Virus record (IMG/VR): IMGVR_UViG_3300028676_000005
Span: 62,001 to 126,000 of that record
Direction: 5' to 3' (one strand)
Length of the DNA stretch: 64,000 nucleotides
Positions 1 through 64,000 of this stretch are shown in pieces (position 1 is the stretch's first letter; every line of letters starts with the position of its first letter). The notes beneath the pieces were generated by a model, which worked only from the letters and a program-made list of their open reading frames with translations, had not been told where the DNA came from and made no database searches. The position numbers were made by a program, and so were the translations under genes.

Positions 1-1
1 G

Positions 2-964
2 GTTAGCAGCCTCACCAAACTCTGTGTACTTCATCCACCAGTTAGGTCCAATGATACGCTCGAACACTTCCAACATGTCAGCTAACAGTGCTGGATAGTC
101 TTCAGGGAACACATCATCGTTAAACCGAAAGTTGCTAAACAAGATCTCAATGAAGTTTGGATACTTGGAGCGAATCATTTTGCGATTCTTTTCAATACCA
201 AGATCGTCTTCATCAAGAATGGCAAGAACTTCTTTAATACTTTTAATGTCACCATTGGTGATCATGTACTTAAGAGCTTCTAACGCGGCATCTCTTCGTA
301 CATCGCCAAAGCCAGCGGGATAGCTGTTCCAGATACCACGGTAACCGTTACGCATCCCATACTGCGCCGCGTTGTTAAACAGTGTGTTATACAAAGCACT
401 TGTAACGCTGCGGTCTACAAACTGGTCAACACCGGTGAGCTTGGTAAGCATCTTTAACGTGTTACCGCCAATGATACTGCGCCAGTTCTTGTTAGCGGCA
501 AACTTCTTACCGTCTGTAGTAACCAGCCCCCCAAGGTTAACCCCAGTAATGCGGGTAAACTCTGAGTTAATCTCGTTAGCAACTTTTCGCATTGCATTAG
601 ATTCACTGCTAACAGGAAACCCAAGCTGTCGACTAGCCGCTGCTAAGATACCGTCGGTGTCAAACGTAACACCGTCACGACCAACTTTAATACTTTTGGT
701 AATGTCCTTGGTATTAAGCAACCCATGGGAGATTGCGCCAATAACACCATCCAGCACACTTACTACGTCATCACGGTATTCGGTAATGGTACCCTGCACA
801 CCAGTATCACGACTGGTTTTAGTGGCAATACCATTCTTCATCCGATCCGATGTGACGTTCATTGGATCTAAGTTGTCTTGCTTAACCCGAAGCATCGAGT
901 TATTGGTCTTAGTCTTAAACGTGTTAAGACTAGGCGCAAGGTTGACTCCCTGAAACGGGTCCAT
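2..964 (-). CDS. Putative virion structural protein, truncated by the window edge
   Basis: Hand-translated start from ATG at 964 (MDPFQGVNLAPSLNTFKTKTNNSMLRVKQDNLD...) after a GGGG/AAAAGG SD-like sequence. It appears to run off the window, which would explain its absence from the ORF track. Function is inferred from context only. Confidence 0.7.
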   Translation of the reverse strand, partial: MDPFQGVNLAPSLNTFKTKTNNSMLRVKQDNLDPMNVTSDRMKNGIATKTSRDTGVQGTITEYRDDVVSVLDGVIGAISHGLLNTKDITKSIKVGRDGVTFDTDGILAAASRQLGFPVSSESNAMRKVANEINSEFTRITGVNLGGLVTTDGKKFAANKNWRSIIGGNTLKMLTKLTGVDQFVDRSVTSALYNTLFNNAAQYGMRNGYRGIWNSYPAGFGDVRRDAALEALKYMITNGDIKSIKEVLAILDEDDLGIEKNRKMIRSKYPNFIEILFSNFRFNDDVFPEDYPALLADMLEVFERIIGPNWWMKYTEFGEAAN

Positions 965-982
965 AGCTTACCCCTTTTCCTA

Positions 983-1020
983 CAAAAAAATAAAACAAGT
1001 TAAAGGGGGATTTCTCCCCC
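983..1020 (-). terminator. Intrinsic terminator
   Basis: GGGGGA/TCCCCC stem (1005-1020) followed on the minus strand by a T-rich tract, directly after the 1027 stop. Confidence 0.65.
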
Positions 1021-1026
1021 AGTAAC

Positions 1027-1485
1027 TTACTTGTTCTTTTCAGCTTCTTTGGTAACTGCAACTTCGATCAACTTCTTACGATCTCTAGTCACCAACTTGA
1101 TGCTGTCTGAAACCCTTATGATGTTACCATTAAGGTCTTTTACGGTAATGTCTATTTGACATTCTTCAAATTCTGTAATGCTTAAGCCTTCTAAGAATTT
1201 GTTGAATGTTAGTCTGGGTGTATGAAAATAAGTGTCCCGAATATTACCGCTTCGGGTTTGCCGCTCGACTTTAGCCTTTTCTGGATCTGGATTGGTGACT
1301 ACCCAATCGAGATACCGACTTAAGAAGTTATTCCACCGAAATGGGTTCATCTCCATCTTTCTAAGAATTGCACGGAACAGCTTTGCTGGAGAATCCTCTA
1401 ACTGGTGATCCTCGACATACTTAGGAGAAATGGAACTTAGCTTATTTGCTTTGAGTTCTTTCCTCCCTTTAGAGGGCTTTGTCAT
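1027..1485 (-). CDS. Conserved jumbo-phage hypothetical protein
   Basis: 152 aa. The pattern LFR.IL...W..FL..YL...GNI...LTF.KF..GL is recalled from phiKZ-like core proteins. Overlaps the upstream gene. Confidence 0.75.
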   Translation of the reverse strand: MTKPSKGRKELKANKLSSISPKYVEDHQLEDSPAKLFRAILRKMEMNPFRWNNFLSRYLDWVVTNPDPEKAKVERQTRSGNIRDTYFHTPRLTFNKFLEGLSITEFEECQIDITVKDLNGNIIRVSDSIKLVTRDRKKLIEVAVTKEAEKNK

Positions 1486-2080
1486 TGACCAACCTCAACT
1501 GGGAATGGATTGCAATCCGCACCACAGTGAGGAAGTCATCCAGCATTAACTTGAAGTACCGAGAGTTAAAGAACTCCATGAGCCCTACTGACAACTCGAT
1601 ACGGTTAACCGCATCAAAACGTTGGCCTTCTTCCCGCTCGTGTTCTTTAGGGAACTCAAGACAGTAGATGTGCAGTAGCTGTGCAAACTTGTAGATAAAT
1701 GTTTGAGTTGCTTTATGGTTGCTGTGCCAATCCAGAAATTCACGTTCCCTTGTGATGTCACCCAGTTGATGAAAGAACGGATCGAACTTGAAACGCTCGT
1801 CGGTAACTACCCGCTGAAGTAGCTCTAAGGCTTCTCCAGACGTTTTCGTGTAGGCCGAGATGTCGAGTGTCATAAGCCACTCAAAATCGTTTTCAAGCTC
1901 TAGTGGGACGTTCTTAAGACAATCGTATAGATCATGAATTGTTGAGTCAAAGCTGACCATCGGGTGCTTTGCTCTGGCTATAATCAAATCGATGCTTGAG
2001 ATAGCTTCTGAAAACAGTTTACGTTTAATCGGTTTGCCTACAACTGGTAGATCTTTAAACAACAAAAACAACTGGTTCAT
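1469..2080 (-). CDS. Hypothetical protein
   Basis: 203 aa, GGAG SD, directly downstream of an early promoter motif. Confidence 0.8.
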   Translation of the reverse strand: MNQLFLLFKDLPVVGKPIKRKLFSEAISSIDLIIARAKHPMVSFDSTIHDLYDCLKNVPLELENDFEWLMTLDISAYTKTSGEALELLQRVVTDERFKFDPFFHQLGDITREREFLDWHSNHKATQTFIYKFAQLLHIYCLEFPKEHEREEGQRFDAVNRIELSVGLMEFFNSRYFKLMLDDFLTVVRIAIHSQLRLVNDKAL

Positions 2081-2100
2081 AAATTACTCTCCATTATTCT

Positions 2101-2120
2101 ACTTAAGTAATATAGGTTTA
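2101..2120 (-). promoter_or_regulatory. Phage early promoter (CCTATATTAC-N4-GT)
   Basis: Matches the phiKZ early TATATTAC core; one of 8 intergenic copies. Confidence 0.75.
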
Positions 2121-2127
2121 AAAAATT

Positions 2128-2661
2128 ATGACAACGCTAATTACTGAGACCATCGACACTACTGTTTCGGCTACCCCTTTAGTGGATCAGAAACGTAAGA
2201 TAGAAGAAGATGATGTTAACAACCTTCTCCAACTTCTTGCTGATACTCTTCACCCTCAAGAAGAAGATAAAGAGCAAGTTAGCTTCGTTACTGCTCTGCA
2301 ACAGAACCGTCAATTTCTTCTGCGTTATGCAATGCAGTCTTACATGGATAACCCTCGTAGTGCTAGTTTGCTTGAAGGTGTTACCTCCCTTATTGGCCAC
2401 ATGGAAAAGACTGTACGGGACGACCGTAAAGAACGAGCCAAGAAACAAGAGAACCAAGATAACGTTGTATCGTTTAAGCAGATGCTTGATGCAATGAACA
2501 TGATCAAGACTGGTGCTCTTGCAATTCCTGTGTTCGACTTTAACAGCTTTATGCCTGACCCTAGTAAAAGTCTCATCGAAGGATTGGACGTTAAGCCAAT
2601 CAGTGAAAACGAGCTTGTACAAGGTAATCAGATTGTTGATATTGCCGGTAATCCGGTTTGA
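2128..2661 (+). CDS. Hypothetical protein
   Basis: 177 aa ORF ending at a convergent hairpin. Confidence 0.8.
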   Translation: MTTLITETIDTTVSATPLVDQKRKIEEDDVNNLLQLLADTLHPQEEDKEQVSFVTALQQNRQFLLRYAMQSYMDNPRSASLLEGVTSLIGHMEKTVRDDRKERAKKQENQDNVVSFKQMLDAMNMIKTGALAIPVFDFNSFMPDPSKSLIEGLDVKPISENELVQGNQIVDIAGNPV

Positions 2662-2671
2662 CGTAATAAGA

Positions 2672-2710
2672 CCTATACCCTACCGGCCCAGAAGGCCGGT
2701 AGGGTATAGG
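2672..2710. terminator. Bidirectional hairpin terminator
   Basis: Perfect 17-bp stem CCTATACCCTACCGGCC between convergent genes. Confidence 0.8.
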
Positions 2711-2720
2711 GTTATGTTCG

Positions 2721-3500
2721 CTAGTCAAGATAGTCGTACAGACTGTGCTCGATAGGCAACAGCTTAAGCGAAGGACCCAGGGAGATGAAAGATGCAAGCA
2801 TCCAGTCTTTGGTGTCCCCTTCAAAAGTGTTCTGGCTAAACAGCTGAATGTCTGGAACAACAAACGACGTATCCGGAATAGGCTTAATCGTAAACGTGTC
2901 CATCAAAGCCTTGCTACTTTCATCCAGCAGCAAGTTGTAACGGAAGACATGGTTGTACTGACCGTAGAACGCAGCATCTTGCAGGCTTTGGTCAGAGAAG
3001 ATCGTCTTGATCTCAAACATACCTTTAAAGCTAACACGCAAAGACTCCTTAAGCATGTTGAGGAGGTCCTCATCAAAGCTGTAGGGAAATGTGTTAACAA
3101 ACAATTTAATCGAAGAGATCTCGATTGGGCGTTCTGCAATGTTTTCAATATCCATGACACAAGAAAACAATCGCTTAGTAAGAGCGGTAGGATAAAACAT
3201 CCCAGTAGCCCAATGCTCAACTGAACGCTTATCGTAGATCTCTTTAAATTTAGCCTGATCGATACCCAACCCAGGATAACTGAACGTGTCGTAACGACGC
3301 TCCCTGTAGTTCCTGGAAAGGTATTTATCCCACAGCTCATCGCCTTTGCTTTTGCGCAGGTTAGCGTAGTCGACTTCTTCTTTATCAGTCTGACCAGCTA
3401 CTGGGGGGAAATCTTTCTCAGTTAACAGGTATTGCAGTAACGCACGGCGCACATCGTAGAAAGAATCCAGATCCGCGTAGATAAGAATGTCTTTATTCAT
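2721..3500 (-). CDS. Conserved jumbo-phage hypothetical protein with a HAD-like N-terminus
   Basis: 259 aa; N-terminal IYADLDSFYDVR; ATGA overlap with the upstream gene. Confidence 0.75.
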   Translation of the reverse strand: MNKDILIYADLDSFYDVRRALLQYLLTEKDFPPVAGQTDKEEVDYANLRKSKGDELWDKYLSRNYRERRYDTFSYPGLGIDQAKFKEIYDKRSVEHWATGMFYPTALTKRLFSCVMDIENIAERPIEISSIKLFVNTFPYSFDEDLLNMLKESLRVSFKGMFEIKTIFSDQSLQDAAFYGQYNHVFRYNLLLDESSKALMDTFTIKPIPDTSFVVPDIQLFSQNTFEGDTKDWMLASFISLGPSLKLLPIEHSLYDYLD

Positions 3501-4033
3501 TTACCAGGGCCTTTAGCTTTAGGCTCAACAGGCCTAGGTGGAGCTTTAGTCACGCTGGCCACGTAGAAACGCAACACCAACAGAATGACGTAGTCAATCC
3601 GCATTGATGGTACGCTACCAAGTGTTGGTGCAGTCGAGCCGCTACCGTCAAACAGTTTGCGAGCAAACAGCTCATCGCCGCCGGGAGCGTCACGAAAGAT
3701 GCGCTTAGCCAGATCCAGAAACTTTGAAAGAGTAGCATTGGATTCTTCACCCAGCTCGGTTACAAAGGTCAGCAAGAAAACACGCCACCGATCATTCAGC
3801 ATGTTAACTTTCTTACCAACACTTAGTTTCTTGTTAAATTCCTCGTAGGCTTTGTCGAACTCTACCAATGGAATAAGAAAGATTGTCTTAACTTCTTCTA
3901 TCAGATCCCGGGTCTCATCAATGTCGCTAAAGTCCCAGTCGTTAAACATGCCAATTGCCAGGTTACGCAAGAAAGGTAACCCGGTGAGATTTTCCTCGGT
4001 AATAACTACCGAAGGTGATTCAACCTTATCCAT
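3497..4033 (-). CDS. Hypothetical protein
   Basis: 178 aa, in operon with the vRNAP subunit gene. Confidence 0.8.
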   Translation of the reverse strand: MDKVESPSVVITEENLTGLPFLRNLAIGMFNDWDFSDIDETRDLIEEVKTIFLIPLVEFDKAYEEFNKKLSVGKKVNMLNDRWRVFLLTFVTELGEESNATLSKFLDLAKRIFRDAPGGDELFARKLFDGSGSTAPTLGSVPSMRIDYVILLVLRFYVASVTKAPPRPVEPKAKGPGK

Positions 4034-4035
4034 GA

Positions 4036-4719
4036 TTAGCCCATCCGTTTGTTGATGTTGCTATCCAAGTGCCGTGCACGAAACAGATAATAAACCGTCT
4101 GTAGTACTTTGGCAATGGACCCTTTACGAAGGCTTGCGTTGGTGTTAGTCTTACCGGTGGTTAACAGGTCATTCTTGTAATGACGCAGTGCATCCAAGTC
4201 GCCACCTTTAACGTTGTACAATTCGTTGGACATGATGTCCAGGCCCAAGTTACGAAGAACAGTAATCTCAGGCTGACTCACGCCAGTACTACGACTGTCA
4301 CCCATTACTTGGCCGGTGAGGTCATCAATGTTGTGGTCGTTAGTCGCAGCACCAAACTTGGTTACCAGCATCTGACGTTGTTTACGGATACGCACCAGGC
4401 CGGTAATTGCGGTGTGCGGTGTAACAGACTTAATCCCGGTGTCACCGTCATAGACAACCAACTGCTGCTCATACTCAACGCCATACTTCTTGGCAAGACG
4501 TTGAATAACCGCAAAGTCAATCATCTCTTTACGGTCCCAGTTGCTAATCCAAACACTGAGTGGTTTACCCGCCTCAATAGCAACTACGATGTCGTCTAAC
4601 TGTTTATCGTTAAGAACAGCAAACAGCTTGCGGTAAATTTTGCCATTACCACCACCAGGAGTAAGCGCGTCCATAAACTCCAGGATGAACTTCTCAAAAC
4701 CTGCACGATTACCAGCCAT
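4036..4719 (-). CDS. Virion RNA polymerase beta subunit, C-terminal fragment (phiKZ gp149-like)
   Basis: IDDLTGQVMGDSRSTGVSQPEITVLRNLG...ELYNVKGGD aligns with the RpoB C-terminus ([31 protein letters not shown]...EMLTVKSDD). Lies next to uvsX as in phiKZ-like phages. Confidence 0.85.
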   Translation of the reverse strand: MAGNRAGFEKFILEFMDALTPGGGNGKIYRKLFAVLNDKQLDDIVVAIEAGKPLSVWISNWDRKEMIDFAVIQRLAKKYGVEYEQQLVVYDGDTGIKSVTPHTAITGLVRIRKQRQMLVTKFGAATNDHNIDDLTGQVMGDSRSTGVSQPEITVLRNLGLDIMSNELYNVKGGDLDALRHYKNDLLTTGKTNTNASLRKGSIAKVLQTVYYLFRARHLDSNINKRMG

Positions 4720-4722
4720 GAT

Positions 4723-5091
4723 TTACTTCCTTTCGTAGCCGAACGTGGTGATGGTCTTTTGCGCGTTGCCAAGAACTTCTTTAGCCGCGGCCATGAATGG
4801 ATCACTAGAGCTGTTAGTCACGACCAACAGTTCATCTACAATCCCGGCCACGTTTTCCAATGTTTGACCAAATACAGTTTTGTTTTTGTCATCTACTGCC
4901 AAAGCTTTGAATGCTTCGTCAATAGTACTTACACCGTAACGACCGCTCACTGTCATTACAGTAACATTCGTTGAGCGCTTGCCCAAAATTGTACGCAACC
5001 GAGTAAGGTAATCGATCGGGTTTTTACACAAACTAACAAAGCCGCTATCGGCAACTACCAGAACTACACTAGAACTAATAACAGGTGTCAT
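4723..5091 (-). CDS. Hypothetical protein
   Basis: 122 aa, tightly packed in the operon. Confidence 0.7.
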   Translation of the reverse strand: MTPVISSSVVLVVADSGFVSLCKNPIDYLTRLRTILGKRSTNVTVMTVSGRYGVSTIDEAFKALAVDDKNKTVFGQTLENVAGIVDELLVVTNSSSDPFMAAAKEVLGNAQKTITTFGYERK

Positions 5092-5165
5092 CCCTTGTTA
5101 CCCCTAACAAAAATAAATATAGTAGGGTTCCCGTAAAAGAAGAACCCCTCTATAAAAGTGATAAA

Positions 5166-6644
5166 TTACTTAATCCAATATGGCTTACGCTCGCCAATAG
5201 CGATACGAAGCAGTTCCAGGGTAGGCAAGGAGTGCTTGGTAATCAAAGGGTTGGTGTGCCAGTAATCAACAGTGTTGCTCAAAATATCGTCCCAGTCGTA
5301 GCCCTGGTCTTTGATCTTGTCATACAGCTCTTTTGGAGTCATACGATACTTGCGGTCCAGATCCAACCAGATCTGCTGCATGTGACCCATCTGATAGCAA
5401 ATGGTCAGCGCCCGATAAAGTTTCGGGTCAGACATGGTCTTGTCCCAGATTGTAGTACGACCAACTTTCAGTTCTGGATACAGAACGTTCCAGTGACTGA
5501 TAGCCGAACCTTCAAAACCCCACATCTTGGCGGTCTTGCAATAGTGGTACATGGTCAACCCAAATTGTACTCCGAGGCTTTGTGAGCCAATAAAGAAAAA
5601 GTCGCCACCAGAAAGGCCACTCTTATTACGGAATACGTTAAATGGGTAGAACAGAAGATCAGGGTTTTCTTTTGCATTTGGGTCCAGTACAACGTCATTG
5701 CCAAATGGATTTGGATACATCCATTCTTGGTTACTCTTCATTGCGCTACCGCTGACGATACGAATACCCGTCTGTGGAATACGCAGCATGGAACGTGGGG
5801 CTTTCAGCTTTTTGCCAGGAGCAATAAAGACCGATTCTTTTTCTTGTGGACGGCCGGTCATGTTGATAACGTCAGTGATCTGAGCAGTCCACCATTGGAA
5901 CATGCCAATCTCACCACCGAGGTTATCGGCATCTTCAAACACGATACGACGCATGTTACCGATTTGCATGTCACGGGTGCGCTTCTCACCACCGTCATCC
6001 ACGTCACCTTCCTGGAAGTGAGCAGAGACCTTGTGGAAAGGCATTTCAGAGATCGAGTCAACAAAGGACATGATCGGGGTAATGTGTTGCAACGGTTTAC
6101 CGTCATTGCCAAAATAAGGCAGGTCCATGTAGACCCCTTTCTTCTTGGCTTTGATATCCGCTTTAACTTTGGTGTTCAGGTCTTTGAACAGATGGTGGAC
6201 CCAAGTACCGTCAACACCGGAAATAGTACCTTCCAGAGCAGGGTTCTTGAATGGGTTAGCATTCACATCGTTCTTGTTGAAATAGAAGAAGCGTTTGTTA
6301 AACACGTTCTTCATGAATTCGCCAGGGATGCCTGCGTGACGGTCGTACGCTTTAGCAATACGAGTCATTTGCAAGGTGGCCTCGATATCTACCACAAAGG
6401 CAACCGACGTGGGGATACGCCACAGGACGGTAACGATGTCTTCAATGCTGCTACCGGTCTTTTGAGTGTTGCTACCGCCAGTCTTGGCGTTATTATGTAC
6501 AGCCCCGCCATTCAGCCACATGACACCGTCACGGCCCAGAACATATTCACCGTTGATGATGTCAGAAATGGGGTTAATGTTTAATGCCGGAATGATAGAA
6601 TCGGAAGACTCTACTTCTTCTAAGAAGCTAAATGCTGATGACAT
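5166..6644 (-). CDS. uvsX: UvsX/RecA-like recombinase (phiKZ gp152-like)
   Basis: Variant Walker A GGSNTQKT, VVDIE, Walker B FVDSISE; 492 aa; synteny with the vRNAP fragment and RNase H-like genes. Confidence 0.85.
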   Translation of the reverse strand: MSSAFSFLEEVESSDSIIPALNINPISDIINGEYVLGRDGVMWLNGGAVHNNAKTGGSNTQKTGSSIEDIVTVLWRIPTSVAFVVDIEATLQMTRIAKAYDRHAGIPGEFMKNVFNKRFFYFNKNDVNANPFKNPALEGTISGVDGTWVHHLFKDLNTKVKADIKAKKKGVYMDLPYFGNDGKPLQHITPIMSFVDSISEMPFHKVSAHFQEGDVDDGGEKRTRDMQIGNMRRIVFEDADNLGGEIGMFQWWTAQITDVINMTGRPQEKESVFIAPGKKLKAPRSMLRIPQTGIRIVSGSAMKSNQEWMYPNPFGNDVVLDPNAKENPDLLFYPFNVFRNKSGLSGGDFFFIGSQSLGVQFGLTMYHYCKTAKMWGFEGSAISHWNVLYPELKVGRTTIWDKTMSDPKLYRALTICYQMGHMQQIWLDLDRKYRMTPKELYDKIKDQGYDWDDILSNTVDYWHTNPLITKHSLPTLELLRIAIGERKPYWIK

Positions 6645-6727
6645 TTATCCCGTTTCCTGTATTTTATGAAAAATATTTTAAATAGAGCAAAAAAGCTCTA
6701 TCAGCTTATACTTATGATGAGGTAGTT

Positions 6728-7594
6728 ATGAAACACTTAAACCCTTCTAACAACGTTGGCACTACCTCTGAACAAGAAGCTGCCCAACGTCGTGAAGTTA
6801 TCCGTTCAGTACAACATCCAGAAATTTTGAGCATCTCCGGTTTTGAAGCACTGAGCATCGGTGAAAGCATTAATCTCTTCCTCAAAGAGATTGGTGGTGG
6901 CATGGACCGTCGTCTGGCTTCTCTGTCCAAGAGTGTCCACCCAGTAGAGTTCCTCAGCGTTAAGCGAGAACTGGAAAAGAATGGCATCCTTTACGTTAAG
7001 AATACCACTGTCCAAATCCTGACACCAGAAGCTTTCATTCCTGGTATGGGTAACATGATGGGGTACACCAAAGCTGTTATCAGCGGCGCTTACATCATTG
7101 GTAGTCTTAAAACTGAGGCGGCCAGGCTATATGATTGGCTTAAGCAGGTAGTCTCTAAAGGCCGTATGGAGAGTGATTTCAAGTGGGCCGTAAGTGACTT
7201 CTCCATGGCTGTTAACAAGGCTGAGACTTTCCTTAAAGACCTGCCTGAGACCAGTCGTTCGGTTACTTACAACCTTAATCAAGTGTACATGAGCTTTGAC
7301 GAAATGTGGGACGTGCTCAACACGTTTAACAACGCTGTCAAAACTATCGGTGGTCGTGATGTGGAAGTGCTCGCCAAAACCTGGCAAGACGTTTACAACA
7401 TCGGGCAACTGTTGGTGCGCAAGATTAAAGCAAGTGACCTGATCATTGACGAGCAGACCATGCAGGACATTGAACAGGTTGTTACCAAGTTCTCTGGCTT
7501 GAATAACGTGGCTGCTGCAATGATGGTGTTGACTAACGAACTTTCTGCGGTGTTTGCTGCACAAGTAGAAACCGTTAAGAAACTTCAGTACTAA
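6728..7594 (+). CDS. Putative virion/head protein (phiKZ gp153-like position)
   Basis: 288 aa, GAGG SD; SGFE-AL is a candidate prohead-protease (S/A/G-X-E) site; divergent from uvsX. Confidence 0.65.
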   Translation: MKHLNPSNNVGTTSEQEAAQRREVIRSVQHPEILSISGFEALSIGESINLFLKEIGGGMDRRLASLSKSVHPVEFLSVKRELEKNGILYVKNTTVQILTPEAFIPGMGNMMGYTKAVISGAYIIGSLKTEAARLYDWLKQVVSKGRMESDFKWAVSDFSMAVNKAETFLKDLPETSRSVTYNLNQVYMSFDEMWDVLNTFNNAVKTIGGRDVEVLAKTWQDVYNIGQLLVRKIKASDLIIDEQTMQDIEQVVTKFSGLNNVAAAMMVLTNELSAVFAAQVETVKKLQY

Positions 7595-7605
7595 GCAGAT
7601 ATAAC

Positions 7606-7643
7606 CCTATACCCAGGAGCCCTCGCAGGCTCCTGGGTATAGG
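7606..7643. terminator. Bidirectional hairpin terminator
   Basis: Perfect 16-bp stem CCTATACCCAGGAGCC between convergent genes. Confidence 0.8.
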
Positions 7644-7649
7644 TGTGCT

Positions 7650-9161
7650 TTAAGCTTTCTCTTTGCTTCGACCTAATTCAGCCAATGACAATACCTTGAG
7701 ATTGGCTTCGGCAGAGGTATGGATATAGATGTGATCATCCGTCTCTACCAATGTGCAATACCGCACACCATTTGCATTACGTGTGTCAGCCGCTACCCAG
7801 ACTTTTGCATTTGGGCAGGTAATCGAGTTAAACGAGTTCCGATCGGGCATGTCATACCCAACGCTAAGAGTCAGCACAACAGGCTTAACTGCTTTAGGGT
7901 GAGGCACACTAAACTTGAAAACAGTCTTCAGCGTATTGAATGCTGGATTAAGAGTGACTTTAATATCACCCTTCTTGTTTTCTGTCTTGACCAAGAAGTC
8001 GTCGGTAACATCAATAAACGTGGTAGTGCCATGCTTGTTGTTGTCATCACGCGCTTTAAACATGTTCAGCAGTACATCTAACCCTGCCAACTCATCACGA
8101 ATGCGATAACTCATGAGCACCGGAGAAATCAACTCAATAAGAATTGGTTTGCCGTTACCTTTGGTTACTGGTGACACCAAGTTGTTGCCTTCACGAATTG
8201 CCGGATGCGTGTCAATCAAACGAGCAACTTCTTTACTTGTCAGGTGATTAAGATCACCACCCACCAAATAACCGTTCGGGTTGTCAACCTTACGAGTTGT
8301 GAACTCAAACAGCTTATCCAACAAGGCTATTGGAGTTTTGGTGTACAACGCCGAATAGGTAACATCGGGTGTTGTCTTGCCGTAATAGTTCTTGTCTGGT
8401 TCAACTTTACCAAACGAGTACTTACGGTACCCATGAATAAGCTCGTAAAACACTTCTACGTTAAGACTGTCGTAATACCACCGAGTGGCCGTAACAAGTT
8501 TATTAAAATCAGTTTCGGGGTTTTCGTAAACTTTGCGAGGTACAACAAAGAAGTCGATTGCCTTGTCGTCACTAAACGTAGAGATAACTTCCGCCATCTC
8601 CACTTGCTTAAACGCAAGACGATTACCCGCCCCACCTTCAGCGCTGCCCGGGAAGTCAAAGATAACTTTAGAAACACCAGCCGCTTTAAAGGCATCAATA
8701 ACCAGCACAGTCTCTTTGAGCACCTCCATGTCAGCCGGCGATAGTTCCAGCTTACCGAAGGTTACCTTTTCCTTTAACGTTGCTGTAGTGAGCTTGTAGA
8801 CCTCCTGCAACACCTTGTGCGGGGTGATCAAACAAAGATTCTTATAAACTGAACCTTCTTCTACAAACTTAGCCAATACCGTTTTAAAACCAAGCAACAC
8901 AGCCTGAATCAAACTGTCAGCGTTGGGAATGGTCATCGAGATAATATCATCAACGACAACCACGGTATTCGCCTTCTGGGTATTACTTACATAATACCCA
9001 TTTGTGGTCGCAACATCTTTAGCAAGCTTCTTCTTACCTTCGTTAGCCACGGTATATGTGTACCCATGGCCTCCTAAGTAATGCAGTTGCTTGCGTCGCA
9101 CTTCCAATGTTTTGGCCGACATGTACAGGACCAAATTCATTGTGCGTTCTAAATCTGCCAT
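7650..9161 (-). CDS. RNase H-like protein (phiKZ gp155-like), catalytic motifs appear degenerate
   Basis: 503 aa; LVLY...G.HGYTY N-terminus and GNRLA motif; size and position match gp155. Confidence 0.65.
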   Translation of the reverse strand: MADLERTMNLVLYMSAKTLEVRRKQLHYLGGHGYTYTVANEGKKKLAKDVATTNGYYVSNTQKANTVVVVDDIISMTIPNADSLIQAVLLGFKTVLAKFVEEGSVYKNLCLITPHKVLQEVYKLTTATLKEKVTFGKLELSPADMEVLKETVLVIDAFKAAGVSKVIFDFPGSAEGGAGNRLAFKQVEMAEVISTFSDDKAIDFFVVPRKVYENPETDFNKLVTATRWYYDSLNVEVFYELIHGYRKYSFGKVEPDKNYYGKTTPDVTYSALYTKTPIALLDKLFEFTTRKVDNPNGYLVGGDLNHLTSKEVARLIDTHPAIREGNNLVSPVTKGNGKPILIELISPVLMSYRIRDELAGLDVLLNMFKARDDNNKHGTTTFIDVTDDFLVKTENKKGDIKVTLNPAFNTLKTVFKFSVPHPKAVKPVVLTLSVGYDMPDRNSFNSITCPNAKVWVAADTRNANGVRYCTLVETDDHIYIHTSAEANLKVLSLAELGRSKEKA

Positions 9162-9219
9162 TTTGTCTACTCTTAACTAGCCTGCCCATAGAAGACCAGC
9201 GCAGTAAAGTTTAATTACC

Positions 9220-9672
9220 CTACTTAACGCACTTTTGCAACAGCACTGAATTGTTCTGTCGTAACAACTGAACTTCTTTGTTCTGACTAGATAACAACAC
9301 CTGAATCCAATAGTTCTCATAGAACAAGGTGATGTTAGCATCAGTTAATTTCGTGTTCTCTTTACGCAGGGTATTGGCGTAGCCGTCAATTGACTCAGTC
9401 AAATTGCTAAGCGCTTTGGCGTTCCCCACCATGTTCTCCGGCTTTAACAGAAATCCTAGCTTGTCAATAGCAGATTCATAGTCCTTCATTGCTCGTCTGA
9501 TATTTAGGTCATCTATTACAAGACCTGCAACCGCAATGGTCAAAACTGTAATGAGAATAGAAGTTGTCTTTAGAGCCGATGTGAGTCGGTCTTCAGGCGT
9601 ATCACCCTTAGACATATGGAGGGCGAATTCTATGAATCTGTCAACTAGCTCTTTTATGAGCGTAAACTGCAT
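9220..9672 (-). CDS. Membrane-anchored coiled-coil protein
   Basis: One hydrophobic segment (SILITVLTIAVAGLVI) followed by a heptad-like region; AAGGA SD. Confidence 0.7.
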   Translation of the reverse strand: MQFTLIKELVDRFIEFALHMSKGDTPEDRLTSALKTTSILITVLTIAVAGLVIDDLNIRRAMKDYESAIDKLGFLLKPENMVGNAKALSNLTESIDGYANTLRKENTKLTDANITLFYENYWIQVLLSSQNKEVQLLRQNNSVLLQKCVK

Positions 9673-9698
9673 ATATTTCCTTATATTGAGGGTTAGTA

Positions 9699-11042
9699 AT
9701 GGCCACTAAAAGTTATTTGTCGTTTGCGGCAATCGCCGAATTCGCTGACAATGCGGTTAAGGTTATCTCACCTATTGGTGAGTTGTCAAACAAAGCTAAA
9801 ACGTACTCTAAGGATCAGGGTATTTTCAGCATTAAAGACCAACCTAGCGCAACTGTCCTTCACAACTTTATCAGTTTGGATGGCGATGTCGAAATCGTCA
9901 TGCCGGCTGCAATTGCTAACAAGCAATTGGAAATCAGTAACTGGTTGGTAGCACAGACTAAAGCCGGTAACATTACCGACAGTCGTCCAAGTGCATTGGC
10001 ATTACTCCAGGCTCAATTTAGCAATGGGGTTGAGATTCTCAACATTGGTGAAATGGCTACAAATAACCGGTACTGGCTCCCCAGCTTTGTACAGGGCTCG
10101 CATATTGTTGGTACAGAGAAGCAGACTTTTTATCTGTGGTTTGCTGATGCTTATTTCAAGCGTCAGTACCCTCTAGTAAGTTTTGCGGTAGTGCATCCAT
10201 TGGACTTGAAAGCCATGGATCAGCTCATGCCAATGAACTACAAGCAAATGGAAACATTGCTAGCCACGCAAACACCAGACATTATCAGTCAACGTTTTCA
10301 TGACGTTACAGATAATGCCGAATGGCCGGTGACTGATACTGGTACCATGCCGTTTGAAATCATGGATTTGATCAACACGCCCCGCTCTGTTACAGGCTGG
10401 TGGCGCTACGCGTGGTGGGGTAATGGTGTTGACTCTGATGATATCCTTCTGGAACAAATCCGTAAGGAAATCCTGGACAATTCAACTTACCCGCTGGCTA
10501 AATGGGAAGAGAAGATCCCCGATCTCTTCAACCCAATCGAATTTTACGTTATCCCGAACTTTAACCGATATGGCTTGCTTAACAAGACTAACGGTGCTCG
10601 TAACTATTCCCCGATCTTTGACGAGGAAACTGCTATGGACTTGGTCAACAAGTTCCTTACGCCAGTTATGACCCCGGAGCATGTCATAAAATCTACCCAG
10701 TTCGTTCCTTTCCTCTGGAAGTCCATTGGGTGTTCTTTTGTTGGCAAGTTGAATAACCGTGAGGGTACCAAGAAGATCTACCAGATCTTTGAAGACTACT
10801 CACTCATCCCGTCTACCGATGACAACTTCGGTTTGATGAATTTCCAAACCATGGAATTCATCCGCAACATGGAAAACTTGTTGGCAGCAGCAGAGGTTAT
10901 GACTGACATTAGTCTACCACTGCCAGGGATTACCCGCGTTGTACGCTTCAACAAGATCTTTGCTGCGCGTCGTGTAGGTAAAGTTAAATACCTGGTCCTG
11001 ACCAAATTCCAAATGGCTCAGGATGGAGTACAAGGACTCTAA
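9699..11042 (+). CDS. Putative virion structural protein (phiKZ gp157-like)
   Basis: 447 aa; N-terminal ISPIGELS..KTYSKD motif; synteny. Confidence 0.7.
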   Translation: MATKSYLSFAAIAEFADNAVKVISPIGELSNKAKTYSKDQGIFSIKDQPSATVLHNFISLDGDVEIVMPAAIANKQLEISNWLVAQTKAGNITDSRPSALALLQAQFSNGVEILNIGEMATNNRYWLPSFVQGSHIVGTEKQTFYLWFADAYFKRQYPLVSFAVVHPLDLKAMDQLMPMNYKQMETLLATQTPDIISQRFHDVTDNAEWPVTDTGTMPFEIMDLINTPRSVTGWWRYAWWGNGVDSDDILLEQIRKEILDNSTYPLAKWEEKIPDLFNPIEFYVIPNFNRYGLLNKTNGARNYSPIFDEETAMDLVNKFLTPVMTPEHVIKSTQFVPFLWKSIGCSFVGKLNNREGTKKIYQIFEDYSLIPSTDDNFGLMNFQTMEFIRNMENLLAAAEVMTDISLPLPGITRVVRFNKIFAARRVGKVKYLVLTKFQMAQDGVQGL

Positions 11043-11043
11043 C

Positions 11044-11679
11044 ATGCCGTCTAACAACATTATCCCGTCTATTGATGCTCGCGGTCGCTTCGAAGCAGAA
11101 GCGCCGTTTGATACCGTGGTTAAAGAAGATGTTTATTACACGGTCGAAGCAATCCGAAACATTCATGAAATGGAAGCGCTCAAGCTCGACCTGTACACAC
11201 TGGTGTTCAAACCAGTAGGGGTTGCCGCTGAGGATTTTAGTCGTGTGCTGGAGACAGCCCGTAAATCTGGGGCTAAGGTACTTAGTCTTCTGGATCGCTC
11301 GGACGTAGCTACTTACGTGTTGACTACTTACCTCAAAAGCTGGCCGTTGATTGATGGGGTAAGTTACGAGCGCATGTGTGCCATTGTTGACTTTGGCCCA
11401 TGTCCTCCAGGTATGAAAGACGTTCTGGCCAAAGAGATTGAGCATATCAAGAGCCACGTAGAGGCCACCATTGGCATCACCACTACTGTGACTCTTGGTA
11501 CGATCCCTACTCTTGGCTATGTATCTGCCGACCAGGCTGCCGCTTACGAGAACAACCGTAAGGGCAAGATCACTAGCAACACTAATGATGTGGCAAGGGC
11601 CAGGGAACTGGAAGCGCTCATCGTTAAGAAAGACGCGTACATCTTGGAACTAGAAACCGCACTGTCTAAACGACCTTAA
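11044..11679 (+). CDS. Conserved jumbo-phage protein (phiKZ gp161-like)
   Basis: Start moved to ATG 11044 after AAGGA; IPSIDARGRF..EAPF N-terminus. Confidence 0.7.
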   Translation: MPSNNIIPSIDARGRFEAEAPFDTVVKEDVYYTVEAIRNIHEMEALKLDLYTLVFKPVGVAAEDFSRVLETARKSGAKVLSLLDRSDVATYVLTTYLKSWPLIDGVSYERMCAIVDFGPCPPGMKDVLAKEIEHIKSHVEATIGITTTVTLGTIPTLGYVSADQAAAYENNRKGKITSNTNDVARARELEALIVKKDAYILELETALSKRP

Positions 11680-11692
11680 CTGGAATAAGAAA

Positions 11693-12811
11693 ATGGATGA
11701 GCTTTTTGACGAAGTTTCTGATGACTATCAGGATATTTCTGAACCGGAACACTTTGATGAGGTAGCTCAAGGTGTTATGGAAGTAATTGTTGGTACAGAG
11801 AGTCTGTCTAAGGCTCAGCGCTATCTGTACTCGTGCCTGGAGGCTTCTGACTCCATTACCTTTGCCCAGCGTCGTGATGGTGCCGAAGGTATCTTCAGTG
11901 CGATTGGGGAAGGCTTTAAAGCAGCGTGGGATTTCCTCATGCGTTTGTTTAAAGCAGCCTGGAACTTCTTCTTTGGTAAAGGCGACGGCACTATTGGCAG
12001 CAAAGCTGATAAAGCTTCCGACACCATTACCGAGAACGAGAAGACCCTTAAAGAGTCTACTCAAACAGGTAAAGCTGACGCCGTTGTTGAAAAGAAACGT
12101 GCTAAGGCAAAAGAAAAAGTTAAAAAGATCATCAACAGTTCTACTGCTACTTCCGCTGAGAAGAATAAAGCACAGGACATTAACAAGAAACTTAACGAAG
12201 GTAATGTCAAACCTATTCGCGAAAAAGAAAAGGAAGTTGACAAGATCGTTGAAGAGTTGGCTAACATTGATAAAGATATGCGCCAAGGCATTATCAAAGG
12301 TGTCGGTAGTGCTGAAGCTCTTCGTCGTAAGTTTGTTGCTTATGGTGAGAAAGATCGTTCTTCTGAAATTGGCGAAGGTCGTTTCAAAAGCATGTACAAG
12401 GTTTTCCGTGAGGCCCTTACTCAAGGTGCTTTTGGTAAACCTATCAATGAGATCGTAAAAGTAGACAGCATGAAAACTATGAGCCAAGCTGTTGCAACAC
12501 AGCATGCTCTGAATGAAGCTGTTAAGCAACATAAACGTGTTAGCGAGTTCTTTGCATCAGAGCGTAATGACTTTGAAGTAGAGATCAAGGTTATCAAAGA
12601 CCTTATTGCCAGCAAGAGTAAGGACAGTAACTCCGGGCAAGCTCTGGGTGAGCCTTACAAGAACAAAGGTGAGTTGCGTGCTCGTCTGACTTCGGCTCAA
12701 ACTGCACTGAGCATTGTTAACGCTACGGCTGGCTTCCAGTCCAAGATGCTTGCAGCCCTGGAGCGCTTGAGCGGTACTATCAATGCGCTGTATCTGGTAG
12801 AAGCAGCTTAA
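11693..12811 (+). CDS. Internal head protein (phiKZ gp162/163-like)
   Basis: Acidic propeptide with GTE and GAE cleavage-type sites, then the amphipathic helix GIFSAIGEGFKAAWDFLMRLFKAAWNFFFG and a Lys-rich helical body. Confidence 0.7.
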   Translation: MDELFDEVSDDYQDISEPEHFDEVAQGVMEVIVGTESLSKAQRYLYSCLEASDSITFAQRRDGAEGIFSAIGEGFKAAWDFLMRLFKAAWNFFFGKGDGTIGSKADKASDTITENEKTLKESTQTGKADAVVEKKRAKAKEKVKKIINSSTATSAEKNKAQDINKKLNEGNVKPIREKEKEVDKIVEELANIDKDMRQGIIKGVGSAEALRRKFVAYGEKDRSSEIGEGRFKSMYKVFREALTQGAFGKPINEIVKVDSMKTMSQAVATQHALNEAVKQHKRVSEFFASERNDFEVEIKVIKDLIASKSKDSNSGQALGEPYKNKGELRARLTSAQTALSIVNATAGFQSKMLAALERLSGTINALYLVEAA

Positions 12812-12823
12812 CACAAATGCAGC

Positions 12824-12861
12824 TATAACCCCCTACCCCAGCAATGGGGTAGGGGGTTATA
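12824..12861. terminator. Bidirectional hairpin terminator
   Basis: Perfect 17-bp stem with a GCAA tetraloop between convergent genes. Confidence 0.85.
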
Positions 12862-12874
12862 TGTCTGTGGCTAC

Positions 12875-14347
12875 TTAACCGCGGCGGACACTGCCGATTG
12901 CAACACCATCGTCTTCTTCCACTACCACACGGTGGGTGTAAGGACGGATGTAAGGACTTTTAACGTTCTGAAGGAAAGCCCCCAGGTAATCCATGAAGCG
13001 ATCCAGGTACTTCTCGAAGATCTCGGTCTTGAAGTTCAACTCATCAGTGACGAGAGGAGTTGGCTTGGAATTGTCGTCGTGGTACTGATAGACAATCCAG
13101 CTGTTAAGATCCAGACCGATGTTGCCACCATGCGCGTTCAGTTTGTTGATGATGTCTTCTGCCAGTTCGTTAACCAGCGGTTGAGCAGCATCAATACCGA
13201 TAGCGTAGATTTCTTTGATGAAGTGGCTGGACGCGATCAGTTGAGTACGCAGGTTTTCAGCAAACTGTTTACGAATGTACGGATGGTCTTTGATGTGGAC
13301 CAGCGTGTCGCGAATCAGTTTGTTAGCACGGACCTCGTATTTCTTGACCTTGCGCACAACACTGATGGTTTGAGCACTGTGACCTTCCCAATCCGACAGG
13401 AGGATCTCGTTTTCACCAATGTTGATTTCGCCACCAGGCAACTTGGCTGGGATCTTGTCGAGCGAGATACGGAGTTGGTCGTACGTGTTAGTCGCACGAA
13501 ACCCCAGGATCAACGAGTGATCTTTGTTGTAAACAGTACGGATCAAACCAGACGCCTGGATAGTTGCTTCTTTCAGCAATTGGCGCAGACGCTTGTTAAA
13601 CGTTTCGATCTGGCTATCGATAATGGCGAAATCGCCGTTGACCAAGCCATCAAACGTGGTGTCATAGCCTGGGAGCAGCCAGAGGTGTGGGAGTTCCAAA
13701 GCGATTTGGGTAACGTTACGACGATAACGACGGTCGACCATATCTTTGTTAGCAACTGGCAGACGAGTCCATTTGATCGCCGTTTCTTTATCTTCTTCAG
13801 ACAGCTCTGCTCGCGCCCAAACTGTAGCAAAGAGCGGCAACGCCTTGCTTTCCAGTACGTAGGTAACGGACTCTTTGCCTTTCAGGTTAAAACGGATATA
13901 CACAACTTCAGTAAAGTTGATCATGCCGTCGTAAAGCATCACACAACCGGTGCCTTCTACGTCAGCACGAACAGTGGAGAAGAAGTTACGCAAAGCCTTA
14001 CACAGGTATTCGTAATCTTCGTTCGATTCGCCATTGACTTCATGTTGATCGAGAAGCTCTTCCAGACTTTGAATATCGCGAATACCGGCCACAACTGGGT
14101 GCCATGGGTAATAATGTGTCATGGACGTAAGGTCCAGATTCGACACGTAGTACGCAGGAACCCCGGCAGCGACTTTATCAAGGTCAATTGCAAAACGTGG
14201 GCGGTCAGACACAACCCCGTAAGCAGGATCAATCTCCGGCTGAGGCTTGCCAACACTTTCCAAAGCCTCTACAAACGGATCTTTCTTTTCATCCGCCACT
14301 GCGTTTTCAACGATACGCGCCAAAGGACTTTGATCTTGTTCGCTCAT
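12875..14347 (-). CDS. Hypothetical protein, probably highly expressed
   Basis: 490 aa, AAGGA SD, strong codon bias that leaves the antisense frame open. Confidence 0.85.
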   Translation of the reverse strand: MSEQDQSPLARIVENAVADEKKDPFVEALESVGKPQPEIDPAYGVVSDRPRFAIDLDKVAAGVPAYYVSNLDLTSMTHYYPWHPVVAGIRDIQSLEELLDQHEVNGESNEDYEYLCKALRNFFSTVRADVEGTGCVMLYDGMINFTEVVYIRFNLKGKESVTYVLESKALPLFATVWARAELSEEDKETAIKWTRLPVANKDMVDRRYRRNVTQIALELPHLWLLPGYDTTFDGLVNGDFAIIDSQIETFNKRLRQLLKEATIQASGLIRTVYNKDHSLILGFRATNTYDQLRISLDKIPAKLPGGEINIGENEILLSDWEGHSAQTISVVRKVKKYEVRANKLIRDTLVHIKDHPYIRKQFAENLRTQLIASSHFIKEIYAIGIDAAQPLVNELAEDIINKLNAHGGNIGLDLNSWIVYQYHDDNSKPTPLVTDELNFKTEIFEKYLDRFMDYLGAFLQNVKSPYIRPYTHRVVVEEDDGVAIGSVRRG

Positions 14348-14457
14348 TGTTTCTTTCCTTACTTCACAAGGGTTTTAACAAACCGGATTATGTATAACAG
14401 TTAACTGTATTGACACCTTATGTACAGAAAACTTATTACACCTTTAAAGGACTATTT

Positions 14458-17232
14458 ATGTTTGATCTTTTCGCCGTCAAAGCAAAACAGATCGGTAACT
14501 ACGTGCATATCACCGGGGTACCGTTCAATCTTCTTCAAGCTGACATAGGTAAGCTATACAATACGTCTCTGATTACAAAGTATCAGTTGCGCAGGGATTC
14601 GTGGAACACGCTTAAAGTACATAACTTTTTCTTAGTTGAACTCCACAAGATTCTTAAAGAGCTGCTTAAGCTACAAAACCTTAAGAGTCGTCGGCGTGAC
14701 TTGAACGAACTTAAGTTGGTCTTAGAATCAGATACCTGGTTAAAAGACACGGTCAACCCAATTGGGAAGACTTTTGACTTTAAGAAGCTTGCATTGTTTA
14801 ACACGGTACCGTTTCCACAACAACGCGAATTCTTGGAAACCTATCCAATCATTGTAAACAGTTTCCACCTAAGGGGGTTGCTGCTTGACAGTGCTGTGGG
14901 TAGCGGTAAAGCACATCCGTTGGATACTAGAGTTAAAACACCTAACGGCTGGAAAGCTATCGGTGATGTTGTTATTGGCGATAAGTTGTTGACCCCTAAG
15001 GGTGAGGTTACCGAAGTAACAGGCGTCTTCCCACAGGGCGTTACAGCTGTTTACAAGTTTGTGTTTGCTGATGGTCGTGCTGCCAAATCACACCCGCAAC
15101 ACTTGTGGGATATTTTCTATGGTAAGGAACCTATCCGCACCACAGTTACCACAGAACAGATTGTCAATGATTTTGGTTTCTTCTCGCAGTCGGTACCACT
15201 AGTTAACGAGTTACCGGGTTCTCTGGACATGTTGAGCGTTAGTGAGCTTAACCACCTTGCTAAAGAACTACTGGAAGGTAACATAACTGTAGATGAGAAA
15301 ATAGAAGAACTCATTTATGTGGATCGGCTGGCAATTGCCAAGATTATGTTTAACCACCAGTCCCCTGTGGACATGGAACCGATCTATACCTTTTACCACG
15401 TTAACGAGCAAGCTGCGATTAACTTCCAGGAACTCATGTGGACCATTGGTGGAGCTGCGCCTATTAAACGGCATATGCACTACTACCATGTGGACGTAGC
15501 TCACCCTGAGTTCCCACATGAGGACAATGACTTTAACCGCCCTAGAGACCGCGTAGAGATTAAAGCGATCACCAAGGAAGCTCCTGCTGAAACTGTTTGC
15601 ATTACAGTGGATAGTGAGGATCGGTTGTATGTCATTGATCAATACATCGTAACCCATAACACCTTTACTTCGATTGCTTGGGCTGAGCTTGTTACTGACA
15701 ATGAGAAGTTTGTGCTATGTCCTAAGAACATTGTTGAAGAGGTCTGGGTTAACCAGCTTAACAAGCACTATAAGAAACCTCCTAAGATCTGGACCAGTAC
15801 CGGGCTAAGACCGTTAGGCCCCGGTTATGATTGGTACATCGTGCATTACGACTACCTGCAACGGGAAGGGTTTATTATCCTTAAACGTTTCTTATCGAGT
15901 CTTAAAGCACAGCCAGTTCTTATTGTGGATGAATCTCACAACATGAACGAGATAAAGGCAAAGCAGACACAGCGGTTAATTGAGCTGGCCGATGCTAACT
16001 TCTTTTCTGATTCGTTGCCTATGTCTGGTACTGCGCTTAAAGCTCAAGGTAGCGAGATCTTTCCTACCCTGTGCCTGATTGACAGACACTTTGATAAACC
16101 AGCCAGAGAGTTCTTCATGGCTTCTTACGGACGTAACAGACCAGCCCTCATTGATCTGTTGCAGAACCGTATTGGTCGAGGCAAGTTTACTATCCCAGAG
16201 CTAGTCGGGATGGGACCACCTCCCCCATTTGAAATCATCAAGATCTCATTTCCTGGTTCTGGTAAGTACACCCTTGAAGCAATTAAATTGGAAATGCAGA
16301 CATACATCAATGACCGTCTTGCCTTTTACGACAAGAACATGCCAGAGATGTTGCGTTTCTACCAAGAGACCGTATCTAGTTATGCTTCTAGCATTGCTAA
16401 TCAAAAAGGAGATATGCAAGACCTCCTTAAATACAAGGAGATCGTTAACCGATTCAGAACCAAAGGTTACAACAACTTTACTGATTCGTCAGACAGCATG
16501 TTCTGTAAGTTAGTTGAAGAACGTATTGAGGTTCGTCTTAAAGGTAAAGAACTGGCTCAGTTCCGCAACGTTAAATCGGCTGTCAAGTACCTCGGTTTGA
16601 AACTGCGAGGGGAAGCGCTGGGTAACGTTCTTGGTAAGGCCAGAGTAAATGCCATTAAGGATATGATCGAGCACGCTGGCTTACCAGAGATGATCACGTC
16701 GGTAGAGAAGAAGACAGTAATCTTTACCAGCTACATTGACTCTCTGATAATGACTGAGAACTACCTGCGTTCTAAAGGGTTCACACCTGTAACGGTTTAT
16801 GGTGAAAACAACCATGAGCGTGAGGTAAACGTAAGACGCTTTGAGAATGACAAAAATGTCAATCCGTTGGGTGCTACTTACAAGAGCCTTAAAGAAGGTT
16901 ATCCACTCATCATGGCTAACCAACTGATCTCCCTGGATTCGCCTTTCCGCGATCATGAGATTAAGCAGGTTCAAGGTCGTATCTGGCGTACTGGTCAAGA
17001 CGCTCCTTGCTTCTTCAAGATGCTGGACATGGATACTGGTGACAAGATGAACATCACCACCCGTAGTCTGGATATCATGAATTGGAGTAAGGATCAGGTC
17101 GACGCTTTGCTTAGTCGTGTTGAAGGACATGCAATCCTTAACAACATTACTGGCGAAGAAATGTGGGCGATGAGTGAAGAGGATAATACCCTCGGTATCT
17201 CTTTGCGTAACAGCGCGCTGTCGATCTTTTAA
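14458..17232 (+). CDS. SNF2/SF2 helicase, intein-containing
   Basis: Walker A DSAVGSGK[intein]T, DESH box, motif III SGT, motif VI QVQGRIWRTGQ; ATG 14458 has an AAAGGA SD. Confidence 0.9.
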   Translation: MFDLFAVKAKQIGNYVHITGVPFNLLQADIGKLYNTSLITKYQLRRDSWNTLKVHNFFLVELHKILKELLKLQNLKSRRRDLNELKLVLESDTWLKDTVNPIGKTFDFKKLALFNTVPFPQQREFLETYPIIVNSFHLRGLLLDSAVGSGKAHPLDTRVKTPNGWKAIGDVVIGDKLLTPKGEVTEVTGVFPQGVTAVYKFVFADGRAAKSHPQHLWDIFYGKEPIRTTVTTEQIVNDFGFFSQSVPLVNELPGSLDMLSVSELNHLAKELLEGNITVDEKIEELIYVDRLAIAKIMFNHQSPVDMEPIYTFYHVNEQAAINFQELMWTIGGAAPIKRHMHYYHVDVAHPEFPHEDNDFNRPRDRVEIKAITKEAPAETVCITVDSEDRLYVIDQYIVTHNTFTSIAWAELVTDNEKFVLCPKNIVEEVWVNQLNKHYKKPPKIWTSTGLRPLGPGYDWYIVHYDYLQREGFIILKRFLSSLKAQPVLIVDESHNMNEIKAKQTQRLIELADANFFSDSLPMSGTALKAQGSEIFPTLCLIDRHFDKPAREFFMASYGRNRPALIDLLQNRIGRGKFTIPELVGMGPPPPFEIIKISFPGSGKYTLEAIKLEMQTYINDRLAFYDKNMPEMLRFYQETVSSYASSIANQKGDMQDLLKYKEIVNRFRTKGYNNFTDSSDSMFCKLVEERIEVRLKGKELAQFRNVKSAVKYLGLKLRGEALGNVLGKARVNAIKDMIEHAGLPEMITSVEKKTVIFTSYIDSLIMTENYLRSKGFTPVTVYGENNHEREVNVRRFENDKNVNPLGATYKSLKEGYPLIMANQLISLDSPFRDHEIKQVQGRIWRTGQDAPCFFKMLDMDTGDKMNITTRSLDIMNWSKDQVDALLSRVEGHAILNNITGEEMWAMSEEDNTLGISLRNSALSIF
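14911..15660 (+). mobile_element. Class-3 intein (250 aa) with a degenerate endonuclease region
   Basis: Starts AHPLDTRVKTPNGWKAIGD and ends YIVTHN|T; carries HLW (block B), VCITVD (block F) and VTHN (block G). Confidence 0.9.
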
Positions 17233-17252
17233 ACAAAAAAGAAACAGGACTA

Positions 17253-17285
17253 CCTAACCCTTAGCCCAAGAGGCTAAGGGTTAGG
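17253..17285. terminator. Bidirectional hairpin terminator
   Basis: 14-bp stem CCTAACCCTTAGCC between convergent genes. Confidence 0.8.
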
Positions 17286-17296
17286 GTCATGTCTGA

Positions 17297-17626
17297 TTAA
17301 AGAATCTTTTCTTCAATGTAATCAATGAGTTCAGAGATTGACTCAAACTCATGTTGGGTCATGGTCTCTTTAACTTGGATTTGAACTGCCCAGCACGCAT
17401 GAGGGTTTACTGGGAGGTTGTATTTAACACCACCAGGATAGGTCATCACCTTACGGTCAAACGTAATCCTGGTGTTTACTCCAATGTGGTTAAGACCGTG
17501 TGGTCTAGCGTTAACGATAGCCGCATTAAGACGGTGTTCATTAGCGCGCATGTCATTAGTTAACACGCCCATGTAGTGGACCTGGAGTTCTAACTCCCCA
17601 GTCAGGTTAGGTAACACTTCATTCAT
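17297..17626 (-). CDS. Hypothetical protein
   Basis: 109 aa, AAAGGA SD. Confidence 0.75.
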   Translation of the reverse strand: MNEVLPNLTGELELQVHYMGVLTNDMRANEHRLNAAIVNARPHGLNHIGVNTRITFDRKVMTYPGGVKYNLPVNPHACWAVQIQVKETMTQHEFESISELIDYIEEKIL

Positions 17627-17636
17627 AACAAATCCT

Positions 17637-17807
17637 TTACTTGTCGGAGCGAAGTTTAAAGGCCTTTACTAGGGACTCAAATTGCTTTACCTGAGCCTCT
17701 ACTAAATAGATCAAATCTCTATCAGTACCTGGTGGCAGTTTGTCACGGTGTGCAGTAGCCTCTTCTAAACACAGGAGGGCTTCTTCGTAAGTCATACTTT
17801 GTCTCAT
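17637..17807 (-). CDS. Small hypothetical protein (56 aa, not in ORF track)
   Basis: Hand-translated MRQSMTYEEALLCLEEATAHRDKLPPG...FKLRSDK*; AGGAGG SD; fills the gap between neighbours. Confidence 0.75.
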   Translation of the reverse strand: MRQSMTYEEALLCLEEATAHRDKLPPGTDRDLIYLVEAQVKQFESLVKAFKLRSDK

Positions 17808-17832
17808 AAGTCACCCTCCTATCTTTAAATGA

Positions 17833-18030
17833 TTACAACCAGCCTAACAGCCCAGCAAACTTTTCAACAGACAAGTAGATACCATACGGTGGGAACAACG
17901 CACCCCAGGTCATCCAGAACCCTTTGGCTAGGGCTATGCCGTGCATCCACATGAAGAACAAAAGCAAGATGACTGACATTTCTACTATTGACTCAGTAGC
18001 ATCTATCAGTCGTGCGCCAGTGTTACTCAT
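17833..18030 (-). CDS. Small membrane protein
   Basis: 65 aa, hydrophobic. Confidence 0.7.
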   Translation of the reverse strand: MSNTGARLIDATESIVEMSVILLLFFMWMHGIALAKGFWMTWGALFPPYGIYLSVEKFAGLLGWL

Positions 18031-18664
18031 CGACTGGTTCCTTTACTTGCTCTGGTTGTTTAAGCTCACCAGTATGGTTAACCTGATTAGTCCAGATTTT
18101 AATGTAACCAGGACCTGGCGATTCTGCCGAATAACCGGCCTCTTTCATGATTTCTTTTAAAACATCGCTGAACCCTTCAACTTTCCATTCGGCATTAACG
18201 ACATCAGCATAAGCACCCAAGATAATGAGTTCATTGCCAGGTCTGTTCTCGAACTTAATGCGACCTTCACTGACCGCAGTAAACACCTCACTAAACGGAG
18301 CGGCGTTAATTGGCCACTGACGTTTTACAAAAGCTTGGGACAACGCATTTTTCAACCCGTCTTCAAAAACAAATGGGTTGGAGTAATCATCCCGAGAAGA
18401 TTCAAACAACTGAGTCACGTTAATAACGTGAACATTGTTGTTGGTCTCATAAGGAGTACTCAACAGATCTCCAACAACAGTGGCCGCTTTGGTAAATACC
18501 TTGCCGACAATAATACCCATACCGTGGAACACGTCAGTTAAAAGAGCTTTGCGTTCTTCTGGCGGCATGGCCTTGAGATACTCCTCGAACTTTTCGGTAT
18601 CGAGCACGTTGTCAGTTTGGCAGTAATCCAACAACTCGGTATACATCGTTTTAATATCGCGCAT
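18023..18664 (-). CDS. Hypothetical protein
   Basis: 213 aa, TAATG coupling. Confidence 0.8.
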   Translation of the reverse strand: MRDIKTMYTELLDYCQTDNVLDTEKFEEYLKAMPPEERKALLTDVFHGMGIIVGKVFTKAATVVGDLLSTPYETNNNVHVINVTQLFESSRDDYSNPFVFEDGLKNALSQAFVKRQWPINAAPFSEVFTAVSEGRIKFENRPGNELIILGAYADVVNAEWKVEGFSDVLKEIMKEAGYSAESPGPGYIKIWTNQVNHTGELKQPEQVKEPVDE

Positions 18665-19008
18665 TACAGTTTATCCTCACCTGAGAAAGTTGCGTGGAAG
18701 TCTAACATGCCGGTTATGAAATTATCATCATCAGCAGAAATGTAAACACTAGTAATACGGTTAAGTACCTCGTAAGCTTTGACAAGATCCTCTTTACGTA
18801 AAACCCAAACATGGCGCTCTTGCTCGTCTTGCTGATCAAAAGAAATAAAACTTATATCGTAGTAGTGTTCTTTTGGATCACATGGAGTATAAACACCCCA
18901 TTGCTTTTCACTATCTTTCTCATAGCCATATTTAAAATAATTAAGATCTTGCTCACTAGACGCAAGCTCAACCCCATTGACAACACTTTTAACCCAATTG
19001 GTTGCCAT
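18664..19008 (-). CDS. Hypothetical protein
   Basis: 114 aa, AAGGA SD. Confidence 0.75.
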   Translation of the reverse strand: MATNWVKSVVNGVELASSEQDLNYFKYGYEKDSEKQWGVYTPCDPKEHYYDISFISFDQQDEQERHVWVLRKEDLVKAYEVLNRITSVYISADDDNFITGMLDFHATFSGEDKL

Positions 19009-19010
19009 GA

Positions 19011-19319
19011 TTATTCCTTAGGCTTTGTTTCCGGCTTAACCATATACTTAAATTTATCATTAAGGATAATGGTGGTCTCCTTGGAATAATGCTGGGTTAA
19101 TTCCACCCGCGGAATTTTAACCGGTCTCTTTGTATCGGTAAGTTCCATAGCCAAATGAAACAATTCATTGGCAACGGTGCGAAGCTGAGTTTGAATTGCA
19201 TCACGTTCAGAACCAACAGCACGCATGTAATCCTGGGTAAGTCTGGTCTGGATGTTTTTCAATTCAAGAATTTGTTTACCGATACCGCTACCAGGAAACT
19301 GAATAATCTTTGCAGTCAT
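19011..19319 (-). CDS. Small coiled-coil protein
   Basis: 102 aa, GGAGG SD, N-terminal KIIQFP. Confidence 0.75.
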   Translation of the reverse strand: MTAKIIQFPGSGIGKQILELKNIQTRLTQDYMRAVGSERDAIQTQLRTVANELFHLAMELTDTKRPVKIPRVELTQHYSKETTIILNDKFKYMVKPETKPKE

Positions 19320-19334
19320 GTGTTAAACCTCCAC

Positions 19335-19365
19335 AAAAAAGAAAACCCCCTTGCGAGGGTTTCTT
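19335..19365 (-). terminator. Intrinsic terminator
   Basis: Imperfect AAGAAAACCC/GGGTTTCTT stem with a T tract on the minus strand. Confidence 0.65.
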
Positions 19366-19369
19366 GTGT

Positions 19370-19747
19370 TTAGCTGGCCAGTTGCTTAAAGCACATGGAA
19401 GACATTTGTTCGGCTACTGCCGTCGCTGCTTTACTGCGATCAGGCATTTCATTATTGTAATAACGCAAGTACATGCTGTACAACAAATGGTTATCCCGCA
19501 AGAAGAACAGACTTTGCTGTACAGTTCTTCCGCCGCCTTCATCTGACTCGATTACACCGAAATGTGAAACAGAGTCTTCTGCCACATCGCGGGTAACCAA
19601 TTCCATATCAGGAATCTCCCCGATGTTTAAGATTGCCTCGGCCAAAGCCTTAGTGGACGTTTTAACTTCAGCACAAACAGCTTTGTCATAACCTGCAAAC
19701 GCAGCACACGATGTCATCATGAGAACTGCAAAGATTACTTTACGCAT
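19370..19747 (-). CDS. Secreted/periplasmic protein
   Basis: Sec signal peptide MRKVIFAVLMMTSCAAFA; one Cys near each end of the mature chain. Confidence 0.8.
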   Translation of the reverse strand: MRKVIFAVLMMTSCAAFAGYDKAVCAEVKTSTKALAEAILNIGEIPDMELVTRDVAEDSVSHFGVIESDEGGGRTVQQSLFFLRDNHLLYSMYLRYYNNEMPDRSKAATAVAEQMSSMCFKQLAS

Positions 19748-19772
19748 TTCGGTGTATCCTTACTAATTATGA

Positions 19773-19997
19773 TTAAGTGTTTTGTTTAAAGCCGTCTTGC
19801 ACCCAACAGAGTGCTTTCCAGATAATAAATGGAACTGCTGTTCCAATCATCCAGAAAACAAACAAAATAACCTTTTGGGTAAGGTTAATCTCGTAGGTGT
19901 CCATAGCCACACTGATTACAAAAATACCCATTGCTAGTGCTGTAATGCACGTGATAAGTATGACAACGCGGCTGATACCTTCAGAACGCAGATTCAT
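19773..19997 (-). CDS. Two-TM membrane protein
   Basis: 74 aa, two hydrophobic segments. Confidence 0.7.
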   Translation of the reverse strand: MNLRSEGISRVVILITCITALAMGIFVISVAMDTYEINLTQKVILFVFWMIGTAVPFIIWKALCWVQDGFKQNT

Positions 19998-20008
19998 AAC
20001 GACCCTTA

Positions 20009-20395
20009 TTAGTTGAACGCTTGATCGCCAACGTCAGTTAGGAAATCATGAATGGCTTCACGATCATTGGGCTTTTGTTTAGGAATAAGACTACGCAGAG
20101 TAGTCTGGTTTATAAAGCCTTGCAGGACGCTATCATTTTCGGAGTAGACCGACTTAAGACCGTAGACAAGTTCGTTGCCATGCGAATCTAACTGGGCTTC
20201 ACGCAGATACAGCCCAAAAAGCATTTGAATTTCTTCATTACGCTGCTCTGCAAATGCCTTACCACGACGTGCTAAGTTTTCTTCATAGCACTTACCGCCG
20301 GGTCGGTAAGACATGGCCCCAGCCAATTTTTGAGAAAATTGCAAACGCTTACGTGCCAGCGCTTCTTGTTGCTTTACTTCTTTAGATTTAGCCAC
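20009..20395 (-). CDS. Hypothetical protein
   Basis: 128 aa, GTG start with AAGGAG SD. Confidence 0.75.
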   Translation of the reverse strand: MAKSKEVKQQEALARKRLQFSQKLAGAMSYRPGGKCYEENLARRGKAFAEQRNEEIQMLFGLYLREAQLDSHGNELVYGLKSVYSENDSVLQGFINQTTLRSLIPKQKPNDREAIHDFLTDVGDQAFN

Positions 20396-20404
20396 GGTAA
20401 CTCC

Positions 20405-20668
20405 TTAATCAATAATAGTAAGCTGCGAGTTAGTTAACCCACGACCAACACCGGCAGATTGGTTAACAGTCCTTTGAAGACGGGAGAGTTCCATTTGCAA
20501 CTCGCCATTTTTAATAGCAGCCCGTTCACGCTCAAGAACATTGTTAGAAGAATAGAGCGTGTTACGGTTCTGCCTCATCAAAGTTTCAATTTCACCAATT
20601 CGTGCTATAGCACACCGACGGTTAGTTCTCGTTTTACGAAAACTGGCCATGTCCACTACGGTACCCAT
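20405..20668 (-). CDS. Small coiled-coil protein
   Basis: 87 aa, TAATG coupling. Confidence 0.75.
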   Translation of the reverse strand: MGTVVDMASFRKTRTNRRCAIARIGEIETLMRQNRNTLYSSNNVLERERAAIKNGELQMELSRLQRTVNQSAGVGRGLTNSQLTIID

Positions 20669-20865
20669 TACAGTTGGAACTCCGACTCAAGAGCGTCTAC
20701 CAACTCGTCCAGCCCATCAGCTGCATCAGTAAGTTGGTCTTGGTCATCCCACGCCACCCATTTGCCGTCAATTGGGTCAAACTCTAGACCCAAGCTGATG
20801 TCATTTTCTTTGCAGTGGTTCTGGATAGCTTTAAAACGGTCTTCTACAGATTTCTTAATACCCAT
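20668..20865 (-). CDS. Small acidic hypothetical protein
   Basis: 65 aa, AGGGGA SD. Confidence 0.7.
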   Translation of the reverse strand: MGIKKSVEDRFKAIQNHCKENDISLGLEFDPIDGKWVAWDDQDQLTDAADGLDELVDALESEFQL

Positions 20866-20878
20866 TGTGTTCCCCTGG

Positions 20879-21217
20879 TTAGCGCTTCATTGCCGAATTG
20901 ATCAAAGGGTTATTCCAGTTAGCGTCCTCGGTCATCAGTTTGAGGAGAGACGGGCTAGACTTAACCAGCGGACTCATCTCCACTTCAAACCGACCACCTT
21001 TACGAATGTGCAGGTTGCCAAGGTGGATACCATGTTCGATGCTGGTGAACTCAACAAAGTCACCTTCGTTGCAATAGCTGATTGCCAGTTGCAGCATACG
21101 AGGCATCGCAGTGTCGAAATAACCATAGTGGCGAGTCAAGATGACATCTTTAGATCGGCCGCGCATCATTACTGCAAGAACACGGCGACGACCAAGTTGG
21201 TTAAGATCGTTACTCAT
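20879..21217 (-). CDS. Hypothetical protein
   Basis: 112 aa, GAGGA SD. Confidence 0.75.
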   Translation of the reverse strand: MSNDLNQLGRRRVLAVMMRGRSKDVILTRHYGYFDTAMPRMLQLAISYCNEGDFVEFTSIEHGIHLGNLHIRKGGRFEVEMSPLVKSSPSLLKLMTEDANWNNPLINSAMKR

Positions 21218-21248
21218 AGATAAATCCTCTACGTACTAAACAGTTAAA

Positions 21249-21551
21249 TTAGCAAATCTTTTTAATGGGAGACATGTCACCTTTGTAAAGCACCTCGTAC
21301 TCTTTTTCTAGCACGAGCAATTCAGCCATGACAGCCTTTTCAACAATGAGTTCTTTTTTAAACTCATTTGTCATATCCGGCTTAATAACCATCTGCTGAG
21401 CTTCAAGAAAAGCTACAACACGTTTTGAATGGTTACCAATAATAAAAGCAAGGTCTTGCAAACTAGACTTAGCCAGTTCGCCATATTCAGCCAGCTTTTG
21501 GTTGATACGGCGAATCGCCATAGCACGATAAATGCTAGTAACTGTTCCCAT
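21249..21551 (-). CDS. Hypothetical protein
   Basis: 100 aa, operon packing. Confidence 0.7.
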   Translation of the reverse strand: MGTVTSIYRAMAIRRINQKLAEYGELAKSSLQDLAFIIGNHSKRVVAFLEAQQMVIKPDMTNEFKKELIVEKAVMAELLVLEKEYEVLYKGDMSPIKKIC

Positions 21552-21552
21552 G

Positions 21553-21792
21553 TCAGTAGTTCCACGGTGAAGACTTGGTTACCAATGCGTTTGGAAACGC
21601 GCCCCAAAACTGATCACGCAGGCTATTGACAGTTGCCTCACACTGGGTGATCTCTTGCTTGAGCTCTACAGCTTCCACGCTGTCGTCACAGACTACCAAG
21701 TCTGCAATTAGCTCATTGGTATGACTGGTGAGGTTATTAAGCTCTACCGTCATCCTGGCCCTTTGCAGAGCCTCATCCTTATTGTATTCCAT
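21553..21792 (-). CDS. Small coiled-coil protein
   Basis: 79 aa, AGGAGG SD. Confidence 0.75.
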   Translation of the reverse strand: MEYNKDEALQRARMTVELNNLTSHTNELIADLVVCDDSVEAVELKQEITQCEATVNSLRDQFWGAFPNALVTKSSPWNY

Positions 21793-21848
21793 TACTTCCT
21801 CCTTTTAAAAATAAGAGATAGATTGGGGCTTTTTAGGCCCCAAGGTGA

Positions 21849-22274
21849 TCAGAACTTAGAGCGTTCAATTTGCTCGGCAGTAATGCCCGAGTAGAACGCA
21901 TCAATAGTCTGATGTGCGTTTTCAACGCTACCGTTACGGTACGTTTCCAACCACCGGGCCTTATGACCCACACCAACCCAACGGCCACCATTGAGACGGG
22001 AGAACGCAAGCGCCAGACCACGCAGGTCTTCCTTATGGAAAACGTGCATTGTCTTACGATCGTTACCCAACTCAACAGCAACCGTAAAGTCCAGCAAGAA
22101 CTCTGGAACTTCCTCTACAACTGTGTACGGAAGGTTAAACATGTCCATGTACCAATCTTCGGAACAGAACTTGATACCGTCCAACTCGCCCATGACCTGA
22201 CGACCATAGTTAAGCTCAAAGCCATCTTCGCCTTTACGGATCAGTACTTGAGCTACCAGACTTTTGTTGGTCAT
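21849..22274 (-). CDS. Hypothetical early protein
   Basis: 141 aa, first gene after an early promoter. Confidence 0.8.
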   Translation of the reverse strand: MTNKSLVAQVLIRKGEDGFELNYGRQVMGELDGIKFCSEDWYMDMFNLPYTVVEEVPEFLLDFTVAVELGNDRKTMHVFHKEDLRGLALAFSRLNGGRWVGVGHKARWLETYRNGSVENAHQTIDAFYSGITAEQIERSKF

Positions 22275-22295
22275 TGCAATTCCCCTTTGGAATAA

Positions 22296-22352
22296 TTAGT
22301 AATCAAATGATTTACTGTTACTTACTCACCCAGGTAATATAGGTTTGAAATG
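22296..22352. repeat. Direct repeat copy 1 (early promoter plus leader)
   Basis: 24-bp exact TTAGTAATCAAATGATTTACTGTT plus about 30 bp of similar sequence, shared with 34347-34402. Confidence 0.9.
22328..22347 (-). promoter_or_regulatory. Phage early promoter
   Basis: Minus strand CAAACCTATATTAC-CTGG-GT. Confidence 0.8.
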
Positions 22353-22361
22353 ATCTAGGAG

Positions 22362-22589
22362 TCAATGCATCGCCTGAAATACTTCACGATAACGATCCAG
22401 ATGTTGTTGTGCCAACTGGGTAGCTGTCGCCGCAAGTTTCATATAACGACGACGTTTCCAAGGCAACCAGGTTAACATTGCCATTTGGTTATAACTCAAT
22501 GCAAGTCCTAGGTGATGCCCAACAAGCATCCCACACTCTAACCGGAATTCCTTAGTAAGGATTGTTGGTATTGGTGTAATAGTTGACAT
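22362..22589 (-). CDS. Small hypothetical protein
   Basis: ATG 22589 after GGAG; 75 aa. Confidence 0.6.
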   Translation of the reverse strand: MSTITPIPTILTKEFRLECGMLVGHHLGLALSYNQMAMLTWLPWKRRRYMKLAATATQLAQQHLDRYREVFQAMH

Positions 22590-22788
22590 GATGATCTCCA
22601 TGGGTGTGTTAGTTAGCGGTAGTATGGCACTACCCTATTAAATTATAGACCCCCTCCCCAAATTAGTCTAAAGAATAGATAGCTAGTAAAAATCAACTAG
22701 GGGTATTTTTAAGCCACCGTTGCAATCTTATTTTAAACAATATTATGCCTTACTTAGACGCACTCTCTCCCTACCCTCGGGATTAACC

Positions 22789-23361
22789 ATGGCCATTCCA
22801 AGTAATCAATTGTTCCTGGATCGGTTCATCGAATATAACTCTGAGCGTTATAAAGATAACCCGTCCCTGGTTGCAATGTTTCAAGGGCTTACCCTTGACA
22901 AAGTCGAACTCACCAACCTTCGGGAAACTATTCTTGAAGATGGTAAGCCAGCCAACCTTTTTGATATCAAAGTTCCTGGAGTTTTTGTTGGTAAGAACCA
23001 AAAGTTCTATCCAGCGGATTACCTTGTACACAACGTAGCGGAGATCTCCAAGGATGAGCCCGTAACGTTGCAGGATCTCCCTGAAAAAGATACACCCGGC
23101 ATTTATACCGTTCTTCCAGAAGGCGGTAGCGCATTGGTACTTAAGGGCGGCAAGACTGAGGCGACAGTCAAGGCTCTGATTGAGGTTAAAGCCCTCTATG
23201 ACATTACCGATGCACAAATCACCATTAACACAGACCTTAGCTCTCTGACAATTAAGTCACCTACTATCGTGGGTACTTTGTACGTTACTGAAAGCATGTT
23301 TGACGATCTACTTCGCTATAACGGAAAACACCGTGCAGACGGTTCCGTTCGAGCACTCTAG
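22789..23361 (+). CDS. Putative tail/baseplate-associated protein
   Basis: Start moved to ATG 22789; C-terminal RYNG..R.DG motif typical of genes preceding tail fibres; N-terminal paralogue of 44522-45118. Confidence 0.65.
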   Translation: MAIPSNQLFLDRFIEYNSERYKDNPSLVAMFQGLTLDKVELTNLRETILEDGKPANLFDIKVPGVFVGKNQKFYPADYLVHNVAEISKDEPVTLQDLPEKDTPGIYTVLPEGGSALVLKGGKTEATVKALIEVKALYDITDAQITINTDLSSLTIKSPTIVGTLYVTESMFDDLLRYNGKHRADGSVRAL

Positions 23362-23376
23362 TCAGGAGATAATGTA

Positions 23377-26300
23377 ATGGCTATTGATGATGAAACAGTA
23401 ACGCCCGCAGATCTTCCCCCCATTGTTGAACAGGCAACATGGACCGAGCACATGCCGGCTATCGTGTCTGATGTTCTGATGCAGGCCAAGGTAGACGGCA
23501 CTGGGGTAATGAACTTCCAGGCTCGGGTCATGGATGCTCGTACCCGGTATTTGAAGAAGCAAGTTGAAGAACTGCTCCTTCAAGGCATTAACGTTATCGG
23601 CACGCTGAATAGCGAAGCTGAACTGGATGCCATCGATACAGACACCCTGAAGAAAGGCGACTCTTATTTTGTAGAAGGGTCTCTCCGCGTTTGGAACATG
23701 CTCGAATGGATCAACTCCGGTTCGTTGCTTGGTCCTCGTGGTATCACCCTTCTTGGCACCTGGCCTAATGGCAACCCCCTCCCTGACGTTGACTCCGGCA
23801 CCGTTGGTGACGCTTACGTCTGGAAGAGTGACATCTGGTTGCTGGTACCTGGCCAAGGTGATGATCCTCGCTCGTGGGTCTCCATTGGTCTGGAAGGTCC
23901 AGAAGGTATCAGCGCTTACCAAGTAGCCGTCAATAACGGGTTTAACGGCACTCAGCCTGCATGGCTTGCTAGCCTTGTTGGTAAGTCCGCTTATCAAACC
24001 TGGCGTGACATTGGCAACACTGGTACTCAGGCCGACTTCATTGCTTCCCTGGAAGGCAAAGATGCTTTCCAACTGTGGCTGTTGGAAGAAGGTAACGAAG
24101 GCAAAACCATTGAAGACTTCTTTGAGTTCTTCCGTGGTAAAACCGGTATCCAATGGCGTGCTGCTTGGGTAAGTGACACAGCTTACTTATTTGGCGATGC
24201 TGTTAGCCACAACGGCAGTTCTTTCTTTAACGCTTTGACCATTCCAAATACTAACCGTGAACCAGGTACTGGTAACAACGGTTGGCAGGTAATGGCTGCC
24301 AAAGGTGACAAGGGCGATCCAGCTGTACCGTTCTCCGTAATGGGTTCCAAGTCTACTGTTGAAGATCTTCCACGTCCTGGTGCCGCTACTCAAGCCTGGT
24401 ACGTTGGGTCTACTCTGTATGTCTGGGTTACTGATCTTCTGGATTACGTTGACCTGGATGGCATTGGTGGTTTGTCGGCTTACGAGCTTGCCAAACAAGA
24501 AGGTTTCCAGGGCACTCTCCAACAATGGTTGGTCTCACTGAAAGGTGAAAGTGCTTATCAGTTGGCTGTTGATGACGGTTACCCAGGTACCCTGCAACAA
24601 TGGCTCGCTAGCCTGAAAGGCAAGTCGTCTTATCAAAGCTGGCTTGACCAAGGTAACACTGGTGATGAGGCTGCTTTTGTAGCTAGCCTGAAATCCACTG
24701 AGCCGGGTATTAAAGGTGATCCGGGTCCTGCTCGTGCTCCATTCAAAGTCATGGGTGTCAAAGCGACCATTGGTCTGCTACCAACTCCGGGCCAAGAAGA
24801 CGAAGCCTGGTTTGTTGGTCAGAATCTGTACGTCTGGGTAGAAAGCGAAGCCCAGTATGCAGACATTGGTTCCATGGGCGGGATTGACGCATATGGCGTC
24901 GCGCAAGCCAATGGCTTTGCCGGTACCGTACAGGAATGGCTGGCTTCCTTGAAGTCTACCGAAGAAGGCCCTATGGGTCCTGCCGGTAAGAACCTGGTAG
25001 TAAAAGGTACTGTTGCTAACGCGGCGGTTCTGGACACCATTTCTAACCCGAATGACAATGACGCTTATGTCACTAACAATGACGGTCACCTGCACACTTA
25101 CATCCTCGACACCACCACCTGGGTAGACCTCGGCCCATTCCGTGGTTCTGACGGTAAGTCCTCTTACCAGATCTGGCTGGCTAATGGTCACGCAGGTTCT
25201 GAAATTGAGTTCCTGGCCAGTCTGAAAGGTAAAGACGGTACTAACGGTACTAGCGTTGTTATCCGTGGCTCGGTAGTTACTTTTGAAGAGCTACCTGCCA
25301 ACCCGCAAGATCAATGGGTTTACGCCGTACGCGACGTTAACACGTTGTATTGCTACGTTGTCAATGCTTGGGTATCGCTGGGTGAGTTCCGTGGCGAAAA
25401 CGGTACTGACGGTCAAAACGGTACTTCCATTGACATCGTCAAAGTACTGACTCCTGAAGACCAAACCATTCCGTCGGCTAGCGCTAACACTGGTAAAGCT
25501 TACATCAGCCTTGACAAGCGCATCATGTTGTCTGTGGGTGGTGTTTGGACTGATGGTGGTCCTGTCGGTGTTGCTGGTGACCGTGGTCAACAAGGTACTG
25601 GTCTGAAGCTTCGTGGTATTGTGCAGACTGTTTCTGGTTTGCCTGCTAAAGCTACGGCTGAAGAAGGGGATGGTTGGTTTACTTCTGTTGACAAGATGTT
25701 GTATGTCTTGACTGACGGTGAGTGGGCTGGTCCTTTCGACATCACTGGTCTTCAAGGTAAGGACGGTGAGATTGGTCCAGAAGGTATGCCTGGTAAGTCT
25801 ATCAACATCCTGGGTCAGTTTGACACCATGGCGTTGCTGGCTGCTGCTCACCCTACAGGTACACTGGGTGATGGTTATCTGGTTGGTACTGGCGACACTC
25901 CTCGTGACCTTGCTATCTGGTCGACTGAAGAAGGTGGCAAGTGGATTAACGTTGGCCTGATCCAAGGTCCTCCTGGTAAACAGGGCGAACGTGGTCCTAT
26001 CGGTATCGGTAAACCTGGTGAGAAAGGTCCACGCGGTAGCATGTGGATTACCTTGCCTGTTGGTCAGGATGCTCCGGCAGCTGGCTTTACTGGTTTGGTT
26101 GGTGACTGGGCTGTTTCCAGTTCCTTTAAAGTCTACTACAAAACCGCTGATCAGGGCTGGGTGTACTGGGGTCAACTGGTAGCCGGTGACGTTAACTCGC
26201 CAGTTCTGTCTGTTGGTAAAGTGGTTCGTCTTGGTAATGAATGGGTTCCGTTGCTTGTTGACGAAGCCCCAAACATGATCGATGGTGTTCCTTACGTCCG

Positions 26301-27048
26301 TATGTTGATCAGCGGTAATACTGACAACGAAGGTGAGTGGGTCGAACTGGTCTTCCCAGATCCTTTTGATGAGCCAACCGCTGATGGCAAGATGTATTTG
26401 CGTACTCGCGCAGTTGGTCAAGAGAAAGGTACCTGGACCGCACTTGGTAACTTCATTACTGAAGCTCCAGATGACGGTAAGTTGTATGGTCGGAGAAATC
26501 CAACTGGTGCGACTCCTGGTGGTTGGGAAGAGATTCCTGCAAGCATCTCCGACATTACTACCAAAGACGGTAAGTTGTACGCCCGTTCCTTTGCTACCGA
26601 CGGCACAACAGCTTTGTGGAAAGAGTTCACCACAATTGCTGACCTGCTGACCAAAGACGGTAAACAATACGCCCGTGTGTTTGAGAACGGCGGGACTACC
26701 CCAATCTGGAAAGAGATTGTCGCGCCTGTTTTTGACCGCTACTCGGTGAAATTGCTGGCTACCACTGCTGAACTGGATCTGAGCATCTGCCAAGCATTCA
26801 GTTTGAACGCCAGCGTGGCGCGTACCGTAACTTTCAAAGCAGGTACTGTCCCAGCCGCAGACCGTTCGATGACTGTGGTCATTGTTGTAAACGGTACTGG
26901 TACTATCACCTGGCCGACAACCATTACCTGGCACCAGAACACTCAACCTGTTCAAGGTGCTACCAGTACTGTTGTTGTTCTCATCTGGGATGGTATTGGT
27001 ATTGGTGCTGGTGGACGTTGGTTGGGTAGCGCTGGCGCTACTGTTTAA
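23377..27048 (+). CDS. Long tail fibre with collagen-like and repeated modules
   Basis: N-terminal NFQA..MDARTRYLK fibre motif; Gly-X-Y stretches; 8 SAYQ...G..GT...WL.SL.G repeats; foldon-like repeats; followed by an assembly chaperone. Confidence 0.9.
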   Translation: MAIDDETVTPADLPPIVEQATWTEHMPAIVSDVLMQAKVDGTGVMNFQARVMDARTRYLKKQVEELLLQGINVIGTLNSEAELDAIDTDTLKKGDSYFVEGSLRVWNMLEWINSGSLLGPRGITLLGTWPNGNPLPDVDSGTVGDAYVWKSDIWLLVPGQGDDPRSWVSIGLEGPEGISAYQVAVNNGFNGTQPAWLASLVGKSAYQTWRDIGNTGTQADFIASLEGKDAFQLWLLEEGNEGKTIEDFFEFFRGKTGIQWRAAWVSDTAYLFGDAVSHNGSSFFNALTIPNTNREPGTGNNGWQVMAAKGDKGDPAVPFSVMGSKSTVEDLPRPGAATQAWYVGSTLYVWVTDLLDYVDLDGIGGLSAYELAKQEGFQGTLQQWLVSLKGESAYQLAVDDGYPGTLQQWLASLKGKSSYQSWLDQGNTGDEAAFVASLKSTEPGIKGDPGPARAPFKVMGVKATIGLLPTPGQEDEAWFVGQNLYVWVESEAQYADIGSMGGIDAYGVAQANGFAGTVQEWLASLKSTEEGPMGPAGKNLVVKGTVANAAVLDTISNPNDNDAYVTNNDGHLHTYILDTTTWVDLGPFRGSDGKSSYQIWLANGHAGSEIEFLASLKGKDGTNGTSVVIRGSVVTFEELPANPQDQWVYAVRDVNTLYCYVVNAWVSLGEFRGENGTDGQNGTSIDIVKVLTPEDQTIPSASANTGKAYISLDKRIMLSVGGVWTDGGPVGVAGDRGQQGTGLKLRGIVQTVSGLPAKATAEEGDGWFTSVDKMLYVLTDGEWAGPFDITGLQGKDGEIGPEGMPGKSINILGQFDTMALLAAAHPTGTLGDGYLVGTGDTPRDLAIWSTEEGGKWINVGLIQGPPGKQGERGPIGIGKPGEKGPRGSMWITLPVGQDAPAAGFTGLVGDWAVSSSFKVYYKTADQGWVYWGQLVAGDVNSPVLSVGKVVRLGNEWVPLLVDEAPNMIDGVPYVRMLISGNTDNEGEWVELVFPDPFDEPTADGKMYLRTRAVGQEKGTWTALGNFITEAPDDGKLYGRRNPTGATPGGWEEIPASISDITTKDGKLYARSFATDGTTALWKEFTTIADLLTKDGKQYARVFENGGTTPIWKEIVAPVFDRYSVKLLATTAELDLSICQAFSLNASVARTVTFKAGTVPAADRSMTVVIVVNGTGTITWPTTITWHQNTQPVQGATSTVVVLIWDGIGIGAGGRWLGSAGATV

Positions 27049-27057
27049 ACCCTGAAT

Positions 27058-27085
27058 AACGGCGAGGTTTACACAACTCGCCGTT
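27058..27085 (+). terminator. Stem-loop after the fibre gene (terminator or processing site)
   Basis: AACGGCGAG/CTCGCCGTT stem with no strong U tract. Confidence 0.45.
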
Positions 27086-27107
27086 AACCCTTTAAGGAAC
27101 TAAAGAG

Positions 27108-27845
27108 ATGACTGAAGAAAGTAACATTGTTGCTGAAGATGAAGTCATTACGCAAACTGCTGGTGATGGAAGCGAAGTGATTATCCCAAATGAAAAGGTT
27201 GGTGTGAATACCCTCTTTATTGAGGTGGCCACCGGTCTCTATCCCGTAAGCCTTTACATGATCATCGAGAAATTCAAACCGATGAACATGTCGTTCTCCA
27301 TGACCCCACCTCGTGTTGATATCGAGAATTTGGGTTATGGTGTTGTCATGCCAATGCAGCGCCCTGAGGGCAATGTGGTAACTGAGGGTGTGCCCAAATT
27401 GGTTAATGGCCAGTGGGAACAAACCTGGGTTGTGCGTGATTACAACGAAAGTGAATTGGCCGCTCAACTTGAGTATGCCAAGATCACCGCCAACGACAAC
27501 ATCATGGCTGTTCGCAATGATGACTTTCAGTTGGGTATGACGTACACCGTTGGTGACAAGACTTTTAATGTGCAGTTGCGCGTTGAAGATCGTGTAAACT
27601 TGATGGGCATGTACATCATCGGCAAGGAAATGGTTGAAGCCAATATTGAACAATTGGAAGAATTCCGTAGCTTTGAAAATGAGTCGATCATGTTGACTCC
27701 GCAACAATCGGTAGATTTGGCTAAGGCCGCCATGGCTGCTGTTAAGGCAATCTACAAAACAACGTGGACACTGAAGGATCAAGTTGACGCAGCCACTACA
27801 GTTGCAGCTATTCCTGTAATTCCTTCTACGTTCATTCCTGCGTAA
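27108..27845 (+). CDS. Tail fibre assembly protein (DUF4376-like)
   Basis: EG.P.LVNGQW.QTW.V N-domain and a C-terminal ...WTLKDQVDAATTVAAI typical of fibre chaperones. Confidence 0.75.
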   Translation: MTEESNIVAEDEVITQTAGDGSEVIIPNEKVGVNTLFIEVATGLYPVSLYMIIEKFKPMNMSFSMTPPRVDIENLGYGVVMPMQRPEGNVVTEGVPKLVNGQWEQTWVVRDYNESELAAQLEYAKITANDNIMAVRNDDFQLGMTYTVGDKTFNVQLRVEDRVNLMGMYIIGKEMVEANIEQLEEFRSFENESIMLTPQQSVDLAKAAMAAVKAIYKTTWTLKDQVDAATTVAAIPVIPSTFIPA

Positions 27846-27903
27846 CAATTAAACAGGGTACAGACGAAAGTCTGTTCCCTGCTCTATCTCTGTGGGTGAT
27901 GAC

Positions 27904-28821
27904 ATGTTTGAAGCACTTTCCACCCGCCCTAATTTTGGTCCAGCCCCTCCAGGCCCAGGTGGTTGGGCGTCATTAACCAATAGCGCTGTTTCATACCTAG
28001 GTCGAGCAATTGCTTTTGGCGGTGACATCTTTATATTTGGTGGTCGCATCCCCTCTGCGCAAAGCAACTTAATACGTAAGTACAACATAGCTAGTAAAAG
28101 CTGGTCTAACGTTGGAACCCTTCCTTGGACAGGTGAATCTGCCGTTGCTGTTGTTATCGATGGTTTGATTTATGTTCATGGTGGCGCGGGTAGCGGGACT
28201 ACACGTTACGGTAACACTGTTTCTTTCAACCCGGTTACCAATGCTGTCACTGTATTAGCAGTTGGGTTAGCGGCTCGTGCTTCTGCTGCCGTAGCCATTG
28301 ACGGGAAGATGTATGTATTTGGTGGTGAGACTACCACTTATGTTAACACGTTGCGGTGTTACGACCCTACAACTAACACATGGATAACACTGTCGCCAAC
28401 CGGTAACGTTCCAGCTGCACGTGCGTTTCATGAAGCCGGTGTTATCAACGGCAAGATGTACGTTGTGAGTGGGTTTGCCACCGGAAGTCAAACTGTTAAA
28501 ACAATAGACATCTATGATCCAGCGACTAATGTTTGGGAACCGGTAATTAACCTTAACTTTGGGGTTTACGCGTGCGGTCTTGTGGTTATTGGTAAAAGGA
28601 TTTACGTGTGTGGTGGTATTGAACAACCAAGCACTACTTACGTTGATACAACCAGGGTTTATGACACCGATACTGGTCAATGGACTACAGTTCAACCAAT
28701 GTTCAAGAAAATGGCTTATCTACAGGTAACTATGTCCAATAATAAGTTGTACAGCATTGGTGGGTATGCCGTTTCTAGTGGCGGGCCAGTAGGAGACACT
28801 TCAGTATACACACCTTCTTAA
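27904..28821 (+). CDS. Kelch-repeat beta-propeller protein
   Basis: Six GG...YDP..N.W Kelch repeats (e.g. GKMYVFGG...YDPTTNTW); start moved to ATG 27904. Confidence 0.9.
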   Translation: MFEALSTRPNFGPAPPGPGGWASLTNSAVSYLGRAIAFGGDIFIFGGRIPSAQSNLIRKYNIASKSWSNVGTLPWTGESAVAVVIDGLIYVHGGAGSGTTRYGNTVSFNPVTNAVTVLAVGLAARASAAVAIDGKMYVFGGETTTYVNTLRCYDPTTNTWITLSPTGNVPAARAFHEAGVINGKMYVVSGFATGSQTVKTIDIYDPATNVWEPVINLNFGVYACGLVVIGKRIYVCGGIEQPSTTYVDTTRVYDTDTGQWTTVQPMFKKMAYLQVTMSNNKLYSIGGYAVSSGGPVGDTSVYTPS

Positions 28822-28834
28822 AGGAACCCCTGTT

Positions 28835-29821
28835 ATGTTAGAAACATTGGCAAGCACTGGGAGTAAATCCCAGGTAGACTTCCCCAATTCAGGACCGGGT
28901 AGCAAGCGATTGCAATTTGGTACTGATAAATTAGGTTATTTTGGCAGTGTCCCCCCATCACAATTCTTTACTGCCAATGAACTTAGAAAGCAGTTAAACT
29001 TTCAGTTAGGTTCTGATAACAATAACGACGCACTCAATTGGGTAAAGGCCTTTTATCAAGGTAAGGTACTGTTCTTTCCGCAGTTCCCTTTTGCAGCTGT
29101 CGTTACCTGGAACCAGTTATATGCAGCAGGCTTAGTTTATGGTGTTGACGGCCCTGGCGCTTATCCGGCTGGGTCGGGACCAGTAAACCAGTTCAAGTTG
29201 GTTAACATCGGGAGTGATGTATTTAAAGTACGTTTGTTTAATACATTTACCGAGGGTACTAACGATGGTTTTTGGAATAGGTCTAGCACTGCCCAAATAG
29301 CAGGTAACTCGCCCTTTTTAAGTGAATCGGAATGGTCAATGCTGTGTCAGTCACTTATACAAGGGGTTTCAGCTAACTACACCGGACCTAAGTGGGGAAT
29401 ATACCCATCCAATTCATTTTTGGCTTTAGGACGAGTAGGTGCTGCAAAGGATTCTTGCACGGACACTACTTACTCTGTAATGCTTTCCAATACACAGATA
29501 ACTGGTGGGCTTAAAACAGCCGCTAACTGGTGGTATCCGGTCTTGGAATTAATTCCAGGTGATCAGCGTCCACTGTTACCAGTGAATGGTATTGACGTTA
29601 ATGTAAATGGGCTACCAAGCCCAATGACAGTAGACGAGATTGTTCAAGACGTAGGGTTGACTAAATATCGCGTGATGTATAGCGAGGTTGTCTTTACACC
29701 GCCGAATCCAACTGTTGACGATATCACTTACGAAGGGTTTAACAAAATTCGTAGAACAGATATTCGTGTAATCACTACTGACCAATTCCAGCCCGTTGTT
29801 ACTGACATTACATACGCTTGA
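28835..29821 (+). CDS. Virion tail protein, phiKZ-type paralogue family
   Basis: GPG...L.FG...GYFG.V, WNQLY.AG.VYG and WYPVLEL motifs. Confidence 0.75.
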   Translation: MLETLASTGSKSQVDFPNSGPGSKRLQFGTDKLGYFGSVPPSQFFTANELRKQLNFQLGSDNNNDALNWVKAFYQGKVLFFPQFPFAAVVTWNQLYAAGLVYGVDGPGAYPAGSGPVNQFKLVNIGSDVFKVRLFNTFTEGTNDGFWNRSSTAQIAGNSPFLSESEWSMLCQSLIQGVSANYTGPKWGIYPSNSFLALGRVGAAKDSCTDTTYSVMLSNTQITGGLKTAANWWYPVLELIPGDQRPLLPVNGIDVNVNGLPSPMTVDEIVQDVGLTKYRVMYSEVVFTPPNPTVDDITYEGFNKIRRTDIRVITTDQFQPVVTDITYA

Positions 29822-29829
29822 GGTGAACC

Positions 29830-30792
29830 ATGTTCGTAAGACTTAAATGGGTGAACCGGAACCAGATTCCCGTCACCACCAAAATTTATCGTAATGAGAC
29901 GATTATCCCTAATGACCAGCTTACCAATCCTCTAGCATCGTTAGATGGTTCGGTGCTCACTTGGCAAGATAACACAGTAGTGCGCCGCAAAACCTACTAC
30001 TACGTTTTTGAAACCGTTAATGCTGGTGGTCAGAAAGTTTACTCTAACCCACTTAAAGTGTATGTTGAGTACAACAACGGTCCTGGTCCTCGTGATCTCA
30101 TTTGGGGTGATACCCAATTTGGTTACTTTGGCACTGTGGCGTCTACGGATTTCTTTACTCCGGGTGACTTGGCTGTATTTACCCCGGCAATACCGTATAA
30201 CCCTCCTACCAACCTTCTTCCATTATGGAATAAATGGATTCGTCGCGGTAAGATTTGTTATACCCCGCAAAGCCCTTGCAACATGCTAGTTACTTACACA
30301 AGTTTGTACGGCAATGGTTTGCATTTTGGTACTGATGACAACGGTCCTTGGCAACCAGGTGGTATTGCGGTTGTTAACCAAAAACGTGTTATTGAAAAAG
30401 GGTTTGATAAGTTTATTGTTCGTCTGCCAACTGCCACAGACGATCGTAATAACCCCACTGTTACTATCCCGGCTGGATCACCAGATACCGTCCGTCGTTA
30501 TAGTGAAGTAGCCGACTTCTTTTATCCAGGTCTGTCTACTGTTGTCTGTCCTTCCCAGCGGTCGCCTAAACTGGCCAGCGCTGTAGCACCTCCTACTGCT
30601 AACGGTGGGCGTGAGATGGCAACAGCAACCCGATTTGGCACTACAGGGTTTGTAAGAGCATTGCTTGCAAGCCCAGTAACCCCAGGGTCTGAATACGAGA
30701 AACTGGGAACACTGAATGCTTGGAACACAGGGTGTTCTTGGTTACCAGTGCTTGAACTTATTCCAGAAAACGGCATTACCATCGGAGCTTAA
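29830..30792 (+). CDS. Virion tail protein, same family, FN3-like N-terminus
   Basis: LKW.N...IYR...YYY N-domain; GPGP..L..G...GYFG.V; WLPVLEL. Confidence 0.75.
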   Translation: MFVRLKWVNRNQIPVTTKIYRNETIIPNDQLTNPLASLDGSVLTWQDNTVVRRKTYYYVFETVNAGGQKVYSNPLKVYVEYNNGPGPRDLIWGDTQFGYFGTVASTDFFTPGDLAVFTPAIPYNPPTNLLPLWNKWIRRGKICYTPQSPCNMLVTYTSLYGNGLHFGTDDNGPWQPGGIAVVNQKRVIEKGFDKFIVRLPTATDDRNNPTVTIPAGSPDTVRRYSEVADFFYPGLSTVVCPSQRSPKLASAVAPPTANGGREMATATRFGTTGFVRALLASPVTPGSEYEKLGTLNAWNTGCSWLPVLELIPENGITIGA

Positions 30793-30795
30793 TCC

Positions 30796-31680
30796 ATGAG
30801 CATTACCCTTAAGTGGACTAATCCACCTGTCTTGGATGAAGTCCAGGTTTTCCGATCGGATACTCCATTGGCAGCAGGAGCAATCCCCACCGGATCTCCA
30901 ATCGCGACTATCACCGATAAAAGCCAGAGTTACACCGATAGCACCTCGGTTCAAAACAAGTATTACTATTACACCCTTGCCTTTAAGACGGCCGGTGAAT
31001 TGGTTTATGCTCCGCAGTCTGTCGCCATCAATATGCCTTACACGGGCCCTGGTCCTCAAACTATCCAAACGGGTACTTGGGAACGCGGCATCTTTGGGTT
31101 TGTTGCTGCTTCGGAAATGGTCACCAACCAAGAACTACAAGCGTTCTTAGGTGGCGGTACGGCCTTTGCTACTAACGGCGGCTGGCTTAAACTGATCTGG
31201 AAAGGCAAGATCATGTTTTATCCTCTCTATCGAGTAGCCTCGTTAGTTTCGTGGAACATGATTTACTTGGCCGGCTGTATGTACGGTGTTGCCGGTAACG
31301 GGCCGGCTACTGGTCACGGATTAACTCCTACAGATCAAGGGCGCGTTATCAGTAAGGGTGAACACGATTTCCTCTTACGGTTGCCTCGGGTATCTTCCAC
31401 TGCTGATTTTAGCTGGGGCGGGAACAACCGCGACCTAGATAGCGAATGGCACAACATGATTTGCGCTTGCTTTAATCAGAATAGCGCCTCGCCTGCTTTT
31501 GATTTGGCTGATTATGTTCCAGGCACGTACTTTGACGCGACTAGCACTATTTTCATGGAGATTAATGGAGCTAACTGCGCTAACCTAGTAAGTGCGGTTC
31601 CAACAGCAGTTGTTGCCCCATCTATTGCCAGAACTAATGCCGGGTCACTATGGCGTCCTATTCTTGAATTGGTACTGTAG
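30796..31680 (+). CDS. Virion tail protein, same family, FN3-like N-terminus
   Basis: LKWTN...VFRS...YYYY; GPGPQTIQTG...GIFG.V; WRPILEL. Confidence 0.75.
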   Translation: MSITLKWTNPPVLDEVQVFRSDTPLAAGAIPTGSPIATITDKSQSYTDSTSVQNKYYYYTLAFKTAGELVYAPQSVAINMPYTGPGPQTIQTGTWERGIFGFVAASEMVTNQELQAFLGGGTAFATNGGWLKLIWKGKIMFYPLYRVASLVSWNMIYLAGCMYGVAGNGPATGHGLTPTDQGRVISKGEHDFLLRLPRVSSTADFSWGGNNRDLDSEWHNMICACFNQNSASPAFDLADYVPGTYFDATSTIFMEINGANCANLVSAVPTAVVAPSIARTNAGSLWRPILELVL

Positions 31681-31722
31681 TTAATATTGAGGGGGACTAC
31701 ACATCCCCCTCTAGGAGTTATC

Positions 31723-32352
31723 ATGTTAGAAGCATTGGGTAGTGGCGGAGCTGTTAACAAAGCACCAAAGCCAATATTTCAACAAGTTTTACCAGCCGAC
31801 TTCATTACTGCTTCCGCATTATCTACATTGGTCGGAGCCGGATCAATGGGCACACTGATGACCGATGGAGATAATACTCCTTGGTTGGTTATCAGAGAAA
31901 ATACCAAAGTTTACGCAATCCCGCAGAAGCCTCTTAGACATTCTGTTCCTTATCGAACCATGCAAAGTGCCCAATTGTTGTATGGTAAAAACGTTACGAT
32001 TAAAGGCGGGGTTTGGAAAGTAAGAGTATTTACTGGTGTGGATGGTGTTACCAGCGAGTGGATGCGAATCATGAGTGGGTTAGTTGCCGGTGGTAAGTTG
32101 TCTAATGGTGCAAACCCACCTATTCGCTGGGCTAACCTTACCTTTGATGATATTGGGTTAGGGTCTGCTACTAGCGGTACCAACGGGGTTAACAACTACA
32201 TCCAAGAAACCTACAACCAGTACCAGTATTACACCCAGGGTACTAAGAACCAGCTGTTTTCGCTTTTTAATAATAACATGGACACGACATTTACTTCTAA
32301 CGGTTGGCGCCCATTACTTGAGTGGGTATCTGGAACCCAGCCTTGGGTTTAA
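31723..32352 (+). CDS. Virion tail protein, shorter family member
   Basis: ATG 31723 after AGGAG; DFITA..L, KPLR.SV, KVR.F, SEW and GWRPLLE motifs. Confidence 0.7.
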   Translation: MLEALGSGGAVNKAPKPIFQQVLPADFITASALSTLVGAGSMGTLMTDGDNTPWLVIRENTKVYAIPQKPLRHSVPYRTMQSAQLLYGKNVTIKGGVWKVRVFTGVDGVTSEWMRIMSGLVAGGKLSNGANPPIRWANLTFDDIGLGSATSGTNGVNNYIQETYNQYQYYTQGTKNQLFSLFNNNMDTTFTSNGWRPLLEWVSGTQPWV

Positions 32353-32368
32353 TACACGGAGTTGATCC

Positions 32369-32830
32369 ATGAGTACATTCACGCGGTTTAGTGCGGAAGA
32401 ACAGTTGCGGTTTAACAAAACTGCTACTGCTTTTTACGGGAAGAACCTTTGGGACACACTTCCCGGTTTTCGTTATTACATTGGATCTGAAAACTCCAAT
32501 GAGTACGTGGATGTAGAAACAGGCTTCTTGACTGATGGTGCTACCATCCCTCGCTTCCTGTGGTGGCTCCTGCCGCCAATTGATGAGTACAGTCAAGCGA
32601 CGACACTCCATGACAAGCTGTGTCGCACCTACACTATCACACGAGTTGTGAACGGGTTACCTACAACGGTTCCGGTGACTCGTAAAAGGATTGACGAGAT
32701 TCTGAAAGAAGCCATGGATGTATTGGAGGTAACCGCGTGGAAAAAGAAAGCAATTATGTTAGGTGTCAATACTAACAGGATTGTGCTCAACCCTACCACG
32801 CCAAAGACCCTTGCAGAAAGTATCAGCTGA
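32369..32830 (+). CDS. DUF1353 family protein
   Basis: GFLTDGATIPR.LW...HD.L signature. Confidence 0.85.
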   Translation: MSTFTRFSAEEQLRFNKTATAFYGKNLWDTLPGFRYYIGSENSNEYVDVETGFLTDGATIPRFLWWLLPPIDEYSQATTLHDKLCRTYTITRVVNGLPTTVPVTRKRIDEILKEAMDVLEVTAWKKKAIMLGVNTNRIVLNPTTPKTLAESIS

Positions 32831-32851
32831 AACAAAAAAATAGATATAAGC

Positions 32852-32884
32852 TAACCCTCTAGAGCCTAAGGCTCTAGAGGGTTA
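32852..32884. terminator. Bidirectional hairpin terminator
   Basis: 15-bp stem TAACCCTCTAGAGCC between convergent genes. Confidence 0.8.
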
Positions 32885-32897
32885 TAGCTGCATGTTG

Positions 32898-33188
32898 TTA
32901 GCCAACTGCCTTAGTAAGAATGTTGGTTACTACGGAAAAAACTTTGTAAGACCATTTGCTTTCAGTTTTACATTGAGCTGTTACCCACTCAATGTTGACT
33001 TCCAGCTCTTTCATTTTTTCTTCAACCATGCTGACTTTAATCAACATGTACTCCGCACGGCCCACATTACTGTTTGCAGTTAACCGCGCTTCCTTGTAAC
33101 GATCATTAACTTCAGCTTGCAGTAACCGGTGTTCACGCAGCATTGCGTTGATTACAGTGTCAAACTGAAACTCATTGTTAATAGTCAT
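32898..33188 (-). CDS. Small coiled-coil protein
   Basis: 96 aa. Confidence 0.7.
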   Translation of the reverse strand: MTINNEFQFDTVINAMLREHRLLQAEVNDRYKEARLTANSNVGRAEYMLIKVSMVEEKMKELEVNIEWVTAQCKTESKWSYKVFSVVTNILTKAVG

Positions 33189-33205
33189 GTTGTAATTCCA
33201 TTTAA

Positions 33206-33805
33206 TTAATTAAAGACGATCTTAATACCGGTAATGCATTTAGACCAGTTTTGTGAACATGGAGAACGGTTGGCATTATCGAAATAACGACCACGAAATA
33301 ATTCAATATCCAAAAGAACTACTGGTGGCTCTTCTTCAGGAGCACATTCTTTTGCAAAGAAAGCTTCCATGTCATCATCATCATCATCCCGACCGTCATC
33401 GTCACAGTCATCAAATGAATCATTAGGAAACTCATTATCGTAGTCAGCCTTATCACGGGCTACACGCTCCTGATGCTTTGGCAATGTAGTGCATGCCGTG
33501 CAGACGATTGTTGGCAGATCACCTTGCGCAGGGTAGTAATCGTAAGGAGTCCACGAGATGGAATCCTTAGTCTTTACAGTAAGTCTGCAATCATGACAAC
33601 AAACTATTGTTTCCCGTGCCTCAAGTTTTATTTTGTCACGACACCCTTCGCAAACAATGTAGTGCCCAACTGGACCAAAGCTATCTTCTTCGTAGAAGTA
33701 GCCAACTGCTTTACTGTGGTCGTCATACGAGGTATGATCACAGAAATCAGAACTTTCCAGATGAGGAAACTTAGTTGTAGCGCGATAACCGGTTTGGTTA
33801 GCCAT
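33206..33805 (-). CDS. Cys-rich putative zinc-binding protein with an acidic tract
   Basis: ATG 33805 after AAGGAG; CDH, CEGC, CHDC and CTAC; Asp-rich segment. Confidence 0.75.
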   Translation of the reverse strand: MANQTGYRATTKFPHLESSDFCDHTSYDDHSKAVGYFYEEDSFGPVGHYIVCEGCRDKIKLEARETIVCCHDCRLTVKTKDSISWTPYDYYPAQGDLPTIVCTACTTLPKHQERVARDKADYDNEFPNDSFDDCDDDGRDDDDDDMEAFFAKECAPEEEPPVVLLDIELFRGRYFDNANRSPCSQNWSKCITGIKIVFN

Positions 33806-33822
33806 TCGATAATACTCCTTTA

Positions 33823-34332
33823 TTAAAAACCTTTTGCGCGTTTGTGAACCACAGCGAGTGCTTCTTCCTCGCTTAGGCCATACATGTACATGCCTTGTGC
33901 AACGTGGGCTTCTATTTCCCAAGGCTGAGCAAAGTATTCAGATAGCGTTGTGTGAAGCTTGTAAACTTCACCCTCCCAGATGTAATGATCATCACGGGAC
34001 ACTAACCGACCTTCTTGCATCTGTCTTACATGGGTAAGCTCATGCACAAGAGTACCAACATAAATACGTTGCTGGCTGGCCTTAACAAGACGCTCCATGA
34101 GTGTAAACTCTTCATAGATGCGTTCTATGTTAACAAACATAGCGATCTCTGACTGGGTGCTGCCTTTTGGCAACCAATTGCAAACCCAGGCATTAAGATC
34201 AGACATGGCTTTAGCCTGAGGCATGTCATTATTAACAAGGATGACACGAATGTCATATGGCTTGACTAGGTCGTAACCTTCTTCGCCAAAGTAATCTACA
34301 AACAGCTCTTTATCGCAATTATCCAAAATCAT
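33823..34332 (-). CDS. Zincin-like metallopeptidase domain protein
   Basis: LVHELTHVRQ (HEXXH) plus downstream Y..QPWEIEA. Confidence 0.8.
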   Translation of the reverse strand: MILDNCDKELFVDYFGEEGYDLVKPYDIRVILVNNDMPQAKAMSDLNAWVCNWLPKGSTQSEIAMFVNIERIYEEFTLMERLVKASQQRIYVGTLVHELTHVRQMQEGRLVSRDDHYIWEGEVYKLHTTLSEYFAQPWEIEAHVAQGMYMYGLSEEEALAVVHKRAKGF

Positions 34333-34346
34333 AACAGTTCCTTAAC

Positions 34347-34402
34347 TTAGTAATCAAATGATTTACTGTTGTTATCTACCCTAGTGATATAGGTCTGAGA
34401 TG
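34347..34402. repeat. Direct repeat copy 2 (early promoter plus leader)
   Basis: Matches 22296-22352. Confidence 0.9.
34378..34397 (-). promoter_or_regulatory. Phage early promoter
   Basis: Minus strand CAGACCTATATCAC-TAGG-GT (one mismatch). Confidence 0.7.
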
Positions 34403-34427
34403 CTACAAAAATTAAAAGCATATATAA

Positions 34428-34459
34428 ACTACCACTACCCGGTTAGGGGTAGTGGTAGT
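34428..34459 (-). terminator. Hairpin terminator
   Basis: 13-bp stem ACTACCACTACCC. Confidence 0.75.
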
Positions 34460-34468
34460 AACTAATGA

Positions 34469-35137
34469 TTAGCCAATAACTGTTTTTACGTATTGTGCGT
34501 CACTAGGGTAACGTTCAAGCAACAGTTCTTTAGCCAAATTAATAGTCGGCTGATAAGAGCCTTTCCGACGATAATCTTCGTAGAACTCTTTAGCTAACTC
34601 AAATGCTGCTCTGACGTAGCAGTCATCTGTGTCAGACGCTTGAGTAAAATCATGATCTACCCATCGTTGAAAGTCTTTCCAACGCCCATGGATCACGTTT
34701 GCCAAGCATTCGATAAAACGACGGTGAGTCAGTAAAGCGGTCATGTCACGATTTACCGCTCGAAGTTCTCGTTCCAGTTTATTATGAATCGTGTTGGGGA
34801 GTGGATCAGACGAATGATAGTCTGAGATTACCACCAACTGGTTCAAGTTGTTAAAACTAACCTTGTCACCAGGAAAGGGAATATAGATCCCCTGCTCCCA
34901 CAAATCCAAAGCAATTTGCTTGATAAGCATAAACTTAGTGCTAGGGCAGAAAACCCCGATCTCTTCCTTCATCAAAGCGGTTTGGATATGGAACGGACTA
35001 AGCTTAATTGATTTAAGCTCCAATTGCCGCACGATTTCCCACAACTTAAAATCTTTGCGAATACCCAGTAATTTACAAACCCGATGCATCATGTCGGCGT
35101 TATGTTCAGCTTGTGTAGACGGTCGCGTGTTACCCAT
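34469..35137 (-). CDS. Hypothetical protein (paralogue of the C-domain of 35531-36598)
   Basis: ATG 35137; IYIPF..D...LVVIS motif. Confidence 0.75.
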   Translation of the reverse strand: MGNTRPSTQAEHNADMMHRVCKLLGIRKDFKLWEIVRQLELKSIKLSPFHIQTALMKEEIGVFCPSTKFMLIKQIALDLWEQGIYIPFPGDKVSFNNLNQLVVISDYHSSDPLPNTIHNKLERELRAVNRDMTALLTHRRFIECLANVIHGRWKDFQRWVDHDFTQASDTDDCYVRAAFELAKEFYEDYRRKGSYQPTINLAKELLLERYPSDAQYVKTVIG

Positions 35138-35528
35138 AATAGTCACCCTGCAATGAAAGTGTGCGTTCAATGTAAAGATTGTCATCACCTACAGTAGATG
35201 ACCCATCGTAGACTTCGGCAATGACTTGGTTAAGCACCTTGCCTAAAATAAACGTAAGGTATTTACGGCGCAGCCACTCACCAAACCCACGTTTATTTTC
35301 TATCATGTAGAGCATGGTCTCAATAGTAGTTCCTTTACTATCGGTGTACAGTTTGACAGTAGCCGACAAGTGGTGCTTGCCGCCATAATAAACCCGGAAA
35401 GTAGTAAACCCGCTTGAAGGGTCATTCTCAATGGCGGTAACTGTTTGTTTTACGTAATAGCTATTACATTTAGGCTGGAGTCTGGTGATAGCCATCAACG
35501 ACTTGAAGAGTTCTTTGTTAACTGACAT
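35130..35528 (-). CDS. Hypothetical protein
   Basis: 132 aa, operon packing. Confidence 0.75.
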   Translation of the reverse strand: MSVNKELFKSLMAITRLQPKCNSYYVKQTVTAIENDPSSGFTTFRVYYGGKHHLSATVKLYTDSKGTTIETMLYMIENKRGFGEWLRRKYLTFILGKVLNQVIAEVYDGSSTVGDDNLYIERTLSLQGDYYG

Positions 35529-35530
35529 GG

Positions 35531-36598
35531 TTAGCCTTTAGTAAGAGAAGTAAGAATGGCGTTAGCTACTTCGGTACGAACGTTAATATTGTTTTTGGTA
35601 TCGGGTAGATTGTTTTTGTAATCAGGATGACTGAACATATAGGCGTCAACCATGTCACGCATGATATTAGTTTTGGGGTCACCAATGTTGCGTTTAATAA
35701 CGTGCTCTTCTTCAGTAGTGGTAATTTCTTCGTAAAGCTTTTTGAGCAGATCTTTGGCACTCCACTGACCGCTTGCCCAGTTAGAACCCCAGCTGTTATT
35801 TTCAGCGTGATACCAGACATCCAGGATAGCACTGTAGCTATTGAACAAGAGGTTGATCTTGTTCATTAAACCCGCTTCAGGAAAGATGCTGGAAGACATT
35901 GGCTGTTTAATTGGAAAGGCGATACCAGACCCAAAGTATTTGGACTTGGAGATAACCACAAGAGAGAACTTGTCCTTGAGCCCAAATTCGTCATCGTCAA
36001 AAGGAACGTAAATTTGATGTTTCTTCAACAGGTGACGAACCAGCTCCACGTAAATGTGCCAGCGCTTACTGTAAGTAATCGGCAAGCCGAACCCAAAAAC
36101 AATTTCAAGGGAGGTCATCTTGCTGCTAAGACCGCGTTCTGAAGCAAGTCTTACGAGCATGGACCGGCTAGGGTTTTCTGGGAAATAGAGCGACTCACAC
36201 AGACGTGGCAAGTGTGCTTTAAGACGAAACTCAGCCATGACCTCCTGAGACTCTTCTACGGTCTCTTTAACTACTGGCTGAAGATTGGCATCAACACCAG
36301 GGTAACGGCCCTCCAGCACTGCTATGCGCCGTGACATCCAGCGCAGACGGTCCTTGGCGATCTCACCCAACATGCTCTTGCAGACATAGTCGCCGTTGGT
36401 GCGATGCGCGTCAATCATCATTGCCGTGTCACGTTCGTCACTGATGGTAGACATCATCGAAAGTTTGTTAGCCAACTCATCGTCACTGAAAAGATGAGCA
36501 CCAGCTAGATCTTCACGAGGAAGACCAACGTAACGTGGATGCGGATCTTCAAGACCGTCTTTCAACCAACGCATATCAACTACTTCTTTAACAGCCAT
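35531..36598 (-). CDS. Two-domain hypothetical protein
   Basis: 355 aa; N-domain resembles 58855-59244 and C-domain resembles 34469-35137. Confidence 0.8.
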   Translation of the reverse strand: MAVKEVVDMRWLKDGLEDPHPRYVGLPREDLAGAHLFSDDELANKLSMMSTISDERDTAMMIDAHRTNGDYVCKSMLGEIAKDRLRWMSRRIAVLEGRYPGVDANLQPVVKETVEESQEVMAEFRLKAHLPRLCESLYFPENPSRSMLVRLASERGLSSKMTSLEIVFGFGLPITYSKRWHIYVELVRHLLKKHQIYVPFDDDEFGLKDKFSLVVISKSKYFGSGIAFPIKQPMSSSIFPEAGLMNKINLLFNSYSAILDVWYHAENNSWGSNWASGQWSAKDLLKKLYEEITTTEEEHVIKRNIGDPKTNIMRDMVDAYMFSHPDYKNNLPDTKNNINVRTEVANAILTSLTKG

Positions 36599-36627
36599 GA
36601 TATTCTTCCAAAAATAAAGTTAGGTAT

Positions 36628-36662
36628 ATTACTCTACCGCCTTTTTAGGGCGGTAGAGTAAT
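36628..36662 (-). terminator. Hairpin terminator
   Basis: 14-bp stem ATTACTCTACCGCC with a downstream TTTATTTTT. Confidence 0.8.
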
Positions 36663-36687
36663 TATTGCTTTTGCTGGACGTCAGCAG

Positions 36688-37623
36688 TTAGGCCTTTTTC
36701 TTGGCCTTTTGTTGTTGCGGCTTTTCAGCGACTTTCTTTTCTTTCACGGCCTTGACCGGTTCCGGCGCAACCAGCGCTTCTTTCAGACGGTCGTCAGTAA
36801 ATGCACGACCGACACCGCGACCAGTAGGCAGTAGCACTGCTGGAACTTCTTCAGTTTCGCGCTGGGCTTTCTTGGCCTTGTTACCACCCTTGACGAGCAG
36901 TTGACCCAGGCTTACTACGCCGAGCGAGGTGTTGCGCTTTTCGTTGGCATTGGTCCACAGCTTGCAGCCACGGTTGACCTGCTGACGAGGGAATTCACCC
37001 AGGTTGATGTCGTAGCAGAAACCGCCGACCGACAGGATGTTTTCAGAAGGTTTGCCCGGCGAGAAGTACAGCTTGCTTGGAACGAACTGGCGAGTGATGT
37101 TCAGAGTGTGACCGTTGATGATGGTCGGTTCGGTGAACACAGCGCCCAACAGGTGTTCCCAGAAGTCTGGGTACATGGCGATGTTGGAATCGAAGGCGCG
37201 CGGACCGGCGTTGATACGGTTGAAGAAGTACGCAGCGATCACGTCTTCTGGGGTGCCGTAAGAACCTTCGATACGGAAGTTCCAGATCTTTGGACCCAGG
37301 CCGACGATGAAGAACGTTGCAGCGGTAGTAACGATGAAAGCCATGCGGAACGCGCTGTCAGCGGATGGGTGGGTCTGCTCGAAGCGACCGTAGCACGAGA
37401 TGTGCCCTTCCAGTTCCAGCTTGTGGGTGGTCTTTTTGTCAGCAACGGCGCTGGAGGTGTAACGGGTCAGATCGCCATTGTTAACAACGATGGAGCGAAC
37501 GCCGAACTCTTTGAAATCTTCGGAGGTGAAACCGACCTCGGACAGTTGGAGACCGTTGGAAGCGAACACAGCCAGTTTCAGGGCTTTCTTGGAGGACACT
37601 GCGAATTTAACTTGAGCGTTCAT
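36688..37623 (-). CDS. Hypothetical protein with a Lys-rich C-tail, strongly codon-adapted
   Basis: 311 aa; C/G-ending codons dominate; own terminator. Confidence 0.85.
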   Translation of the reverse strand: MNAQVKFAVSSKKALKLAVFASNGLQLSEVGFTSEDFKEFGVRSIVVNNGDLTRYTSSAVADKKTTHKLELEGHISCYGRFEQTHPSADSAFRMAFIVTTAATFFIVGLGPKIWNFRIEGSYGTPEDVIAAYFFNRINAGPRAFDSNIAMYPDFWEHLLGAVFTEPTIINGHTLNITRQFVPSKLYFSPGKPSENILSVGGFCYDINLGEFPRQQVNRGCKLWTNANEKRNTSLGVVSLGQLLVKGGNKAKKAQRETEEVPAVLLPTGRGVGRAFTDDRLKEALVAPEPVKAVKEKKVAEKPQQQKAKKKA

Positions 37624-37716
37624 AGCTGGTACCTATTCATAAAGGAAGGATTGTGTTGCGTTAAAACTAAGGACTGTTATTTGTCCTTAGGTATTGTGTT
37701 TGGTGTAAAAACTTAT

Positions 37717-38253
37717 TTATCGCATACGACCATGGTGCTGTTGAAAACGGCGGGCCTGATCGACAAACTCATCAGCACACTGTGCATCTACCCGGTTGAG
37801 TTCAATGAGATCGCCGCTAGAGGCAACGATCATAATGATAGCCTCAAAATGAGGCCCAGAAGGCAACCGCCGAGCGATAGTGAATCGAGCTACGGAACCA
37901 CCCAGATTTTTGTAGATCAGCAGTTCCCAGGAATTGACTTCTGTGTCTGCCGGGACATGCTTGCGCCACAGATCACGATCAGTGTTCATTTCTGCCAGGC
38001 GACCGGCGGCAACCATGAGCAGTGAGGTGGTGCTGGACGAATGGTTGCCGAAGTGGGCCATATGAGACAATGCCTCGGCCAACTTCAGGTTATCGTGGGA
38101 ATACATGCCACGATCATGTTCGACCTGTTTACCGCGCCCGATCAGTTCGGCAGCGCTCTGATCACCAACTGGCAGCTCCCACACTTTAGCAGCAATGGGT
38201 TCCTCCATGTTGCGAGGTTCCTCACGACGAGCTTCACTTTTTTCAACTGCCAT
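37717..38253 (-). CDS. Hypothetical early protein
   Basis: 178 aa, AGGAG SD, follows an early promoter. Confidence 0.8.
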   Translation of the reverse strand: MAVEKSEARREEPRNMEEPIAAKVWELPVGDQSAAELIGRGKQVEHDRGMYSHDNLKLAEALSHMAHFGNHSSSTTSLLMVAAGRLAEMNTDRDLWRKHVPADTEVNSWELLIYKNLGGSVARFTIARRLPSGPHFEAIIMIVASSGDLIELNRVDAQCADEFVDQARRFQQHHGRMR

Positions 38254-38288
38254 AACCGCACTCCTAATAAAAACTTCATTGTTTACTC

Positions 38289-38308
38289 ACCCTAGTAATG
38301 TAGACGTG
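38289..38308 (-). promoter_or_regulatory. Phage early promoter
   Basis: Minus strand TCTACATTAC-TAGG-GT. Confidence 0.7.
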
Positions 38309-38338
38309 AGTTATTGTTTAAGTTAACTACCCCGAAGG

Positions 38339-38890
38339 CTAAGTCAAATGTCGTACCTTAATGTTAGCCGGCCCCACACTTTCCAACGGATTTTTAGGAT
38401 CGTTGAATGGGTGGATAAACATAATCGGTGAATCGTTTGTATTAAGGATACGTACTCGACCAACAAAGTTAACGCGCACCGGATCAAGTACACAGGTCTC
38501 CTCAGTTACGCATGCGTCCCAAACAAACTTCTTGGCGGTAAGCTCTTCTGGAGTAACAATGCGCTCGGTTCCTTTAAAGACAGGTTGGAACACATTGTAC
38601 TCCATGTAGGGGTATTTCTTTTCCTTAAAGAACTTGGCCACGTTTGGATACACCGCACGGAAGCACTGCTCGATGGTAGGGCTGAAAGAAATACGAGGTA
38701 GACTTGGCTCAGGGTAAGGCCAGCTAGGGTCACCAACAACACCAGGAGAACTCTCCTCGCTATGATCCAACCCTGCTGGGTCATCAGGCAGCCAGATGCC
38801 GGCTGCTTTATGATCTTTAAACGAGAGGTGGAACAATATCCCCACCCCTGGTTTTGCGGTTATTGTTTTGAGATCAGTTAACTTACTCAT
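38339..38890 (-). CDS. Hypothetical protein, possible ADP-ribosyltransferase-like fold
   Basis: LFHLS / RISFSPTIEQC / VWDA.VTEE spacing resembles the ART H-S-E strands; start ATG 38890. Confidence 0.5.
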   Translation of the reverse strand: MSKLTDLKTITAKPGVGILFHLSFKDHKAAGIWLPDDPAGLDHSEESSPGVVGDPSWPYPEPSLPRISFSPTIEQCFRAVYPNVAKFFKEKKYPYMEYNVFQPVFKGTERIVTPEELTAKKFVWDACVTEETCVLDPVRVNFVGRVRILNTNDSPIMFIHPFNDPKNPLESVGPANIKVRHLT

Positions 38891-39077
38891 GAAGGCCCTC
38901 GTCTTCGACACGTTTGATAAACTCTTCAACCGCATCATTCAGTTTAGTAAATTCTTCCGTAACACCGAGACTACCATCTCCCCAGACACTGACAACCATA
39001 GAACGCATTTCACCTTTAGCGCGTTCCCAGGCCATGTGACGCATGGTGCGGATTTCACGAGAATCATTATTAGCCAT
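38883..39077 (-). CDS. Small hypothetical protein
   Basis: ATG 39077 (MANNDSREIR...) after AGGA; 64 aa. Confidence 0.7.
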   Translation of the reverse strand: MANNDSREIRTMRHMAWERAKGEMRSMVVSVWGDGSLGVTEEFTKLNDAVEEFIKRVEDEGLHE

Positions 39078-39079
39078 GG

Positions 39080-40117
39080 TTAACGTCCTGAATGAGAGTT
39101 GCCTGTGTAAAACAACATACGTTCTTGGTCTTGATGACCGATAGTCCCTACGTTGACATGAGGGAAACGATCTTTGAAGGCTGGGCGATAGTTGGAACGA
39201 GACATCCCCATTTCCCACATAGCTTTTTCAACCCACTCCTTGCGCTTATGGTTACGCGGTACCGGGTCTTTCAGATAACCCTCTTTATCCCGAGGTTGTT
39301 TCAGGTCATCTCTGTAAATTTCTGTAATACTGTCGTAATAATCGTAAACACCAAACTCACCACCAAAAGCTTGGTAATCTGGAAACCTTTTCCAGTCCTT
39401 AACAACAAACCCGGCAACCCACAACTCATGTCCCCATACTTGTGCATAAGGACTTTCCTTGGTGTGATCTACAATCCGAGTACTTGTTTCATAAAGATAA
39501 GGGTTGGTTAAGAATCTTGGTTTATTTGTAAAATGCGTGGTAAATGGTTTTTGTTTCTCGTAACCTCCTGACCCATCCAGTTTTTGTTTGTAGTGGTTCA
39601 TAGTAAAAATTGGTGGCATTTCTTTAGCAAATGGGCTTTGTTTTATATGTAACTTTAAATGCCCGTATTGTTTCTGAATGGTCGCTTCTAAATCAAAAGC
39701 AGTCTCTTCGTAACTAATACGACCAACCCTTAACTCAGGTGCTACGAATGCATTATGACTAATAAACTCACCACGACGGAACCCACCGCCTGGCATCATC
39801 AGCCCACGGGCAGGCAAACCGCCAAAGTAGCCCAAAGAACCAATAGCTGTCATTGCTGGACCGCGCACAGCAGGATCTTTACGACGAATAGCATAAACCC
39901 GTTCCAGATGTTCTTTGAACTGTTGGTCGTTCAGATCAGGGCGGATCAAAGCATCCAAACGCGCCAGTGTTTCAGGATCGCTTTCGTAAGGGTGGAATGG
40001 TAACATTGACTTATCGGCAGAACGGGATTCTTTATCGACCAAATCGTCAGCCAACTGGGACAACCCTTCTTCGTAACCTTTATAATCAAATGGTGTGCTA
40101 TCGTCATCGCGTTTCAT
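39080..40117 (-). CDS. Mosaic hypothetical protein with an EF-Tu-like C-terminal peptide
   Basis: 345 aa, AGGAG SD; contains PHVNVGTIGH and GGFRRGE. Confidence 0.8.
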   Translation of the reverse strand: MKRDDDSTPFDYKGYEEGLSQLADDLVDKESRSADKSMLPFHPYESDPETLARLDALIRPDLNDQQFKEHLERVYAIRRKDPAVRGPAMTAIGSLGYFGGLPARGLMMPGGGFRRGEFISHNAFVAPELRVGRISYEETAFDLEATIQKQYGHLKLHIKQSPFAKEMPPIFTMNHYKQKLDGSGGYEKQKPFTTHFTNKPRFLTNPYLYETSTRIVDHTKESPYAQVWGHELWVAGFVVKDWKRFPDYQAFGGEFGVYDYYDSITEIYRDDLKQPRDKEGYLKDPVPRNHKRKEWVEKAMWEMGMSRSNYRPAFKDRFPHVNVGTIGHQDQERMLFYTGNSHSGR

Positions 40118-40175
40118 GGTATTTCTCCTAAAAATAAAAAGGACCAGCGAATGCCAGCCCTTTTACAACAATTAA

Positions 40176-40769
40176 TTAAACGATCTTGGAAGAAGGAGCG
40201 TCACCCAAACGAAGCGTATCCAATGGGTGAGTTTTAAGATCTGAGTGGAATGCTGGTTTGCCGAAGGGAAGCATTTTAACGGAAGTGCTGTTAAACCCTT
40301 CTTTAATAACCTGGAAATAAACAAACTCTTTCCGCCACTTACAAGCCAAAGTCCAGTCAAACTTGAGACCGCAGGTACTGAACAACCATTCTTCTACAAC
40401 GGTGTTGATAATTCCACCAACCACGCCGGTGGTTAATTTGTCGTCAGTAAAGTACGCCTTGGCCAGGTTTTCCAAAGCTTTATCCACACTCAGAGTAACC
40501 CCTTTAATGCGGTAGGTGTATTTACGGGAGCCGTTAACCCACAGATATACCGTTTCATTTTCATTAGAAACGATAACTGTTTTAACATTGCTTTCGCCAT
40601 GGCAGATGCCAAAGAACTTAACATCGTGGGCGAGGCGGTGGTTAAAGGAAAAGGAAGGAACTTCACTTTCCGCCGAAACTGGCATCAGGGTTTCTTTACA
40701 CAACCGCGCAGATTTAGCTGGAACAAAGTAAGCAACGTTGGCACGCAGTTCAAAGGATTTAGTAATCAT
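40176..40769 (-). CDS. Hypothetical protein
   Basis: 197 aa, AGGA SD. Confidence 0.75.
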   Translation of the reverse strand: MITKSFELRANVAYFVPAKSARLCKETLMPVSAESEVPSFSFNHRLAHDVKFFGICHGESNVKTVIVSNENETVYLWVNGSRKYTYRIKGVTLSVDKALENLAKAYFTDDKLTTGVVGGIINTVVEEWLFSTCGLKFDWTLACKWRKEFVYFQVIKEGFNSTSVKMLPFGKPAFHSDLKTHPLDTLRLGDAPSSKIV

Positions 40770-40790
40770 AACGGCATTCCTAGGTAAAAT

Positions 40791-41045
40791 TTAAGAGTTG
40801 AGTTGCTGTTTTTCCGCAATGTCTCTAAGGACATGAATTGCAGCCGGTGCTCTTTCAAGAAGACCAACTAGCAACATTGTTGCTTTAGGGATGGGTGCGT
40901 AGCACGTTTCATAACGAGCAATGTCACTATTACCACGCCCAATCAATGTACTGAATTCTTCTTGTGACATGTGAAGCGACTGACGAACACGACGCATTAA
41001 CTCGGCATGTTCTTTTACAATAGGACGCGCTGGGGTATGAGCCAT
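40791..41045 (-). CDS. XRE-family helix-turn-helix protein
   Basis: MRRVRQSLHMSQEEFSTLIG....IARYE...PIP. Confidence 0.85.
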   Translation of the reverse strand: MAHTPARPIVKEHAELMRRVRQSLHMSQEEFSTLIGRGNSDIARYETCYAPIPKATMLLVGLLERAPAAIHVLRDIAEKQQLNS

Positions 41046-41057
41046 GCCTTCTCCATA

Positions 41058-41090
41058 AGTAAACGTACCGGACTAACCGGTACGTTTACT
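41058..41090 (-). terminator. Hairpin terminator
   Basis: 14-bp stem AGTAAACGTACCGG. Confidence 0.75.
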
Positions 41091-41097
41091 GTGCTAT

Positions 41098-41799
41098 TTA
41101 GCGGATACCGACTTTGAGATACTGGAAGATCTCATTGTTTGGCTGGATACCAAACTTGTCCGCATCGTCGGGGGTATCAATGGCCTGCACACGGCCGGAC
41201 TTGTCGAGATAGAGGACAACGTCACCACGTCCCAGGTGGAGTGTTACAAACTCGGGTGGGGTGTTCAGGGAAAACACACCGTCAAGATCGAAGACGACCA
41301 TGAACTCTTGCCACACTCGATCGGTAACGTCCCATACCCGCCAGCCTTCTTTGAACTTCTCAAACTCCACAGCACGCTCAGGAGAAGGAATAAAGCGTAC
41401 GTTAACGTCTGTACCCATAACACTTGGGCCACCAAAAGGAACCACAGTTACTACTGTGTCCTCGGTTACCTTTAATGAATTTTTCAGTGCCTCAACAAGC
41501 TGACCGCAAGTACCTTCCATAATGCTTTCATGTTTACTGTTAAAAGTAAACGAACCATCCTCGAGCATAAACTGCCCGGTACCACTGGCGGGATGAAACA
41601 TGAACGCACCAGGAATGTGTTGCATACCACCGCCCAAAGTAGGGCGCATGTTGAGATTAGCCGGCGCTGCCACGACTTCAAGCCGCCCCACAGGAGTCAA
41701 CAAAGGGTTACCACCAAATGCGGTGTCATTGCTAAAATCCATTTTAGCTTTGTTGTTTACGGCAGTAGCGTCGAGGTTGATGTTGATGTGCATTGACAT
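41098..41799 (-). CDS. Hypothetical protein
   Basis: Start at ATG 41799 or 41793 after TAAGGA. Confidence 0.75.
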   Translation of the reverse strand: MSMHININLDATAVNNKAKMDFSNDTAFGGNPLLTPVGRLEVVAAPANLNMRPTLGGGMQHIPGAFMFHPASGTGQFMLEDGSFTFNSKHESIMEGTCGQLVEALKNSLKVTEDTVVTVVPFGGPSVMGTDVNVRFIPSPERAVEFEKFKEGWRVWDVTDRVWQEFMVVFDLDGVFSLNTPPEFVTLHLGRGDVVLYLDKSGRVQAIDTPDDADKFGIQPNNEIFQYLKVGIR

Positions 41800-41836
41800 G
41801 TTCCTTAATAATGAAGGGTTGTGTAACTGTGTGCTG

Positions 41837-43081
41837 TTAGTGGCAGAATGCCTTGTATGAAACCGGGGAAGCTTTGCCACGACCACCAACAAACCAATAC
41901 AGGTCAGTTGGTTTCAGAATTGGATTGCCGAATTCACCTTTGGCAAAGTCCATACGCCAAGGTTTGTTATCTTTAGGGTCCACGCCCAGGATGATGATGT
42001 CATCACCGGTAAGTTTGAGTTTGGTAACTTCGGTGATCGACGTTTTGTCAATCTGTTGGAAACCGAAGAGTTCTTTGTACGAGTAACTTTGGAAACGTTC
42101 TGCCGTGAGGCGGTCATCACCATATGGAACTGTGCATTCCGAGATGATGGTGTTGCGACCGGAAGTAACCATCATGCGACCAAAGTAAATGGTCAACGCA
42201 ATGATTGCCACCAGGGAACAGAATACGACACCCATGTTGATACGGCGTTGTACGACACGACGACGTTCAGCAGCGCGGGTTTTGCGAAGTACTGCCAGGC
42301 AGATAATACCCGGATCATTCGACAGGTCTTGCGAATCGTCTAGCTGTTCTACCCGCTCAGACAAATGTTCAATCGCTGTATCGATGTCAGCGGCGGCGGA
42401 TTGCATTGCACGATGGATAGACATTTGACGATTGTTTTCAGGACTGCCTGGACGAGGAGGGATGTTTAACGGATGGTTGTCGTCAGTTAAGAATCGACGC
42501 ATAGCCGGATGGTTTACATTTTGGCCTTCATCACGAGGCCAGTTGCCTTCCGGCTGAACACCAACAGGACGATCACCATCATGATCTTTTGCAAGGAATG
42601 CACGTTCTTCCTCGACATAGACCATAACCACCAATTGAGTAGCCACCATGCGCAACAACTCATTACTTTCCTGAAACCATTCTTTTAGAATAATTTCAAA
42701 GGTTGAACCAGTGTGGCTTACATCACCACCACCCCAGATCGTTATGAGCATTTCGCGAATGGCGTCTTGAGTACTTACGGAAATATCCCACGGGACAGTA
42801 ACCTTAAGCGAATTACCGACATGGGTAACACCAACCGGCGACAAAGCACCCAATGAAATGGTTTTGTTATTTTGGATAAGCGCGCAGTCAACACAACCGA
42901 TACTTCCAAGAAGATGCGCAGCCAAAGCAAACCCACTTGAAAATACACCTTGATCGATAGGGAGATTTTCAGAGGTTACCGCCAGAATGAAAACGCCTTC
43001 TGGTTTTTCTGTCAACGTGGTGCCGTCATTTACAGCGGCTTGACAAAACATTACCAAAGAATCACGGGTAAAACGACGCAT
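41837..43081 (-). CDS. Single-pass membrane protein with a large N-terminal domain
   Basis: 414 aa; Arg-rich stretch, then TM MGVVFCSLVAIIALTIYFG, then a C-terminal domain with two Cys. Confidence 0.8.
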   Translation of the reverse strand: MRRFTRDSLVMFCQAAVNDGTTLTEKPEGVFILAVTSENLPIDQGVFSSGFALAAHLLGSIGCVDCALIQNNKTISLGALSPVGVTHVGNSLKVTVPWDISVSTQDAIREMLITIWGGGDVSHTGSTFEIILKEWFQESNELLRMVATQLVVMVYVEEERAFLAKDHDGDRPVGVQPEGNWPRDEGQNVNHPAMRRFLTDDNHPLNIPPRPGSPENNRQMSIHRAMQSAAADIDTAIEHLSERVEQLDDSQDLSNDPGIICLAVLRKTRAAERRRVVQRRINMGVVFCSLVAIIALTIYFGRMMVTSGRNTIISECTVPYGDDRLTAERFQSYSYKELFGFQQIDKTSITEVTKLKLTGDDIIILGVDPKDNKPWRMDFAKGEFGNPILKPTDLYWFVGGRGKASPVSYKAFCH

Positions 43082-43109
43082 ACTGTACTTCCTTCTGTTA
43101 AGTAATTGT

Positions 43110-43143
43110 TAATACCACTAGCCCGCAAAGGCTAGTGGTATTA
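43110..43143 (-). terminator. Hairpin terminator
   Basis: 14-bp stem TAATACCACTAGCC. Confidence 0.75.
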
Positions 43144-43154
43144 GAGTTGGTACA

Positions 43155-43691
43155 TCAGACGGTCAAACGCGACCGGTTAAACGGTAAGCTGTAGCGACGA
43201 TCAGGATTACGCACATCCCTGAAATAGAGAATAGCGTGTCCGGTCTCTGGCGAGAAATCTCGATTGATACTAAGCGAGTATTCCCCATTGTCTATGTGCA
43301 CCACAATGTGAGGGCGCAAGGTAGTCAATACATAGTTGATGATGGGCAAATATTCGCCATCAAAAAAGTCCTCAATAACCTGTGTCGTCTTTGAACTAAC
43401 CTGGCACCCAGTAAGTTCTTTGCGACTAAGGTTTCCCGCTCCAGCCAGCGCTAGTTCAGCCAACAGAGGTGTAACGTCAACGTTGTTCAGCATGCGCCTG
43501 GTTGGTGTTTGTGGATCGTTGATAATTTCCACCAGACAGTCCATGCCGAAAAGGAACTCACGTATCAGATACTTGGAATCCTTACCGAAAATAGTGACCA
43601 GCTCCGCGGTAAATTTCGGAGTAAGTACATGGTCAAAGTAATTCTGAAAAAGTTTACCTAGAGGGGGTTTTTTGGCAGTATGATTCTCCAT
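43155..43691 (-). CDS. Hypothetical protein (paralogue of 43758-44414)
   Basis: 178 aa, GAGG SD. Confidence 0.8.
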   Translation of the reverse strand: MENHTAKKPPLGKLFQNYFDHVLTPKFTAELVTIFGKDSKYLIREFLFGMDCLVEIINDPQTPTRRMLNNVDVTPLLAELALAGAGNLSRKELTGCQVSSKTTQVIEDFFDGEYLPIINYVLTTLRPHIVVHIDNGEYSLSINRDFSPETGHAILYFRDVRNPDRRYSLPFNRSRLTV

Positions 43692-43736
43692 GGTGTTACC
43701 TCATTAAGGGGAGAGTACCTAAGGGTATTACTTTAC

Positions 43737-43756
43737 ACTGTAATAATGTAGACTTG
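43737..43756 (-). promoter_or_regulatory. Phage early promoter (variant)
   Basis: Minus strand TCTACATTAT-TACA-GT. Confidence 0.6.
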
Positions 43757-43757
43757 A

Positions 43758-44414
43758 TTACTTATGTAAGTTAACTAACCAATCCTTAGGTCCTTGGCAA
43801 AGTAGGAAAGCTGGGTGGAGTCTTTCCAGAAAGAACGGCAATCGCAAAGTGCGTTTGGTTTTCAATTCAATAAAGTCCAGCACACCAAACATTGGGTGAG
43901 GAGTGAGTACCGACAGGTTGAAGATGTAGGTATTCCCCGACATTACAACTGCCACACGGCCCTTGCTATTGGCGTGAAGCAAGCGGAAGATAACGGTGAA
44001 GTAATTGTGGTGAAAGAATTCTTCCAGCAACTTGATAGTTGGGCTACCAACTGATTTGATTTTCCAGTTAGTAGGGTCTTTGGGGTTTGGACGACTGTTG
44101 AAATGGTTATGTACAGATGGCTTGCCACCAAGAGTATCCGGAGTTTCCAGAATACGCTTATCACGGAAATGTGAAGTCGCCATGATGTCAGTGAGTGTAT
44201 CAATGGCGTAAAGCAACTCTGCACGGTCTGCACGGGTCATAGGAGACCCGGTAAAGAAACTATTGGTCTTTGCATCAAGACACGAGTCATGACGGTCGTA
44301 ACGCTCTTTAAAGGTTTCGAACGTTTCTTCTTTAGGGCTATCCCGTTCAACAAGAGCAAGTAGCTCACCAAGACCTGGTTGTGGCATTTTCAAAACAGAA
44401 CTAAACTTTTTCAT
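43758..44414 (-). CDS. Hypothetical protein (paralogue of 43155-43691)
   Basis: 218 aa. Confidence 0.8.
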   Translation of the reverse strand: MKKFSSVLKMPQPGLGELLALVERDSPKEETFETFKERYDRHDSCLDAKTNSFFTGSPMTRADRAELLYAIDTLTDIMATSHFRDKRILETPDTLGGKPSVHNHFNSRPNPKDPTNWKIKSVGSPTIKLLEEFFHHNYFTVIFRLLHANSKGRVAVVMSGNTYIFNLSVLTPHPMFGVLDFIELKTKRTLRLPFFLERLHPAFLLCQGPKDWLVNLHK

Positions 44415-44483
44415 GTAATTGTCCCAATGCTGTGTTATGTTAATAAGTTGACGGTACAGTTATAAAACGATATTGCAGACATA

Positions 44484-44516
44484 ACCCCTACCCACTCTTG
44501 CGAGGGGGTAGGGGGT
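44484..44516 (-). terminator. Hairpin terminator
   Basis: CCCCTACCC/GGGTAGGGG stem; the loop reads GCAA on the minus strand. Confidence 0.75.
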
Positions 44517-44521
44517 AACCT

Positions 44522-45118
44522 TTAAGCTACAGGTTCTGCACCGGCCAGTTGACCGTAGTCGGTGTCAGGGATTTCCAACATTGGGATTACAGCTTCGACC
44601 CAAGTCAGAGTACCGTTGTAAGTAGTACCGGCAATGGCAACAGTAGTGCCACCTTCTGGTACAGTGTAACCATCGTTCTCGTACTGCATTGCTGCGGTCA
44701 GAACGGTGCCTACAGCGGCAGCCACATCGGCGGTTTCGATACCTTCTGGAATTACAACACCAGCGGTAGGAACACCTTCGCCGTCCAGGTAGACGTAAAC
44801 ACCGGCTACCGTTTGTTCGGCCAGAGCTGCTTCGTCAGCCAGAGGAGCACCTGGGTTTTTCAGGGTCCACAGGTTGAGGTCAGTAGCCGCGTTGGCTGCA
44901 GTCCAGGACTGGTTAACACCGCGGAAGCGACGAGTAGCCGACGCAACCGAAGCGTTAAAACGGTTGGGTTGAGCCAACGCAGTGATCGACGTGATTGCTA
45001 CGTCAGGAAAGGTCAAACCGGTAAAGTACGCGAGACTGGTCGCGTCATCTTTGTAACGGTTCAGGTTAAAAGCAAGGAAACGTTCAAAGAACAGTTCCAA
45101 ATGTTTCTTAGCAGCCAT
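44522..45118 (-). CDS. Putative virion protein, paralogue of 22789-23361
   Basis: ATG 45118 after GAGGT; shared N-terminal LF..RF...N..RYKD...L...F.GLT motif; Ala/Thr/Gly-rich. Confidence 0.7.
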   Translation of the reverse strand: MAAKKHLELFFERFLAFNLNRYKDDATSLAYFTGLTFPDVAITSITALAQPNRFNASVASATRRFRGVNQSWTAANAATDLNLWTLKNPGAPLADEAALAEQTVAGVYVYLDGEGVPTAGVVIPEGIETADVAAAVGTVLTAAMQYENDGYTVPEGGTTVAIAGTTYNGTLTWVEAVIPMLEIPDTDYGQLAGAEPVA

Positions 45119-45122
45119 ACCC

Positions 45123-45180
45123 ACCTCGTCAGTATCTTAAAACCCTGGCACAATACCTGGGTATAAGATCCTGACGAGGT
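45123..45180 (-). promoter_or_regulatory. Long hairpin sequestering the SD of 44522-45118
   Basis: ACCTCGTCAG...CTGACGAGGT outer stem plus inner ATCTTA/TAAGAT pairing. Confidence 0.6.
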
Positions 45181-45188
45181 TTATTAAG

Positions 45189-46817
45189 TTAGTGTGTGCT
45201 AACAGCAAACAGCTTGCTGGTGATCAACACTGAACTCAGGTTAGCCAGGATTTTGGCAGTTTGCATACCGCCTTTCAACGCTACAACCGAAGCATGTGCT
45301 GTGTCGTAGATACCCAGATCTTCAGGGTAACCAATTTCCCCGTTTGCCAGGTTCACTACGGTAAGGTCACCTTTCAACAGTTCCTTAACGTCAGCGGTCA
45401 GACGTTCGTATTGCATTTCACACACTTCGACAATGTGTTCTAAAATGTTGAGCTTGTTTTGGTCTTTTTCGTTGTAGTATTGGGCAACCACTGTTCGGCA
45501 AGCCTTAATCAGGCTAGTGCCAACCCCAGGCAAGATGCCGTTAGTAAGCGCACTCTTAACAGCTTTGATAACGTCCTCAAAGCGGTCTTTACGCTCTTTA
45601 ACGTCAGCCTCGGTCTCACCGCCAACCCAGATGGTGATAACTTCACCAGAGAGGTTACGAACACGCTCCTCATCAAAACGAGCACGACGACCAAACCGAG
45701 TAGCCCCGTCATAATTACCCAGGGCTTCTTTAATGAGGTCAATACGAGTTTTGATACGCGCTGTTGCCGCAGCATTTGGAGTAAAGACAGAACGGCCAAC
45801 GCCGACGACCAATGGAGTTTCCGTTACCAGCATATTTCTAACGCCACTAACTTGTTCCAGAGCCGACCAAGATGGGACACCAAAGATAGCCGAGAGATCC
45901 TGCATGATCATGCTACCAACTGAACCGCCAGTACCATTAACCCGGCAGCCAATCATGCTCCTGGATGCACGTACGTTGTCAGGATGTTTGTTAAAGCCTA
46001 CTATGAAACTATCCATGGAAGTTTCGATGGAACGACAGATCAGAACAAACACAACATCAGACGCCTCAACAGGTTTAACGGACATAAGCTGTCCCATCAA
46101 CGCACTCAAACGTTCACCATCAGAATTACGAATGGAGTCATCCAGAATAATTGGGATGTATCGGTTGAGTGTACGCTTACCGCCGCTTGGCCCAGAATAA
46201 AGAGCTGAGTTGCTGTACTCCATGTTGATAGTAAGTCCGTTACCACGAACAATCTTGTCGGTATCTTCAACACCGTTAATCAGATCAAACGAAGGGAACG
46301 AATTAGGATTAGCACGATACTGGTCAATGACAATCTGGCTCAACCCTTCATCATTGTTAGACGAAGTAAGAGCCAGTTTGAAAAGCCGATCATCATTAAC
46401 ATCAATAATGATTGCCTGCTCACGCAAAGAGTGAATCAACTTTTCGCCAACTTCTTCGATAAACCGTTGGTCGCGATAGGTTGGATACCCACGGAACAGA
46501 TTGTAGAACGCCGAAGTCAGCATGATGGTAGTGGTGGTGCCGTCACCACATTCTTCATCAGTCTTGATTGGTGCTTGAGTCATGATCTTGTTGACCACTT
46601 CTTCACGCGGGTCGTTGAATGTAATTGCACGAGCAACGGTTACGCCATCTTTGGTAACCTTAGTGCTGTTACCGGTGGTGAGTACTGCCAGACGACCGTT
46701 AGGACCCATCGTGGCGGTTACAGCCTGGTCTACAGTCTCGACCACTTTGGTTACCATTGTTCTTACATCAGCGTCCAGAGTAATGAACTGAACGGCACCA
46801 TTTTTAACTTCCGACAT
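45189..46817 (-). CDS. groEL: Phage GroEL-like chaperonin
   Basis: TMGPNGR, TKDGVTVA, GDGTTT, ERKDRFED and GILPGVG motifs; 542 aa; no GGM tail. Confidence 0.95.
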   Translation of the reverse strand: MSEVKNGAVQFITLDADVRTMVTKVVETVDQAVTATMGPNGRLAVLTTGNSTKVTKDGVTVARAITFNDPREEVVNKIMTQAPIKTDEECGDGTTTTIMLTSAFYNLFRGYPTYRDQRFIEEVGEKLIHSLREQAIIIDVNDDRLFKLALTSSNNDEGLSQIVIDQYRANPNSFPSFDLINGVEDTDKIVRGNGLTINMEYSNSALYSGPSGGKRTLNRYIPIILDDSIRNSDGERLSALMGQLMSVKPVEASDVVFVLICRSIETSMDSFIVGFNKHPDNVRASRSMIGCRVNGTGGSVGSMIMQDLSAIFGVPSWSALEQVSGVRNMLVTETPLVVGVGRSVFTPNAAATARIKTRIDLIKEALGNYDGATRFGRRARFDEERVRNLSGEVITIWVGGETEADVKERKDRFEDVIKAVKSALTNGILPGVGTSLIKACRTVVAQYYNEKDQNKLNILEHIVEVCEMQYERLTADVKELLKGDLTVVNLANGEIGYPEDLGIYDTAHASVVALKGGMQTAKILANLSSVLITSKLFAVSTH

Positions 46818-46853
46818 AACTGTATCTCCACAAAATTAATGTACCTAATGTAC

Positions 46854-46873
46854 ACAGTAGTAATATAGGTTTG
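46854..46873 (-). promoter_or_regulatory. Phage early promoter of groEL
   Basis: Minus strand CAAACCTATATTAC-TACT-GT. Confidence 0.8.
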
Positions 46874-46884
46874 ATTTATTCTAG

Positions 46885-47502
46885 TTATTTGTCAAACACT
46901 TCACGTTCAAAGAACTTACGGGTTTGGTGAATGGCTTTAATAGCCTTATCAACACCAGCAATCAACTCGCTAATATCTTTAACTTCTTTAAGAGCTTTTC
47001 CATCGTTGTACTCTTTAGAGTTAAAGTAGATGGCATTCACCCGCTGACAATCTGCAATGCGTAAGCTACCCTGACCGTCTTCAGTAAGGTCATAAGCCAC
47101 ATAGCCACCGTATGCGCTAGTCTCGGGATTTAGCCACTCACGCCGAGTTACAGGGCCATCCACGCCAGGTTTGGCATAACGCTTGCGCCATTCCTTATTA
47201 GCCTCTTCTAATACTTCTTTAAGGAGAGTTAACTTCTTCTCTAGAAGCACTAGCCCAATGTCTTCGTTATTAGTGTGCAGTGTAATCCGCACAAGAGTAA
47301 AGAGAGTAAAGCTACCATTCCAGTTATAACGGTATAACTCTGGTTCGCCTTTCTTGCGAGTAGCCTGTGGTTCTAGCCACGGGTTAACCCACATTGAGTA
47401 TGCATAAAAACTAAGATCGGGAATAAACGTTGCATTAATAAAAGATTTACTAAGTACTGAAATACGATCAAACAGAATCGTGCCAGTTTCTGGATAATCC
47501 AT
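46885..47502 (-). CDS. Hypothetical protein
   Basis: Start moved to ATG 47502 (AGGA SD) because the track's GTG lies inside a terminator stem. Confidence 0.75.
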   Translation of the reverse strand: MDYPETGTILFDRISVLSKSFINATFIPDLSFYAYSMWVNPWLEPQATRKKGEPELYRYNWNGSFTLFTLVRITLHTNNEDIGLVLLEKKLTLLKEVLEEANKEWRKRYAKPGVDGPVTRREWLNPETSAYGGYVAYDLTEDGQGSLRIADCQRVNAIYFNSKEYNDGKALKEVKDISELIAGVDKAIKAIHQTRKFFEREVFDK

Positions 47503-47534
47503 GGGCGGTCCTAAAAGAAAATAAATGAGGTTGT

Positions 47535-47568
47535 GTAAACCCTCCACCTGTTAAAGTGGAGGGTTTAC
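47535..47568 (-). terminator. Hairpin terminator
   Basis: 13-bp stem GTAAACCCTCCAC. Confidence 0.75.
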
Positions 47569-47575
47569 TTAGTGG

Positions 47576-47836
47576 TTACTTGGCAACAACCAAAGCCCAG
47601 TGGTTACCGTCAACGATCATGAAGTGGGAATCAGCGTCAACGCGGCCGATGCCTTCAGTTGCATGAACTTCGATTTTACCACCCAGGTTGAACGCATCAG
47701 TGACTTTGCCCAGTTTGTGGACTTTACCAAGGTTGTCCTGGACAACAATGTTGAGCCCTTGTTCGGACTTGATTTGTTCACGGATGCCGCCAAAGACTTC
47801 GTTGCGGATCTTCTGTTTAACTTTTACCTGAGCCAT
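47576..47836 (-). CDS. Candidate divergent GroES/gp31-like co-chaperonin
   Basis: 86 aa, beta-rich, TAAGGA SD; motif order parallels GroES (see findings). Confidence 0.55.
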   Translation of the reverse strand: MAQVKVKQKIRNEVFGGIREQIKSEQGLNIVVQDNLGKVHKLGKVTDAFNLGGKIEVHATEGIGRVDADSHFMIVDGNHWALVVAK

Positions 47837-47863
47837 GATGTTTCCTTATGTATAAATTTTTTG

Positions 47864-48604
47864 TTAGACGATATGTCGTTTGACGATTTCCAGCAGCGTA
47901 TTATAGCTGCCAGGTGGAAAGGTGTACGTTGGGGTAGCTTTGGTCAAATCAATTTCACCCAGATCCTCAACACTATCCAGGATAAAAACTCGAATACTTT
48001 GATTGTGCGGTGCCGCGATCACAATGAAAGATTCGTCAGTGGTGCGGTTTTCAATAATCGAATACACCGCACCAAGTACATGGGAAATAGTAACACGCAG
48101 CGCCTTGGCCTCGAATACACCAAACGAAGTGGTCTTGGCAAAAGTTTGATTGTTCCAGGCGTCAGCGTGAACTATTTTCCGGACAATCCGATCCAAATAC
48201 TCTGGATCATCAGCAGTGGGAACGGCCGGTTCCGAGAAAATGCGAGGAGCCAGTTCAGGCAGACCTTTTGCAGCTGGGCAGTATTTAACAATTTGCTGAA
48301 GAAACGTCCCCAGGAAATCCAGGACTTGAACAATTGGTTCTTCAGCGATAGAACCGTTAATGGCCTCGCTGCCAGTTTTGTAAACGTAGCCGCCAGGGGT
48401 CTTGATTACGGCAAAGAACATAGCACCGATGTAACCGTGGCCGTAGGCACAACCACCAGTGAACTGAAAGCTGATGTTGGTCTCCAGGCCGTAGGAATCA
48501 CCCTGAAGAACGCGCTTGGAAAGAAAACGACTAGGGTCTTTTTCATTACGTGGATCGTTAATGTAATTGAAAAAGTTCATGAACACATTGTTTGTATCGG
48601 TCAT
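47864..48604 (-). CDS. Hypothetical protein
   Basis: 246 aa, codon-biased. Confidence 0.8.
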   Translation of the reverse strand: MTDTNNVFMNFFNYINDPRNEKDPSRFLSKRVLQGDSYGLETNISFQFTGGCAYGHGYIGAMFFAVIKTPGGYVYKTGSEAINGSIAEEPIVQVLDFLGTFLQQIVKYCPAAKGLPELAPRIFSEPAVPTADDPEYLDRIVRKIVHADAWNNQTFAKTTSFGVFEAKALRVTISHVLGAVYSIIENRTTDESFIVIAAPHNQSIRVFILDSVEDLGEIDLTKATPTYTFPPGSYNTLLEIVKRHIV

Positions 48605-48634
48605 GACAAAGTACTCTTCTGTTAAGTTAGGTAG

Positions 48635-49099
48635 CTACTGCTTTACAATTTGCAGACTAGCCAAGTTTTCCGGTTTGAGGTTCTCAAAGATGAGCCTTCG
48701 AGAACCAGCCACTGATAATTCAAAATCGATGTTGTAGGGTCTGGTAGACAATGGAACGTATAGAACAGTTTCTTCAACCACTTCGGTTCCATCGTTAGCA
48801 CGATAACACCACATCACCTCACAAGGTTTAATATGGTCGGTATAAACGGTACCGTCTTTATCATGCGCACGAACCGCATGCGCCGCAGCAAGCTTTTGGA
48901 AGTGGCAAACTTGCTTTACAAAATGTTCATGGGCTGGGTCGTCCACTGGAAGACTTTCCAATATAGAAAGCGCGTCTTTTAGACACATTACTGCATTCGC
49001 GTAGTCCATTGCTCCAGCACCGAGACTGTTTACCAACAATCCGGCTTTCCACACATCCTGCCGCAAGAGCAATTCTGCCCGAGTTTCTTCTTTAGACAT
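48635..49099 (-). CDS. Hypothetical protein
   Basis: 154 aa, GGAG SD. Confidence 0.75.
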   Translation of the reverse strand: MSKEETRAELLLRQDVWKAGLLVNSLGAGAMDYANAVMCLKDALSILESLPVDDPAHEHFVKQVCHFQKLAAAHAVRAHDKDGTVYTDHIKPCEVMWCYRANDGTEVVEETVLYVPLSTRPYNIDFELSVAGSRRLIFENLKPENLASLQIVKQ

Positions 49100-49147
49100 A
49101 CAAACTCCAATAAAAAATAAGAGGACAGGACGCCCTCTTATTAATTG

Positions 49148-49705
49148 TTACGCGGTGCGTGACTTAGCTTTATCCCAAGCCCGTGCTTTGTTAGCACATA
49201 CTTCGATCAGGTCTTGCATCTTGATGGTCTCAAGATCTTTCAAATGCTGTTGGAAAGCCCCAATGATTGCGTTGACCTGTTTAACCAGATCAGCACCACG
49301 AATATCCAGGCCGTTAAGTTTACGACCAAACAACTCCATGATCATAGTTGTTTTGCCATTGCCCTTTTTCTTGGACCCGTACACGTAGATAGGGTCTTCG
49401 TTATCACAGAAGTGTGAAAAGGTTTCAGTAGTTGGCTTTCGTGCCCACGCTAAGAAACTTTCCAACCCATCAATAATGGACAGCACTTCGTCGCCATGTT
49501 TGCTAAGCATCTGGTAGACCATGTGAGGATCAAACTTCTCACAGTCCAGATTTGCACTCACATCGACAGAACCATGTTTACCAAAGTCCACAGTGGCACG
49601 CACGTTGATGTTGCTGGAAAGGCTAACAGTAGCCCCAGAACGAAAGACAACGTTACGACCAGTGAACTCAGGGAACAGAAAACGGTTAGCGATCAAAGTA
49701 GACAT
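49148..49705 (-). CDS. Hypothetical protein
   Basis: 185 aa, TAAGGA SD. Confidence 0.8.
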   Translation of the reverse strand: MSTLIANRFLFPEFTGRNVVFRSGATVSLSSNINVRATVDFGKHGSVDVSANLDCEKFDPHMVYQMLSKHGDEVLSIIDGLESFLAWARKPTTETFSHFCDNEDPIYVYGSKKKGNGKTTMIMELFGRKLNGLDIRGADLVKQVNAIIGAFQQHLKDLETIKMQDLIEVCANKARAWDKAKSRTA

Positions 49706-49751
49706 GGTATTTCCTTAATTGCCAAAAGGCTAATTGTTGGGTTGTTGTATG

Positions 49752-49994
49752 TTAGGAAAACAGGATCGAGTTGTAGCCAAAGCTAGCGGCGACCATCTCA
49801 ATGAGAAGGAACACAACTACCAGAATAAGCACCGCTGCCAAAGAGCAGAGTATCTTGAGGCCACGCTCGTAGAAGTGAGAGAGATCTGTACGCTCTAGTT
49901 CTCTTTCTTGGACACGCACAATCGCGACCAAGAGAACCAGAACAACCAGAAGCATTGCCATGAACTTGTTTTGTGTAAAGCCGCCGCTGAGCAT
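49752..49994 (-). CDS. Two-TM early membrane protein
   Basis: 80 aa, two hydrophobic helices, GGAGG SD, first gene after a promoter. Confidence 0.75.
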   Translation of the reverse strand: MLSGGFTQNKFMAMLLVVLVLLVAIVRVQERELERTDLSHFYERGLKILCSLAAVLILVVVFLLIEMVAASFGYNSILFS

Positions 49995-50030
49995 AAATAT
50001 TCCTCCGTGATTAATTTTGGTTTACTACTC

Positions 50031-50050
50031 ACCGGAGTAATATAGATCCA
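50031..50050 (-). promoter_or_regulatory. Phage early promoter
   Basis: Minus strand TCTATATTAC-TCCG-GT. Confidence 0.8.
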
Positions 50051-50068
50051 AGCTTTTCCAAAAGTTAA

Positions 50069-50578
50069 TCAGAAATTGTTATGGTACATTGTTGTATAAA
50101 TGGGTCCCTCTTGTTCAAGGACAAACCCGAGTTTGAGATAGAGACGCAAAGCGTTGAGGTTAAAATTAACCACTGTAAGCTTTAAACGATCTTTAAAAAT
50201 CTCCATATGGTTACGGATCAAATAACTAGCAATACCCAAACCACGACAATCCTCACGAACAAACAATGCCGAAACAACGTTAGGCTCATCTACGGTCATG
50301 AATGCAACCGGGGTAATACCAAAATAAACCACGTACGTCCACTTGGCTTTCTTAGCACACATTACCCAATAAGTTTTAAGCTTGGGCATGTCGTCACGAG
50401 AATCTGCCGCCGAATGTTTCAGAGAGTCATTAGGAGCACCATTTTCAATAAACGTAAGGTCGCTACGTGTAAGCTCCATCCACAGTTCCATTACGTCCGT
50501 GGAAACTTTTGTAGGCACGCACTGGTGAGCGTACATCTTGAGCTTACCAAAGTGGTGAAGCTGTAAATCATTCTGCAT
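50069..50578 (-). CDS. GNAT acetyltransferase
   Basis: LFVREDCRGLGIA (motif A) and N.NALRLY.KLGF; start ATG 50578. Confidence 0.9.
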   Translation of the reverse strand: MQNDLQLHHFGKLKMYAHQCVPTKVSTDVMELWMELTRSDLTFIENGAPNDSLKHSAADSRDDMPKLKTYWVMCAKKAKWTYVVYFGITPVAFMTVDEPNVVSALFVREDCRGLGIASYLIRNHMEIFKDRLKLTVVNFNLNALRLYLKLGFVLEQEGPIYTTMYHNNF

Positions 50579-51218
50579 TGGTGAGTTCCTTACGGGCAAG
50601 CACCAGAAGTGATTCCAGTTCCTTCAAGGTGTAATGCCCGTCTACCACAGCGTGATCACCGCGGAAATCAATGTAGCTTTTGTCGGCCCCGTCAACGATG
50701 TTGTTGTGATATTCCATGTTAACCGGAGTAGTCGCTATTGATTCAGCAAAACCTGTAGCCCATGGTGACGCGGTCATGGTTACATCAAATCCAGTGCGGG
50801 TGGCCAGCTTAAGCAGCTCAGGATGATCCCCGCCCCATCTTGATACAAACTGTTGGTGCTCGTCCTTACGGAATTTCTTAAACTCCATAATGAGATTTGT
50901 TGCGATGCGCTGTTTGCGATACGGGGGGTCTACATACACCTCGAGTACTCGGTTACCAGCACAAATTACGTAGCCAACATATTCATTAGAAGTCGACAAA
51001 GAAGCATCAAAGGCAAGACCGATGTAATCCACACCAGTGTCAAGAATAGAAGAAAACTCTGCTATTCGCACGCCGTCACCAACGATATACGGAATATTGT
51101 AAAGTTTGCTAAATAGCGCAATAAACTTTTCAAATACGTGCTTGTAGAAAGTGGGGGAAAACTCTTTACCTGCTTCAGCTTTATGGTTGCGTTCAAAATC
51201 ACGATACATAATAGTCAT
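50568..51218 (-). CDS. GNAT acetyltransferase with an extra C-terminal module
   Basis: VYVDPPYRKQRIAT and LATRTGF; ATG 51218 with AGGAGG SD. Confidence 0.8.
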   Translation of the reverse strand: MTIMYRDFERNHKAEAGKEFSPTFYKHVFEKFIALFSKLYNIPYIVGDGVRIAEFSSILDTGVDYIGLAFDASLSTSNEYVGYVICAGNRVLEVYVDPPYRKQRIATNLIMEFKKFRKDEHQQFVSRWGGDHPELLKLATRTGFDVTMTASPWATGFAESIATTPVNMEYHNNIVDGADKSYIDFRGDHAVVDGHYTLKELESLLVLARKELTNAE

Positions 51219-51219
51219 G

Positions 51220-51720
51220 TTAGTCATCCTCCTTCTCAAGTTCTTGTTCTGCCAGTTCAACAATCGCCCTTAACTCATTAAGGGTATACCGCCCATCCAC
51301 AATTGCGTGTGTTCCGCGAAATTCGAGAAGACCCTGGTTACCCGACAGCACAACTCTTGGACTTGGTTGTTTGGGGGTGATGTAGTTACGTTGGAAATCC
51401 AACATGAACTCACCTACTTTACGATTCAACCCACCTTTAGCAATAAACATGTGCGTACAGCGAACATTAGAGCTATAAACATAACCAAGCATTTTGTTTT
51501 CTTTATCTGTCGCTATAATGATCCACTCTACTCCACCGCTAATCAGTTGTTGCCAAATTGCATCTGTGGGTTCAATGATCCGATGAGTACGATAGGCTAT
51601 GTTTTGGCAATACAGTTCCAAAAAACCTGGTTTGATCTTCTCATGGAACTCTGCGCTAAAATCGCTTGTAAGCGCATCCAGCATGCGATTGTGTTCATAC
51701 CGCGTAACAGTAATACCCAT
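51220..51720 (-). CDS. Degenerate/truncated GNAT paralogue
   Basis: Collinear with 50568-51218 (FSAEF, LGYV, MFI...NRKVG); shares the C-terminal FRG.HA.VDG.YTL.EL. Confidence 0.65.
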   Translation of the reverse strand: MGITVTRYEHNRMLDALTSDFSAEFHEKIKPGFLELYCQNIAYRTHRIIEPTDAIWQQLISGGVEWIIIATDKENKMLGYVYSSNVRCTHMFIAKGGLNRKVGEFMLDFQRNYITPKQPSPRVVLSGNQGLLEFRGTHAIVDGRYTLNELRAIVELAEQELEKEDD

Positions 51721-51748
51721 AAATAAAAAATCCTTAAAGAGGTGGTGA

Positions 51749-51769
51749 GTGGGTAGCAACGCTACCCAC
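51749..51769 (-). terminator. Hairpin terminator
   Basis: GTGGGTAGC/GCTACCCAC stem. Confidence 0.6.
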
Positions 51770-51777
51770 CCTACAGG

Positions 51778-52212
51778 TTAGTGTTTGGTGCAGCCGGCCA
51801 AAACAATACCACGGTTAATTGGAGACATTGGCGGCTTGGTGCGGTCGCCCATGTAGATCAGGAAATACAGATTGCCATTAGGGGCAAACTTTTTGAACAT
51901 CATGTCGATCGCATTACCAGAAATTCCGGTAATAGCACCACCGACAGGGATACTTAGTTTCAACTCATCCGTGAAGAGGATGTTCTTCTCCACAGTAAAC
52001 ATGTACTTGGTTTGGGTGATAGTGGTTTCCAGTTCTACTACCGGGTTATCGGTAACAAAACCGTTTTCACCATCGACGACGTTGTCGGTGTACTTGGTGC
52101 AGGTGTAACTGGTGTCGACTTTGGCATCCTCAATATAAGGAGCTTGGTAAACGGAACCAAAACAGATAGCGGGTACCAACAGTGCGAGTGCCAAAGATGC
52201 TTGTTTAAACAT
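51778..52212 (-). CDS. Secreted/periplasmic protein
   Basis: Signal peptide MFKQASLALALLVPAICFG; Cys near each end of the mature chain. Confidence 0.8.
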   Translation of the reverse strand: MFKQASLALALLVPAICFGSVYQAPYIEDAKVDTSYTCTKYTDNVVDGENGFVTDNPVVELETTITQTKYMFTVEKNILFTDELKLSIPVGGAITGISGNAIDMMFKKFAPNGNLYFLIYMGDRTKPPMSPINRGIVLAGCTKH

Positions 52213-52238
52213 GGTGTACTCCTAATGGTAACTTCTTA

Positions 52239-52601
52239 TTAGCGATTAAAATTGAATTCGGGACGACTCACCCCAAGTATTTTTAATACGGGGTCTTCGC
52301 CTTTACCGAAGGGAGGAGACTTGCGGTTAATGCTGAATTGCTTATCTTCCAACTTGGCAAACCCACGGTTTAAAGCCACCACTCGCGGCGCACCGGTTTG
52401 CCGCATATGCCACAATACCCAGTCGTTAGACAAGAGGTTATCAAAACCTCCGGTCAACTTAGGTTCTAGATCCAGCGCAAGTTTAATACGATTAAGTACT
52501 AACGTTGCATTAGGTCCCAGAACATTGCTGATGGGTTTAAGGGCAAGCGCTGGCCTTTTTACAAGACGATCGGGTCCTTCATCCCCATGAAAATCAGCCA
52601 T
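52239..52601 (-). CDS. Hypothetical protein
   Basis: 120 aa. Confidence 0.7.
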   Translation of the reverse strand: MADFHGDEGPDRLVKRPALALKPISNVLGPNATLVLNRIKLALDLEPKLTGGFDNLLSNDWVLWHMRQTGAPRVVALNRGFAKLEDKQFSINRKSPPFGKGEDPVLKILGVSRPEFNFNR

Positions 52602-52606
52602 GTTAG

Positions 52607-53542
52607 TTACCCCTTGTTTTTTGGATTTTCATAAGACAGGGTGTTTGCGTACTTTTCGGCAGCAGTCTCATGATTACTCTTAAGCAGGTTGTAATTTTTC
52701 ATGATTACTTCCCGCATGATGGTGTTGCCATTCTGGGTACAGACATAAATAGCCTGGTTACCAGCAGAGTCGTGAGCGATATGTAGCACACGGTTGTCAC
52801 TGGTAACGTGTGTACGATGATAAACGTCGCCCTCCATAAGAGCAGGAATGGTGACGTTGAAGCCTTCTGGGGCTTCTTTACCGCTCAGTGAATTCCAGAG
52901 AGAACGCGGGCCGGTCAGGGCTTCTGGAAGTTTAAAGCACGGACTGTCGTTAATAACGATTTCCGCACGGTTACCTTCTTTGTCCAACGGCATTTGGTCA
53001 TCAGGAATTACTGTGCAGATAACCCCACGATCACCGTGCATATCGGTGAGTTTGTAAGGATACTTGTGTTCGCCCAAAGCAGCGCGACCTTTGTCAGTAA
53101 GACATTGTGAAGTCAAACAGTCGTGATCAAGTAATGCAAGATCCAGACCTTCACCACGAATGTCCATTTGTTCTTGTTGACCTGGATGAATCAGACCGGC
53201 AGTTTCTGCATTGGCCTTTGCATTCATTGCGTCGTAAATGAGTTGATCCGCTCCAGGCATGACACCTTCAAAATCAGCGTTCATCCCCTTTACATGTCGG
53301 TGTGGGGTAATTGCATATGACACACCGCCAATCGATACCCAATCGCCAGTGATATGAATACCACAAAAGCCCCAAAAGGACTTTACCACTTTGCGCATAT
53401 GACCTTGCATTTGGTCAATGCCCAAAACAATGGACGCACGATCTTCCGCAGAGGCCTGATTCCAGAAGTCCATAACAAACTTTTGGATTGCTTCGTTACC
53501 TTCAACGTCAGCCAAGTCTTTGATGAAATCAAAAATGTTCAT
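52607..53542 (-). CDS. Mosaic protein with RNA polymerase active-site-like peptides
   Basis: 311 aa, GAGG SD; NADFEG and KLTDMHGDRGVIC...DDQMPLDKEGNRAEIVIN. Confidence 0.8.
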   Translation of the reverse strand: MNIFDFIKDLADVEGNEAIQKFVMDFWNQASAEDRASIVLGIDQMQGHMRKVVKSFWGFCGIHITGDWVSIGGVSYAITPHRHVKGMNADFEGVMPGADQLIYDAMNAKANAETAGLIHPGQQEQMDIRGEGLDLALLDHDCLTSQCLTDKGRAALGEHKYPYKLTDMHGDRGVICTVIPDDQMPLDKEGNRAEIVINDSPCFKLPEALTGPRSLWNSLSGKEAPEGFNVTIPALMEGDVYHRTHVTSDNRVLHIAHDSAGNQAIYVCTQNGNTIMREVIMKNYNLLKSNHETAAEKYANTLSYENPKNKG

Positions 53543-53564
53543 GGTGTTACCTCATTAATTAAAT

Positions 53565-53774
53565 TTAGGCAGCAGCTTTACAGATGCCACGCTTGACAGG
53601 TTGTTTGTTGATACGGAGCATTGCAGCCATTACAGCACGATTGTAGGTTGCGTTAAACGCGGCTTGGTACCACTCAACCCATTTAACGTTGATTGCGCTT
53701 GGATCACCATCACAGCTTACTACAAGAGCAGGCTCACTAGTGAGGGTGTGGTTCTTCTTGATGCAAGTTTTCAT
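53565..53774 (-). CDS. Small protein with a WxxWY module
   Basis: 69 aa. Confidence 0.65.
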   Translation of the reverse strand: MKTCIKKNHTLTSEPALVVSCDGDPSAINVKWVEWYQAAFNATYNRAVMAAMLRINKQPVKRGICKAAA

Positions 53775-54024
53775 TTGGTTTATCTTCCATGGTGAACAAC
53801 CCCAGCCGATCTTTCAGCAGGGATGGTTTATTTTTGGTGCTCGGCAGCGCAGGAACACTGGTGTCGAGTTGTTTAAGAAATTTGTGGACATTCCGGCCAG
53901 CGTCCAATTCAAAGTTACCAAACCCAATGGTCAGATACTCATCAGACGTCAAGCCCAACTTGATGCTACCCTCTGCGAACACGGCCGCGAGCAATCGTGC
54001 ACCTAAACTATCATTAACGTACAT
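53737..54024 (-). CDS. Hypothetical protein
   Basis: Start ATG 54024 or 54036. Confidence 0.6.
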   Translation of the reverse strand: MYVNDSLGARLLAAVFAEGSIKLGLTSDEYLTIGFGNFELDAGRNVHKFLKQLDTSVPALPSTKNKPSLLKDRLGLFTMEDKPNENLHQEEPHPH

Positions 54025-54026
54025 AG

Positions 54027-54341
54027 TCACCACCATACTGTCTTGTGCGCTTCTGGAAGTACTTTACCTTCTGCCTTTTCTTTAATACGTCTTTTGCACG
54101 TATTCAAAGCAATGTTAGAAGATACCCTTTTACGAATACGATACCATTTTTGCCAAAGAGGATTTGGCTTGCCAGACGTAGTTTCCAATTCTGGCTCAGG
54201 CAAGATAGCAATTCTTTCACAAAAAGCACGATGTGCTGATGTGGGAGTTGCCTTATGTAAGGCGGTGTACCACTCGGTCCAGGCAGATTGATTAAATCCA
54301 CCCTCTTCCGTAAACAACAAAGGTTCTTTGTTTTCGGTCAT
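54027..54341 (-). CDS. Early protein with two WxxWY modules
   Basis: 104 aa, AGGTG SD, first gene after a promoter. Confidence 0.75.
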   Translation of the reverse strand: MTENKEPLLFTEEGGFNQSAWTEWYTALHKATPTSAHRAFCERIAILPEPELETTSGKPNPLWQKWYRIRKRVSSNIALNTCKRRIKEKAEGKVLPEAHKTVWW

Positions 54342-54377
54342 AACGGTGTCACCTAATTAAATTGTTTAACCTTACTT

Positions 54378-54397
54378 ACACGAGTAATATAGGTTCA
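54378..54397 (-). promoter_or_regulatory. Phage early promoter
   Basis: Minus strand GAACCTATATTAC-TCGT-GT. Confidence 0.8.
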
Positions 54398-54463
54398 AAC
54401 AATCCTAGAAATTAAACGGTTTACCATATAGATGAGGTTACAGTACAAAAGAAAGAACCTTAC

Positions 54464-54498
54464 TAATACCCTCTAGCCCAAAAGGCTAGAGGGTATTA
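54464..54498 (-). terminator. Hairpin terminator
   Basis: 15-bp stem TAATACCCTCTAGCC. Confidence 0.8.
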
Positions 54499-54499
54499 A

Positions 54500-54709
54500 C
54501 TAACTGCGGCTACGACCTTTTTTGGCTTTCTTTGGATAAGTAGATGCCGGGCTGGCTTTAATGCCACACAGCACTTTCTTAACACTGTTCCCAAATGCTG
54601 CGGTTGCATGGAGCAACACTCCAGCTGCACGAGAACCCCCAATAAGCAAAATCTTTTTATCAGGGTTTTCATCATCTTGTAATTCAAGAGACTTAATAGT
54701 TTCGTTCAT
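54500..54709 (-). CDS. Small basic protein
   Basis: 69 aa, AAGGAG SD. Confidence 0.7.
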   Translation of the reverse strand: MNETIKSLELQDDENPDKKILLIGGSRAAGVLLHATAAFGNSVKKVLCGIKASPASTYPKKAKKGRSRS

Positions 54710-54718
54710 ACCGACTCC

Positions 54719-55252
54719 TTAAACAGTACGGGTTTTATCAGCCCAGTCCAGCAGGATGTCTTCTATGTCAAAGTAAACTTCTTTGTCGTGACTGTGTGGT
54801 CGCACAATGCCTTTATTAAGCTCTTTACGCAAAGTTTCAAACACAGCCATCATCTTGTCAGGATCAGGATGGGAACGATCCAGCACAGACCCGTCAGCGT
54901 GTTTGGTGGGATTGAGCGACGTACCTGTTTCTTCATTCAGAAATACCTGAGCATAGATACCCAAGTTTTGACTGTTGATGAAATCCAGATTGGCCAGCTC
55001 GCCTTTGTAGAAACACAATGTGCGAGAGGTACTGTCAATAACACCTGAAAAGTTGAGCAAGTCTTTTTCAAACTCTTCTTTGCAGGTGCCTTCCAGTGGG
55101 TGATTGGTATGTGCTTCCACAATACGACCACCGGACACATTGATTACACCGATACCCAGATCCCAACGAACTTGGGTTTCTGCCCCTGCTTCAATGACGT
55201 GACCGTGTTGCTTGATCTCATCTTTGAAGTTTACATCCATAATCCAACCCAT
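54719..55252 (-). CDS. Hypothetical protein
   Basis: 177 aa. Confidence 0.75.
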   Translation of the reverse strand: MGWIMDVNFKDEIKQHGHVIEAGAETQVRWDLGIGVINVSGGRIVEAHTNHPLEGTCKEEFEKDLLNFSGVIDSTSRTLCFYKGELANLDFINSQNLGIYAQVFLNEETGTSLNPTKHADGSVLDRSHPDPDKMMAVFETLRKELNKGIVRPHSHDKEVYFDIEDILLDWADKTRTV

Positions 55253-55260
55253 GCATCCCC

Positions 55261-55944
55261 CTAAATGACTTTTAAGTCATTCAAATCCAGCAAAGTGAAT
55301 TTACCAATACCAGGACGCCACCCTTCGGTATCAATGTAGTAGGTGTTACCCAGCTGGAGCATTTCCGGAACCGGGTTATGTCCCACCACTACCGCAAAGA
55401 TATCTTTGATTGGAGTAGCGTCCTTCAAGTTAAAACGAATACGGCTGTGGAAGCACTCATTCATTACAAGCTTGTGAGACTTGCGACGAAAGTTGTTCTC
55501 AAGGGCGTACACTAACTCAGCCCAGCTATCAAAATTACAGGCAGCATGAACAATACCAACGGTACCTTGTTTAGTGGCTACCTCAATTAAAACAGGCAGT
55601 TCAGTAAACTTGTCTACCAGCATGTCCTGATCCCTGAAATCAAGATGTTTGAACCACGCCCCCTTGTCTTTGTGGTTAAGCCATTTAGGTCGTGTAGCGT
55701 AGTTGACTAAATGGTTATCGTGGTTCCCACGTACCGATTCGGCATTATGCTTAGCAAGCCAAGCAGCAGCTTCATGAGACTTAGGACCACGATCTACCAA
55801 GTCACCCACAATAAACAACCGGTCTACTGCTTTGTTGTAGCCAATGCGTTCAAGCTCTGCATCAACTTCATCAAAGTGACCATGCACGTCCCCACAAGCA
55901 ATATCCCGTCCTAGAGTGTTAACCCCGAATCTTTTAACATACAT
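55261..55944 (-). CDS. Ser/Thr protein phosphatase (lambda NinI/PphA-like PPP family)
   Basis: GDVHG, GDLVDRGP, RGNHD, VHA, VGH and YIDT motifs. Confidence 0.93.
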   Translation of the reverse strand: MYVKRFGVNTLGRDIACGDVHGHFDEVDAELERIGYNKAVDRLFIVGDLVDRGPKSHEAAAWLAKHNAESVRGNHDNHLVNYATRPKWLNHKDKGAWFKHLDFRDQDMLVDKFTELPVLIEVATKQGTVGIVHAACNFDSWAELVYALENNFRRKSHKLVMNECFHSRIRFNLKDATPIKDIFAVVVGHNPVPEMLQLGNTYYIDTEGWRPGIGKFTLLDLNDLKVI

Positions 55945-55975
55945 ACCTACCTCTGAATTTTAATTGTACTTAGTA

Positions 55976-56236
55976 TTACGGCGCTGTTTTAATAGACCCT
56001 GCGTCGTCGATCGCTTTGATCAACTTGTCATAGTCTTCTTTGGCCTTAGTCTTGGCCGTCAGCTTTACCAAGCATTCAGTGGTACGGTATTCCCCATTAC
56101 ACATTTCTTTTTGGCCGCCATCGACAATTTTCCAAGCAATGGTAGCCGCAAGTACAACGCCAAGAAGCCCAAGTACGATTGAGATAATTTTTACACTGCG
56201 TCTGATGTAAGGGTCAGACTCAGAGAAACCTTTCAT
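55976..56236 (-). CDS. Single-pass membrane protein, C-x3-Y-x-T-x2-C family
   Basis: TM followed by CNGEYRTTEC. Confidence 0.8.
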   Translation of the reverse strand: MKGFSESDPYIRRSVKIISIVLGLLGVVLAATIAWKIVDGGQKEMCNGEYRTTECLVKLTAKTKAKEDYDKLIKAIDDAGSIKTAP

Positions 56237-56745
56237 GGCGTAATTACGATCTTGTTAGTAAAGATAACCCAATCAATCCCACGGGCATGGACCATTTTGG
56301 TTTCTTGAGGAATGTAGTTACCCTCATGCAGTTCCAAGATTAAAGTGCTGGCCAGCTTGCCGTTAGCAATTAACCCCTCTTGTAAAAGCTCAAGCATAAT
56401 TTCCCGAACGTATTCTCGCGGTTTACGTCGCATGGCACGGCTGCCATTATGAAGATACGGAGTCATTGCATCTTCAAGACGTTGAAATAAATTAACCCCA
56501 TAACCAACACCTTCATCGATCACGTTAAGATCAAAATGAATGTAAGCCGGTTCAATAGGTTTCGGCTTAGGGATAGTCTTATCCAGGCTACGGAGACGTT
56601 CCTGAAGATAGGCTTTCATCTCAGGACCGGAGGGACGGGTATCTTCGCCAGAACGCTTGGTGGTGTCGTAGATGTTGTAATACGACAACAGGTTAGCCAG
56701 GTCCGCTAAAGACATTAAGTCCAACTTCTTTTTACATGGTGTCAT
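56233..56745 (-). CDS. Hypothetical protein
   Basis: 170 aa, ATGA overlaps. Confidence 0.75.
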   Translation of the reverse strand: MTPCKKKLDLMSLADLANLLSYYNIYDTTKRSGEDTRPSGPEMKAYLQERLRSLDKTIPKPKPIEPAYIHFDLNVIDEGVGYGVNLFQRLEDAMTPYLHNGSRAMRRKPREYVREIMLELLQEGLIANGKLASTLILELHEGNYIPQETKMVHARGIDWVIFTNKIVITP

Positions 56746-57269
56746 AATAATGTGGTCCTTTCATGCACGGCCACCCAAACGCCATAACGCTGGATGAGAT
56801 AAGTTGGCGAACCCATTATGGGATAAATATCACCCATAAAGGAAATACGAACGTTAAACCCGGCCAGTAAGCTGTCATATACCGGTGTTGGAATATCGAC
56901 CGCCCCAGGAGTATTCAGGTAAGCCTGTGCGACCAGTTCTGATTCAGCGCTGATCTTGTAAAACAGATCAATGATTTTCTCCAGGGGAAGCTCTGGATAC
57001 CCGTACGACAACAAATTAATGTAAACCGGGTTTGGGCGGTGTCCAATCAAAAACATAATGGTGTTTTTGAAATTCTCTTTATAATTATTAGCCAGTGCTT
57101 CCGCCAAACTTTGTTTAGCTAAAGTCTCGTTATCAGCCATGCGCTTACGACTTTCAGCATGGTAAAGCGCCACCCGACGATCTACTTCAGTAGGTTCTTT
57201 AGCAACTTCAACACGACCAAAGTTGCTAAAAAGACCCTTGAAATACATCCACCAAATCCAGTTCTTCAT
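56742..57269 (-). CDS. Hypothetical protein
   Basis: 175 aa, ATGA overlaps. Confidence 0.75.
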   Translation of the reverse strand: MKNWIWWMYFKGLFSNFGRVEVAKEPTEVDRRVALYHAESRKRMADNETLAKQSLAEALANNYKENFKNTIMFLIGHRPNPVYINLLSYGYPELPLEKIIDLFYKISAESELVAQAYLNTPGAVDIPTPVYDSLLAGFNVRISFMGDIYPIMGSPTYLIQRYGVWVAVHERTTLL

Positions 57270-57619
57270 TTGTTTTCCTTTATGTATTTTTCATAAGCTG
57301 CTTTATTGCCTGCAGTTTTTCGCTCATGACACGCAGGAGTATCAAACTTACCCCAGCAATGGCGGTAATCAAAACCTTTAGCCCAGGTAGACAAATCTTC
57401 TGCCTGTTTTTGCATACCCATTGTAACTAGCCAGCTAAACAGCACAATCCCCGCAATAACGAATACAACATCACGAAAGGTTCGCAGACGACCTTTCAAA
57501 CTACGAGATTCAGCCAACTTAGCCGCTTCTTCTTCCCGGCGCTTTTTACTCATGCCGTGGACATACGCTAAAGTTTCTTTGCTAAGTGGCGCTGGGATAG
57601 GTGGTATATTTCTTGACAT
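57266..57619 (-). CDS. Single-pass membrane protein, Cys-motif family
   Basis: ATG 57619; TM followed by CWGKFDTPAC. Confidence 0.8.
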   Translation of the reverse strand: MSRNIPPIPAPLSKETLAYVHGMSKKRREEEAAKLAESRSLKGRLRTFRDVVFVIAGIVLFSWLVTMGMQKQAEDLSTWAKGFDYRHCWGKFDTPACHERKTAGNKAAYEKYIKENK

Positions 57620-57623
57620 GTGA

Positions 57624-57872
57624 TCACCAATTAGTTCTGAAGATGGCCGCATAAAGGACCATGACTGTAATAGGGATGACCTGAGCAGCAAGTAACAGCG
57701 TTGCTGCTTTATTCTGCTTCATACGTTTCCAGATACTTTTGCGCGGCTTACGTGGTGCCGGTGCGGTATCAACAATGGTGGCAAAAAATACTGGTTCGTC
57801 CAAGTGCAATTCCTCATAAAGAGGTTGTGCAGATAACCGACGTGCTTTAAGTCGTTTATGCTTGCCGCGCAT
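57624..57872 (-). CDS. Small basic protein with a C-terminal TM
   Basis: 82 aa. Confidence 0.7.
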   Translation of the reverse strand: MRGKHKRLKARRLSAQPLYEELHLDEPVFFATIVDTAPAPRKPRKSIWKRMKQNKAATLLLAAQVIPITVMVLYAAIFRTNW

Positions 57873-57874
57873 GT

Positions 57875-58168
57875 TTATTCTGCCTTATTAATGTTTTGAA
57901 TCTGGCGTTCATAACTTTCGCGGGCTAACGTTGCTTTAAGACGACGCTCCAAGCACGGTGACGTGTCATACTTAGCAACACACGTTTGCTGAAAGATGAA
58001 ATCGAGGTCAGCGCGTTTATTAGCAACAAAGCGTTCGATACCCAAGAGAACTGGCACCCCAATGGCCGCGATAAGCAGAACCACCAGAATGTAACGCCAA
58101 ACCTTTTTAGCTTGTTTGTTTTTAGACAGATCAGGTCCGTTAAACAAATAGTTAATTACACCTTTCAT
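57875..58168 (-). CDS. Single-pass membrane protein, Cys-motif family
   Basis: ATG 58168 (TAATG coupling); TM followed by CVAKYDTSPC. Confidence 0.8.
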   Translation of the reverse strand: MKGVINYLFNGPDLSKNKQAKKVWRYILVVLLIAAIGVPVLLGIERFVANKRADLDFIFQQTCVAKYDTSPCLERRLKATLARESYERQIQNINKAE

Positions 58169-58290
58169 TAGCAAGCTCCTGTTAACATTGTCTTAACACC
58201 AAACAACACAAGCAAACAGCAAAAGATCACGATCCCAAAGAAAGCAAAGGCGTATTTTTCGCGTCTAAAGAAATCCTTTATCTTTTTCAT
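58168..58290 (-). CDS. 40-aa membrane peptide (not in ORF track)
   Basis: MKKIKDFFRREKYAFAFFGIVIFCCLLVLFGVKTMLTGAC*; GAGGT SD; coupled to both neighbours. Confidence 0.75.
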   Translation of the reverse strand: MKKIKDFFRREKYAFAFFGIVIFCCLLVLFGVKTMLTGAC

Positions 58291-58544
58291 TGCCCCACCT
58301 CATGTTTTTTACGGGATTCAAGTAGCAACTGTTCAATCTTGAGTTGGTGACACGGAATAGTGTTGTAATCACCAGTACAGTCTTTAATAGCAGCAGTACG
58401 TTTATCTGTTGTAAGCGCTTTACCCATGTCGCCAAAGACCATTACAACAACAGCACAAATACCACCCACAATAAGTGTGCGAAAGCCGTATTCGACAATC
58501 TTGCTGTTTTGGACTTTTGGATGACGGAGAATCCTGTTAATCAC
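58287..58544 (-). CDS. Single-pass membrane protein, Cys-motif family
   Basis: TM followed by CTGDYNTIPC. Confidence 0.8.
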   Translation of the reverse strand: MINRILRHPKVQNSKIVEYGFRTLIVGGICAVVVMVFGDMGKALTTDKRTAAIKDCTGDYNTIPCHQLKIEQLLLESRKKHEVGQ

Positions 58545-58768
58545 TTATTGAGTTCCTTTATTTGTTGTTCGTAAGCTTCTTTAGCTTTTGCTTCTTCGAC
58601 CATCCGCATCAAACAAGCTGAAGTACGATAACTCGCTTCACAGTTTTCTTGGGCGGATTTCCGATCAAGATAAAAAACACCCCAAAAGAACCCACCAATA
58701 ATTGAAAGCACGACAAGGATTCCAAAGATTTCTTTCGGAGTATATTTTTTAGAGTTGCTCATAATCAT
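58541..58768 (-). CDS. Single-pass membrane protein, Cys-motif family
   Basis: TM followed by CEASYRTSAC. Confidence 0.8.
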   Translation of the reverse strand: MIMSNSKKYTPKEIFGILVVLSIIGGFFWGVFYLDRKSAQENCEASYRTSACLMRMVEEAKAKEAYEQQIKELNK

Positions 58769-58792
58769 CTCTTTTCTTAGATAAAAAATAAA

Positions 58793-58820
58793 CTACCAAG
58801 TCCCGTAAAGGACCTGGTAG
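58793..58820 (-). terminator. Hairpin terminator
   Basis: CTACCA.GTCC/GGAC.TGGTAG stem followed by TTTATTTTTT on the minus strand. Confidence 0.7.
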
Positions 58821-58854
58821 CTACATATTAATTGGCTAACAGTTGAGAAACAAA

Positions 58855-59244
58855 TTACTTGTCAGCTCTAAACCCATGAACACTCATTGTTAATGGTTCA
58901 GGTGGTATTGGTTTTTCTGGCCTCTTGGGTAGATTAGGAGTTGGGTTCTCCATATCAATGATTTCTTTGCCTTCTAGGCGCTTTAGGCGACCGCTCAAGA
59001 AACGCAAACGATGGATCACAGCCTTGAGTAGCTCTTTGTAGTAAATGTTGTCAGCCAACGCTAGATAGTTTTCCAGACGGATAACCTCTTTGGCCAGTTC
59101 GTTATCAGACAGATGACCCAGGGCCAATTCGTCACGTTCGCACAACGAATTGTCAGCGGCCTTGGCTGGAGTACGAAACCCCATATGAGGGTCTAACTCT
59201 TGAAACAACTTATCTTCAAAATATTCAATCACTTTTTCCGTCAT
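58855..59244 (-). CDS. Hypothetical protein (paralogue of the N-domain of 35531-36598)
   Basis: 129 aa; HLSDNELA...RLRFLS.RL..LEG. Confidence 0.75.
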   Translation of the reverse strand: MTEKVIEYFEDKLFQELDPHMGFRTPAKAADNSLCERDELALGHLSDNELAKEVIRLENYLALADNIYYKELLKAVIHRLRFLSGRLKRLEGKEIIDMENPTPNLPKRPEKPIPPEPLTMSVHGFRADK

Positions 59245-59719
59245 GACTACGTTCCTTCTTTATTTGAGCTAAACGTAATAGTCCGGCATCACGGGCTTCA
59301 ATAAGGCTACACCCTTTACCCTGACAGCGGTACCAGTCCATCCATTCAGCACTTAACCCACCAGCAACTTTGCCATGGATATTAGGCTCACCCCCGGTGG
59401 TTGCTACCTGCTCACTGTCCAACATGCCTGAATGTTTATGATCATGCATTGATAGCGCTGCTGTAACAACAGGGTTACCAAAATCTAATCGGGCGTCAGA
59501 AAGGTACAAGGGCTGTTGATCACCGATTATTACTCGGTAAATGTGACCGTTCATGTGGTCTTTACCGACTTTGTCCACACGAGCGTTCAAGTCCAATTTA
59601 AAGCCTCCACTGTACACCTTTAACAATTCTTCTGGAATAACAAGGCCAGGAAGAACTTCCACACTAATATCTGGTTGTTTAATTCGGCTCATCTCACACC
59701 TGTGGTCGTGGGTCAACAA
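59225..59719 (-). CDS. Hypothetical protein with a C-terminal WxxWY module
   Basis: The true start is probably the internal MSRIKQ. Confidence 0.7.
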   Translation of the reverse strand: MLTHDHRCEMSRIKQPDISVEVLPGLVIPEELLKVYSGGFKLDLNARVDKVGKDHMNGHIYRVIIGDQQPLYLSDARLDFGNPVVTAALSMHDHKHSGMLDSEQVATTGGEPNIHGKVAGGLSAEWMDWYRCQGKGCSLIEARDAGLLRLAQIKKERSHDGKSD

Positions 59720-60623
59720 TAGCTACAAGCTCATAAAACTCGCTAAGCAAAACGGTAAGTCCTTCTCGACTCATACCGTACTGTGCCAGGACACTCACTT
59801 GTAAACAGGACAGCACAAGACTATGATCAATATCAGGACATTTCTCAAAAATCTTCATTGTCAGATATTCCATGTGTGTGCTGTCATAAGCGCCGACGGC
59901 AAAAGCAACTCGCTGGAACTGTGTATTGATGCGCCCCATTAAATCGCTAATCGACATTACTTCACGTCGGAGATCACCGTATTTACGACCAAAGGCCGGG
60001 GATACCATAACACCAGAAGTAGGACTTCCAACCACACCACGCATGCCGTTTTCAAACTGGACTGGGTGTGGAGGAGTCAACTTGGGACGTTTGAGAGAGA
60101 GCGTGGTATGCCCTTCGATGACTTCAGCAGAAAAGATTGTTTCTGCCTGTTCTTTATTTTCTTTTGTTATTGTTGGTCCCCGCCCCATACCAACACGTCG
60201 AAAAGACTGATTAGCCGGTTGGGTGTCTTCAGGCGCAGGAGCTGTCTCAATTGGAGCACCATCAGCCGGAATAAACTTAGGACGCTCTTCTGGAGCAGGA
60301 TCAGTATCCAGGTGAACCTTGTAACGACCAAGCGCCTTTTCAAAGGCGGCTGTCAGTTCGCCAGAAACTTCACAGTTAGCTGTCAGGTGAACGTCCCGAA
60401 ACAAGCAAAAGGCCATCTCTAACAACTCGGGTACCTGAGCCGCTTTGATATCCCGTACGTTGAGATTAGCCACCCAGTTGGTATAAGCGCTAGCCGTAGT
60501 GAAATGCTGTTTAAGTTCGTCCAACCCTACTGTCTTACCAAGAACAGTTTGTGGTTTCCTTAACTCGGCAGCACTGGATGTGCGCTGGCCTTCAGGCGGA
60601 TAAGCGTGATCAGAAGCGGCCAT
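59694..60623 (-). CDS. Hypothetical protein
   Basis: 309 aa with a Pro-rich linker. Confidence 0.8.
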   Translation of the reverse strand: MAASDHAYPPEGQRTSSAAELRKPQTVLGKTVGLDELKQHFTTASAYTNWVANLNVRDIKAAQVPELLEMAFCLFRDVHLTANCEVSGELTAAFEKALGRYKVHLDTDPAPEERPKFIPADGAPIETAPAPEDTQPANQSFRRVGMGRGPTITKENKEQAETIFSAEVIEGHTTLSLKRPKLTPPHPVQFENGMRGVVGSPTSGVMVSPAFGRKYGDLRREVMSISDLMGRINTQFQRVAFAVGAYDSTHMEYLTMKIFEKCPDIDHSLVLSCLQVSVLAQYGMSREGLTVLLSEFYELVAIVDPRPQV

Positions 60624-60625
60624 GA

Positions 60626-61090
60626 TTATTTTTCCGTTGTGGTGTGTTTGGATGGATTAAACGGCGGCATGTTTTCTATTAATGCAGGCCAATCAACCGG
60701 ACGGTCACCGGCAGTCTCCAAAATCGTATCCAACCCTTCGACTTCTTGTTTGTTGGACACAACCATTTTGGGAAGGGTCCCGTCTACCAGGAAATTTAAA
60801 AGCACAATAAACTGTTCTTTGATTTCTTCAGTGGTCATCGGTTTGCAAACAAATGCACCGCCACCCCAAGACAAACAAAGCTGAAAATGTTCTGGCGTAA
60901 GAACTGTAAGACTCACACCACGTCCAATCGGTTTATCCACAACGTAGTAGCTAAAACGATCTTCTACCAGAACAACACGAATCTCAGCCATTTTGCCAGC
61001 AAAAAATCCACTGCTGGCTACTTGACGAAAACCCTCATCCAAAAGAAGAAGACTTTTGTTGAGGTTGACATTGTTAAATGTAATTGCCAT
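60626..61090 (-). CDS. Hypothetical protein, KPMT family
   Basis: W.GG..VCKPMT.EE...FL.DG.LP. Confidence 0.8.
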   Translation of the reverse strand: MAITFNNVNLNKSLLLLDEGFRQVASSGFFAGKMAEIRVVLVEDRFSYYVVDKPIGRGVSLTVLTPEHFQLCLSWGGGAFVCKPMTTEEIKEQFIVLLNFLVDGTLPKMVVSNKQEVEGLDTILETAGDRPVDWPALIENMPPFNPSKHTTTEK

Positions 61091-61107
61091 GTGAGTATAC
61101 CTTAATA

Positions 61108-61131
61108 AGCCGTGGGGAATTCCCCACGGCT
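61108..61131. repeat. Perfect 24-bp palindrome (terminator or operator)
   Basis: AGCCGTGGGGAATTCCCCACGGCT. Confidence 0.7.
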
Positions 61132-61143
61132 ATGACCGGGTTT

Positions 61144-61518
61144 TTACAAAGGAGCACCAAAAGCTTTCATGTACTCGTCTGTATCAGTGATAAGCTTTGG
61201 CAGCTCACCGTCGGCAAGAAAGGTCAGAAGGGCGTCCAGTTCTGACTTAGCCTCTTCATAAGTCATTGGCTTGCAAACAGCAGCGCCACCTTCCCAGGTC
61301 AGCCTGAATCGAATTGTTTCCGGAGAGTCGGACACAAAGACCACACCACGGGTAAACGTCTTTGTCGGAGCGTAGTAGTGGTACTCATCTTCACGAATCA
61401 TCGTGGAGATATCCGCCTCTTTCTTTTCGTTCTTAACCAGTACCGCTCGTTTGCGGAACTCTTCATCCAGTTTTACGAGTTTGTCAACGCCTGGAAGATT
61501 CTTAAAGGTAATAGTCAT
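61144..61518 (-). CDS. Hypothetical protein, KPMT family
   Basis: 124 aa, AAGGAG SD. Confidence 0.8.
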   Translation of the reverse strand: MTITFKNLPGVDKLVKLDEEFRKRAVLVKNEKKEADISTMIREDEYHYYAPTKTFTRGVVFVSDSPETIRFRLTWEGGAAVCKPMTYEEAKSELDALLTFLADGELPKLITDTDEYMKAFGAPL

Positions 61519-61544
61519 GATAGACTCCTTATAGCGTGGGGGAT

Positions 61545-61958
61545 TTAGTTGCGTTGCATTACTTCTTTTAGCGAGTAAACGTGGTTGTCAAGTGGATCGG
61601 TAAACGTTGCTTTCTTTGTTGCTACGTCGTAGTCCAGATGGTAACGTTTTTCGTCGCCACCCTTGTTGATGCAGAACTCATTGTTAATAGTCATTTTGCT
61701 AAACGCAACAGAGCCGTCGCCTCGCATAAACGACACAGCCGAAACCGGCTTATTTAAAAGTGGGTTAGGGATGGCCTGCCATTCAGGACGGATAGAAGCG
61801 TCCAGCAAAAAGCCTTCTACTTCCGGCAACAACTCCGATGGAATAGAAGTGATGTTGTATACCCCGTATTCGGTACCGCCAATAACTTTAACGGTTCTTA
61901 CCAGTTCGATTGGAGTGCCGTCCATATCTTTAGTAAAGCGACGCAAAGGTTTAATCAT
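61545..61958 (-). CDS. Hypothetical protein
   Basis: ATG 61958 fits the AAGGAG spacing best. Confidence 0.75.
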   Translation of the reverse strand: MIKPLRRFTKDMDGTPIELVRTVKVIGGTEYGVYNITSIPSELLPEVEGFLLDASIRPEWQAIPNPLLNKPVSAVSFMRGDGSVAFSKMTINNEFCINKGGDEKRYHLDYDVATKKATFTDPLDNHVYSLKEVMQRN

Positions 61959-62346
61959 CAATGCCACTCTCCTTTAAAAGTCTTTCATGGTCTTTAACCA
62001 TTTGAGGGATAGTCCCATCGACCAGAAAGTTTAACATTGGATTTAACTGTTTTAAAAGTTCGTCTATAGTCATGGGTTTAGTAATAAACGAGTTAGCAGT
62101 CCAACGGAAAGTTACTCTAATAGTTCCCGGGCTTTCGCATGTCGGTAGTGATATGCAAAAACGAAGAGCGCGAGAGAGACCATCAGACCGGGTGTAATCA
62201 AACATTGCTTCTTCGAGGTTACGACGGATGGTCGCAAGCCAGCAATTACTTAAATGACTTCCCAGCTTTCTACAAAAAGCTTCGTAAATAGCAGAAAGAT
62301 CTTTTTCTGATGCAGTAACTTCTGGCACTTCAACCTTATCGGCCAT
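61951..62346 (-). CDS. Hypothetical protein, KPMT family
   Basis: RW....ITKPMT..E...LNFLVDGTIP. Confidence 0.8.
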   Translation of the reverse strand: MADKVEVPEVTASEKDLSAIYEAFCRKLGSHLSNCWLATIRRNLEEAMFDYTRSDGLSRALRFCISLPTCESPGTIRVTFRWTANSFITKPMTIDELLKQLNPMLNFLVDGTIPQMVKDHERLLKESGIDD

Positions 62347-62348
62347 GA

Positions 62349-62774
62349 TTAATCCTTTTTAGTTGCAAGTGACGTACCGTAAATAAACGCCTCTTCTGGG
62401 GTCATCTTTTCTGTATTGGACACGTACATAATCCAACGCATGGAGATACCACCTTTGGAGGTAATCAGTTTAGGCGGCGGGAATAGATCTTCGGGGAAAC
62501 CTTCAGCAATCTGTAAACGAACCTTACCAGCCAACAGGCGCCCAAACAACTGGATAGACAAGTCACCTATTCGTTTCTTTGGTTTTGGCTGACTGTTAAA
62601 CGCAGGGCTGTTTAGAAAACCTTCCAAGGCATCGAACTTTTCAATGCCCTCCTGGATAGCAATTCCCAACATAACTGCACGATTTTCTTCAATCCATTGC
62701 TGATTAACAACATCTGGTTTATCGCTAAAGACTGACACTGCGTCAGGATCAGGTAAGTAAAACTCTTTGCTCAT
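62349..62774 (-). CDS. Hypothetical protein, possible distant KPMT member
   Basis: ISMRW....TEKMTPEEA. Confidence 0.7.
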   Translation of the reverse strand: MSKEFYLPDPDAVSVFSDKPDVVNQQWIEENRAVMLGIAIQEGIEKFDALEGFLNSPAFNSQPKPKKRIGDLSIQLFGRLLAGKVRLQIAEGFPEDLFPPPKLITSKGGISMRWIMYVSNTEKMTPEEAFIYGTSLATKKD

Positions 62775-62776
62775 GA

Positions 62777-63370
62777 TTAGCTCCAGAAAGCCTTACCAGG
62801 CTTAAAGTAGACTTGAGCACGATTAAATACGCAGTACTCAACCTCCCCCGCAGAGCCGTGCCCACTGCCGGCGTGAATAGCACCATCGTAGCCAGCTTGG
62901 ACCAATCGACGTATTTCAAAGACGCTGTCGAAGAAACGATAAGCTTGGAAATAAAGATTATTGATATCTTCACCGGCTAACAAATAAGCTTTGACATCCG
63001 CATATTTATTATTAGCGTTAATCCGGTCTCGCCAATTATCAGTCTCCTCAATGTACTTTGAGAAGCGCAAGGCGATACGTTGGGCATCAATTGAACCCAG
63101 AGTGGCGGTAATGTGTTCAAACTCCAGGAACGCGCCCTGAGGTTGGTTAATGAACGGGTTTGCCATCAAGAGGTGCACTGGGAAAATGCGCGACGTATAG
63201 TAGTTACCGTCATTCTCGACAGTATCTGCATAAATCTCGGCGGTCTTAAGACTACCGAAGTAAATACGCCGCATGCGATAAAACGGTTCGATCTGATGCG
63301 GGTGGTTGCACTCACCCCGGTAAAGGGTAAGTGGATTGCCCTCCGCATCCTTAAGAAAGAAAGGATTCAT
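62777..63370 (-). CDS. ADP-ribosyltransferase-like protein (ART-PolyVal type)
   Basis: D.EGNPL.LYRG, IYF...A..YA, PV.L...NP, GYDG.I and EYCVF...QV. Confidence 0.75.
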   Translation of the reverse strand: MNPFFLKDAEGNPLTLYRGECNHPHQIEPFYRMRRIYFGSLKTAEIYADTVENDGNYYTSRIFPVHLLMANPFINQPQGAFLEFEHITATLGSIDAQRIALRFSKYIEETDNWRDRINANNKYADVKAYLLAGEDINNLYFQAYRFFDSVFEIRRLVQAGYDGAIHAGSGHGSAGEVEYCVFNRAQVYFKPGKAFWS

Positions 63371-63372
63371 AC

Positions 63373-63996
63373 TTACTCCTGTTGTTCGCGACGTTCCGGG
63401 TTAAGTAGATACTCTAACTCAAGACGAGTTCTTTCGGCATCTTCTTTCTTGTAGACTTCCTGCAACTCAGCCCACGTCTGCTCGCTAAACTTGTGGTCTA
63501 CCGCCTGAGGGGTACCACTAAACCCAAACTGAGTAAACAACACCAGCCTGCCCTGGAAACGTTGACGACGTTCTTTGGCCATCCAGGTAAGTAAGACCTT
63601 GTCCATGATCTCATCTTCGTCTTCTTCAGTCCACCGGCCATCTTTAACAGGGTCGAGCCATTTCTCTCTGGTATCAACTACCACACCATAGATCTTGGCC
63701 CCTTCCATGATCATGCCGTGGTTACCGTCGTCAATCAGACCTTGCATAATTACCGGGTATGCATCCAGGTCTTGGAAGGCTTGCTTAAGGAAGCCAACTG
63801 GGTCACGAGTAGCACCCAGTTTCAGGCAAAGGTTTTCTTGCAAGAACAAAGGGAGCAGAGGACAAATATAGATATTCATCTTCTTAAGCTTTTTAGGATT
63901 GGTTGTGAAGTTCTCACGAAACCAGGCCAACACATGAAGCTCTTGTTCAAACGGTGTAAGGTCAGTGGGGAATACGTATTCTTTTGCAACGGCCAT
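63373..63996 (-). CDS. Hypothetical protein
   Basis: 207 aa. Confidence 0.75.
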   Translation of the reverse strand: MAVAKEYVFPTDLTPFEQELHVLAWFRENFTTNPKKLKKMNIYICPLLPLFLQENLCLKLGATRDPVGFLKQAFQDLDAYPVIMQGLIDDGNHGMIMEGAKIYGVVVDTREKWLDPVKDGRWTEEDEDEIMDKVLLTWMAKERRQRFQGRLVLFTQFGFSGTPQAVDHKFSEQTWAELQEVYKKEDAERTRLELEYLLNPERREQQE

Positions 63997-64000
63997 GATT

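What the first reader, a model, noticed from the sequence alone, without database searches (positions are those of the whole stretch)
39080..55252. Possible 'motif scrapbook' system: orphan catalytic motifs recur across accessory ORFs
Seen: besides the RNAP and EF-Tu grafts, several hypothetical proteins contain isolated signature peptides out of fold context. GGGFRRGEF (39764-39790) resembles the segment before Walker A in DnaB/RecA-type helicases. AKDHDGDR (core at 42572-42586) is DxDGD-like. VVFDLDGVF (about 41272-41298) and VYFDIEDILLDW (C-terminus of 54719-55252) resemble HAD motif I. KKILLIGGSRAAG (54500-54709) is Rossmann-like. Inference: early genes may repeatedly capture the most conserved peptides of essential enzymes, which are the features pattern-recognition defences detect, and use them as decoys. 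Each short motif is weak alone; the two long grafts anchor the idea.
Basis: inference. Interest (0 to 1): 0.65.

Follow-up and report, generated by a model that had tools for sequence, protein, structure and literature searches.

The report
Enzyme-core peptide pieces in phage proteins
In a block of fast-evolving accessory genes of an uncultured jumbo phage, four of the five short "catalytic motifs" are chance, but two proteins really do carry conserved excerpts of enzyme active centres (phage RNA polymerase beta, EF-Tu, probably the phage's DnaB-like helicase); the RNA-polymerase excerpt recurs in many unrelated small phage proteins and its function is unknown.

Summary
The window is part of a 229-kb phiKZ-like (chimallivirus-type) jumbo phage record. 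A 25-pattern library of canonical catalytic motifs hits the 22 unknown ORFs 8 times against 15.1 expected. No HAD or helicase family appears in Pfam or PHROGs, and the only Rossmann-type hit (E 0.082) is far below its cut-off. The catalytic Asp of VVFDLDGVF and the DHDGD peptide are lost in diverged homologues. The two HAD-like peptides, DHDGD and the Rossmann-like peptide are therefore chance. Two proteins are different. The 345-aa ORF (39080-40117) ends in a conserved copy of EF-Tu residues 5-28. With the family profile, the 56 best PDB hits are EF-Tu, and synonymous changes lie inside the motif. Its GGGFRRGEF aligns best with the strand before Walker A of the phage's own DnaB-like helicase (shuffle P about 0.01). 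The 311-aa ORF (52607-53542) holds a 40-aa excerpt of the nvRNAP beta active-site segment (E 4.8e-13) and an invariant NADF(E/D)G block. The same beta excerpt occurs in about 26 small proteins of differing architecture. These are selected, shuffled modules. I infer peptide mimicry, but the decoy function is untested.

The parts
39080..40117 (-). 345-aa accessory protein with no Pfam or PHROG family; a mosaic that carries the helicase-like and EF-Tu-like pieces
   Evidence: Eight homologues at 46-84% identity in syntenic metagenomic jumbo-phage contigs. The ESM Atlas model has pLDDT 0.30.
39749..39796 (-). MPGGGFRRGEFISHNA (aa 108-123), which resembles the strand before Walker A of the phage's own DnaB-like helicase (PDGGFRRSKFYLLNALTNRGKS); no Walker A follows
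   Evidence: G111, G112 and I119 are invariant in A1. The best local alignment to the helicase sits here, shuffle P 0.009; for P0008 P is 0.01. GGGLRRGE[FW] recurs in P0019, P0021 and P0024.
39083..39292 (-). Conserved C-terminal module (aa 276-345), the best-conserved part of the family
   Evidence: Alignment A1. P0009 carries the same module behind an unrelated N-terminus.
39128..39181 (-). AFKDRFPHVNVGTIGHQD (aa 313-330), a copy of EF-Tu residues about 5-22; PHVNVGTIGH is identical to the EF-Tu chain 5i4r_C, and the P-loop Lys-Thr is missing (GHQDQER)
   Evidence: With the family profile, the 56 best PDB hits are EF-Tu, best E 2.1e-4. In L008 six of the ten motif codons differ synonymously with no amino-acid change.
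52607..53542 (-). 311-aa accessory protein: a helical N-domain, a poorly modelled motif region and a beta-rich C-part
   Evidence: Family of 7 sequences. AF2 pLDDT is 70-85 for aa 1-70 and below 50 for aa 78-222.
52931..53059 (-). PYKLTDMHGDRGVICTVIPDDQMPLDKEGNRAEIVINDSPCFK (aa 162-204), an excerpt of the nvRNAP beta active-site segment (equivalent to E. coli beta 1065-1100, which holds GDK...RHGNKGV)
   Evidence: phiKZ gp71 E 2.4e-7, 4.8e-13 with the family profile. PHROG 3295 E 6.5e-14. hhalign 98.7%. 45% identical to the phage's own beta aa 406-447. The same module is in 26 other small-protein rows.
53213..53284 (-). MNADFEGVMPGADQLIYDAMNAKA (aa 87-110), which resembles the beta' Mg-binding motif NADFDGDQM with a 5-residue insert
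   Evidence: N88, A89, D90, F91, G93, P96, G97, D99 and Q100 are invariant. It is the only such hexapeptide in the genome besides the true beta'. It is not significant by alignment or profile search, so it is suggestive only.
53075..53119 (-). CLTSQCLTDKGRAAL (aa 142-156), a third conserved block of unknown origin that travels with the other two
41272..41298 (-). VVFDLDGVF in the 232-aa ORF 41098-41796 (true start is the internal ATG); a chance look-alike of HAD motif I
42569..42592 (-). AKDHDGDR in the hypervariable linker of the 414-aa membrane protein 41837-43081; chance
   Evidence: Absent from L008 and L009.
54620..54658 (-). KKILLIGGSRAAG in the 69-aa ORF 54500-54709; a real gene, but the peptide is not a GxGxxG motif
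54743..54778 (-). VYFDIEDILLDW near the C-terminus of the 177-aa ORF 54719-55252; does not fit HAD motif I
45189..46817 (-). GroEL-like chaperonin (context marker of the EL/RisingSun-type jumbo phages)
   Evidence: Pfam Cpn60_TCP1 1.2e-22, PHROG 5725 3.8e-112, about 40% identity to phage EL.
50069..51759 (-). Three adjacent ORFs. The first (50069-50599) passes the Pfam GNAT cut-off. The second (50568-51263) gives only sub-threshold GNAT hits. The third (51220-51759) has no family hit and shares only a 39-aa C-terminal module with the second. A GNAT gene lies near the module-bearing gene in relatives too.

Best explanation
The 16-kb stretch is a one-strand block of small, fast-evolving accessory genes of an uncultured phiKZ-like jumbo phage. 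It is not a general scrapbook. Both HAD-like peptides, DHDGD and the Rossmann-like peptide are chance resemblances.

Shown: two proteins are mosaics of short (15-45 aa) conserved modules set in variable sequence that structure predictors model poorly. The 311-aa protein holds a roughly 40-aa excerpt of the phage-type non-virion RNA polymerase beta subunit. This is the double-psi-barrel segment with the two active-site basic residues. It also holds an invariant NADF(E/D)G...DQ block that looks like the beta' Mg-binding loop. The 345-aa protein ends in a copy of EF-Tu residues 5-28, which is strand beta1 up to but not including the P-loop Lys-Thr. It also holds a look-alike of the equivalent pre-Walker-A strand of the phage's own DnaB-like helicase. 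The pieces are kept by purifying selection at the peptide level. The beta piece has sharp, constant boundaries and sits in about 26 small proteins of different architecture at the corresponding locus of related phages.

Inferred: the pieces arose when gene fragments were copied and fused (from the phage's own beta and helicase genes, and from a proteobacterial-type tuf). They were retained as functional modules and shuffled. None of them can be catalytic on its own, because the P-loop lysines are gone and no barrel is predicted. The most likely mode of action is therefore peptide mimicry: the excerpt occupies the surface that normally receives that segment, for example the beta' side of the RNAP active centre, or a factor or chaperone that handles nascent EF-Tu or helicase. 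It would then act as a competitor, regulator or decoy during takeover or in conflicts between phages or between phage and host.
For: The peptides are present.

There is no general enrichment: 8 hits against 15.1 expected, 69 against 74.1 genome-wide, and no HAD or helicase family from Pfam or PHROGs and only one far-sub-threshold Rossmann-type hit. The short motifs are lost in diverged homologues.

Beta piece: PDB phiKZ gp71 E 2.4e-7, rising to 4.8e-13 with the family profile. hhalign gives 98.7%, with its confident part limited to aa 159-205. The phage already has a full-length beta at genome 216467-218677. 214 profile hits include about 30 small proteins that carry the module alone, duplicated or in swapped order. 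The column-by-column conservation in the small proteins matches that of true beta: the first Lys is K in 20 of 25 rows and the second basic residue is K or R in 24 of 26. Positional homologues lie beside GNAT genes.

EF-Tu piece: 10 of 10 residues identical. It is conserved across homologues of 46-84% overall identity, and P0008 reads GHKDHGR. With the family profile, the 56 best PDB hits are EF-Tu, best E 2.1e-4. Synonymous substitutions lie inside the motif.

Helicase piece: the best local alignment falls exactly on the pre-Walker-A strand, P 0.009 and 0.01.

Poor models: AF2 pLDDT is below 50 across aa 78-222. Local pLDDT reaches 72-94 on the beta piece but without any barrel. The Atlas models have pLDDT 0.30 and 0.44.
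Against: No binding partner or activity was shown, and the complex prediction with the phage beta' fragment gave no verdict. The NADF(E/D)G block is not significant against beta' by local alignment (P 0.13-0.31) or by profile search (no beta' among PDB hits at E<=10). The helicase resemblance rests on P of about 0.01 from non-independent homologues, and profile A1 did not find any DnaB in PDB. The copied segments are buried strands and loops in the parent enzymes rather than surface epitopes, which makes simple interface mimicry less obvious. Low pLDDT may only reflect shallow alignments of 7 to 38 sequences. All relatives are metagenomic, and no cultured phage carries these small proteins.
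Confidence: 0.5

Rival explanations
1. The excerpts are decoys for host pattern-recognition defences or for defence effectors that attack conserved enzymes. They would soak up sensors, proteases or toxins that would otherwise hit EF-Tu, RNAP or the helicase.
For: The pieces are real, conserved and taken from the most conserved parts of essential enzymes. The locus is hypervariable, as expected in an arms race. Defences that act on or through EF-Tu exist: Lit, type IV Thoeris and Avs7 (PMC13581612; 10.1101/2024.10.24.620036).
Against: The published EF-Tu cleavage sites (R45, R59, Gly59-Ile60) lie outside the copied residues 5-28. The Avs7 paper shows its sensor bound to EF-Tu domains II-III, not to the N-terminal strand (PMC13581612). 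The known bacterial sensors described there recognise folded proteins, not linear peptides. A decoy that binds a sensor could just as well trigger it. The beta piece copies the phage's own polymerase type, not the host's. No PADLOC or anti-defence search was run, so this lacks any direct test.
Confidence: 0.13
2. Neutral relics. The pieces are simply the last recognisable parts of decayed duplicated or captured genes. Only the most conserved segment of a parent stays detectable, so an ascertainment bias makes them look like chosen catalytic motifs. The host proteins would work independently of them.
For: Fragment mosaicism is common in phage proteins (PMC10684548). hhalign extends weakly beyond the beta core, to aa 261. 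One borderline match links the C-part of the 311-aa protein to a 487-aa protein encoded near the beta gene (E 1e-4).
Against: The excerpts are the best-conserved parts of their families and carry synonymous changes. The beta module has the same sharp boundaries in about 26 unrelated contexts, occurs duplicated and in swapped order, and keeps the parent's residue-by-residue conservation. Each protein combines pieces from two different parents, which decay of a single paralogue cannot produce.
Confidence: 0.15
3. The 311-aa family is a genuine minimal nucleotidyl-transferase or NTP-binding protein. It would unite a beta'-type acidic loop and a beta-type basic loop in one small (pseudo-)double-psi barrel.
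For: Three acidic residues (D90, E/D92, D99) and two basic residues (K164, R/K172) are conserved. Two homologues carry the beta piece in tandem, as expected if halves pair into a barrel.
Against: AF2 predicts no barrel and almost no regular structure in the region. Many family members carry only one of the two blocks. About 110 aa is too short for two barrels. The second basic residue is Asn in two small proteins (P0025 and P0052).
Confidence: 0.05
4. Everything, including the two long pieces, is coincidence.
Against: E-values of 4.8e-13 (beta) and 2.1e-4 (EF-Tu) with exclusively on-target hit lists, and conservation across families.
Confidence: 0.02

Closest known systems
phiKZ-type non-virion RNA polymerase beta subunit (phiKZ gp71/73, PDB 7OGP chain C; PHROG 3295)
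   Same: aa 162-204 of the 311-aa protein align with residues 384-420 of phiKZ gp71 and keep the K...HG.(K/R)GV...P.D.MP.D..GN.A(E/D)I signature.
   Different: Only about 40 of about 700 residues are shared. The phage has its own full beta elsewhere. No polymerase fold is predicted. The piece also occurs in proteins as small as 59 aa.
Elongation factor Tu (G domain, strand beta1 and G1 motif)
   Same: F....PHVNVGTIGH.D matches EF-Tu residues 5-22, with ten consecutive identities.
   Different: The P-loop Lys-Thr is replaced (GHQDQER). There are no G2-G5 motifs and no domains II or III, and the protein ends 17 residues later. The piece is C-terminal in a 345-aa protein, whereas it is N-terminal in EF-Tu.
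Protein-fragment mosaicism in phage proteins (Smug et al. 2023, PMC10684548)
   Same: The same short segment appears in proteins of otherwise unrelated sequence, with shuffled order and duplication.
   Different: As I recall that study (I saw only its abstract), it concerns domain-sized fragments, mainly in host-interaction and core proteins. Here the units are 15-45-aa excerpts of catalytic centres of an RNA polymerase, a GTPase and a helicase, placed in orphan accessory proteins.
Phage proteins that work by molecular mimicry, and integrated decoys of plant NLR receptors (own knowledge)
   Same: The proposed logic is the same: a copied piece of a target or partner competes for what binds the original.
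   Different: No partner is known here. The copied parts are buried strands and loops rather than whole-surface mimics. In the NLR case the decoy belongs to the host, not to the parasite.
HAD phosphatases and Rossmann-fold dinucleotide-binding domains
   Same: One peptide fits DxDx[TV], and one is a hydrophobic strand followed by glycines.
   Different: The catalytic Asp are not conserved, motifs II-IV are absent, there is no GxGxxG, and no profile hit passes a cut-off.

Membership tests
HAD superfamily | Motif I hhhDxDx[T/V] with both Asp conserved in homologues | tested here: not met
   VVFDLDGVF becomes FFFDLNKEGVY in L009, so both Asp are replaced. VYFDIEDILLDW does not fit the pattern at all.
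HAD superfamily | Profile match over the Rossmannoid core (motifs II-IV) | tested here: not met
   Pfam at E<=10 gives no HAD or hydrolase family for either ORF. PHROGs gives none for ORF 41098-41892; the 177-aa ORF 54719-55252 was not scanned against PHROGs.
Rossmann-fold NAD(P)/FAD-binding domain | GxGxxG/A loop after strand beta1, and a profile match | tested here: not met
   IGGSRAAG is not GxGxxG. The best Pfam hit, Eno-Rase_NADH_b, has E 0.082 and 13.1 bits against a 23.4-bit cut-off, in a 69-aa protein.
DnaB/RecA-type P-loop helicase or recombinase | Walker A G/AxxxxGK[S/T] directly after the strand | tested here: not met
   The 345-aa ORF has no Walker A. The similarity to the phage helicase stops just before its GKS.
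DnaB/RecA-type P-loop helicase or recombinase | Sequence similarity of the pre-Walker-A strand | tested here: inconclusive
   The best local alignment falls exactly there, P 0.009 (P0008: 0.01). No DnaB appears among the PDB hits of profile A1.
Translational GTPase (EF-Tu) | G1 motif GHVDHGKT with Lys-Thr; G2-G5; domains II and III | tested here: not met
   The ORF reads GHQDQER and ends 17 aa later. The matches cover EF-Tu residues 5-28 only.
Multisubunit RNAP beta subunit (Rpb2 domain 6) | A match over the whole domain above the Pfam cut-off | tested here: not met
   PF00562 scores 15.7 bits against 23.4, covering 35 of 373 positions. PHROG 3295 covers positions 394-435 of 698.
Two-barrel (double-psi beta-barrel) polymerases | Two DPBB folds carrying the acidic triad and the basic pair | tested here: inconclusive
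   Residues resembling both signatures are conserved, but AF2 gives no barrel and low confidence. The alignments are shallow.
Shuffled protein-fragment module (mosaicism) | The same segment with constant boundaries in proteins of unrelated architecture | tested here: met
   The beta piece is in 26 further small-protein rows of A4, alone, duplicated or in swapped order. The EF-Tu module also sits in P0009 behind a different N-terminus.
Anti-defence decoy | Binds or neutralises a host defence component | not testable with these tools
   This needs experiments. The literature check gave no matching target site.

The most novel reading that the evidence does not exclude
A lineage of uncultured chimallivirus-like jumbo phages may deploy a previously undescribed class of small effectors. 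These would be built from portable 15-45-aa excerpts of NTP-binding catalytic centres: the nvRNAP beta and beta' active-site loops, and the pre-P-loop strands of EF-Tu and DnaB. They would act as peptide mimics, meaning dominant-negative inhibitors, regulators or decoys of the polymerase, translation or replication machinery of the host, of the phage itself or of competing phages.
Probability: 0.2. Interest if true: 0.8.

Novelty: new variant of a known kind. Interest (0 to 1): 0.55.

Why it matters
If the excerpts work as mimics, they would be a new way for phages to interfere with, or regulate, polymerases and P-loop NTPases. The roughly 40-aa beta module would then be a ready-made probe or inhibitor scaffold for phiKZ-type RNA polymerases, whose assembly and regulation are poorly understood. 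The result also carries a practical caution. Single short 'signature' peptides in orphan phage ORFs are usually chance. Conservation in diverged homologues and a shuffled control separate the few real cases from the many look-alikes.

Tried and rejected
1. Cultured-phage and IMG/VR searches. Megablast and tblastn of the 345-aa, 232-aa and 177-aa ORFs against cultured phages, and a viral-contig scan, found nothing. The 311-aa ORF and P0023 hit only true beta subunits there.

3. AlphaFold2 on the 311-aa family (pLDDT 45) and on its motif core with 38 rows (pLDDT 64, pTM 0.25) gave no usable fold, so no fold search was run.

4. Complex prediction of the beta piece (aa 150-215) with the phage beta' fragment carrying NADFDGD gave no verdict (score 0.00). 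It counts neither for nor against binding.

5. The ESM Atlas feature hits scored 0.84 or less, which is noise level. The faint zincin-protease leads were discarded because no HExxH motif is present. Structure hits had TM below 0.4.

6. The idea that the EF-Tu piece is a pseudo-substrate for EF-Tu-cleaving defences was rejected for the known cases. Lit cuts at Gly59-Ile60 and type IV Thoeris at R45 and R59, all outside residues 5-28.

7. The idea that NADFEG aligns with the beta motif GYNFED, which would make the protein a complete beta barrel, was rejected: hhalign does not extend upstream of aa 153.

8. The match of the 311-aa C-part to the 487-aa PHROG-3520 protein near the beta gene (E 1e-4) lies close to the best reversed-control hit (5.5e-4). 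That protein has no RNAP hit in PDB, so the match was left as borderline.

9. A DNA-level origin of the EF-Tu piece (a recent copy of host tuf, or an RNA decoy) was set aside. The homologues differ synonymously inside the motif, so selection acts on the peptide.

Full report
**What the window is**

The window is bases 62001-126000 of a 229,429-bp IMG/VR virus record rated complete. It encodes a GroEL-like chaperonin about 40% identical to those of phages EL and RisingSun. It also encodes a UvsX-like recombinase, a helicase, a tail fibre and a virion protein. Elsewhere in the genome lie a full-length phiKZ-type non-virion RNA polymerase (nvRNAP) beta subunit (genome 216467-218677; PHROG 3295, E 6e-208) and a beta' with NADFDGD. 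The phage is therefore an uncultured phiKZ-like, chimallivirus-type jumbo phage. The flagged stretch, 39080-55252, is a run of about 26 small genes, all on the minus strand. Most have no family assignment. The same gene order is found in several metagenomic contigs.

**The observation**

The ORF holding VVFDLDGVF most likely starts at the internal ATG (232 aa), as in its relatives.

**Are the short motifs more than chance?**

I wrote a library of 25 canonical catalytic patterns (Walker A and B, HAD I, DxDGD, GxGxxG, DEAD, polymerase, metallophosphatase, SAM, protease, GNAT, GTPase and others). I counted hits in the 22 ORFs of the block that have no family.
- The block gave 8 hits against 15.1 expected from 2000 composition-preserving shuffles (P of at least that many = 0.98).
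- Six motif classes were hit against 6.8 expected.
- Genome-wide, with a 22-pattern subset, ORFs of 350 aa or less gave 69 against 74.1, and longer ORFs gave 144 against 129.6.
- Pfam, even at E<=10, returns no HAD or helicase family for the motif-bearing ORFs. PHROGs returns none for the ORFs that were scanned. The only Rossmann-type hit is Eno-Rase_NADH_b at E 0.082, 13.1 bits against a 23.4-bit cut-off, for the 69-aa ORF.

**Conservation test**

- In the most diverged syntenic homologue (L009), VVFDLDGVF reads FFFDLNKEGVY, so both would-be catalytic Asp are replaced.
- DHDGD sits in a hypervariable linker and is absent from L008 and L009.
- The 177-aa and 69-aa ORFs have only near-identical homologues, so conservation says nothing. 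Their peptides also do not fit the HAD I or GxGxxG patterns.
- Both HAD-like peptides, DHDGD and the Rossmann-like peptide are therefore chance resemblances.

**The EF-Tu piece**

The 345-aa ORF (39080-40117) ends with AFKDRFPHVNVGTIGHQDQER followed by 12 more residues. PHVNVGTIGH is identical to the PDB EF-Tu chain 5i4r_C. Eight homologues at 46-84% overall identity exist. In their alignment the C-terminal 70 residues are the best-conserved part, and P, N, V, G, T, G, H and D of the motif are invariant. P0008 reads GHKDHGR, still closer to EF-Tu. P0009 carries the module behind an unrelated N-terminus.

A profile of the family searched against PDB returns EF-Tu as its 56 best hits (59 of the 60 listed). 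The best E is 2.1e-4, and full-length chains score 0.002-0.02. The matches always cover residues 5-28. In L008, six of the ten motif codons differ synonymously without any amino-acid change, so selection acts on the peptide and not on the DNA. The piece is not a GTPase: the P-loop Lys-Thr is gone and nothing follows.

**GGGFRRGEF**

This peptide is conserved in the same family. The phage's own DnaB-like helicase (genome 176387-177919) reads PDGGFRRSKFYLLNALTNRGKS at its Walker A. The best Smith-Waterman alignment between the 345-aa protein and that helicase falls exactly on this strand (score 52; 0.9% of 1000 shuffles reach it). P0008 gives PRGGFRHGQFITQNALTSR with P 0.01. The similarity stops just before GKS.

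Related peptides, GGGLRRGE(F/W), occur in P0019, P0021 and P0024, which also share other modules with the 311-aa protein. Profile A1 found no DnaB in PDB.

**The RNA polymerase piece**

The 311-aa ORF (52607-53542) matches phiKZ gp71 (nvRNAP beta, PDB 7OGP) over aa 162-198.
- E is 2.4e-7 for the single sequence and 4.8e-13 with the family profile. AR9 and bacterial beta subunits follow.
- Profile-profile comparison with 20 jumbo-phage beta subunits gives 98.7% probability. The confident part is restricted to aa 159-205.
- The piece is 45% identical to the phage's own beta and 55-62% identical to the beta subunits of RisingSun, LucasX and D6.
- It corresponds to E. coli beta 1065-1100, the barrel segment with the two active-site lysines (alignment; the role of the residues is established knowledge).

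A profile search of 1.84 billion representatives found 214 hits. Most are roughly 700-aa beta subunits matched only over this segment. About 30 are small proteins (59-351 aa, a few longer) in which the same 36-40 residues sit in unrelated contexts, sometimes twice (P0016, P0022) or in swapped order (P0019). In a joint alignment the boundaries are sharp. The residue-by-residue conservation in the small proteins mirrors that of true beta: F/Y-K-L-T-D-x-H-G-(D/G)-(R/K)-G-V-(I/V)-C-x-V-x-P-D-(D/E)-x-M-P-x-D-x-x-G-N-x-A-(E/D)-I. Three such proteins that I located lie in arrays of small one-strand genes, two of them next to GNAT genes. That is the position of the 311-aa gene in this window.

**A second block in the same protein**

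While aligning the family I found an invariant block, MNADF(E/D)G(V/I)xPGxDQ(L/M), at aa 87-100. It resembles the universal beta' motif NADFDGDQM with a five-residue insert. The only other such hexapeptide in the genome is in the true beta'. A rough residue-frequency estimate puts its chance occurrence in a 311-aa protein near 2e-5 (my own arithmetic, not a tool result). However, local alignment to the phage beta' is not significant (P 0.13-0.31), and no beta' appears among the profile's PDB hits. I treat this block as suggestive only. A third block, CLTSQCLTDKGRxAL, travels with these two.

**Structure and binding**

AlphaFold2 models only the N-terminal 70 residues of the 311-aa protein with confidence. 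Residues 78-222, which hold all three blocks, fall below pLDDT 50. With a 38-row alignment the beta piece reaches pLDDT 72-94 locally, but without a barrel (pTM 0.25). The Atlas models of both proteins are poor, with pLDDT 0.30 and 0.44. A complex prediction of the beta piece with the phage beta' fragment gave no verdict.

**Is there more of this in the genome?**

An all-against-all BLASTP of 238 ORFs, with reversed queries as control, shows only one match between a core enzyme and an accessory ORF below the best reversed-control E-value (5.5e-4; most controls were above 4e-3). That match is the beta piece, at 2.8e-7. Other sub-threshold matches are ordinary paralogues. One is a 39-aa C-terminal module shared by the adjacent ORFs 50568-51263 and 51220-51759.

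**Interpretation**

Shown: two accessory proteins are mosaics that contain selected excerpts of catalytic centres. The beta excerpt is a portable module.

Inferred: the pieces arose by copying and fusing gene fragments. Since they cannot be catalytic, they most likely act by peptide mimicry, competing for whatever normally receives that strand or loop.

The decoy version of this idea is possible but has no specific support. The EF-Tu-cleaving defences described in the papers I read cut at R45, R59 or Gly59-Ile60, and Avs7 is shown bound to EF-Tu domains II-III (PMC13581612; 10.1101/2024.10.24.620036). Pure decay of paralogues does not explain the constant boundaries, the shuffling, the two-parent combinations or the conservation.

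I found no description of such proteins in the jumbo-phage comparative survey (PMC7824862) or in four literature searches. Fragment mosaicism as such is known (PMC10684548).

**Verdict**

The scrapbook as stated does not hold. Its core, two proteins with three or four real excerpts, is genuine, appears to be undescribed and is worth an experiment.

Noticed in passing
window 41837-43081 (-): The 414-aa membrane protein is sharply mosaic. Its C-terminal two-thirds (from GVQPEGNWPRDEG onward, including a transmembrane segment) are almost identical in the window, L007 and L009. Its N-terminal third is highly divergent.
   Followed up: partly
window 54500-55252 (-) compared with 52607-53542 (-): The 69-aa and 177-aa ORFs are 97-100% identical to those of contigs L010 and L011, while the neighbouring 311-aa gene is only 61-63% identical in the same contigs. 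This points to recent recombination or very uneven evolutionary rates.
   Followed up: no
window 54027-54341, 53565-53774, 59225-59719; also P0019, P0021, P0023, P0024, P0031, P0085: A short W-x-x-W-Y module (for example AWTEWY, LWQKWY, KWVEWY, EWCDWYE, KWIDWY) recurs in several small ORFs of this block and in the module-bearing proteins of related phages.
   Followed up: partly
window 50568-51263 and 51220-51759 (-): These two adjacent, overlapping ORFs share a 39-aa C-terminal module (F-R-G-x-H-A-(I/V)-V-D-G-x-Y-T-L-x-E-L...), 46% identical, E 1e-7. The first has weak GNAT hits.
   Followed up: no
genome ends (G000:C1 228683-229429 joined to 1 onward): The nvRNAP beta' N-terminal subunit gene runs across the ends of the record. 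Joining the end to the start gives a 564-codon open frame containing NADFDGD, so the record is a circular permutation.
   Followed up: partly
window 40791-41045 (-): An 84-aa MqsA-antitoxin-like HTH protein (Pfam 7.5e-8) sits between the unknown ORFs. It is present in L007 and L008 but not called in L009.
   Followed up: no
window 36901-38025 (+): This 374-aa ORF lies opposite the minus-strand genes 36688-37623 and 37717-38253, in a locally GC-richer stretch (0.51). It is probably a shadow frame, because relatives call only the minus-strand genes.
   Followed up: no
window 39080-40117 aa 93-110 compared with P0019 aa 179-197: A second short shared block, YFGG(L/S)P(A/N)R..MM.G, links the 345-aa protein to the P0019 family at a different position from the GGG(F/L)RRGE block (pairwise E 0.011).
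   Followed up: no
window 55261-55944 (-): A calcineurin-like metallophosphoesterase (Pfam 3e-14) lies directly beyond the flagged block and is conserved in L010 and L011.
   Followed up: no

What the first reader, a model, noticed from the sequence alone, without database searches (positions are those of the whole stretch)
45118..45180. Long hairpin hides the ribosome-binding site of the gene downstream of groEL
Seen: the mRNA reads ACCUCGUCAG-GAUCUUAUACCCAGG...CCAGGGUUUUAAGAUA-CUGACGAGGU-GGGUAUG. The SD (GAGGU) is the 3' arm of a 10-bp perfect outer stem, and there is no U tract, unlike a terminator. Established: T4 silences late genes (e, soc, 49, I-TevI) on early read-through RNA this way. 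Inference: the structural-type gene 44522-45118 is translationally blocked on the early groEL transcript. It would be released by a late start inside the hairpin, by processing, or by temperature (RNA thermometer).
Basis: partly seen in the sequence, partly recalled or inferred. Interest (0 to 1): 0.6.

Follow-up and report, generated by a model that had tools for sequence, protein, structure and literature searches.

The report
Late promoter inside an RBS-hiding hairpin
In an uncultured EL-like giant phage, a conserved RNA hairpin hides the ribosome-binding site of a probable virion-protein gene on read-through RNA from the early chaperonin gene, and a late-promoter-like word sits inside the hairpin, so this looks like the bacteriophage T4 timing trick reinvented in a phage that uses its own unusual RNA polymerases.

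Summary
On the minus strand, 45180-45123 folds into a 58-nt hairpin (-34 kcal/mol, z -4.7). A perfect 10-bp outer stem holds the Shine-Dalgarno GAGGUG, 4 nt before the ATG at 45118. No U tract follows.

The genome is a 229-kb EL-like jumbo phage from peat metagenomes. It has no RNA data, so all functional evidence is comparative.

- **Read-through:** groEL carries an early-type promoter word (CTATATTAC) and no terminator lies before the next gene.
- **Conservation:** fourteen distinct relatives in eight lineages keep an SD-occluding outer stem through compensatory change. None of 14,833 arm re-pairings is as stable as the true pairing.
- **Promoter word:** all relatives keep GAT-N-Y-TAT-R in the 5' half. 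The word ATNYTATR is rare in this genome (29 copies). Twelve copies lie 15-90 nt upstream of genes, including the major head and tail sheath genes. It extends phiKZ's late promoter TATG.
- **Consequence:** a start at its last base yields RNA without the 5' arm, with a freer SD.

The thermometer and terminator readings are not. This is a new member of a known kind. Start-site mapping is still needed.

The parts
46860..46868 (-). Early-type promoter word CTATATTAC, about 50 nt upstream of the groEL-like ATG
   Evidence: The word is invariant upstream of groEL in 7 relatives and matches the published phiKZ (TATATTAC) and EL early-promoter consensus words (PMC7058600). About 20 copies in the genome lie upstream of genes.
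45189..46817 (-). GroEL-like chaperonin gene (542 aa), 40% identical to phage EL gp146
   Evidence: Pfam Cpn60_TCP1 1e-22; phrog_5725 4e-112; tblastn against EL-like phages.
45171..45180 (-). 5' arm of the outer stem (ACCUCGUCAG). It is present only on RNA that starts upstream, that is, on read-through RNA
   Evidence: A lake-water strain has A45180 changed to G, which turns the A-U pair into G-U and keeps the pair.
45162..45169 (-). Late-promoter-like word ATCTTATA (ATNYTATR). The proposed late transcription start is its last base, 45162
   Evidence: GAT..TAT is invariant in 14 distinct relative sequences. The word occurs 29 times in the genome, and 12 copies lie 15-90 nt upstream of starts, against 8% for composition-matched words. 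It precedes the major head, tail sheath and virion-protein genes. It is the only gene-strand copy in each of 7 related loci. The phiKZ late promoter is TATG with the start at G (PMC4666361).
45142..45162 (-). Apical stem-loop. It would be the 5'-terminal stem-loop of the proposed late mRNA
   Evidence: In nearly all relatives a stem-loop begins at or within about 5 nt of the TATR, with unrelated sequences.
45122..45132 (-). 3' arm of the outer stem (45132-45123), containing the Shine-Dalgarno GAGGUG (45127-45122)
   Evidence: The modelled unpaired probability of the SD region is 0.11 on long RNA and 0.44 on RNA starting at 45162.
44522..45118 (-). Downstream gene (198 aa), orthologue of EL gp147 and a probable virion (baseplate-periphery type) protein
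   Evidence: 40% identity to EL gp147; phrog_18233, and an N-terminal match to a 'virion structural protein' family. The AlphaFold model has pLDDT 93. BFVD matches reach 1e-15, several of them annotated virion structural proteins. The best PDB match is 9xqd chain 0, phiKZ baseplate outer periphery, Z 6.1.
44475..44515 (-). Terminator-type GC hairpin followed by TTATGTCTGC, at the end of the two-gene unit
   Evidence: It matches the phiKZ terminator architecture of a hairpin plus TTAT (bioRxiv 10.1101/2023.10.13.562163).
22740..23361 (+). Paralogue of the downstream gene (ATG at 22789), with the same word ATATTATG at 22740-22747, 42 nt upstream of its ATG, and no occluding hairpin
   Evidence: tblastn 27% identity, 9e-8. 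The upstream block CAATRTTATGCC is invariant in relatives whose proteins are 51-62% identical. The fold is not more stable than shuffles (z +1.2).

Best explanation
The element is a two-level timing switch of the T4 type. Early in infection, the phage's early RNA polymerase starts at the CTATATTAC-type promoter upstream of groEL. It meets no terminator and runs on into the next gene. On that long RNA the 10-bp outer stem pairs the Shine-Dalgarno sequence of the downstream virion-type gene with a complementary stretch just after the groEL stop, so ribosomes cannot load. The groEL stop lies 8 nt before the stem, too far for a terminating ribosome to open it. Later, the second phage polymerase starts at the last base of the ATCTTATA word, which lies inside the hairpin downstream of the 5' arm. 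That shorter RNA has a 44-nt leader that lacks the 5' arm. It keeps only the apical stem-loop at its 5' end, which may add stability, and it leaves the SD and AUG accessible.

Shown here: the structure, its conservation by compensatory change, the invariance of the word, the genome-wide promoter-like behaviour of the word, and its presence upstream of head and sheath genes.

Inferred: which polymerase uses which signal, the exact start site, that early RNA really reads through, and that translation is really blocked.
For: Structure: -34.4 kcal/mol, z -4.69.

Read-through set-up: an early-type word lies upstream of groEL in the window and in 7 relatives, and there is no terminator-type flank or call at the hairpin.

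Covariation: a 5' arm next to the word pairs with the 28 nt before the ATG in 14 distinct sequences. Own-pair duplex energy averages -12.3 kcal/mol against -6.5 for cross-lineage pairs. With one representative for each of 8 lineages, the own-pair mean is -12.2. All 14,833 derangements average -7.1, the best reaches -10.0, and none reaches the own value. L005 and L012 differ by a clean A-U to G-C swap. SD-like purines lie in or next to the 3' arm in every lineage.

Promoter word: GAT..TAT is invariant. ATNYTATR occurs 29 times against about 112 for permuted patterns. 41% of copies are upstream of starts against 8%. The only permuted pattern that matches this is the early-promoter word itself. 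The word sits upstream of the major head protein, tail sheath and two virion structural protein genes. ATTTTATGTG lies upstream of the major head gene in EL and RisingSun. There is a single gene-strand copy in each of 7 related loci, always in this hairpin. The paralogue keeps the word at -42 without a hairpin. In EL, gp147 has CATCCTATG after a canonical terminator.

Modelled SD accessibility rises from 0.26 to 0.48 on average on the short RNA, and from 0.11 to 0.44 in the window.

The phage encodes split RNA polymerase beta-like and beta'-like fragments.

Published basis: the phiKZ late promoter TATG starts at G (PMC4666361, PMC12809450), and T4 genes e, soc, 49 and I-TevI use this logic (PMC3014915).
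Against: There is no transcript evidence at all. The genome comes from peat metagenomes and no RNA run holds it.

The window's word ends in A, not the G that phiKZ's polymerase needs in vitro. However, 5 of the 12 upstream copies in this genome end in A.

The longer 11-mer around the word is unique in the genome, and plain TATG is only 1.4-fold enriched upstream of genes, so the promoter assignment rests on the 8-position degenerate word.

In 2 of 14 relatives the modelled short RNA does not free the SD.

In most relatives a small ORF ends inside the 5' arm. There, translation of that ORF would open the stem even on long RNA, so the element may serve coupling rather than silencing in those phages.

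The structural role of the downstream protein rests on weak fold similarity (Z 6.1) and on family annotations.
Confidence: 0.62

Rival explanations
1. The element is a translational-coupling or dosage device without a temporal role. The stem merely keeps translation of the downstream gene low, or makes it depend on ribosomes arriving from the upstream ORF. The conserved word would then be something other than a promoter.
For: In relatives that carry the 67-76 aa small ORF, its stop codon lies inside the 5' arm or within about 1 nt of it. In L004 the ORF reads through the hairpin. A terminating ribosome would therefore melt the stem. Outer stems are weaker in those relatives (-6 to -13 kcal/mol) than in the three genomes without the ORF (-16 to -19).
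Against: In the window the upstream stop is 8 nt before a 10-bp stem of -19 kcal/mol, beyond the reach of a terminating ribosome (established ribosome footprint; inference). This reading does not explain the invariance of GAT..TAT while both stems vary. It also does not explain the promoter-like genome distribution of the word or its presence upstream of head and sheath genes.
Confidence: 0.15
2. The element acts on the groEL message. It would be a terminator or attenuator for the early polymerase, a 3' stabiliser, or an RNase III-type processing site, and its overlap with the RBS would be incidental.
For: It lies just after the groEL stop. Long interrupted helices of about two turns resemble phage RNase III sites (recalled knowledge, not tested). 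The close relatives L002, L004 and L011 have GGTTATGG after the stem, which resembles the TTAT tail of phiKZ-type terminators (bioRxiv 10.1101/2023.10.13.562163).
Against: This genome's terminator-type hairpins have perfect 12-17 bp stems, short loops and T-rich tails. The target's tail scores at the random mean. Relatives that already have a separate GC hairpin after groEL still keep this element. In more distant lineages no TTAT follows the stem. A terminator has no need to pair with the SD in all 8 lineages.
Confidence: 0.12
3. The conserved GGAT..TATR word, presented in a helix, is an RNA operator for a trans-acting protein, such as an autogenous repressor or a phage nuclease, that controls this gene family.
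For: A sequence that stays invariant inside a helix whose partner strand varies suggests sequence-specific recognition. The word also occurs upstream of paralogous copies.
Against: The same word precedes unrelated late genes (head, sheath) and is avoided elsewhere in the genome. This fits a DNA-level promoter better than a gene-specific operator. The paralogue presents the word without any stable structure.
Confidence: 0.07
4. The hairpin is an RNA thermometer: it melts at higher temperature and releases the RBS.
Against: The modelled unpaired probability of the SD region stays at 0.11-0.14 from 15 to 60 C. Known thermometers use short, mismatch-rich stems (established knowledge), whereas this one has a perfect 10-bp GC-rich stem. 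The source is a peat and lake phage.
Confidence: 0.02

Closest known systems
Bacteriophage T4 genes e, soc, 49 and I-TevI: inhibitory hairpins on early or middle read-through RNA, with a late promoter inside the structure (PMC3014915)
   Same: An SD or AUG is sequestered in a helix whose 5' strand is present only on transcripts started upstream. A late promoter lies between the two strands, so late RNA lacks the inhibitory strand. The downstream gene has a late function.
   Different: T4 uses host RNA polymerase with gp55 and the TATAAATA late promoter. Here the signal is an ATNYTATR word of the phiKZ TATG type, presumably read by a phage-encoded multisubunit polymerase. The clade is different (EL-like jumbo phage). 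The outer stem is longer, and most relatives add a small upstream ORF that ends in the 5' arm. Nothing here has been shown experimentally.
phiKZ late promoters: TATG at -3 to +1, read by the non-virion RNA polymerase (PMC4666361, PMC12809450)
   Same: The core TAT-purine is at the proposed start. The consensus is very short. The word lies upstream of structural genes.
   Different: Here a longer word, A-T-N-Y-T-A-T-R, is definable, and A is accepted at the last position in 5 of 12 sites. No promoter embedded in an RBS-occluding hairpin turned up in the phiKZ and 201phi2-1 transcriptome papers read (PMC11512511, bioRxiv 10.1101/2023.10.13.562163) or in the one literature search made for it.
Phage EL, gp146 (GroEL) to gp147 interval
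   Same: The gene pair is orthologous. A CATCCTATG word followed by a stem-loop lies upstream of gp147.
   Different: EL has a canonical terminator (stem plus a U10 run) after groEL and a 130-nt spacer. It has no comparable SD-occluding outer stem.
phiKZ-type intrinsic terminators: GC hairpin followed by TTAT (bioRxiv 10.1101/2023.10.13.562163)
   Same: Both are hairpins in an intergenic space. The genome has many such terminators, including one directly after the downstream gene.
   Different: The target has an interrupted 58-nt helix, a G-rich tail and a start codon 4 nt after the stem.

Membership tests
T4-type temporal control (RBS-occluding hairpin with internal late promoter) | A stable helix sequesters the SD and/or the start codon of the downstream gene | tested here: met
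   -34.4 kcal/mol, and an SD unpaired probability of 0.11 on long RNA.
T4-type temporal control (RBS-occluding hairpin with internal late promoter) | The helix is under selection (kept through compensatory change) | tested here: met
   across 8 lineages, none of 14,833 arm re-pairings is as stable as the true pairing.
T4-type temporal control (RBS-occluding hairpin with internal late promoter) | An upstream earlier-class promoter with no intervening terminator, so that read-through RNA carries both arms | tested here: inconclusive
   The early-type word upstream of groEL is conserved and no terminator-like feature intervenes. However, no RNA data exist.
T4-type temporal control (RBS-occluding hairpin with internal late promoter) | A late promoter located between the two arms | tested here: met
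   Met at the motif level only. ATNYTATR at 45169-45162 is invariant in relatives, is distributed like a promoter, and precedes head and sheath genes.
T4-type temporal control (RBS-occluding hairpin with internal late promoter) | A late transcript 5' end mapped inside the hairpin, and translation seen only late | not testable with these tools
   The phage is an uncultured metagenome genome and no RNA runs hold it.
T4-type temporal control (RBS-occluding hairpin with internal late promoter) | The downstream gene has a late function | tested here: inconclusive
   Family members are annotated as virion structural proteins. The best solved match is a phiKZ baseplate protein at Z 6.1, which is middling.
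Intrinsic terminator (phiKZ type) | An uninterrupted GC-rich stem with a short loop, followed by a TTAT or U-rich tail | tested here: not met
   the stem is interrupted and the G-rich tail scores at the random mean.
RNA thermometer | The RBS helix melts within the physiological temperature range | tested here: not met
   SD pairing is unchanged from 15 to 60 C in the thermodynamic model.
Translational coupling by an upstream ORF | The stop codon of the upstream ORF lies within, or within ribosome reach of, the inhibitory arm | tested here: not met
   In the window the spacer is 8 nt. The feature is met in relatives that carry the small ORF.
Any curated Rfam family | A covariance-model match | tested here: not met
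   no match at E <= 1 in 44300-47000.

The most novel reading that the evidence does not exclude
The element may be a three-input switch conserved across an EL-related clade. One 60-nt stretch would act at the DNA level as the late promoter for a non-canonical phage RNA polymerase. At the RNA level it would act as an RBS occluder on early read-through RNA. In most relatives it would also be a coupling gate that is opened by ribosomes finishing a small membrane-protein ORF whose stop codon sits in the 5' arm. The window's lineage would have lost that ORF together with the post-groEL hairpin, and would have compensated by doubling the strength of the stem.
Probability: 0.25. Interest if true: 0.6.

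Novelty: new member of a known kind. Interest (0 to 1): 0.5.

Why it matters
Gene timing in phiKZ/EL-like giant phages is thought of almost entirely as a hand-over between two phage RNA polymerases. Their late promoter is notoriously under-defined: four bases, TATG. If this reading is right, it matters in three ways.

(i) These phages also use RNA structure to keep late genes silent on early read-through RNA. That would be a convergent copy of the classic T4 solution.

(ii) The late promoter of the EL branch can be written as a longer, testable word, ATNYTATR. This word finds the head, sheath and virion-protein genes and is avoided elsewhere in the genome.

(iii) The loss of a terminator plus a small ORF in one lineage, together with a stronger stem, gives a natural experiment on how read-through is tolerated.

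The finding is useful for annotating jumbo-phage transcription units and for building phage-derived expression parts. It is not a new principle.

Tried and rejected
- **No near relatives in two collections:** a megablast of the locus against GenBank phages found nothing. IMG/VR scans with both proteins also found nothing. Relatives came from the word-indexed protein search, from contig look-ups and from one metagenome scan.
- **No RNA evidence:** no RNA run holds the sequence. Laying contigs of four DNA runs gave only one variant in the hairpin, an A-U to G-U change.
- **Technical failures:** a whole-genome sliding fold timed out. A first crude gene call picked an antisense ORF over the real gene and skipped this interval, so I replaced it with a codon-usage-scored call. 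Searching the relatives' whole contigs by handle was not possible (one search was a coordinate slip).
- **Idea rejected, a long genome-wide consensus:** the 11-mer GATCTTATRCC is unique in the genome, and hits with up to 2 mismatches look random.
- **Too weak to use:** TATG, TTATG and TTATGC alone are enriched only 1.3-1.7-fold upstream of genes.
- **Idea rejected, a terminator tail:** the 3' flank GGGTATGGCTGC is not a variant of the TTATGTCTGC terminator tail by the flank matrix, and ATGGCTGC is explained by the conserved Met-Ala-Ala coding.
- **Alignment limit:** the MAFFT alignment of the hairpins is not structurally consistent (registers differ by 1 nt between lineages). I therefore measured covariation by own-versus-cross duplex energies instead of column counts.
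- **No match:** Rfam.
- **Irrelevant here:** a sigma-70-like match at 45278-45250, because it lies upstream of the whole hairpin and phiKZ-type infection does not depend on the host polymerase.
- **Uninformative:** Pfam on the small ORFs of relatives.

Full report
**What is there.** The window is bases 62001-126000 of a single 229,429-bp viral contig, which CheckV rates complete. Peat metagenomes and one lake-water metagenome hold it, and no RNA library does. It is a distant relative of Pseudomonas phage EL. The 542-aa chaperonin (45189-46817, minus strand) is 40% identical to EL gp146, and the next gene (44522-45118) is 40% identical to EL gp147. On the minus strand the interval reads as follows:

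- groEL stop, then 8 nt
- ACCUCGUCAG (45180-45171)
- GAUCUUAUA (45170-45162)
- an apical stem-loop (45162-45142)
- UAAGA
- CUGACGAGGU (45132-45123), which contains most of the SD GAGGUG (45127-45122)
- GGGU, then AUG at 45118

RNAfold gives -34.4 kcal/mol for the hairpin. The z-score is -4.69 and none of 200 shuffles folds as well. No U tract follows.

**It is not a terminator.** This genome has about 35 perfect 12-17 bp GC-rich intergenic hairpins with short loops and T-rich tails. A subset is followed by a TTATGTCTGC-like word. That is the architecture described for phiKZ terminators, a hairpin plus TTAT (bioRxiv 10.1101/2023.10.13.562163). One such element lies directly after the downstream gene (44515-44475). 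The target differs in three ways: it is interrupted, it is 58 nt long, and its G-rich tail scores at the random mean of a matrix built from 51 terminator flanks. The generic scan does not call it and Rfam has nothing.

**The transcription context.** About 20 genes are preceded by CTATATTAC. This is the published early-promoter word of phiKZ (TATATTAC) and resembles the EL consensus (PMC7058600). groEL has it about 50 nt upstream of its ATG (46868-46860), and it is invariant in seven relatives. The genome encodes split RNA polymerase beta-like and beta'-like fragments, and one beta-like gene has the early word upstream, as expected for a phiKZ-type two-polymerase programme. So groEL looks early. 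With no terminator before the next gene, early RNA should run through the hairpin to the terminator at about 44,500. This step is inferred, not observed.

**Comparative evidence for the structure.** The word-indexed protein search, contig look-ups and one metagenome scan gave 14 distinct sequences of the interval. They fall into 8 lineages whose downstream proteins are 89% down to 36% identical to the window's. Every one has a hairpin ending a few nucleotides before the ATG. The outer-stem sequences are unrelated between lineages, for example ACCUCGUCAG/CUGACGAGGU, CUUUUAGGG/CCCUAAAGG and UUUCC..GGG/CCC..GGGAA, and the SD-like purines always lie in or next to the 3' arm. L005 and L012 differ by a clean A-U to G-C double change.

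MAFFT does not keep the helices in register. I therefore scored duplex energy between the 13 nt upstream of the conserved word and the 28 nt before the ATG. True pairs average -12.3 kcal/mol and cross-lineage pairs -6.5. With one representative per lineage, the true assignment averages -12.2. All 14,833 derangements average -7.1, the best reaches -10.0, and none reaches the true value. A lake-water strain changes A45180 to G, which makes a G-U pair. The helix is under selection.

**The conserved word.** Both stems vary, but GAT-N-Y-TAT-R at the junction is invariant. The 11-mer around it is unique in the genome, so it is not a long consensus. Several observations then gave the degenerate word A-T-N-Y-T-A-T-R:

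- The window carries a paralogue of the downstream gene (ATG at 22789). It has ATATTATG ending 42 nt upstream of its ATG, at almost the same spacing as the target's 44 nt. That block is invariant in relatives whose proteins are 51-62% identical, and there is no stable structure there.
- EL gp147 has CATCCTATG downstream of a canonical terminator.

The word has the following properties in this genome:

- It occurs only 29 times on both strands, whereas 383 composition-matched permuted patterns average 112.
- 14 copies are intergenic, although only 6% of the genome is intergenic.
- 12 copies lie 15-90 nt upstream of a same-strand start. That is 41%, against 8% for permuted patterns.
- The single permuted pattern that equals this is TATATNRY, the early promoter itself.

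The genes behind the other eleven sites include the major head protein, the tail sheath and two virion structural proteins. ATTTTATGTG also lies upstream of the major head gene in EL and in Erwinia phage RisingSun. In seven related loci of 3.9-5.6 kb, the word occurs exactly once on the gene strand, always in this hairpin. In phiKZ, late promoters are defined by TATG, with transcription starting at the G (PMC4666361, PMC12809450). The simplest reading is that ATNYTATR is the late promoter of the EL branch, and that one copy sits inside the hairpin, downstream of the 5' arm.

**Consequence for the RNA.** An RNA starting at 45162 lacks the 5' arm and the 5' strand of the second helix. It keeps only the apical stem-loop, now at its 5' end, and has a 44-nt leader. 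The modelled unpaired probability of the SD region rises from 0.11 to 0.44 in the window and from 0.26 to 0.48 on average. It rises in 12 of 14 sequences. The spacing from the word to the ATG is 41-52 nt throughout. SD pairing on the long RNA is flat from 15 to 60 C, which removes the thermometer option.

**The downstream gene.** A confident model (pLDDT 93) matches many jumbo-phage proteins in BFVD, down to 1e-15. Several of these are annotated as virion structural proteins. Its only notable solved match is a chain of the phiKZ baseplate outer periphery (9xqd, Z 6.1, 127 residues aligned; structure described in PMC13250141). PHROGs also links its N-terminal part to a virion structural protein family. 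A late, structural role is likely but not proven.

**A complication and a piece of history.** Most relatives carry two further features between groEL and the hairpin: a GC hairpin, and a 67-76 aa ORF that looks like a small hydrophobic membrane protein. The stop codon of that ORF lies inside or next to the 5' arm, and in L004 the ORF runs through the hairpin. There, ribosomes finishing the small ORF would open the stem, so the element could also act as a coupling gate. The window, L002 and L011 lack both features, and they have the strongest outer stems: -16 to -19 kcal/mol, against -6 to -13 in the others. In the window the groEL stop is 8 nt from the stem, too far for a terminating ribosome to unwind it. 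That judgement rests on the established ribosome footprint and is an inference.

**Verdict.** Termination and temperature sensing are not supported. Processing and a protein operator remain untested minority options. I did not find this arrangement in the phiKZ and 201phi2-1 transcriptome papers I read (PMC11512511, bioRxiv 10.1101/2023.10.13.562163) or in the one literature search made for it. It is, however, the same principle as in T4, so I rate it a new member of a known kind. The extended late-promoter word is a useful by-product.

Noticed in passing
window 12824-12861; genome 203142-203179; about 35 sites genome-wide: The genome carries a family of perfect 12-17 bp GC-rich intergenic hairpins. 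Some copies are nearly identical. Their tails are T-rich, and a subset is followed by a TTATGTCTGC-like or TTATAGCTGC-like word on both strands between convergent genes. They look like phiKZ-type (bidirectional) terminators.
   Followed up: partly
window 46860-46868 (-) and about 20 other sites, e.g. upstream of the genes starting at window 49994, 54341, 66267, 69161 and 79157 (all -): The early-type promoter word CTATATTAC is usually followed by a semi-conserved box (..GGGTGAGTAA.. or ..GGGTAGATAAC..), and often by a leader hairpin that pairs with the SD.
   Followed up: partly
L004 2252-2482; L005 2290-2493; L006 2244-2447; L008 2245-2448; L009 2226-2441: Relatives carry a conserved 67-76 aa hydrophobic, probably membrane-spanning small ORF (MT.GMR.LWE.K...) plus a GC hairpin between groEL and the gp147-like gene. 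Both are absent from the window, L002 and L011. Pfam finds no match.
   Followed up: partly
window 22789-23361 (+): This is a paralogue of the downstream gene (27% identity) at the head of a plus-strand block. A conserved 30-nt upstream block ends in TTATGCC. The interval upstream of it (about window 22295-22788) is long and has no called gene.
   Followed up: partly
L022 and L023 (metagenome loci): In the most distant relatives the gp147-like gene is preceded by another copy of the same family (tandem paralogues), not by groEL. The GGATACTATG word and an SD-occluding stem are still present.
   Followed up: no
window 47535-47568 (-): The GTG start that the ORF list gives for 46885-47547 lies inside a 13-bp perfect hairpin directly after the stop of the upstream gene. 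The start is probably mis-called and the hairpin is terminator-like.
   Followed up: no
window 33188-33823, 57269-57624, 69710-70050 (-): These intervals of 340-630 nt were left empty by my codon-usage gene call, but they visibly contain open reading frames. One of them is rich in cysteine. Small genes are being missed there.
   Followed up: no
genome 216467-218677 (-), about 114949-115053 (-), about 228824-228997 (-): These are split RNA polymerase beta-like and beta'-like fragments. The first has an early-type promoter word (CTATATCAT) upstream, as expected for a non-virion polymerase made early.
   Followed up: partly
window 45180 (and 45074, 45270-45363): A lake-water population (run X10) carries the same locus with 7 substitutions in 501 nt. 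The only one inside the hairpin keeps the base pair (A-U to G-U).
   Followed up: yes

Follow-up and report, generated by a model that had tools for sequence, protein, structure and literature searches.

Introduction

The closest described relatives of the protein analysed here are subunits of the nvRNAP of Chimalliviridae, namely the beta subunit of ~700 aa (phiKZ gp71-73, RisingSun gp43) and the N-terminal subunit of beta-prime (phiKZ gp55, RisingSun gp29). The corresponding bacterial beta-prime loop reads NADFDGDQM. Signatures of both catalytic barrels are carried on one polypeptide by the single-chain two-barrel RNAPs (YonO, QDE-1-like RdRPs, crAss-like gp66 and P23-45 TMP-RNAP), which have two complete barrels on much longer chains; in the fused beta-beta-prime phage RNAPs examined, the beta-like element precedes the other. 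At the scale of single modules, homodimeric half-DPBB peptides of 43 aa have been designed in the laboratory (PMC10941967). Phage mimics and pseudoenzyme regulators, the latter dead paralogues acting on active enzymes, hold enzyme-derived sequence under selection without catalytic competence, the known cases keeping a whole domain.

Here we analyse a 311-aa open reading frame (ORF) in a stretch of 64,000 nucleotides (the window) from an uncultivated nucleus-forming jumbo phage of the EL/RisingSun clade, from peat. With nvRNAP beta, including the phage's own, the ORF shares a homologous segment of 42 residues that includes the lysine-position hairpin, the MP-x-D-x-x-G loop and the next strand, whereas the first barrel half, the flap/SBHM insert and the N- and C-terminal regions of beta are all absent, the second lysine is Arg, and the module is set among unrelated domains. 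With the beta-prime N-terminal subunit it has VK-x-x-NADF-(D/E)-G in common (7/10 with the phage's own), possibly followed by a displaced third Asp and Q-(L/M) as in the bacterial loop; however, the second Asp is mostly Glu, V/I-x-P-G-x is inserted before the putative third Asp, similarity is undetectable beyond ~10 residues, and no barrel is predicted. Like the two-barrel RNAPs, the ORF has signatures of both barrels on one chain, but as fragments only, in reverse order and within 311 aa; with no barrel predicted, no PDB match at E<0.5 and this reversed order, it was rejected as a single-chain two-barrel RNAP. The beta-like module resembles the half-DPBB peptides in size and has the same strand-strand-turn-strand unit, but those are designs, whereas the ORF family contains natural stand-alone versions of 59-75 aa, for which dimerisation is putative. 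Unlike those known cases, the family retains only pieces of two subunits, short loops or parts the size of a half-domain, and shuffles them as modules. Our literature search found no description of a conserved small-protein family in which segments from the catalytic centre of nvRNAP beta, and seemingly of beta-prime too, are shuffled.

Results

Gene architecture and setting

The ORF and its parts are arranged as follows (window coordinates; aa and codon numbers refer to the ORF).

52607-53542, minus strand: whole ORF, a mosaic accessory protein of 311 aa with an ATG start (ORF list and sequence)
53550-53553, minus strand: ribosome-binding site GAGG, 7 nt upstream of the ATG, read from the sequence
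53309-53542, minus strand: N-terminal domain 'type A', aa 1-78, AF2 pLDDT 79-96
53213-53293, minus strand: beta-prime-loop-like module VKGMNADFEGVMPGADQLIYDAMNAKA, aa 84-110, 13 invariant columns
53093-53128, minus strand: linker motif CLTSQCLTDKGR, aa 139-150, seen in alignments A1, A2 and A4
52931-53056, minus strand: beta-derived module, aa 163-204, matched by PHROG 3295 and PDB 7ogp_C, 15 invariant columns
52673-52924, minus strand: C-terminal beta-rich domain, aa 207-290, AF2 pLDDT 86-97
53069-53524, minus strand: exchangeable cassette, codons 7-158, joint 53068/53525

The upstream ORF ends 22 nt away and the ORF has no promoter of its own, an arrangement that is operon-like given the short gap. 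A protein identical to the 311-aa ORF is encoded by an intact gene on 15 metagenome contigs, and the gene is also intact in five diverged full-length orthologues and one shorter relative. Orthologues with 33-63 % identity lie in conserved synteny (metallophosphatase ... ORF ... GNATs ... GroEL). The neighbourhood holds GNATs, a phosphatase and an unconfirmed ART-PolyVal match below threshold. No near-identical DNA was found among GenBank phages, and the RNA runs searched for expression of the ORF yielded only wastewater runs with 5-7 % of words, which were unusable. Three candidate assignments were discarded: RisingSun gp185, likewise 311 aa and upstream of GroEL, shows no similarity to the ORF; CLTSQCLTDKG was considered as an intein feature, but visual inspection showed no intein-like C-terminal junction and P0003 and P0004 lack the motif; and the cysteines of a four-Cys zinc site are not conserved.

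A segment of nvRNAP beta

The sequence-only reading had aligned YKLTDMHGDRGVICTVIPDDQMPLDKEGNRAEIVINDSP by eye to the active-site segment of RpoB. This peptide lies at aa 163-201, exactly at 52940-53056, and the resemblance is real: PHROG 3295 ('RNA polymerase beta subunit') matches aa 162-203 of the ORF with E 6.5e-14, and a profile of seven orthologues finds, in the PDB, phiKZ nvRNAP gp71-73 (7ogp_C, residues 381-427, E 4.8e-13), AR9 nvRNAP beta (1e-5) and E. coli beta 1065-1099 (7e-4). In tblastn, the ORF matches annotated beta genes in 80 jumbo phages. Pfam RNA_pol_Rpb2_6 scores 15.7 bits on the ORF, below its cutoff of 23.4 and over only profile positions 226-260 of 373; the best score among 28 family members (E 3.8e-5) covers the same short stretch. 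The matched region corresponds to the second half (strand-strand-turn-strand) of the beta double-psi barrel. Homology to beta is confined to aa 162-204 and all RNAP matches of the ORF fall within aa 158-237, in agreement with the earlier view that the flanks bear no RNAP similarity. Judged by these profile matches, the segment truly derives from a phage nvRNAP beta gene, by capture or duplication of a fragment.

The two catalytic-lysine positions are occupied by K164 and R172, so that, as first described, the first Lys is kept and the second changed to Arg. R172 is invariant among close orthologues; across the family, the first position is K, Q, S, E or R and the second R, K or N. This variation counts against catalysis, what is conserved being the fold-determining Gly/Pro/hydrophobic pattern.

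Capture from the phage's own RNAP genes had been one of the possibilities named in the sequence-only reading. Its nature as an nvRNAP beta piece holds, but a recent capture from those genes is contradicted, since the module is identical to the own beta at 19/42 positions (45 %) and to non-EL-clade beta at 22/36, which indicates a capture that is old or from another lineage. Identity is 55 % to RisingSun gp43 and 61 % to P0020. In a hand count of consensus strings the module is closer to the general chimallivirus beta consensus (23/42) than to the diverged own beta; mean module identities to the beta groups differ little (0.43, 0.40 and 0.39), and in a FastTree tree built from the 42 columns the modules group with EL-clade beta at an only moderate support of 0.87. 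Searched against the whole RisingSun genome, the module HMM has two matches, gp43 (beta of the nvRNAP type) and gp173; hence the module is nvRNAP-like and not vRNAP-like. In phiKZ, an intron splits beta inside the very segment that the module carries.

A loop resembling the beta-prime metal-binding site

The hexapeptide NADFEG (aa 88-93, 53264-53281) is again exactly where it was first reported. It is invariant in all orthologues, as is D99-Q100; within the seven sequences of alignment A1, D90 and D99 are invariant, and position 92 is Glu in six and Asp in P0002. A contiguous DxDxD triad is absent, the order being D90-F-E92-G-V and then D99 past a 5-residue insertion. When the family was compared with 61 phage beta-prime segments, hhalign gave a probability of 86.5 % and P 4.6e-6, pairing NADFEG-[VMPGx]-DQ(L/M) with NADFDG-DxM and thereby setting D99 at the position of the third Asp after the insertion. 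P drops to 0.03 once the six NADFEG columns are masked, and an HMM of the module gives real beta-prime only ~8 bits. The hexapeptide would occur by chance in one 311-aa protein with a probability of ~2e-5, as estimated from residue frequencies. None of the 28 family members is matched by Pfam RNA_pol_Rpb1_2, and no profile library assigns NADFEG to beta-prime. The earlier description of a decayed beta-prime loop finds limited support in VK..NADF.G, common to the module and the phage's own beta-prime, and in a possible displaced third Asp within PGxDQ, whereas the statistics hang on the hexapeptide. A copy of the metal-binding loop is plausible, the link coming almost wholly from these six residues.

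Flanking domains and predicted structure

AF2 predicts two confident, novel domains flanking a motif region of pLDDT 36-57; the NADFEG module is below 50, and the beta-module region spans 40-76. The alignments used were shallow (16-28 sequences), and low pLDDT may reflect this depth and not true disorder. No double-psi barrel appears in the AF2 models, and the beta module yields only a hairpin, in the P0009 model; the original judgement that 311 aa does not make a two-barrel enzyme is borne out. Foldseek of the model against the PDB returned nothing below E 0.5, the N- and C-terminal domains included, structural look-alikes in the ESM Atlas were uninformative, and the ORF has no enzyme match in Pfam, PDB or Foldseek.

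The N-terminal domain is predicted as four helices and a three-stranded meander, and it also occurs as a stand-alone protein of 108-146 aa (P0010, P0011, P0015, P0018). The linker motif is kept in most family members and is missing from P0003 and P0004. The C-terminal domain is common to P0008, P0012, P0013, P0024, P0039 and P0036 (several stretches in the latter) and matches the C-terminal extension of the phage's orthologue of phiKZ gp70 (L223:2417-3880; blastp 35 %, E 3e-6); P0039 in turn matches RisingSun gp41 in tblastn (E 2.5e-8). The gp70 orthologue (gp70-like protein, L234:11448-12911) is situated in the Imp1/nvRNAP locus, beside nvRNAP genes.

Selection and shuffling of the modules

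Among orthologues, 28 of 30 invariant columns fall inside the two RNAP-like modules (Fisher P 5.5e-19). The module at aa 84-110 agrees with P0006 at 20/22 residues, while 9 codons differ; identical residues written in different codons mean that selection acts on the protein, and conservation at the DNA level, for example as a decoy of a homing-endonuclease target, is rejected on the same ground. Retention of the segment by orthologues under purifying selection had been proposed as a check, and the beta segment is, by its invariant columns and the codon turnover, under such selection and not neutral debris.

The beta-like module recurs in ~25 small jumbo-phage proteins of varied architecture, including RisingSun gp173, and the modules recombine freely among them. 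Some ORFs are little more than the beta module (P0019 on 13 contigs, P0030 on a 261-kb contig), and P0016 and P0007 have tandem or 1.5 copies. The NADFEG module is accompanied by the beta module in 10 of 12 proteins; the two are also found apart, as P0021 and P0161 have no beta module and many proteins have no NADFEG. Between the phage and a relative 96-98.5 % identical (blastn, L002 against L004), codons 7-158 are replaced: 456 bases are skipped and 474 unalignable bases inserted, and the replacement cassette still encodes the NADFEG-PG-DQ motif.

The phage keeps complete catalytic subunits

Record Ga0302174_10000001 holds the ORF together with chimallin, an intact beta-prime and an intact beta of 736 aa. 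The own beta-prime (L234:1763-3385) has VKIQNADFDGDNEF, including NADFDGD, and the own beta (L234:13391-15601) carries its own version of the segment, FKMTGMNGDKGVIVRIIPQWMAPRAPDGTYADIVINNIPAFRRQ. As the complete catalytic subunits are kept by the phage, the ORF is accessory, as had been supposed. A 227-aa beta-fragment gene is also present within the window. The own beta departs from clade patterns; it was missed by several pattern scans and found by a C-terminal sub-alignment. P0141 was rejected as the phage's own beta: its locus is G+C-rich, compared with ~45 % G+C in the window, and comes from a different sample.

A role of the ORF as the fifth nvRNAP subunit (phiKZ gp68, AR9 gp226) was likewise rejected, as neither chain is among the 58 PDB sequences that the A1 profile matches at E 10 or lower. 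A counterpart of gp68, assigned by position only, is encoded elsewhere in the genome (515 aa, L234:8438-9985).

Discussion

Given the complete polymerase genes elsewhere in the phage, the ORF probably mimics the polymerase or serves as an adaptor, with no enzymatic activity of its own. We tentatively propose, as a reading that is quite possible but short of probable, that it is a real, selected, non-enzymatic mosaic whose RNAP-like modules serve as portable peptides for interaction or mimicry, in an RNAP-directed modulator or adaptor. The protein has four modules: a variable N-terminal domain, a module resembling NADFDGD, the 42-residue beta homologue and the gp70-like C-terminal domain. Neither RNAP-like module forms a barrel by itself, and a polymerase cannot result from them. 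Their local shape would still be that of the catalytic-centre elements of beta and beta-prime, and the retained shape would bind a partner that normally contacts these elements. Most plausibly, this partner would be a complementary nvRNAP subunit fragment, met as the enzyme assembles or enters the nucleus, with the swappable N-terminal cassette supplying specificity. As the segments are buried at the active centre in the assembled enzyme, binding would be limited to unassembled subunits. A list of nuclear proteins includes phiKZ gp70 (preprint 10.1101/2024.03.27.586873), and nvRNAP subunits are interdependent for import, which fits import of an assembled or partly assembled complex (preprint 10.64898/2026.09.21.753271).

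The Gly/Pro/hydrophobic conservation would fit a self-sufficient small domain equally well. Accordingly, an autonomous half-barrel deserves attention, even if we find it doubtful: the 42-residue module would homodimerise or pair with a second copy and act as a general-purpose domain for oligomerisation or nucleic-acid binding, unconnected with RNAP function, NADFEG being a separate, convergent motif. The near-minimal ORFs (P0019, P0030), the repeated copies in P0016 and P0007, the several architectures without NADFEG and the conservation at structural positions instead of catalytic lysines all favour this, as does the designed 43-aa peptide that rebuilds the DPBB fold through homodimerisation (PMC10941967), but it leaves unexplained both the co-occurrence of NADFEG with the beta module and the kinship of the third module to a protein of the nvRNAP/Imp locus. 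It is improbable, in our estimate, that a free-standing half double-psi barrel dimerises, or pairs with the NADF(D/E)G module, to fold into a miniature hybrid barrel that still binds Mg2+ and a nucleotide or RNA 3' end; if true, jumbo phages would be reusing, as a portable domain, a living form of the half-barrel stage through which two-barrel polymerases are postulated to have arisen. Very unlikely is a minimal active centre, in which D90, E92 and D99 with K164 and R172 bind Mg2+ and the nucleotide or RNA 3' end in a small nucleotide-binding or nucleotidyl-transfer protein. The constancy of D90 and D99, Glu at position 92 in most A1 sequences, the hhalign placement of D99 and the invariant R172 of close orthologues are compatible with it; against it stand the absent predicted barrel scaffold, the variable lysine positions, the occurrence of the modules apart (P0021, P0161) and the lack of enzyme matches.

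The N-terminal swap of 150 codons between near-identical genomes and the rampant shuffling are typical of conflict genes, and the neighbourhood, with its sub-threshold ART-PolyVal match, GNATs and phosphatase, as well as the closer match of the module to the chimallivirus consensus than to the own beta, would suit a decoy whose RNAP catalytic-centre epitopes soak up a host sensor, a toxin, a small-molecule inhibitor or a factor of a competitor phage, aimed at the active centre of the phage RNAP. We regard such a decoy as unlikely, however, as the identity gaps between beta groups are small and a limited literature search found no sensor or inhibitor directed at the catalytic centre of RNAP. 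JADA, which activates Avs5, is described as an early phage protein that is essential, and the abstract and outline of that work name no RNAP link. To our knowledge, no defence or inhibitor recognises these RNAP loops. That the ORF is a missing piece of a split RNAP, or a decaying chimera of RNAP gene fragments, could draw on the splitting of jumbo-phage RNAP subunits into several polypeptides (PMC7824862) and on the beta-fragment gene in the window. Yet the phage's beta and beta-prime have precisely these segments intact, the two motifs are conserved better than the rest of the protein and show synonymous turnover, and the gene is intact in all contigs, orthologues and the shorter relative described above. 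This explanation is refuted for nvRNAP and otherwise extremely improbable.

In conclusion, active-site fragments, and not whole domains, appear to have been exapted here and held under strong selection. The split subunits of jumbo-phage RNAPs need assembly and, in nucleus-forming phages, also import, and the family offers a handle on RNAP assembly, regulation or conflict in these phages. The family is, moreover, a natural test of the half double-psi barrel as an independent unit, and gp173 of the cultured relative Erwinia phage RisingSun opens it to experiment.

A fragment of the nvRNAP beta subunit in an accessory protein

The two motifs located by the sequence-only reading, an RpoB-type segment and a NADFDGD-like loop, map precisely to a single minus-strand ORF, which starts 22 nt past the end of the upstream ORF within a long series of small minus-strand genes.

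Features of the window referred to in the text
52607-53542, minus: the ORF, 311 aa, ATG start, GAGG 7 nt upstream
52940-53056, minus: RpoB-like 39-mer, aa 163-201 of the ORF
53264-53281, minus: NADFEG, aa 88-93 of the ORF
62777-63370, minus: ART-PolyVal-like protein (E 9e-5, below the Pfam cutoff, unconfirmed)
55261-55944, minus: calcineurin-like metallophosphatase (E 3e-14)
50069-51759, minus: three adjacent GNAT-like ORFs (only 50568-51263 scanned, sub-cutoff matches)
45189-46817, minus: GroEL-type chaperonin (phrog_5725, E 3.8e-112; Pfam Cpn60_TCP1 in relatives)
4036-4719, minus: RNAP beta-fragment subunit, 227 aa (phrog_3233, E 5.7e-73)

Residues 162-203 match PHROG 3295 (RNA polymerase beta subunit, E 6.5e-14), in 80 jumbo phages tblastn picks out this stretch within genes annotated as beta, and the orthologue profile detects in the PDB the phiKZ non-virion RNAP (nvRNAP) gp71-73 (7ogp_C residues 381-427, E 4.8e-13), AR9 nvRNAP beta (E 1e-5) and E. 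coli beta 1065-1099 (E 7e-4); Pfam Rpb2_6 by itself scores under its cutoff for the ORF. The segment corresponds to the second half of the double-psi barrel of beta, a strand-strand-turn-strand unit, and has K164 and R172 at the two basic positions of the active site (PMC7824862 summarises what the two RNAP barrels do). At the level of sequence, these matches establish the beta module as a homologous fragment of nvRNAP beta, in agreement with the initial RpoB assignment. RNAP resemblance is confined to aa 158-237, in line with the initial view that the flanks show none.

In the AlphaFold2 model (28-sequence alignment), aa 1-78 (pLDDT 79-96) and 210-285 (86-97) form confident domains, both motifs lie in the stretch between them (pLDDT 36-57), and Foldseek of the model against the PDB returned no match. 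For P0009, a compact relative of 153 aa, the mean pLDDT is 59, with the beta module as a hairpin and the N-x-D-F-D-G loop below 50. The protein thus lacks the barrels needed for polymerisation, as its length had suggested. The phage itself encodes intact catalytic subunits of nvRNAP: the ORF's own JGI record encodes a 736-aa nvRNAP beta, its own segment reading FKMTGMNGDKGVIVRIIPQWMAPRAPDGTYADIVINNIPAFRRQ, and a 540-aa beta-prime N-terminal subunit adjoining chimallin. The 227-aa beta-fragment subunit (56 % identity to RisingSun gp220) is one genuine split-RNAP gene inside the window, with no sequence relation to the ORF.

The module shares 19/42 residues with the phage's own beta, versus 22/36 with a non-EL-clade beta (P0020) and 23/42 with RisingSun gp43. 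The family consensus has TD-HG--GVIC-V-PD---P-D--GNRA in common with the general chimallivirus consensus and an EL-clade-like tail, I-N-(N/D)-x-P-x-F-(K/R); in a FastTree of 42 columns the accessory modules fall together with beta of the EL clade (support 0.87). Together these results make the capture either old or one from another lineage, and the identities contradict a recent capture from the phage's own RNAP genes.

The NADFEG loop and selection on both modules

The NADFEG hexapeptide, with an estimated chance of ~2e-5 in one 311-aa protein from residue frequencies, is invariant across all orthologues, within the invariant block N88 A89 D90 F91 G93 P96 G97 D99 Q100 D104 N107 A108 K109. Profile libraries do not recognise the loop (Rpb1_2 matches 0 of 28 family members), and the module HMM reaches only ~8 bits against genuine beta-prime loops, which counts against homology. 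However, comparing the family profile with a profile built on 61 beta-prime segments from phages yields a probability of 86.5 % (P 4.6e-6), pairing NADFEG-[V/I-x-P-G-x]-D-Q-(L/M) with NADFDG-D-x-M through a five-residue insertion in the ORF loop that places invariant D99 at the third-Asp position (phage beta-prime VKIQNADFDGDNEF, ORF VKGMNADFEGVMPG). This comparison scores 36, versus 8-15 for reversed or column-shuffled profiles, and falls to 16 (P 0.03) when the six hexapeptide columns are deleted. The idea of a decayed beta-prime loop draws on this profile match, whose strength lies almost wholly in the hexapeptide; derivation from beta-prime is plausible, and becomes more likely because a proven beta fragment co-occurs in the same protein.

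Both modules are kept in five full-length orthologues (48-63 % identity) and in the related protein P0006 (33 % identity over 76 % of the query), and their 68 residues hold 28 of the 30 invariant columns in what are shallow alignments (Fisher P 5.5e-19). In the NADFEG module 20 of 22 residues are identical between the window and P0006, nine of these with different codons; a further relative, P0004, has the same residue at 36 of the 42 beta-module positions, with 11 codon changes. Identical residues in different codons argue that conservation acts at the protein level, and the check for purifying selection proposed for the graft turns out positive: the gene is real and selected. Protein-level conservation rules out neutral debris, and the codon changes rule out a DNA-level explanation, considered because the phiKZ gp72 gene interrupts beta inside the same segment.

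In phiKZ (L228, the phiKZ stretch, 63,275-66,595), an insertion bearing gp72, which we take to be an intron-borne HNH endonuclease, splits nvRNAP beta within the same 42 aa; the stretch that recurs in accessory proteins is thus a site of mobile-element insertion too. There gp71 ends ..FKMTDFHG.. and gp73 begins ..DMPIDENG...; gp71-73 are described as a spliced fusion (preprint 10.64898/2026.09.21.753271).

Related proteins with shuffled modules

An exhaustive HMMER search returned 36 proteins at E<=1e-3, many being genuine beta subunits of ~660-820 aa, and a middle-region profile search 21. The modules are portable, occurring in the following arrangements.

Module arrangements among related proteins
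N-domain, NADFEG, beta module, C-domain: the ORF type, 311-340 aa
NADFEG, beta module, FRRP..NWLN tail: P0009, P0007, P0014
Other N-domains with beta module: P0023/P0158; P0159/P0160/P0162/P0164
Tandem or 1.5 beta modules: P0016, P0007
Module nearly alone, ORFs of 59-75 aa: P0019, P0030, P0033
NADFEG without beta module: P0021, P0161
C-domain ahead of beta module: P0008
C-domain match in several stretches: P0036

The type-A N-domain (aa 1-78) also stands alone in P0010, P0011, P0015 and P0018, and the 233,283-bp contig of the accessory member P0159 also bears an intact beta. In P0024 (491 aa), the C-domain and a decayed copy of the beta module are joined to 125 N-terminal residues matching an unrelated 355-aa window ORF (35531-36598, minus; 41 % identity, E 7e-17), indicating that shuffling draws in other phage genes. 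In the RisingSun genome, the module HMM detects only gp43 and gp173 (E 1.8e-7), a hypothetical protein of 232 aa (L195, the RisingSun stretch, 5418-6116; record 155,418-156,116) with a C-terminal degenerate beta-like module, FKLTEGDQSKGVIVQVLEDHDLPHNEKGEIAEV. The examined part of the lysate mass-spectrometry table (PMC6034870) does not contain gp173, the only experimentally tractable relative found, from a cultured Erwinia phage. With the NADF(D/E)G pattern as the sole probe that surfaced them, many IMG/VR viral contigs (L091-L169) were seen to encode fused beta-beta-prime RNAPs of giant size, 1,400-2,500 aa, with ..VKGFNADFDGD...

ORF residues 226-277, within the C-domain (aa 207-290), match the C-terminal extension of a 487-aa protein (35 % identity, E 3e-6) whose gene lies directly upstream of the phage's beta gene (L223:2417-3880, equal to L234:11448-12911 in the nvRNAP locus); C-domain relatives match the same place in RisingSun gp41. 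We assign the 487-aa protein as the gp70 orthologue because of its BLAST match to phiKZ gp70 (E 8e-14) and the gene order, SbcD ... gp68, gp69/Imp1, gp70, beta, beta-prime, helicase. In phiKZ, gp70 is listed among the nuclear proteins, lies at the locus Imp6-gp68-Imp1-gp70, and showed no Imp1 binding in pull-downs (preprint 10.1101/2024.03.27.586873). In the orthologue of the present phage, the shared C-domain module is followed by a long Gln/Met-rich low-complexity tail (..QQPAVQQNQLQQHQ.., ..MMAMMGLTPQQLMMMQMAGGMMQPQ..). As tblastn matches in many other chimalliviruses end near residue 315 of 487, only EL-clade phages and certain relatives, e.g. Klebsiella phage Miami, have the extension. 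Counting the putative beta-prime loop, kinship with nvRNAP subunits or with a protein encoded at the nvRNAP/import locus thus extends to three of the four modules.

The phage and the locus

The source is a jumbo phage, uncultivated and ~229.5 kb long; a protein identical to the ORF product is encoded on JGI record Ga0302174_10000001 (229,556 bp) and IMG/VR contig 3300028676_000005 (229,429 bp); it occurs in many peat metagenomes, with a variant form in lake water. Among cultured phages, Pseudomonas phage EL and the Erwinia phages RisingSun and Joad come closest (~52 % identity, one virion protein), with gene order kept across window 4-17 kb. Since chimallin (Pfam PF25677) is encoded in the same genome, the GroEL-type chaperonin is shared with EL, and the RisingSun annotation includes a nuclear shell protein and PhuZ, the phage is a nucleus-forming chimallivirus. 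In every syntenic contig, the distance from the ORF downstream to the chaperonin gene is ~6 kb.

A lake-water contig matches the window at 96-98.5 % identity on either side of an exchanged stretch, where 474 unalignable bases replace window 53069-53524 (codons 7-158). The replacement encodes a 'type B' N-domain and retains NADFEG-PG-DQ, its right-hand junction falling four codons ahead of the beta module. The ORF's own minus-strand block includes the ART-PolyVal-like, metallophosphatase and GNAT-like genes, a neighbourhood of host-modification type, and the 169-aa neighbour in a relative (L002) has clear GNAT matches. Owing to the cassette swap and these neighbours (the ART-PolyVal-like one unconfirmed), the locus resembles, on circumstantial grounds, a region for host takeover or conflict.

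Proposed role of the modules

Several roles can be weighed for the two modules. A missing piece of nvRNAP, or debris, is essentially refuted, given the intact nvRNAP subunits and the selection described. A residual Mg/nucleotide-binding site is very improbable in a protein for which no barrel scaffold is predicted. A decoy in host or inter-phage conflict, compatible with the look of the locus, strikes us as improbable. Less unlikely, if still doubtful, is an autonomous half-barrel domain that dimerises, as a designed 43-aa peptide does (PMC10941967).

We tentatively favour mimicry or docking, in which the modules would bind whatever normally contacts catalytic-centre elements, the most plausible targets being unassembled nvRNAP subunits. 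Licensing of their import into the phage nucleus seems to act on the complex, assembled fully or in part (preprint 10.64898/2026.09.21.753271).
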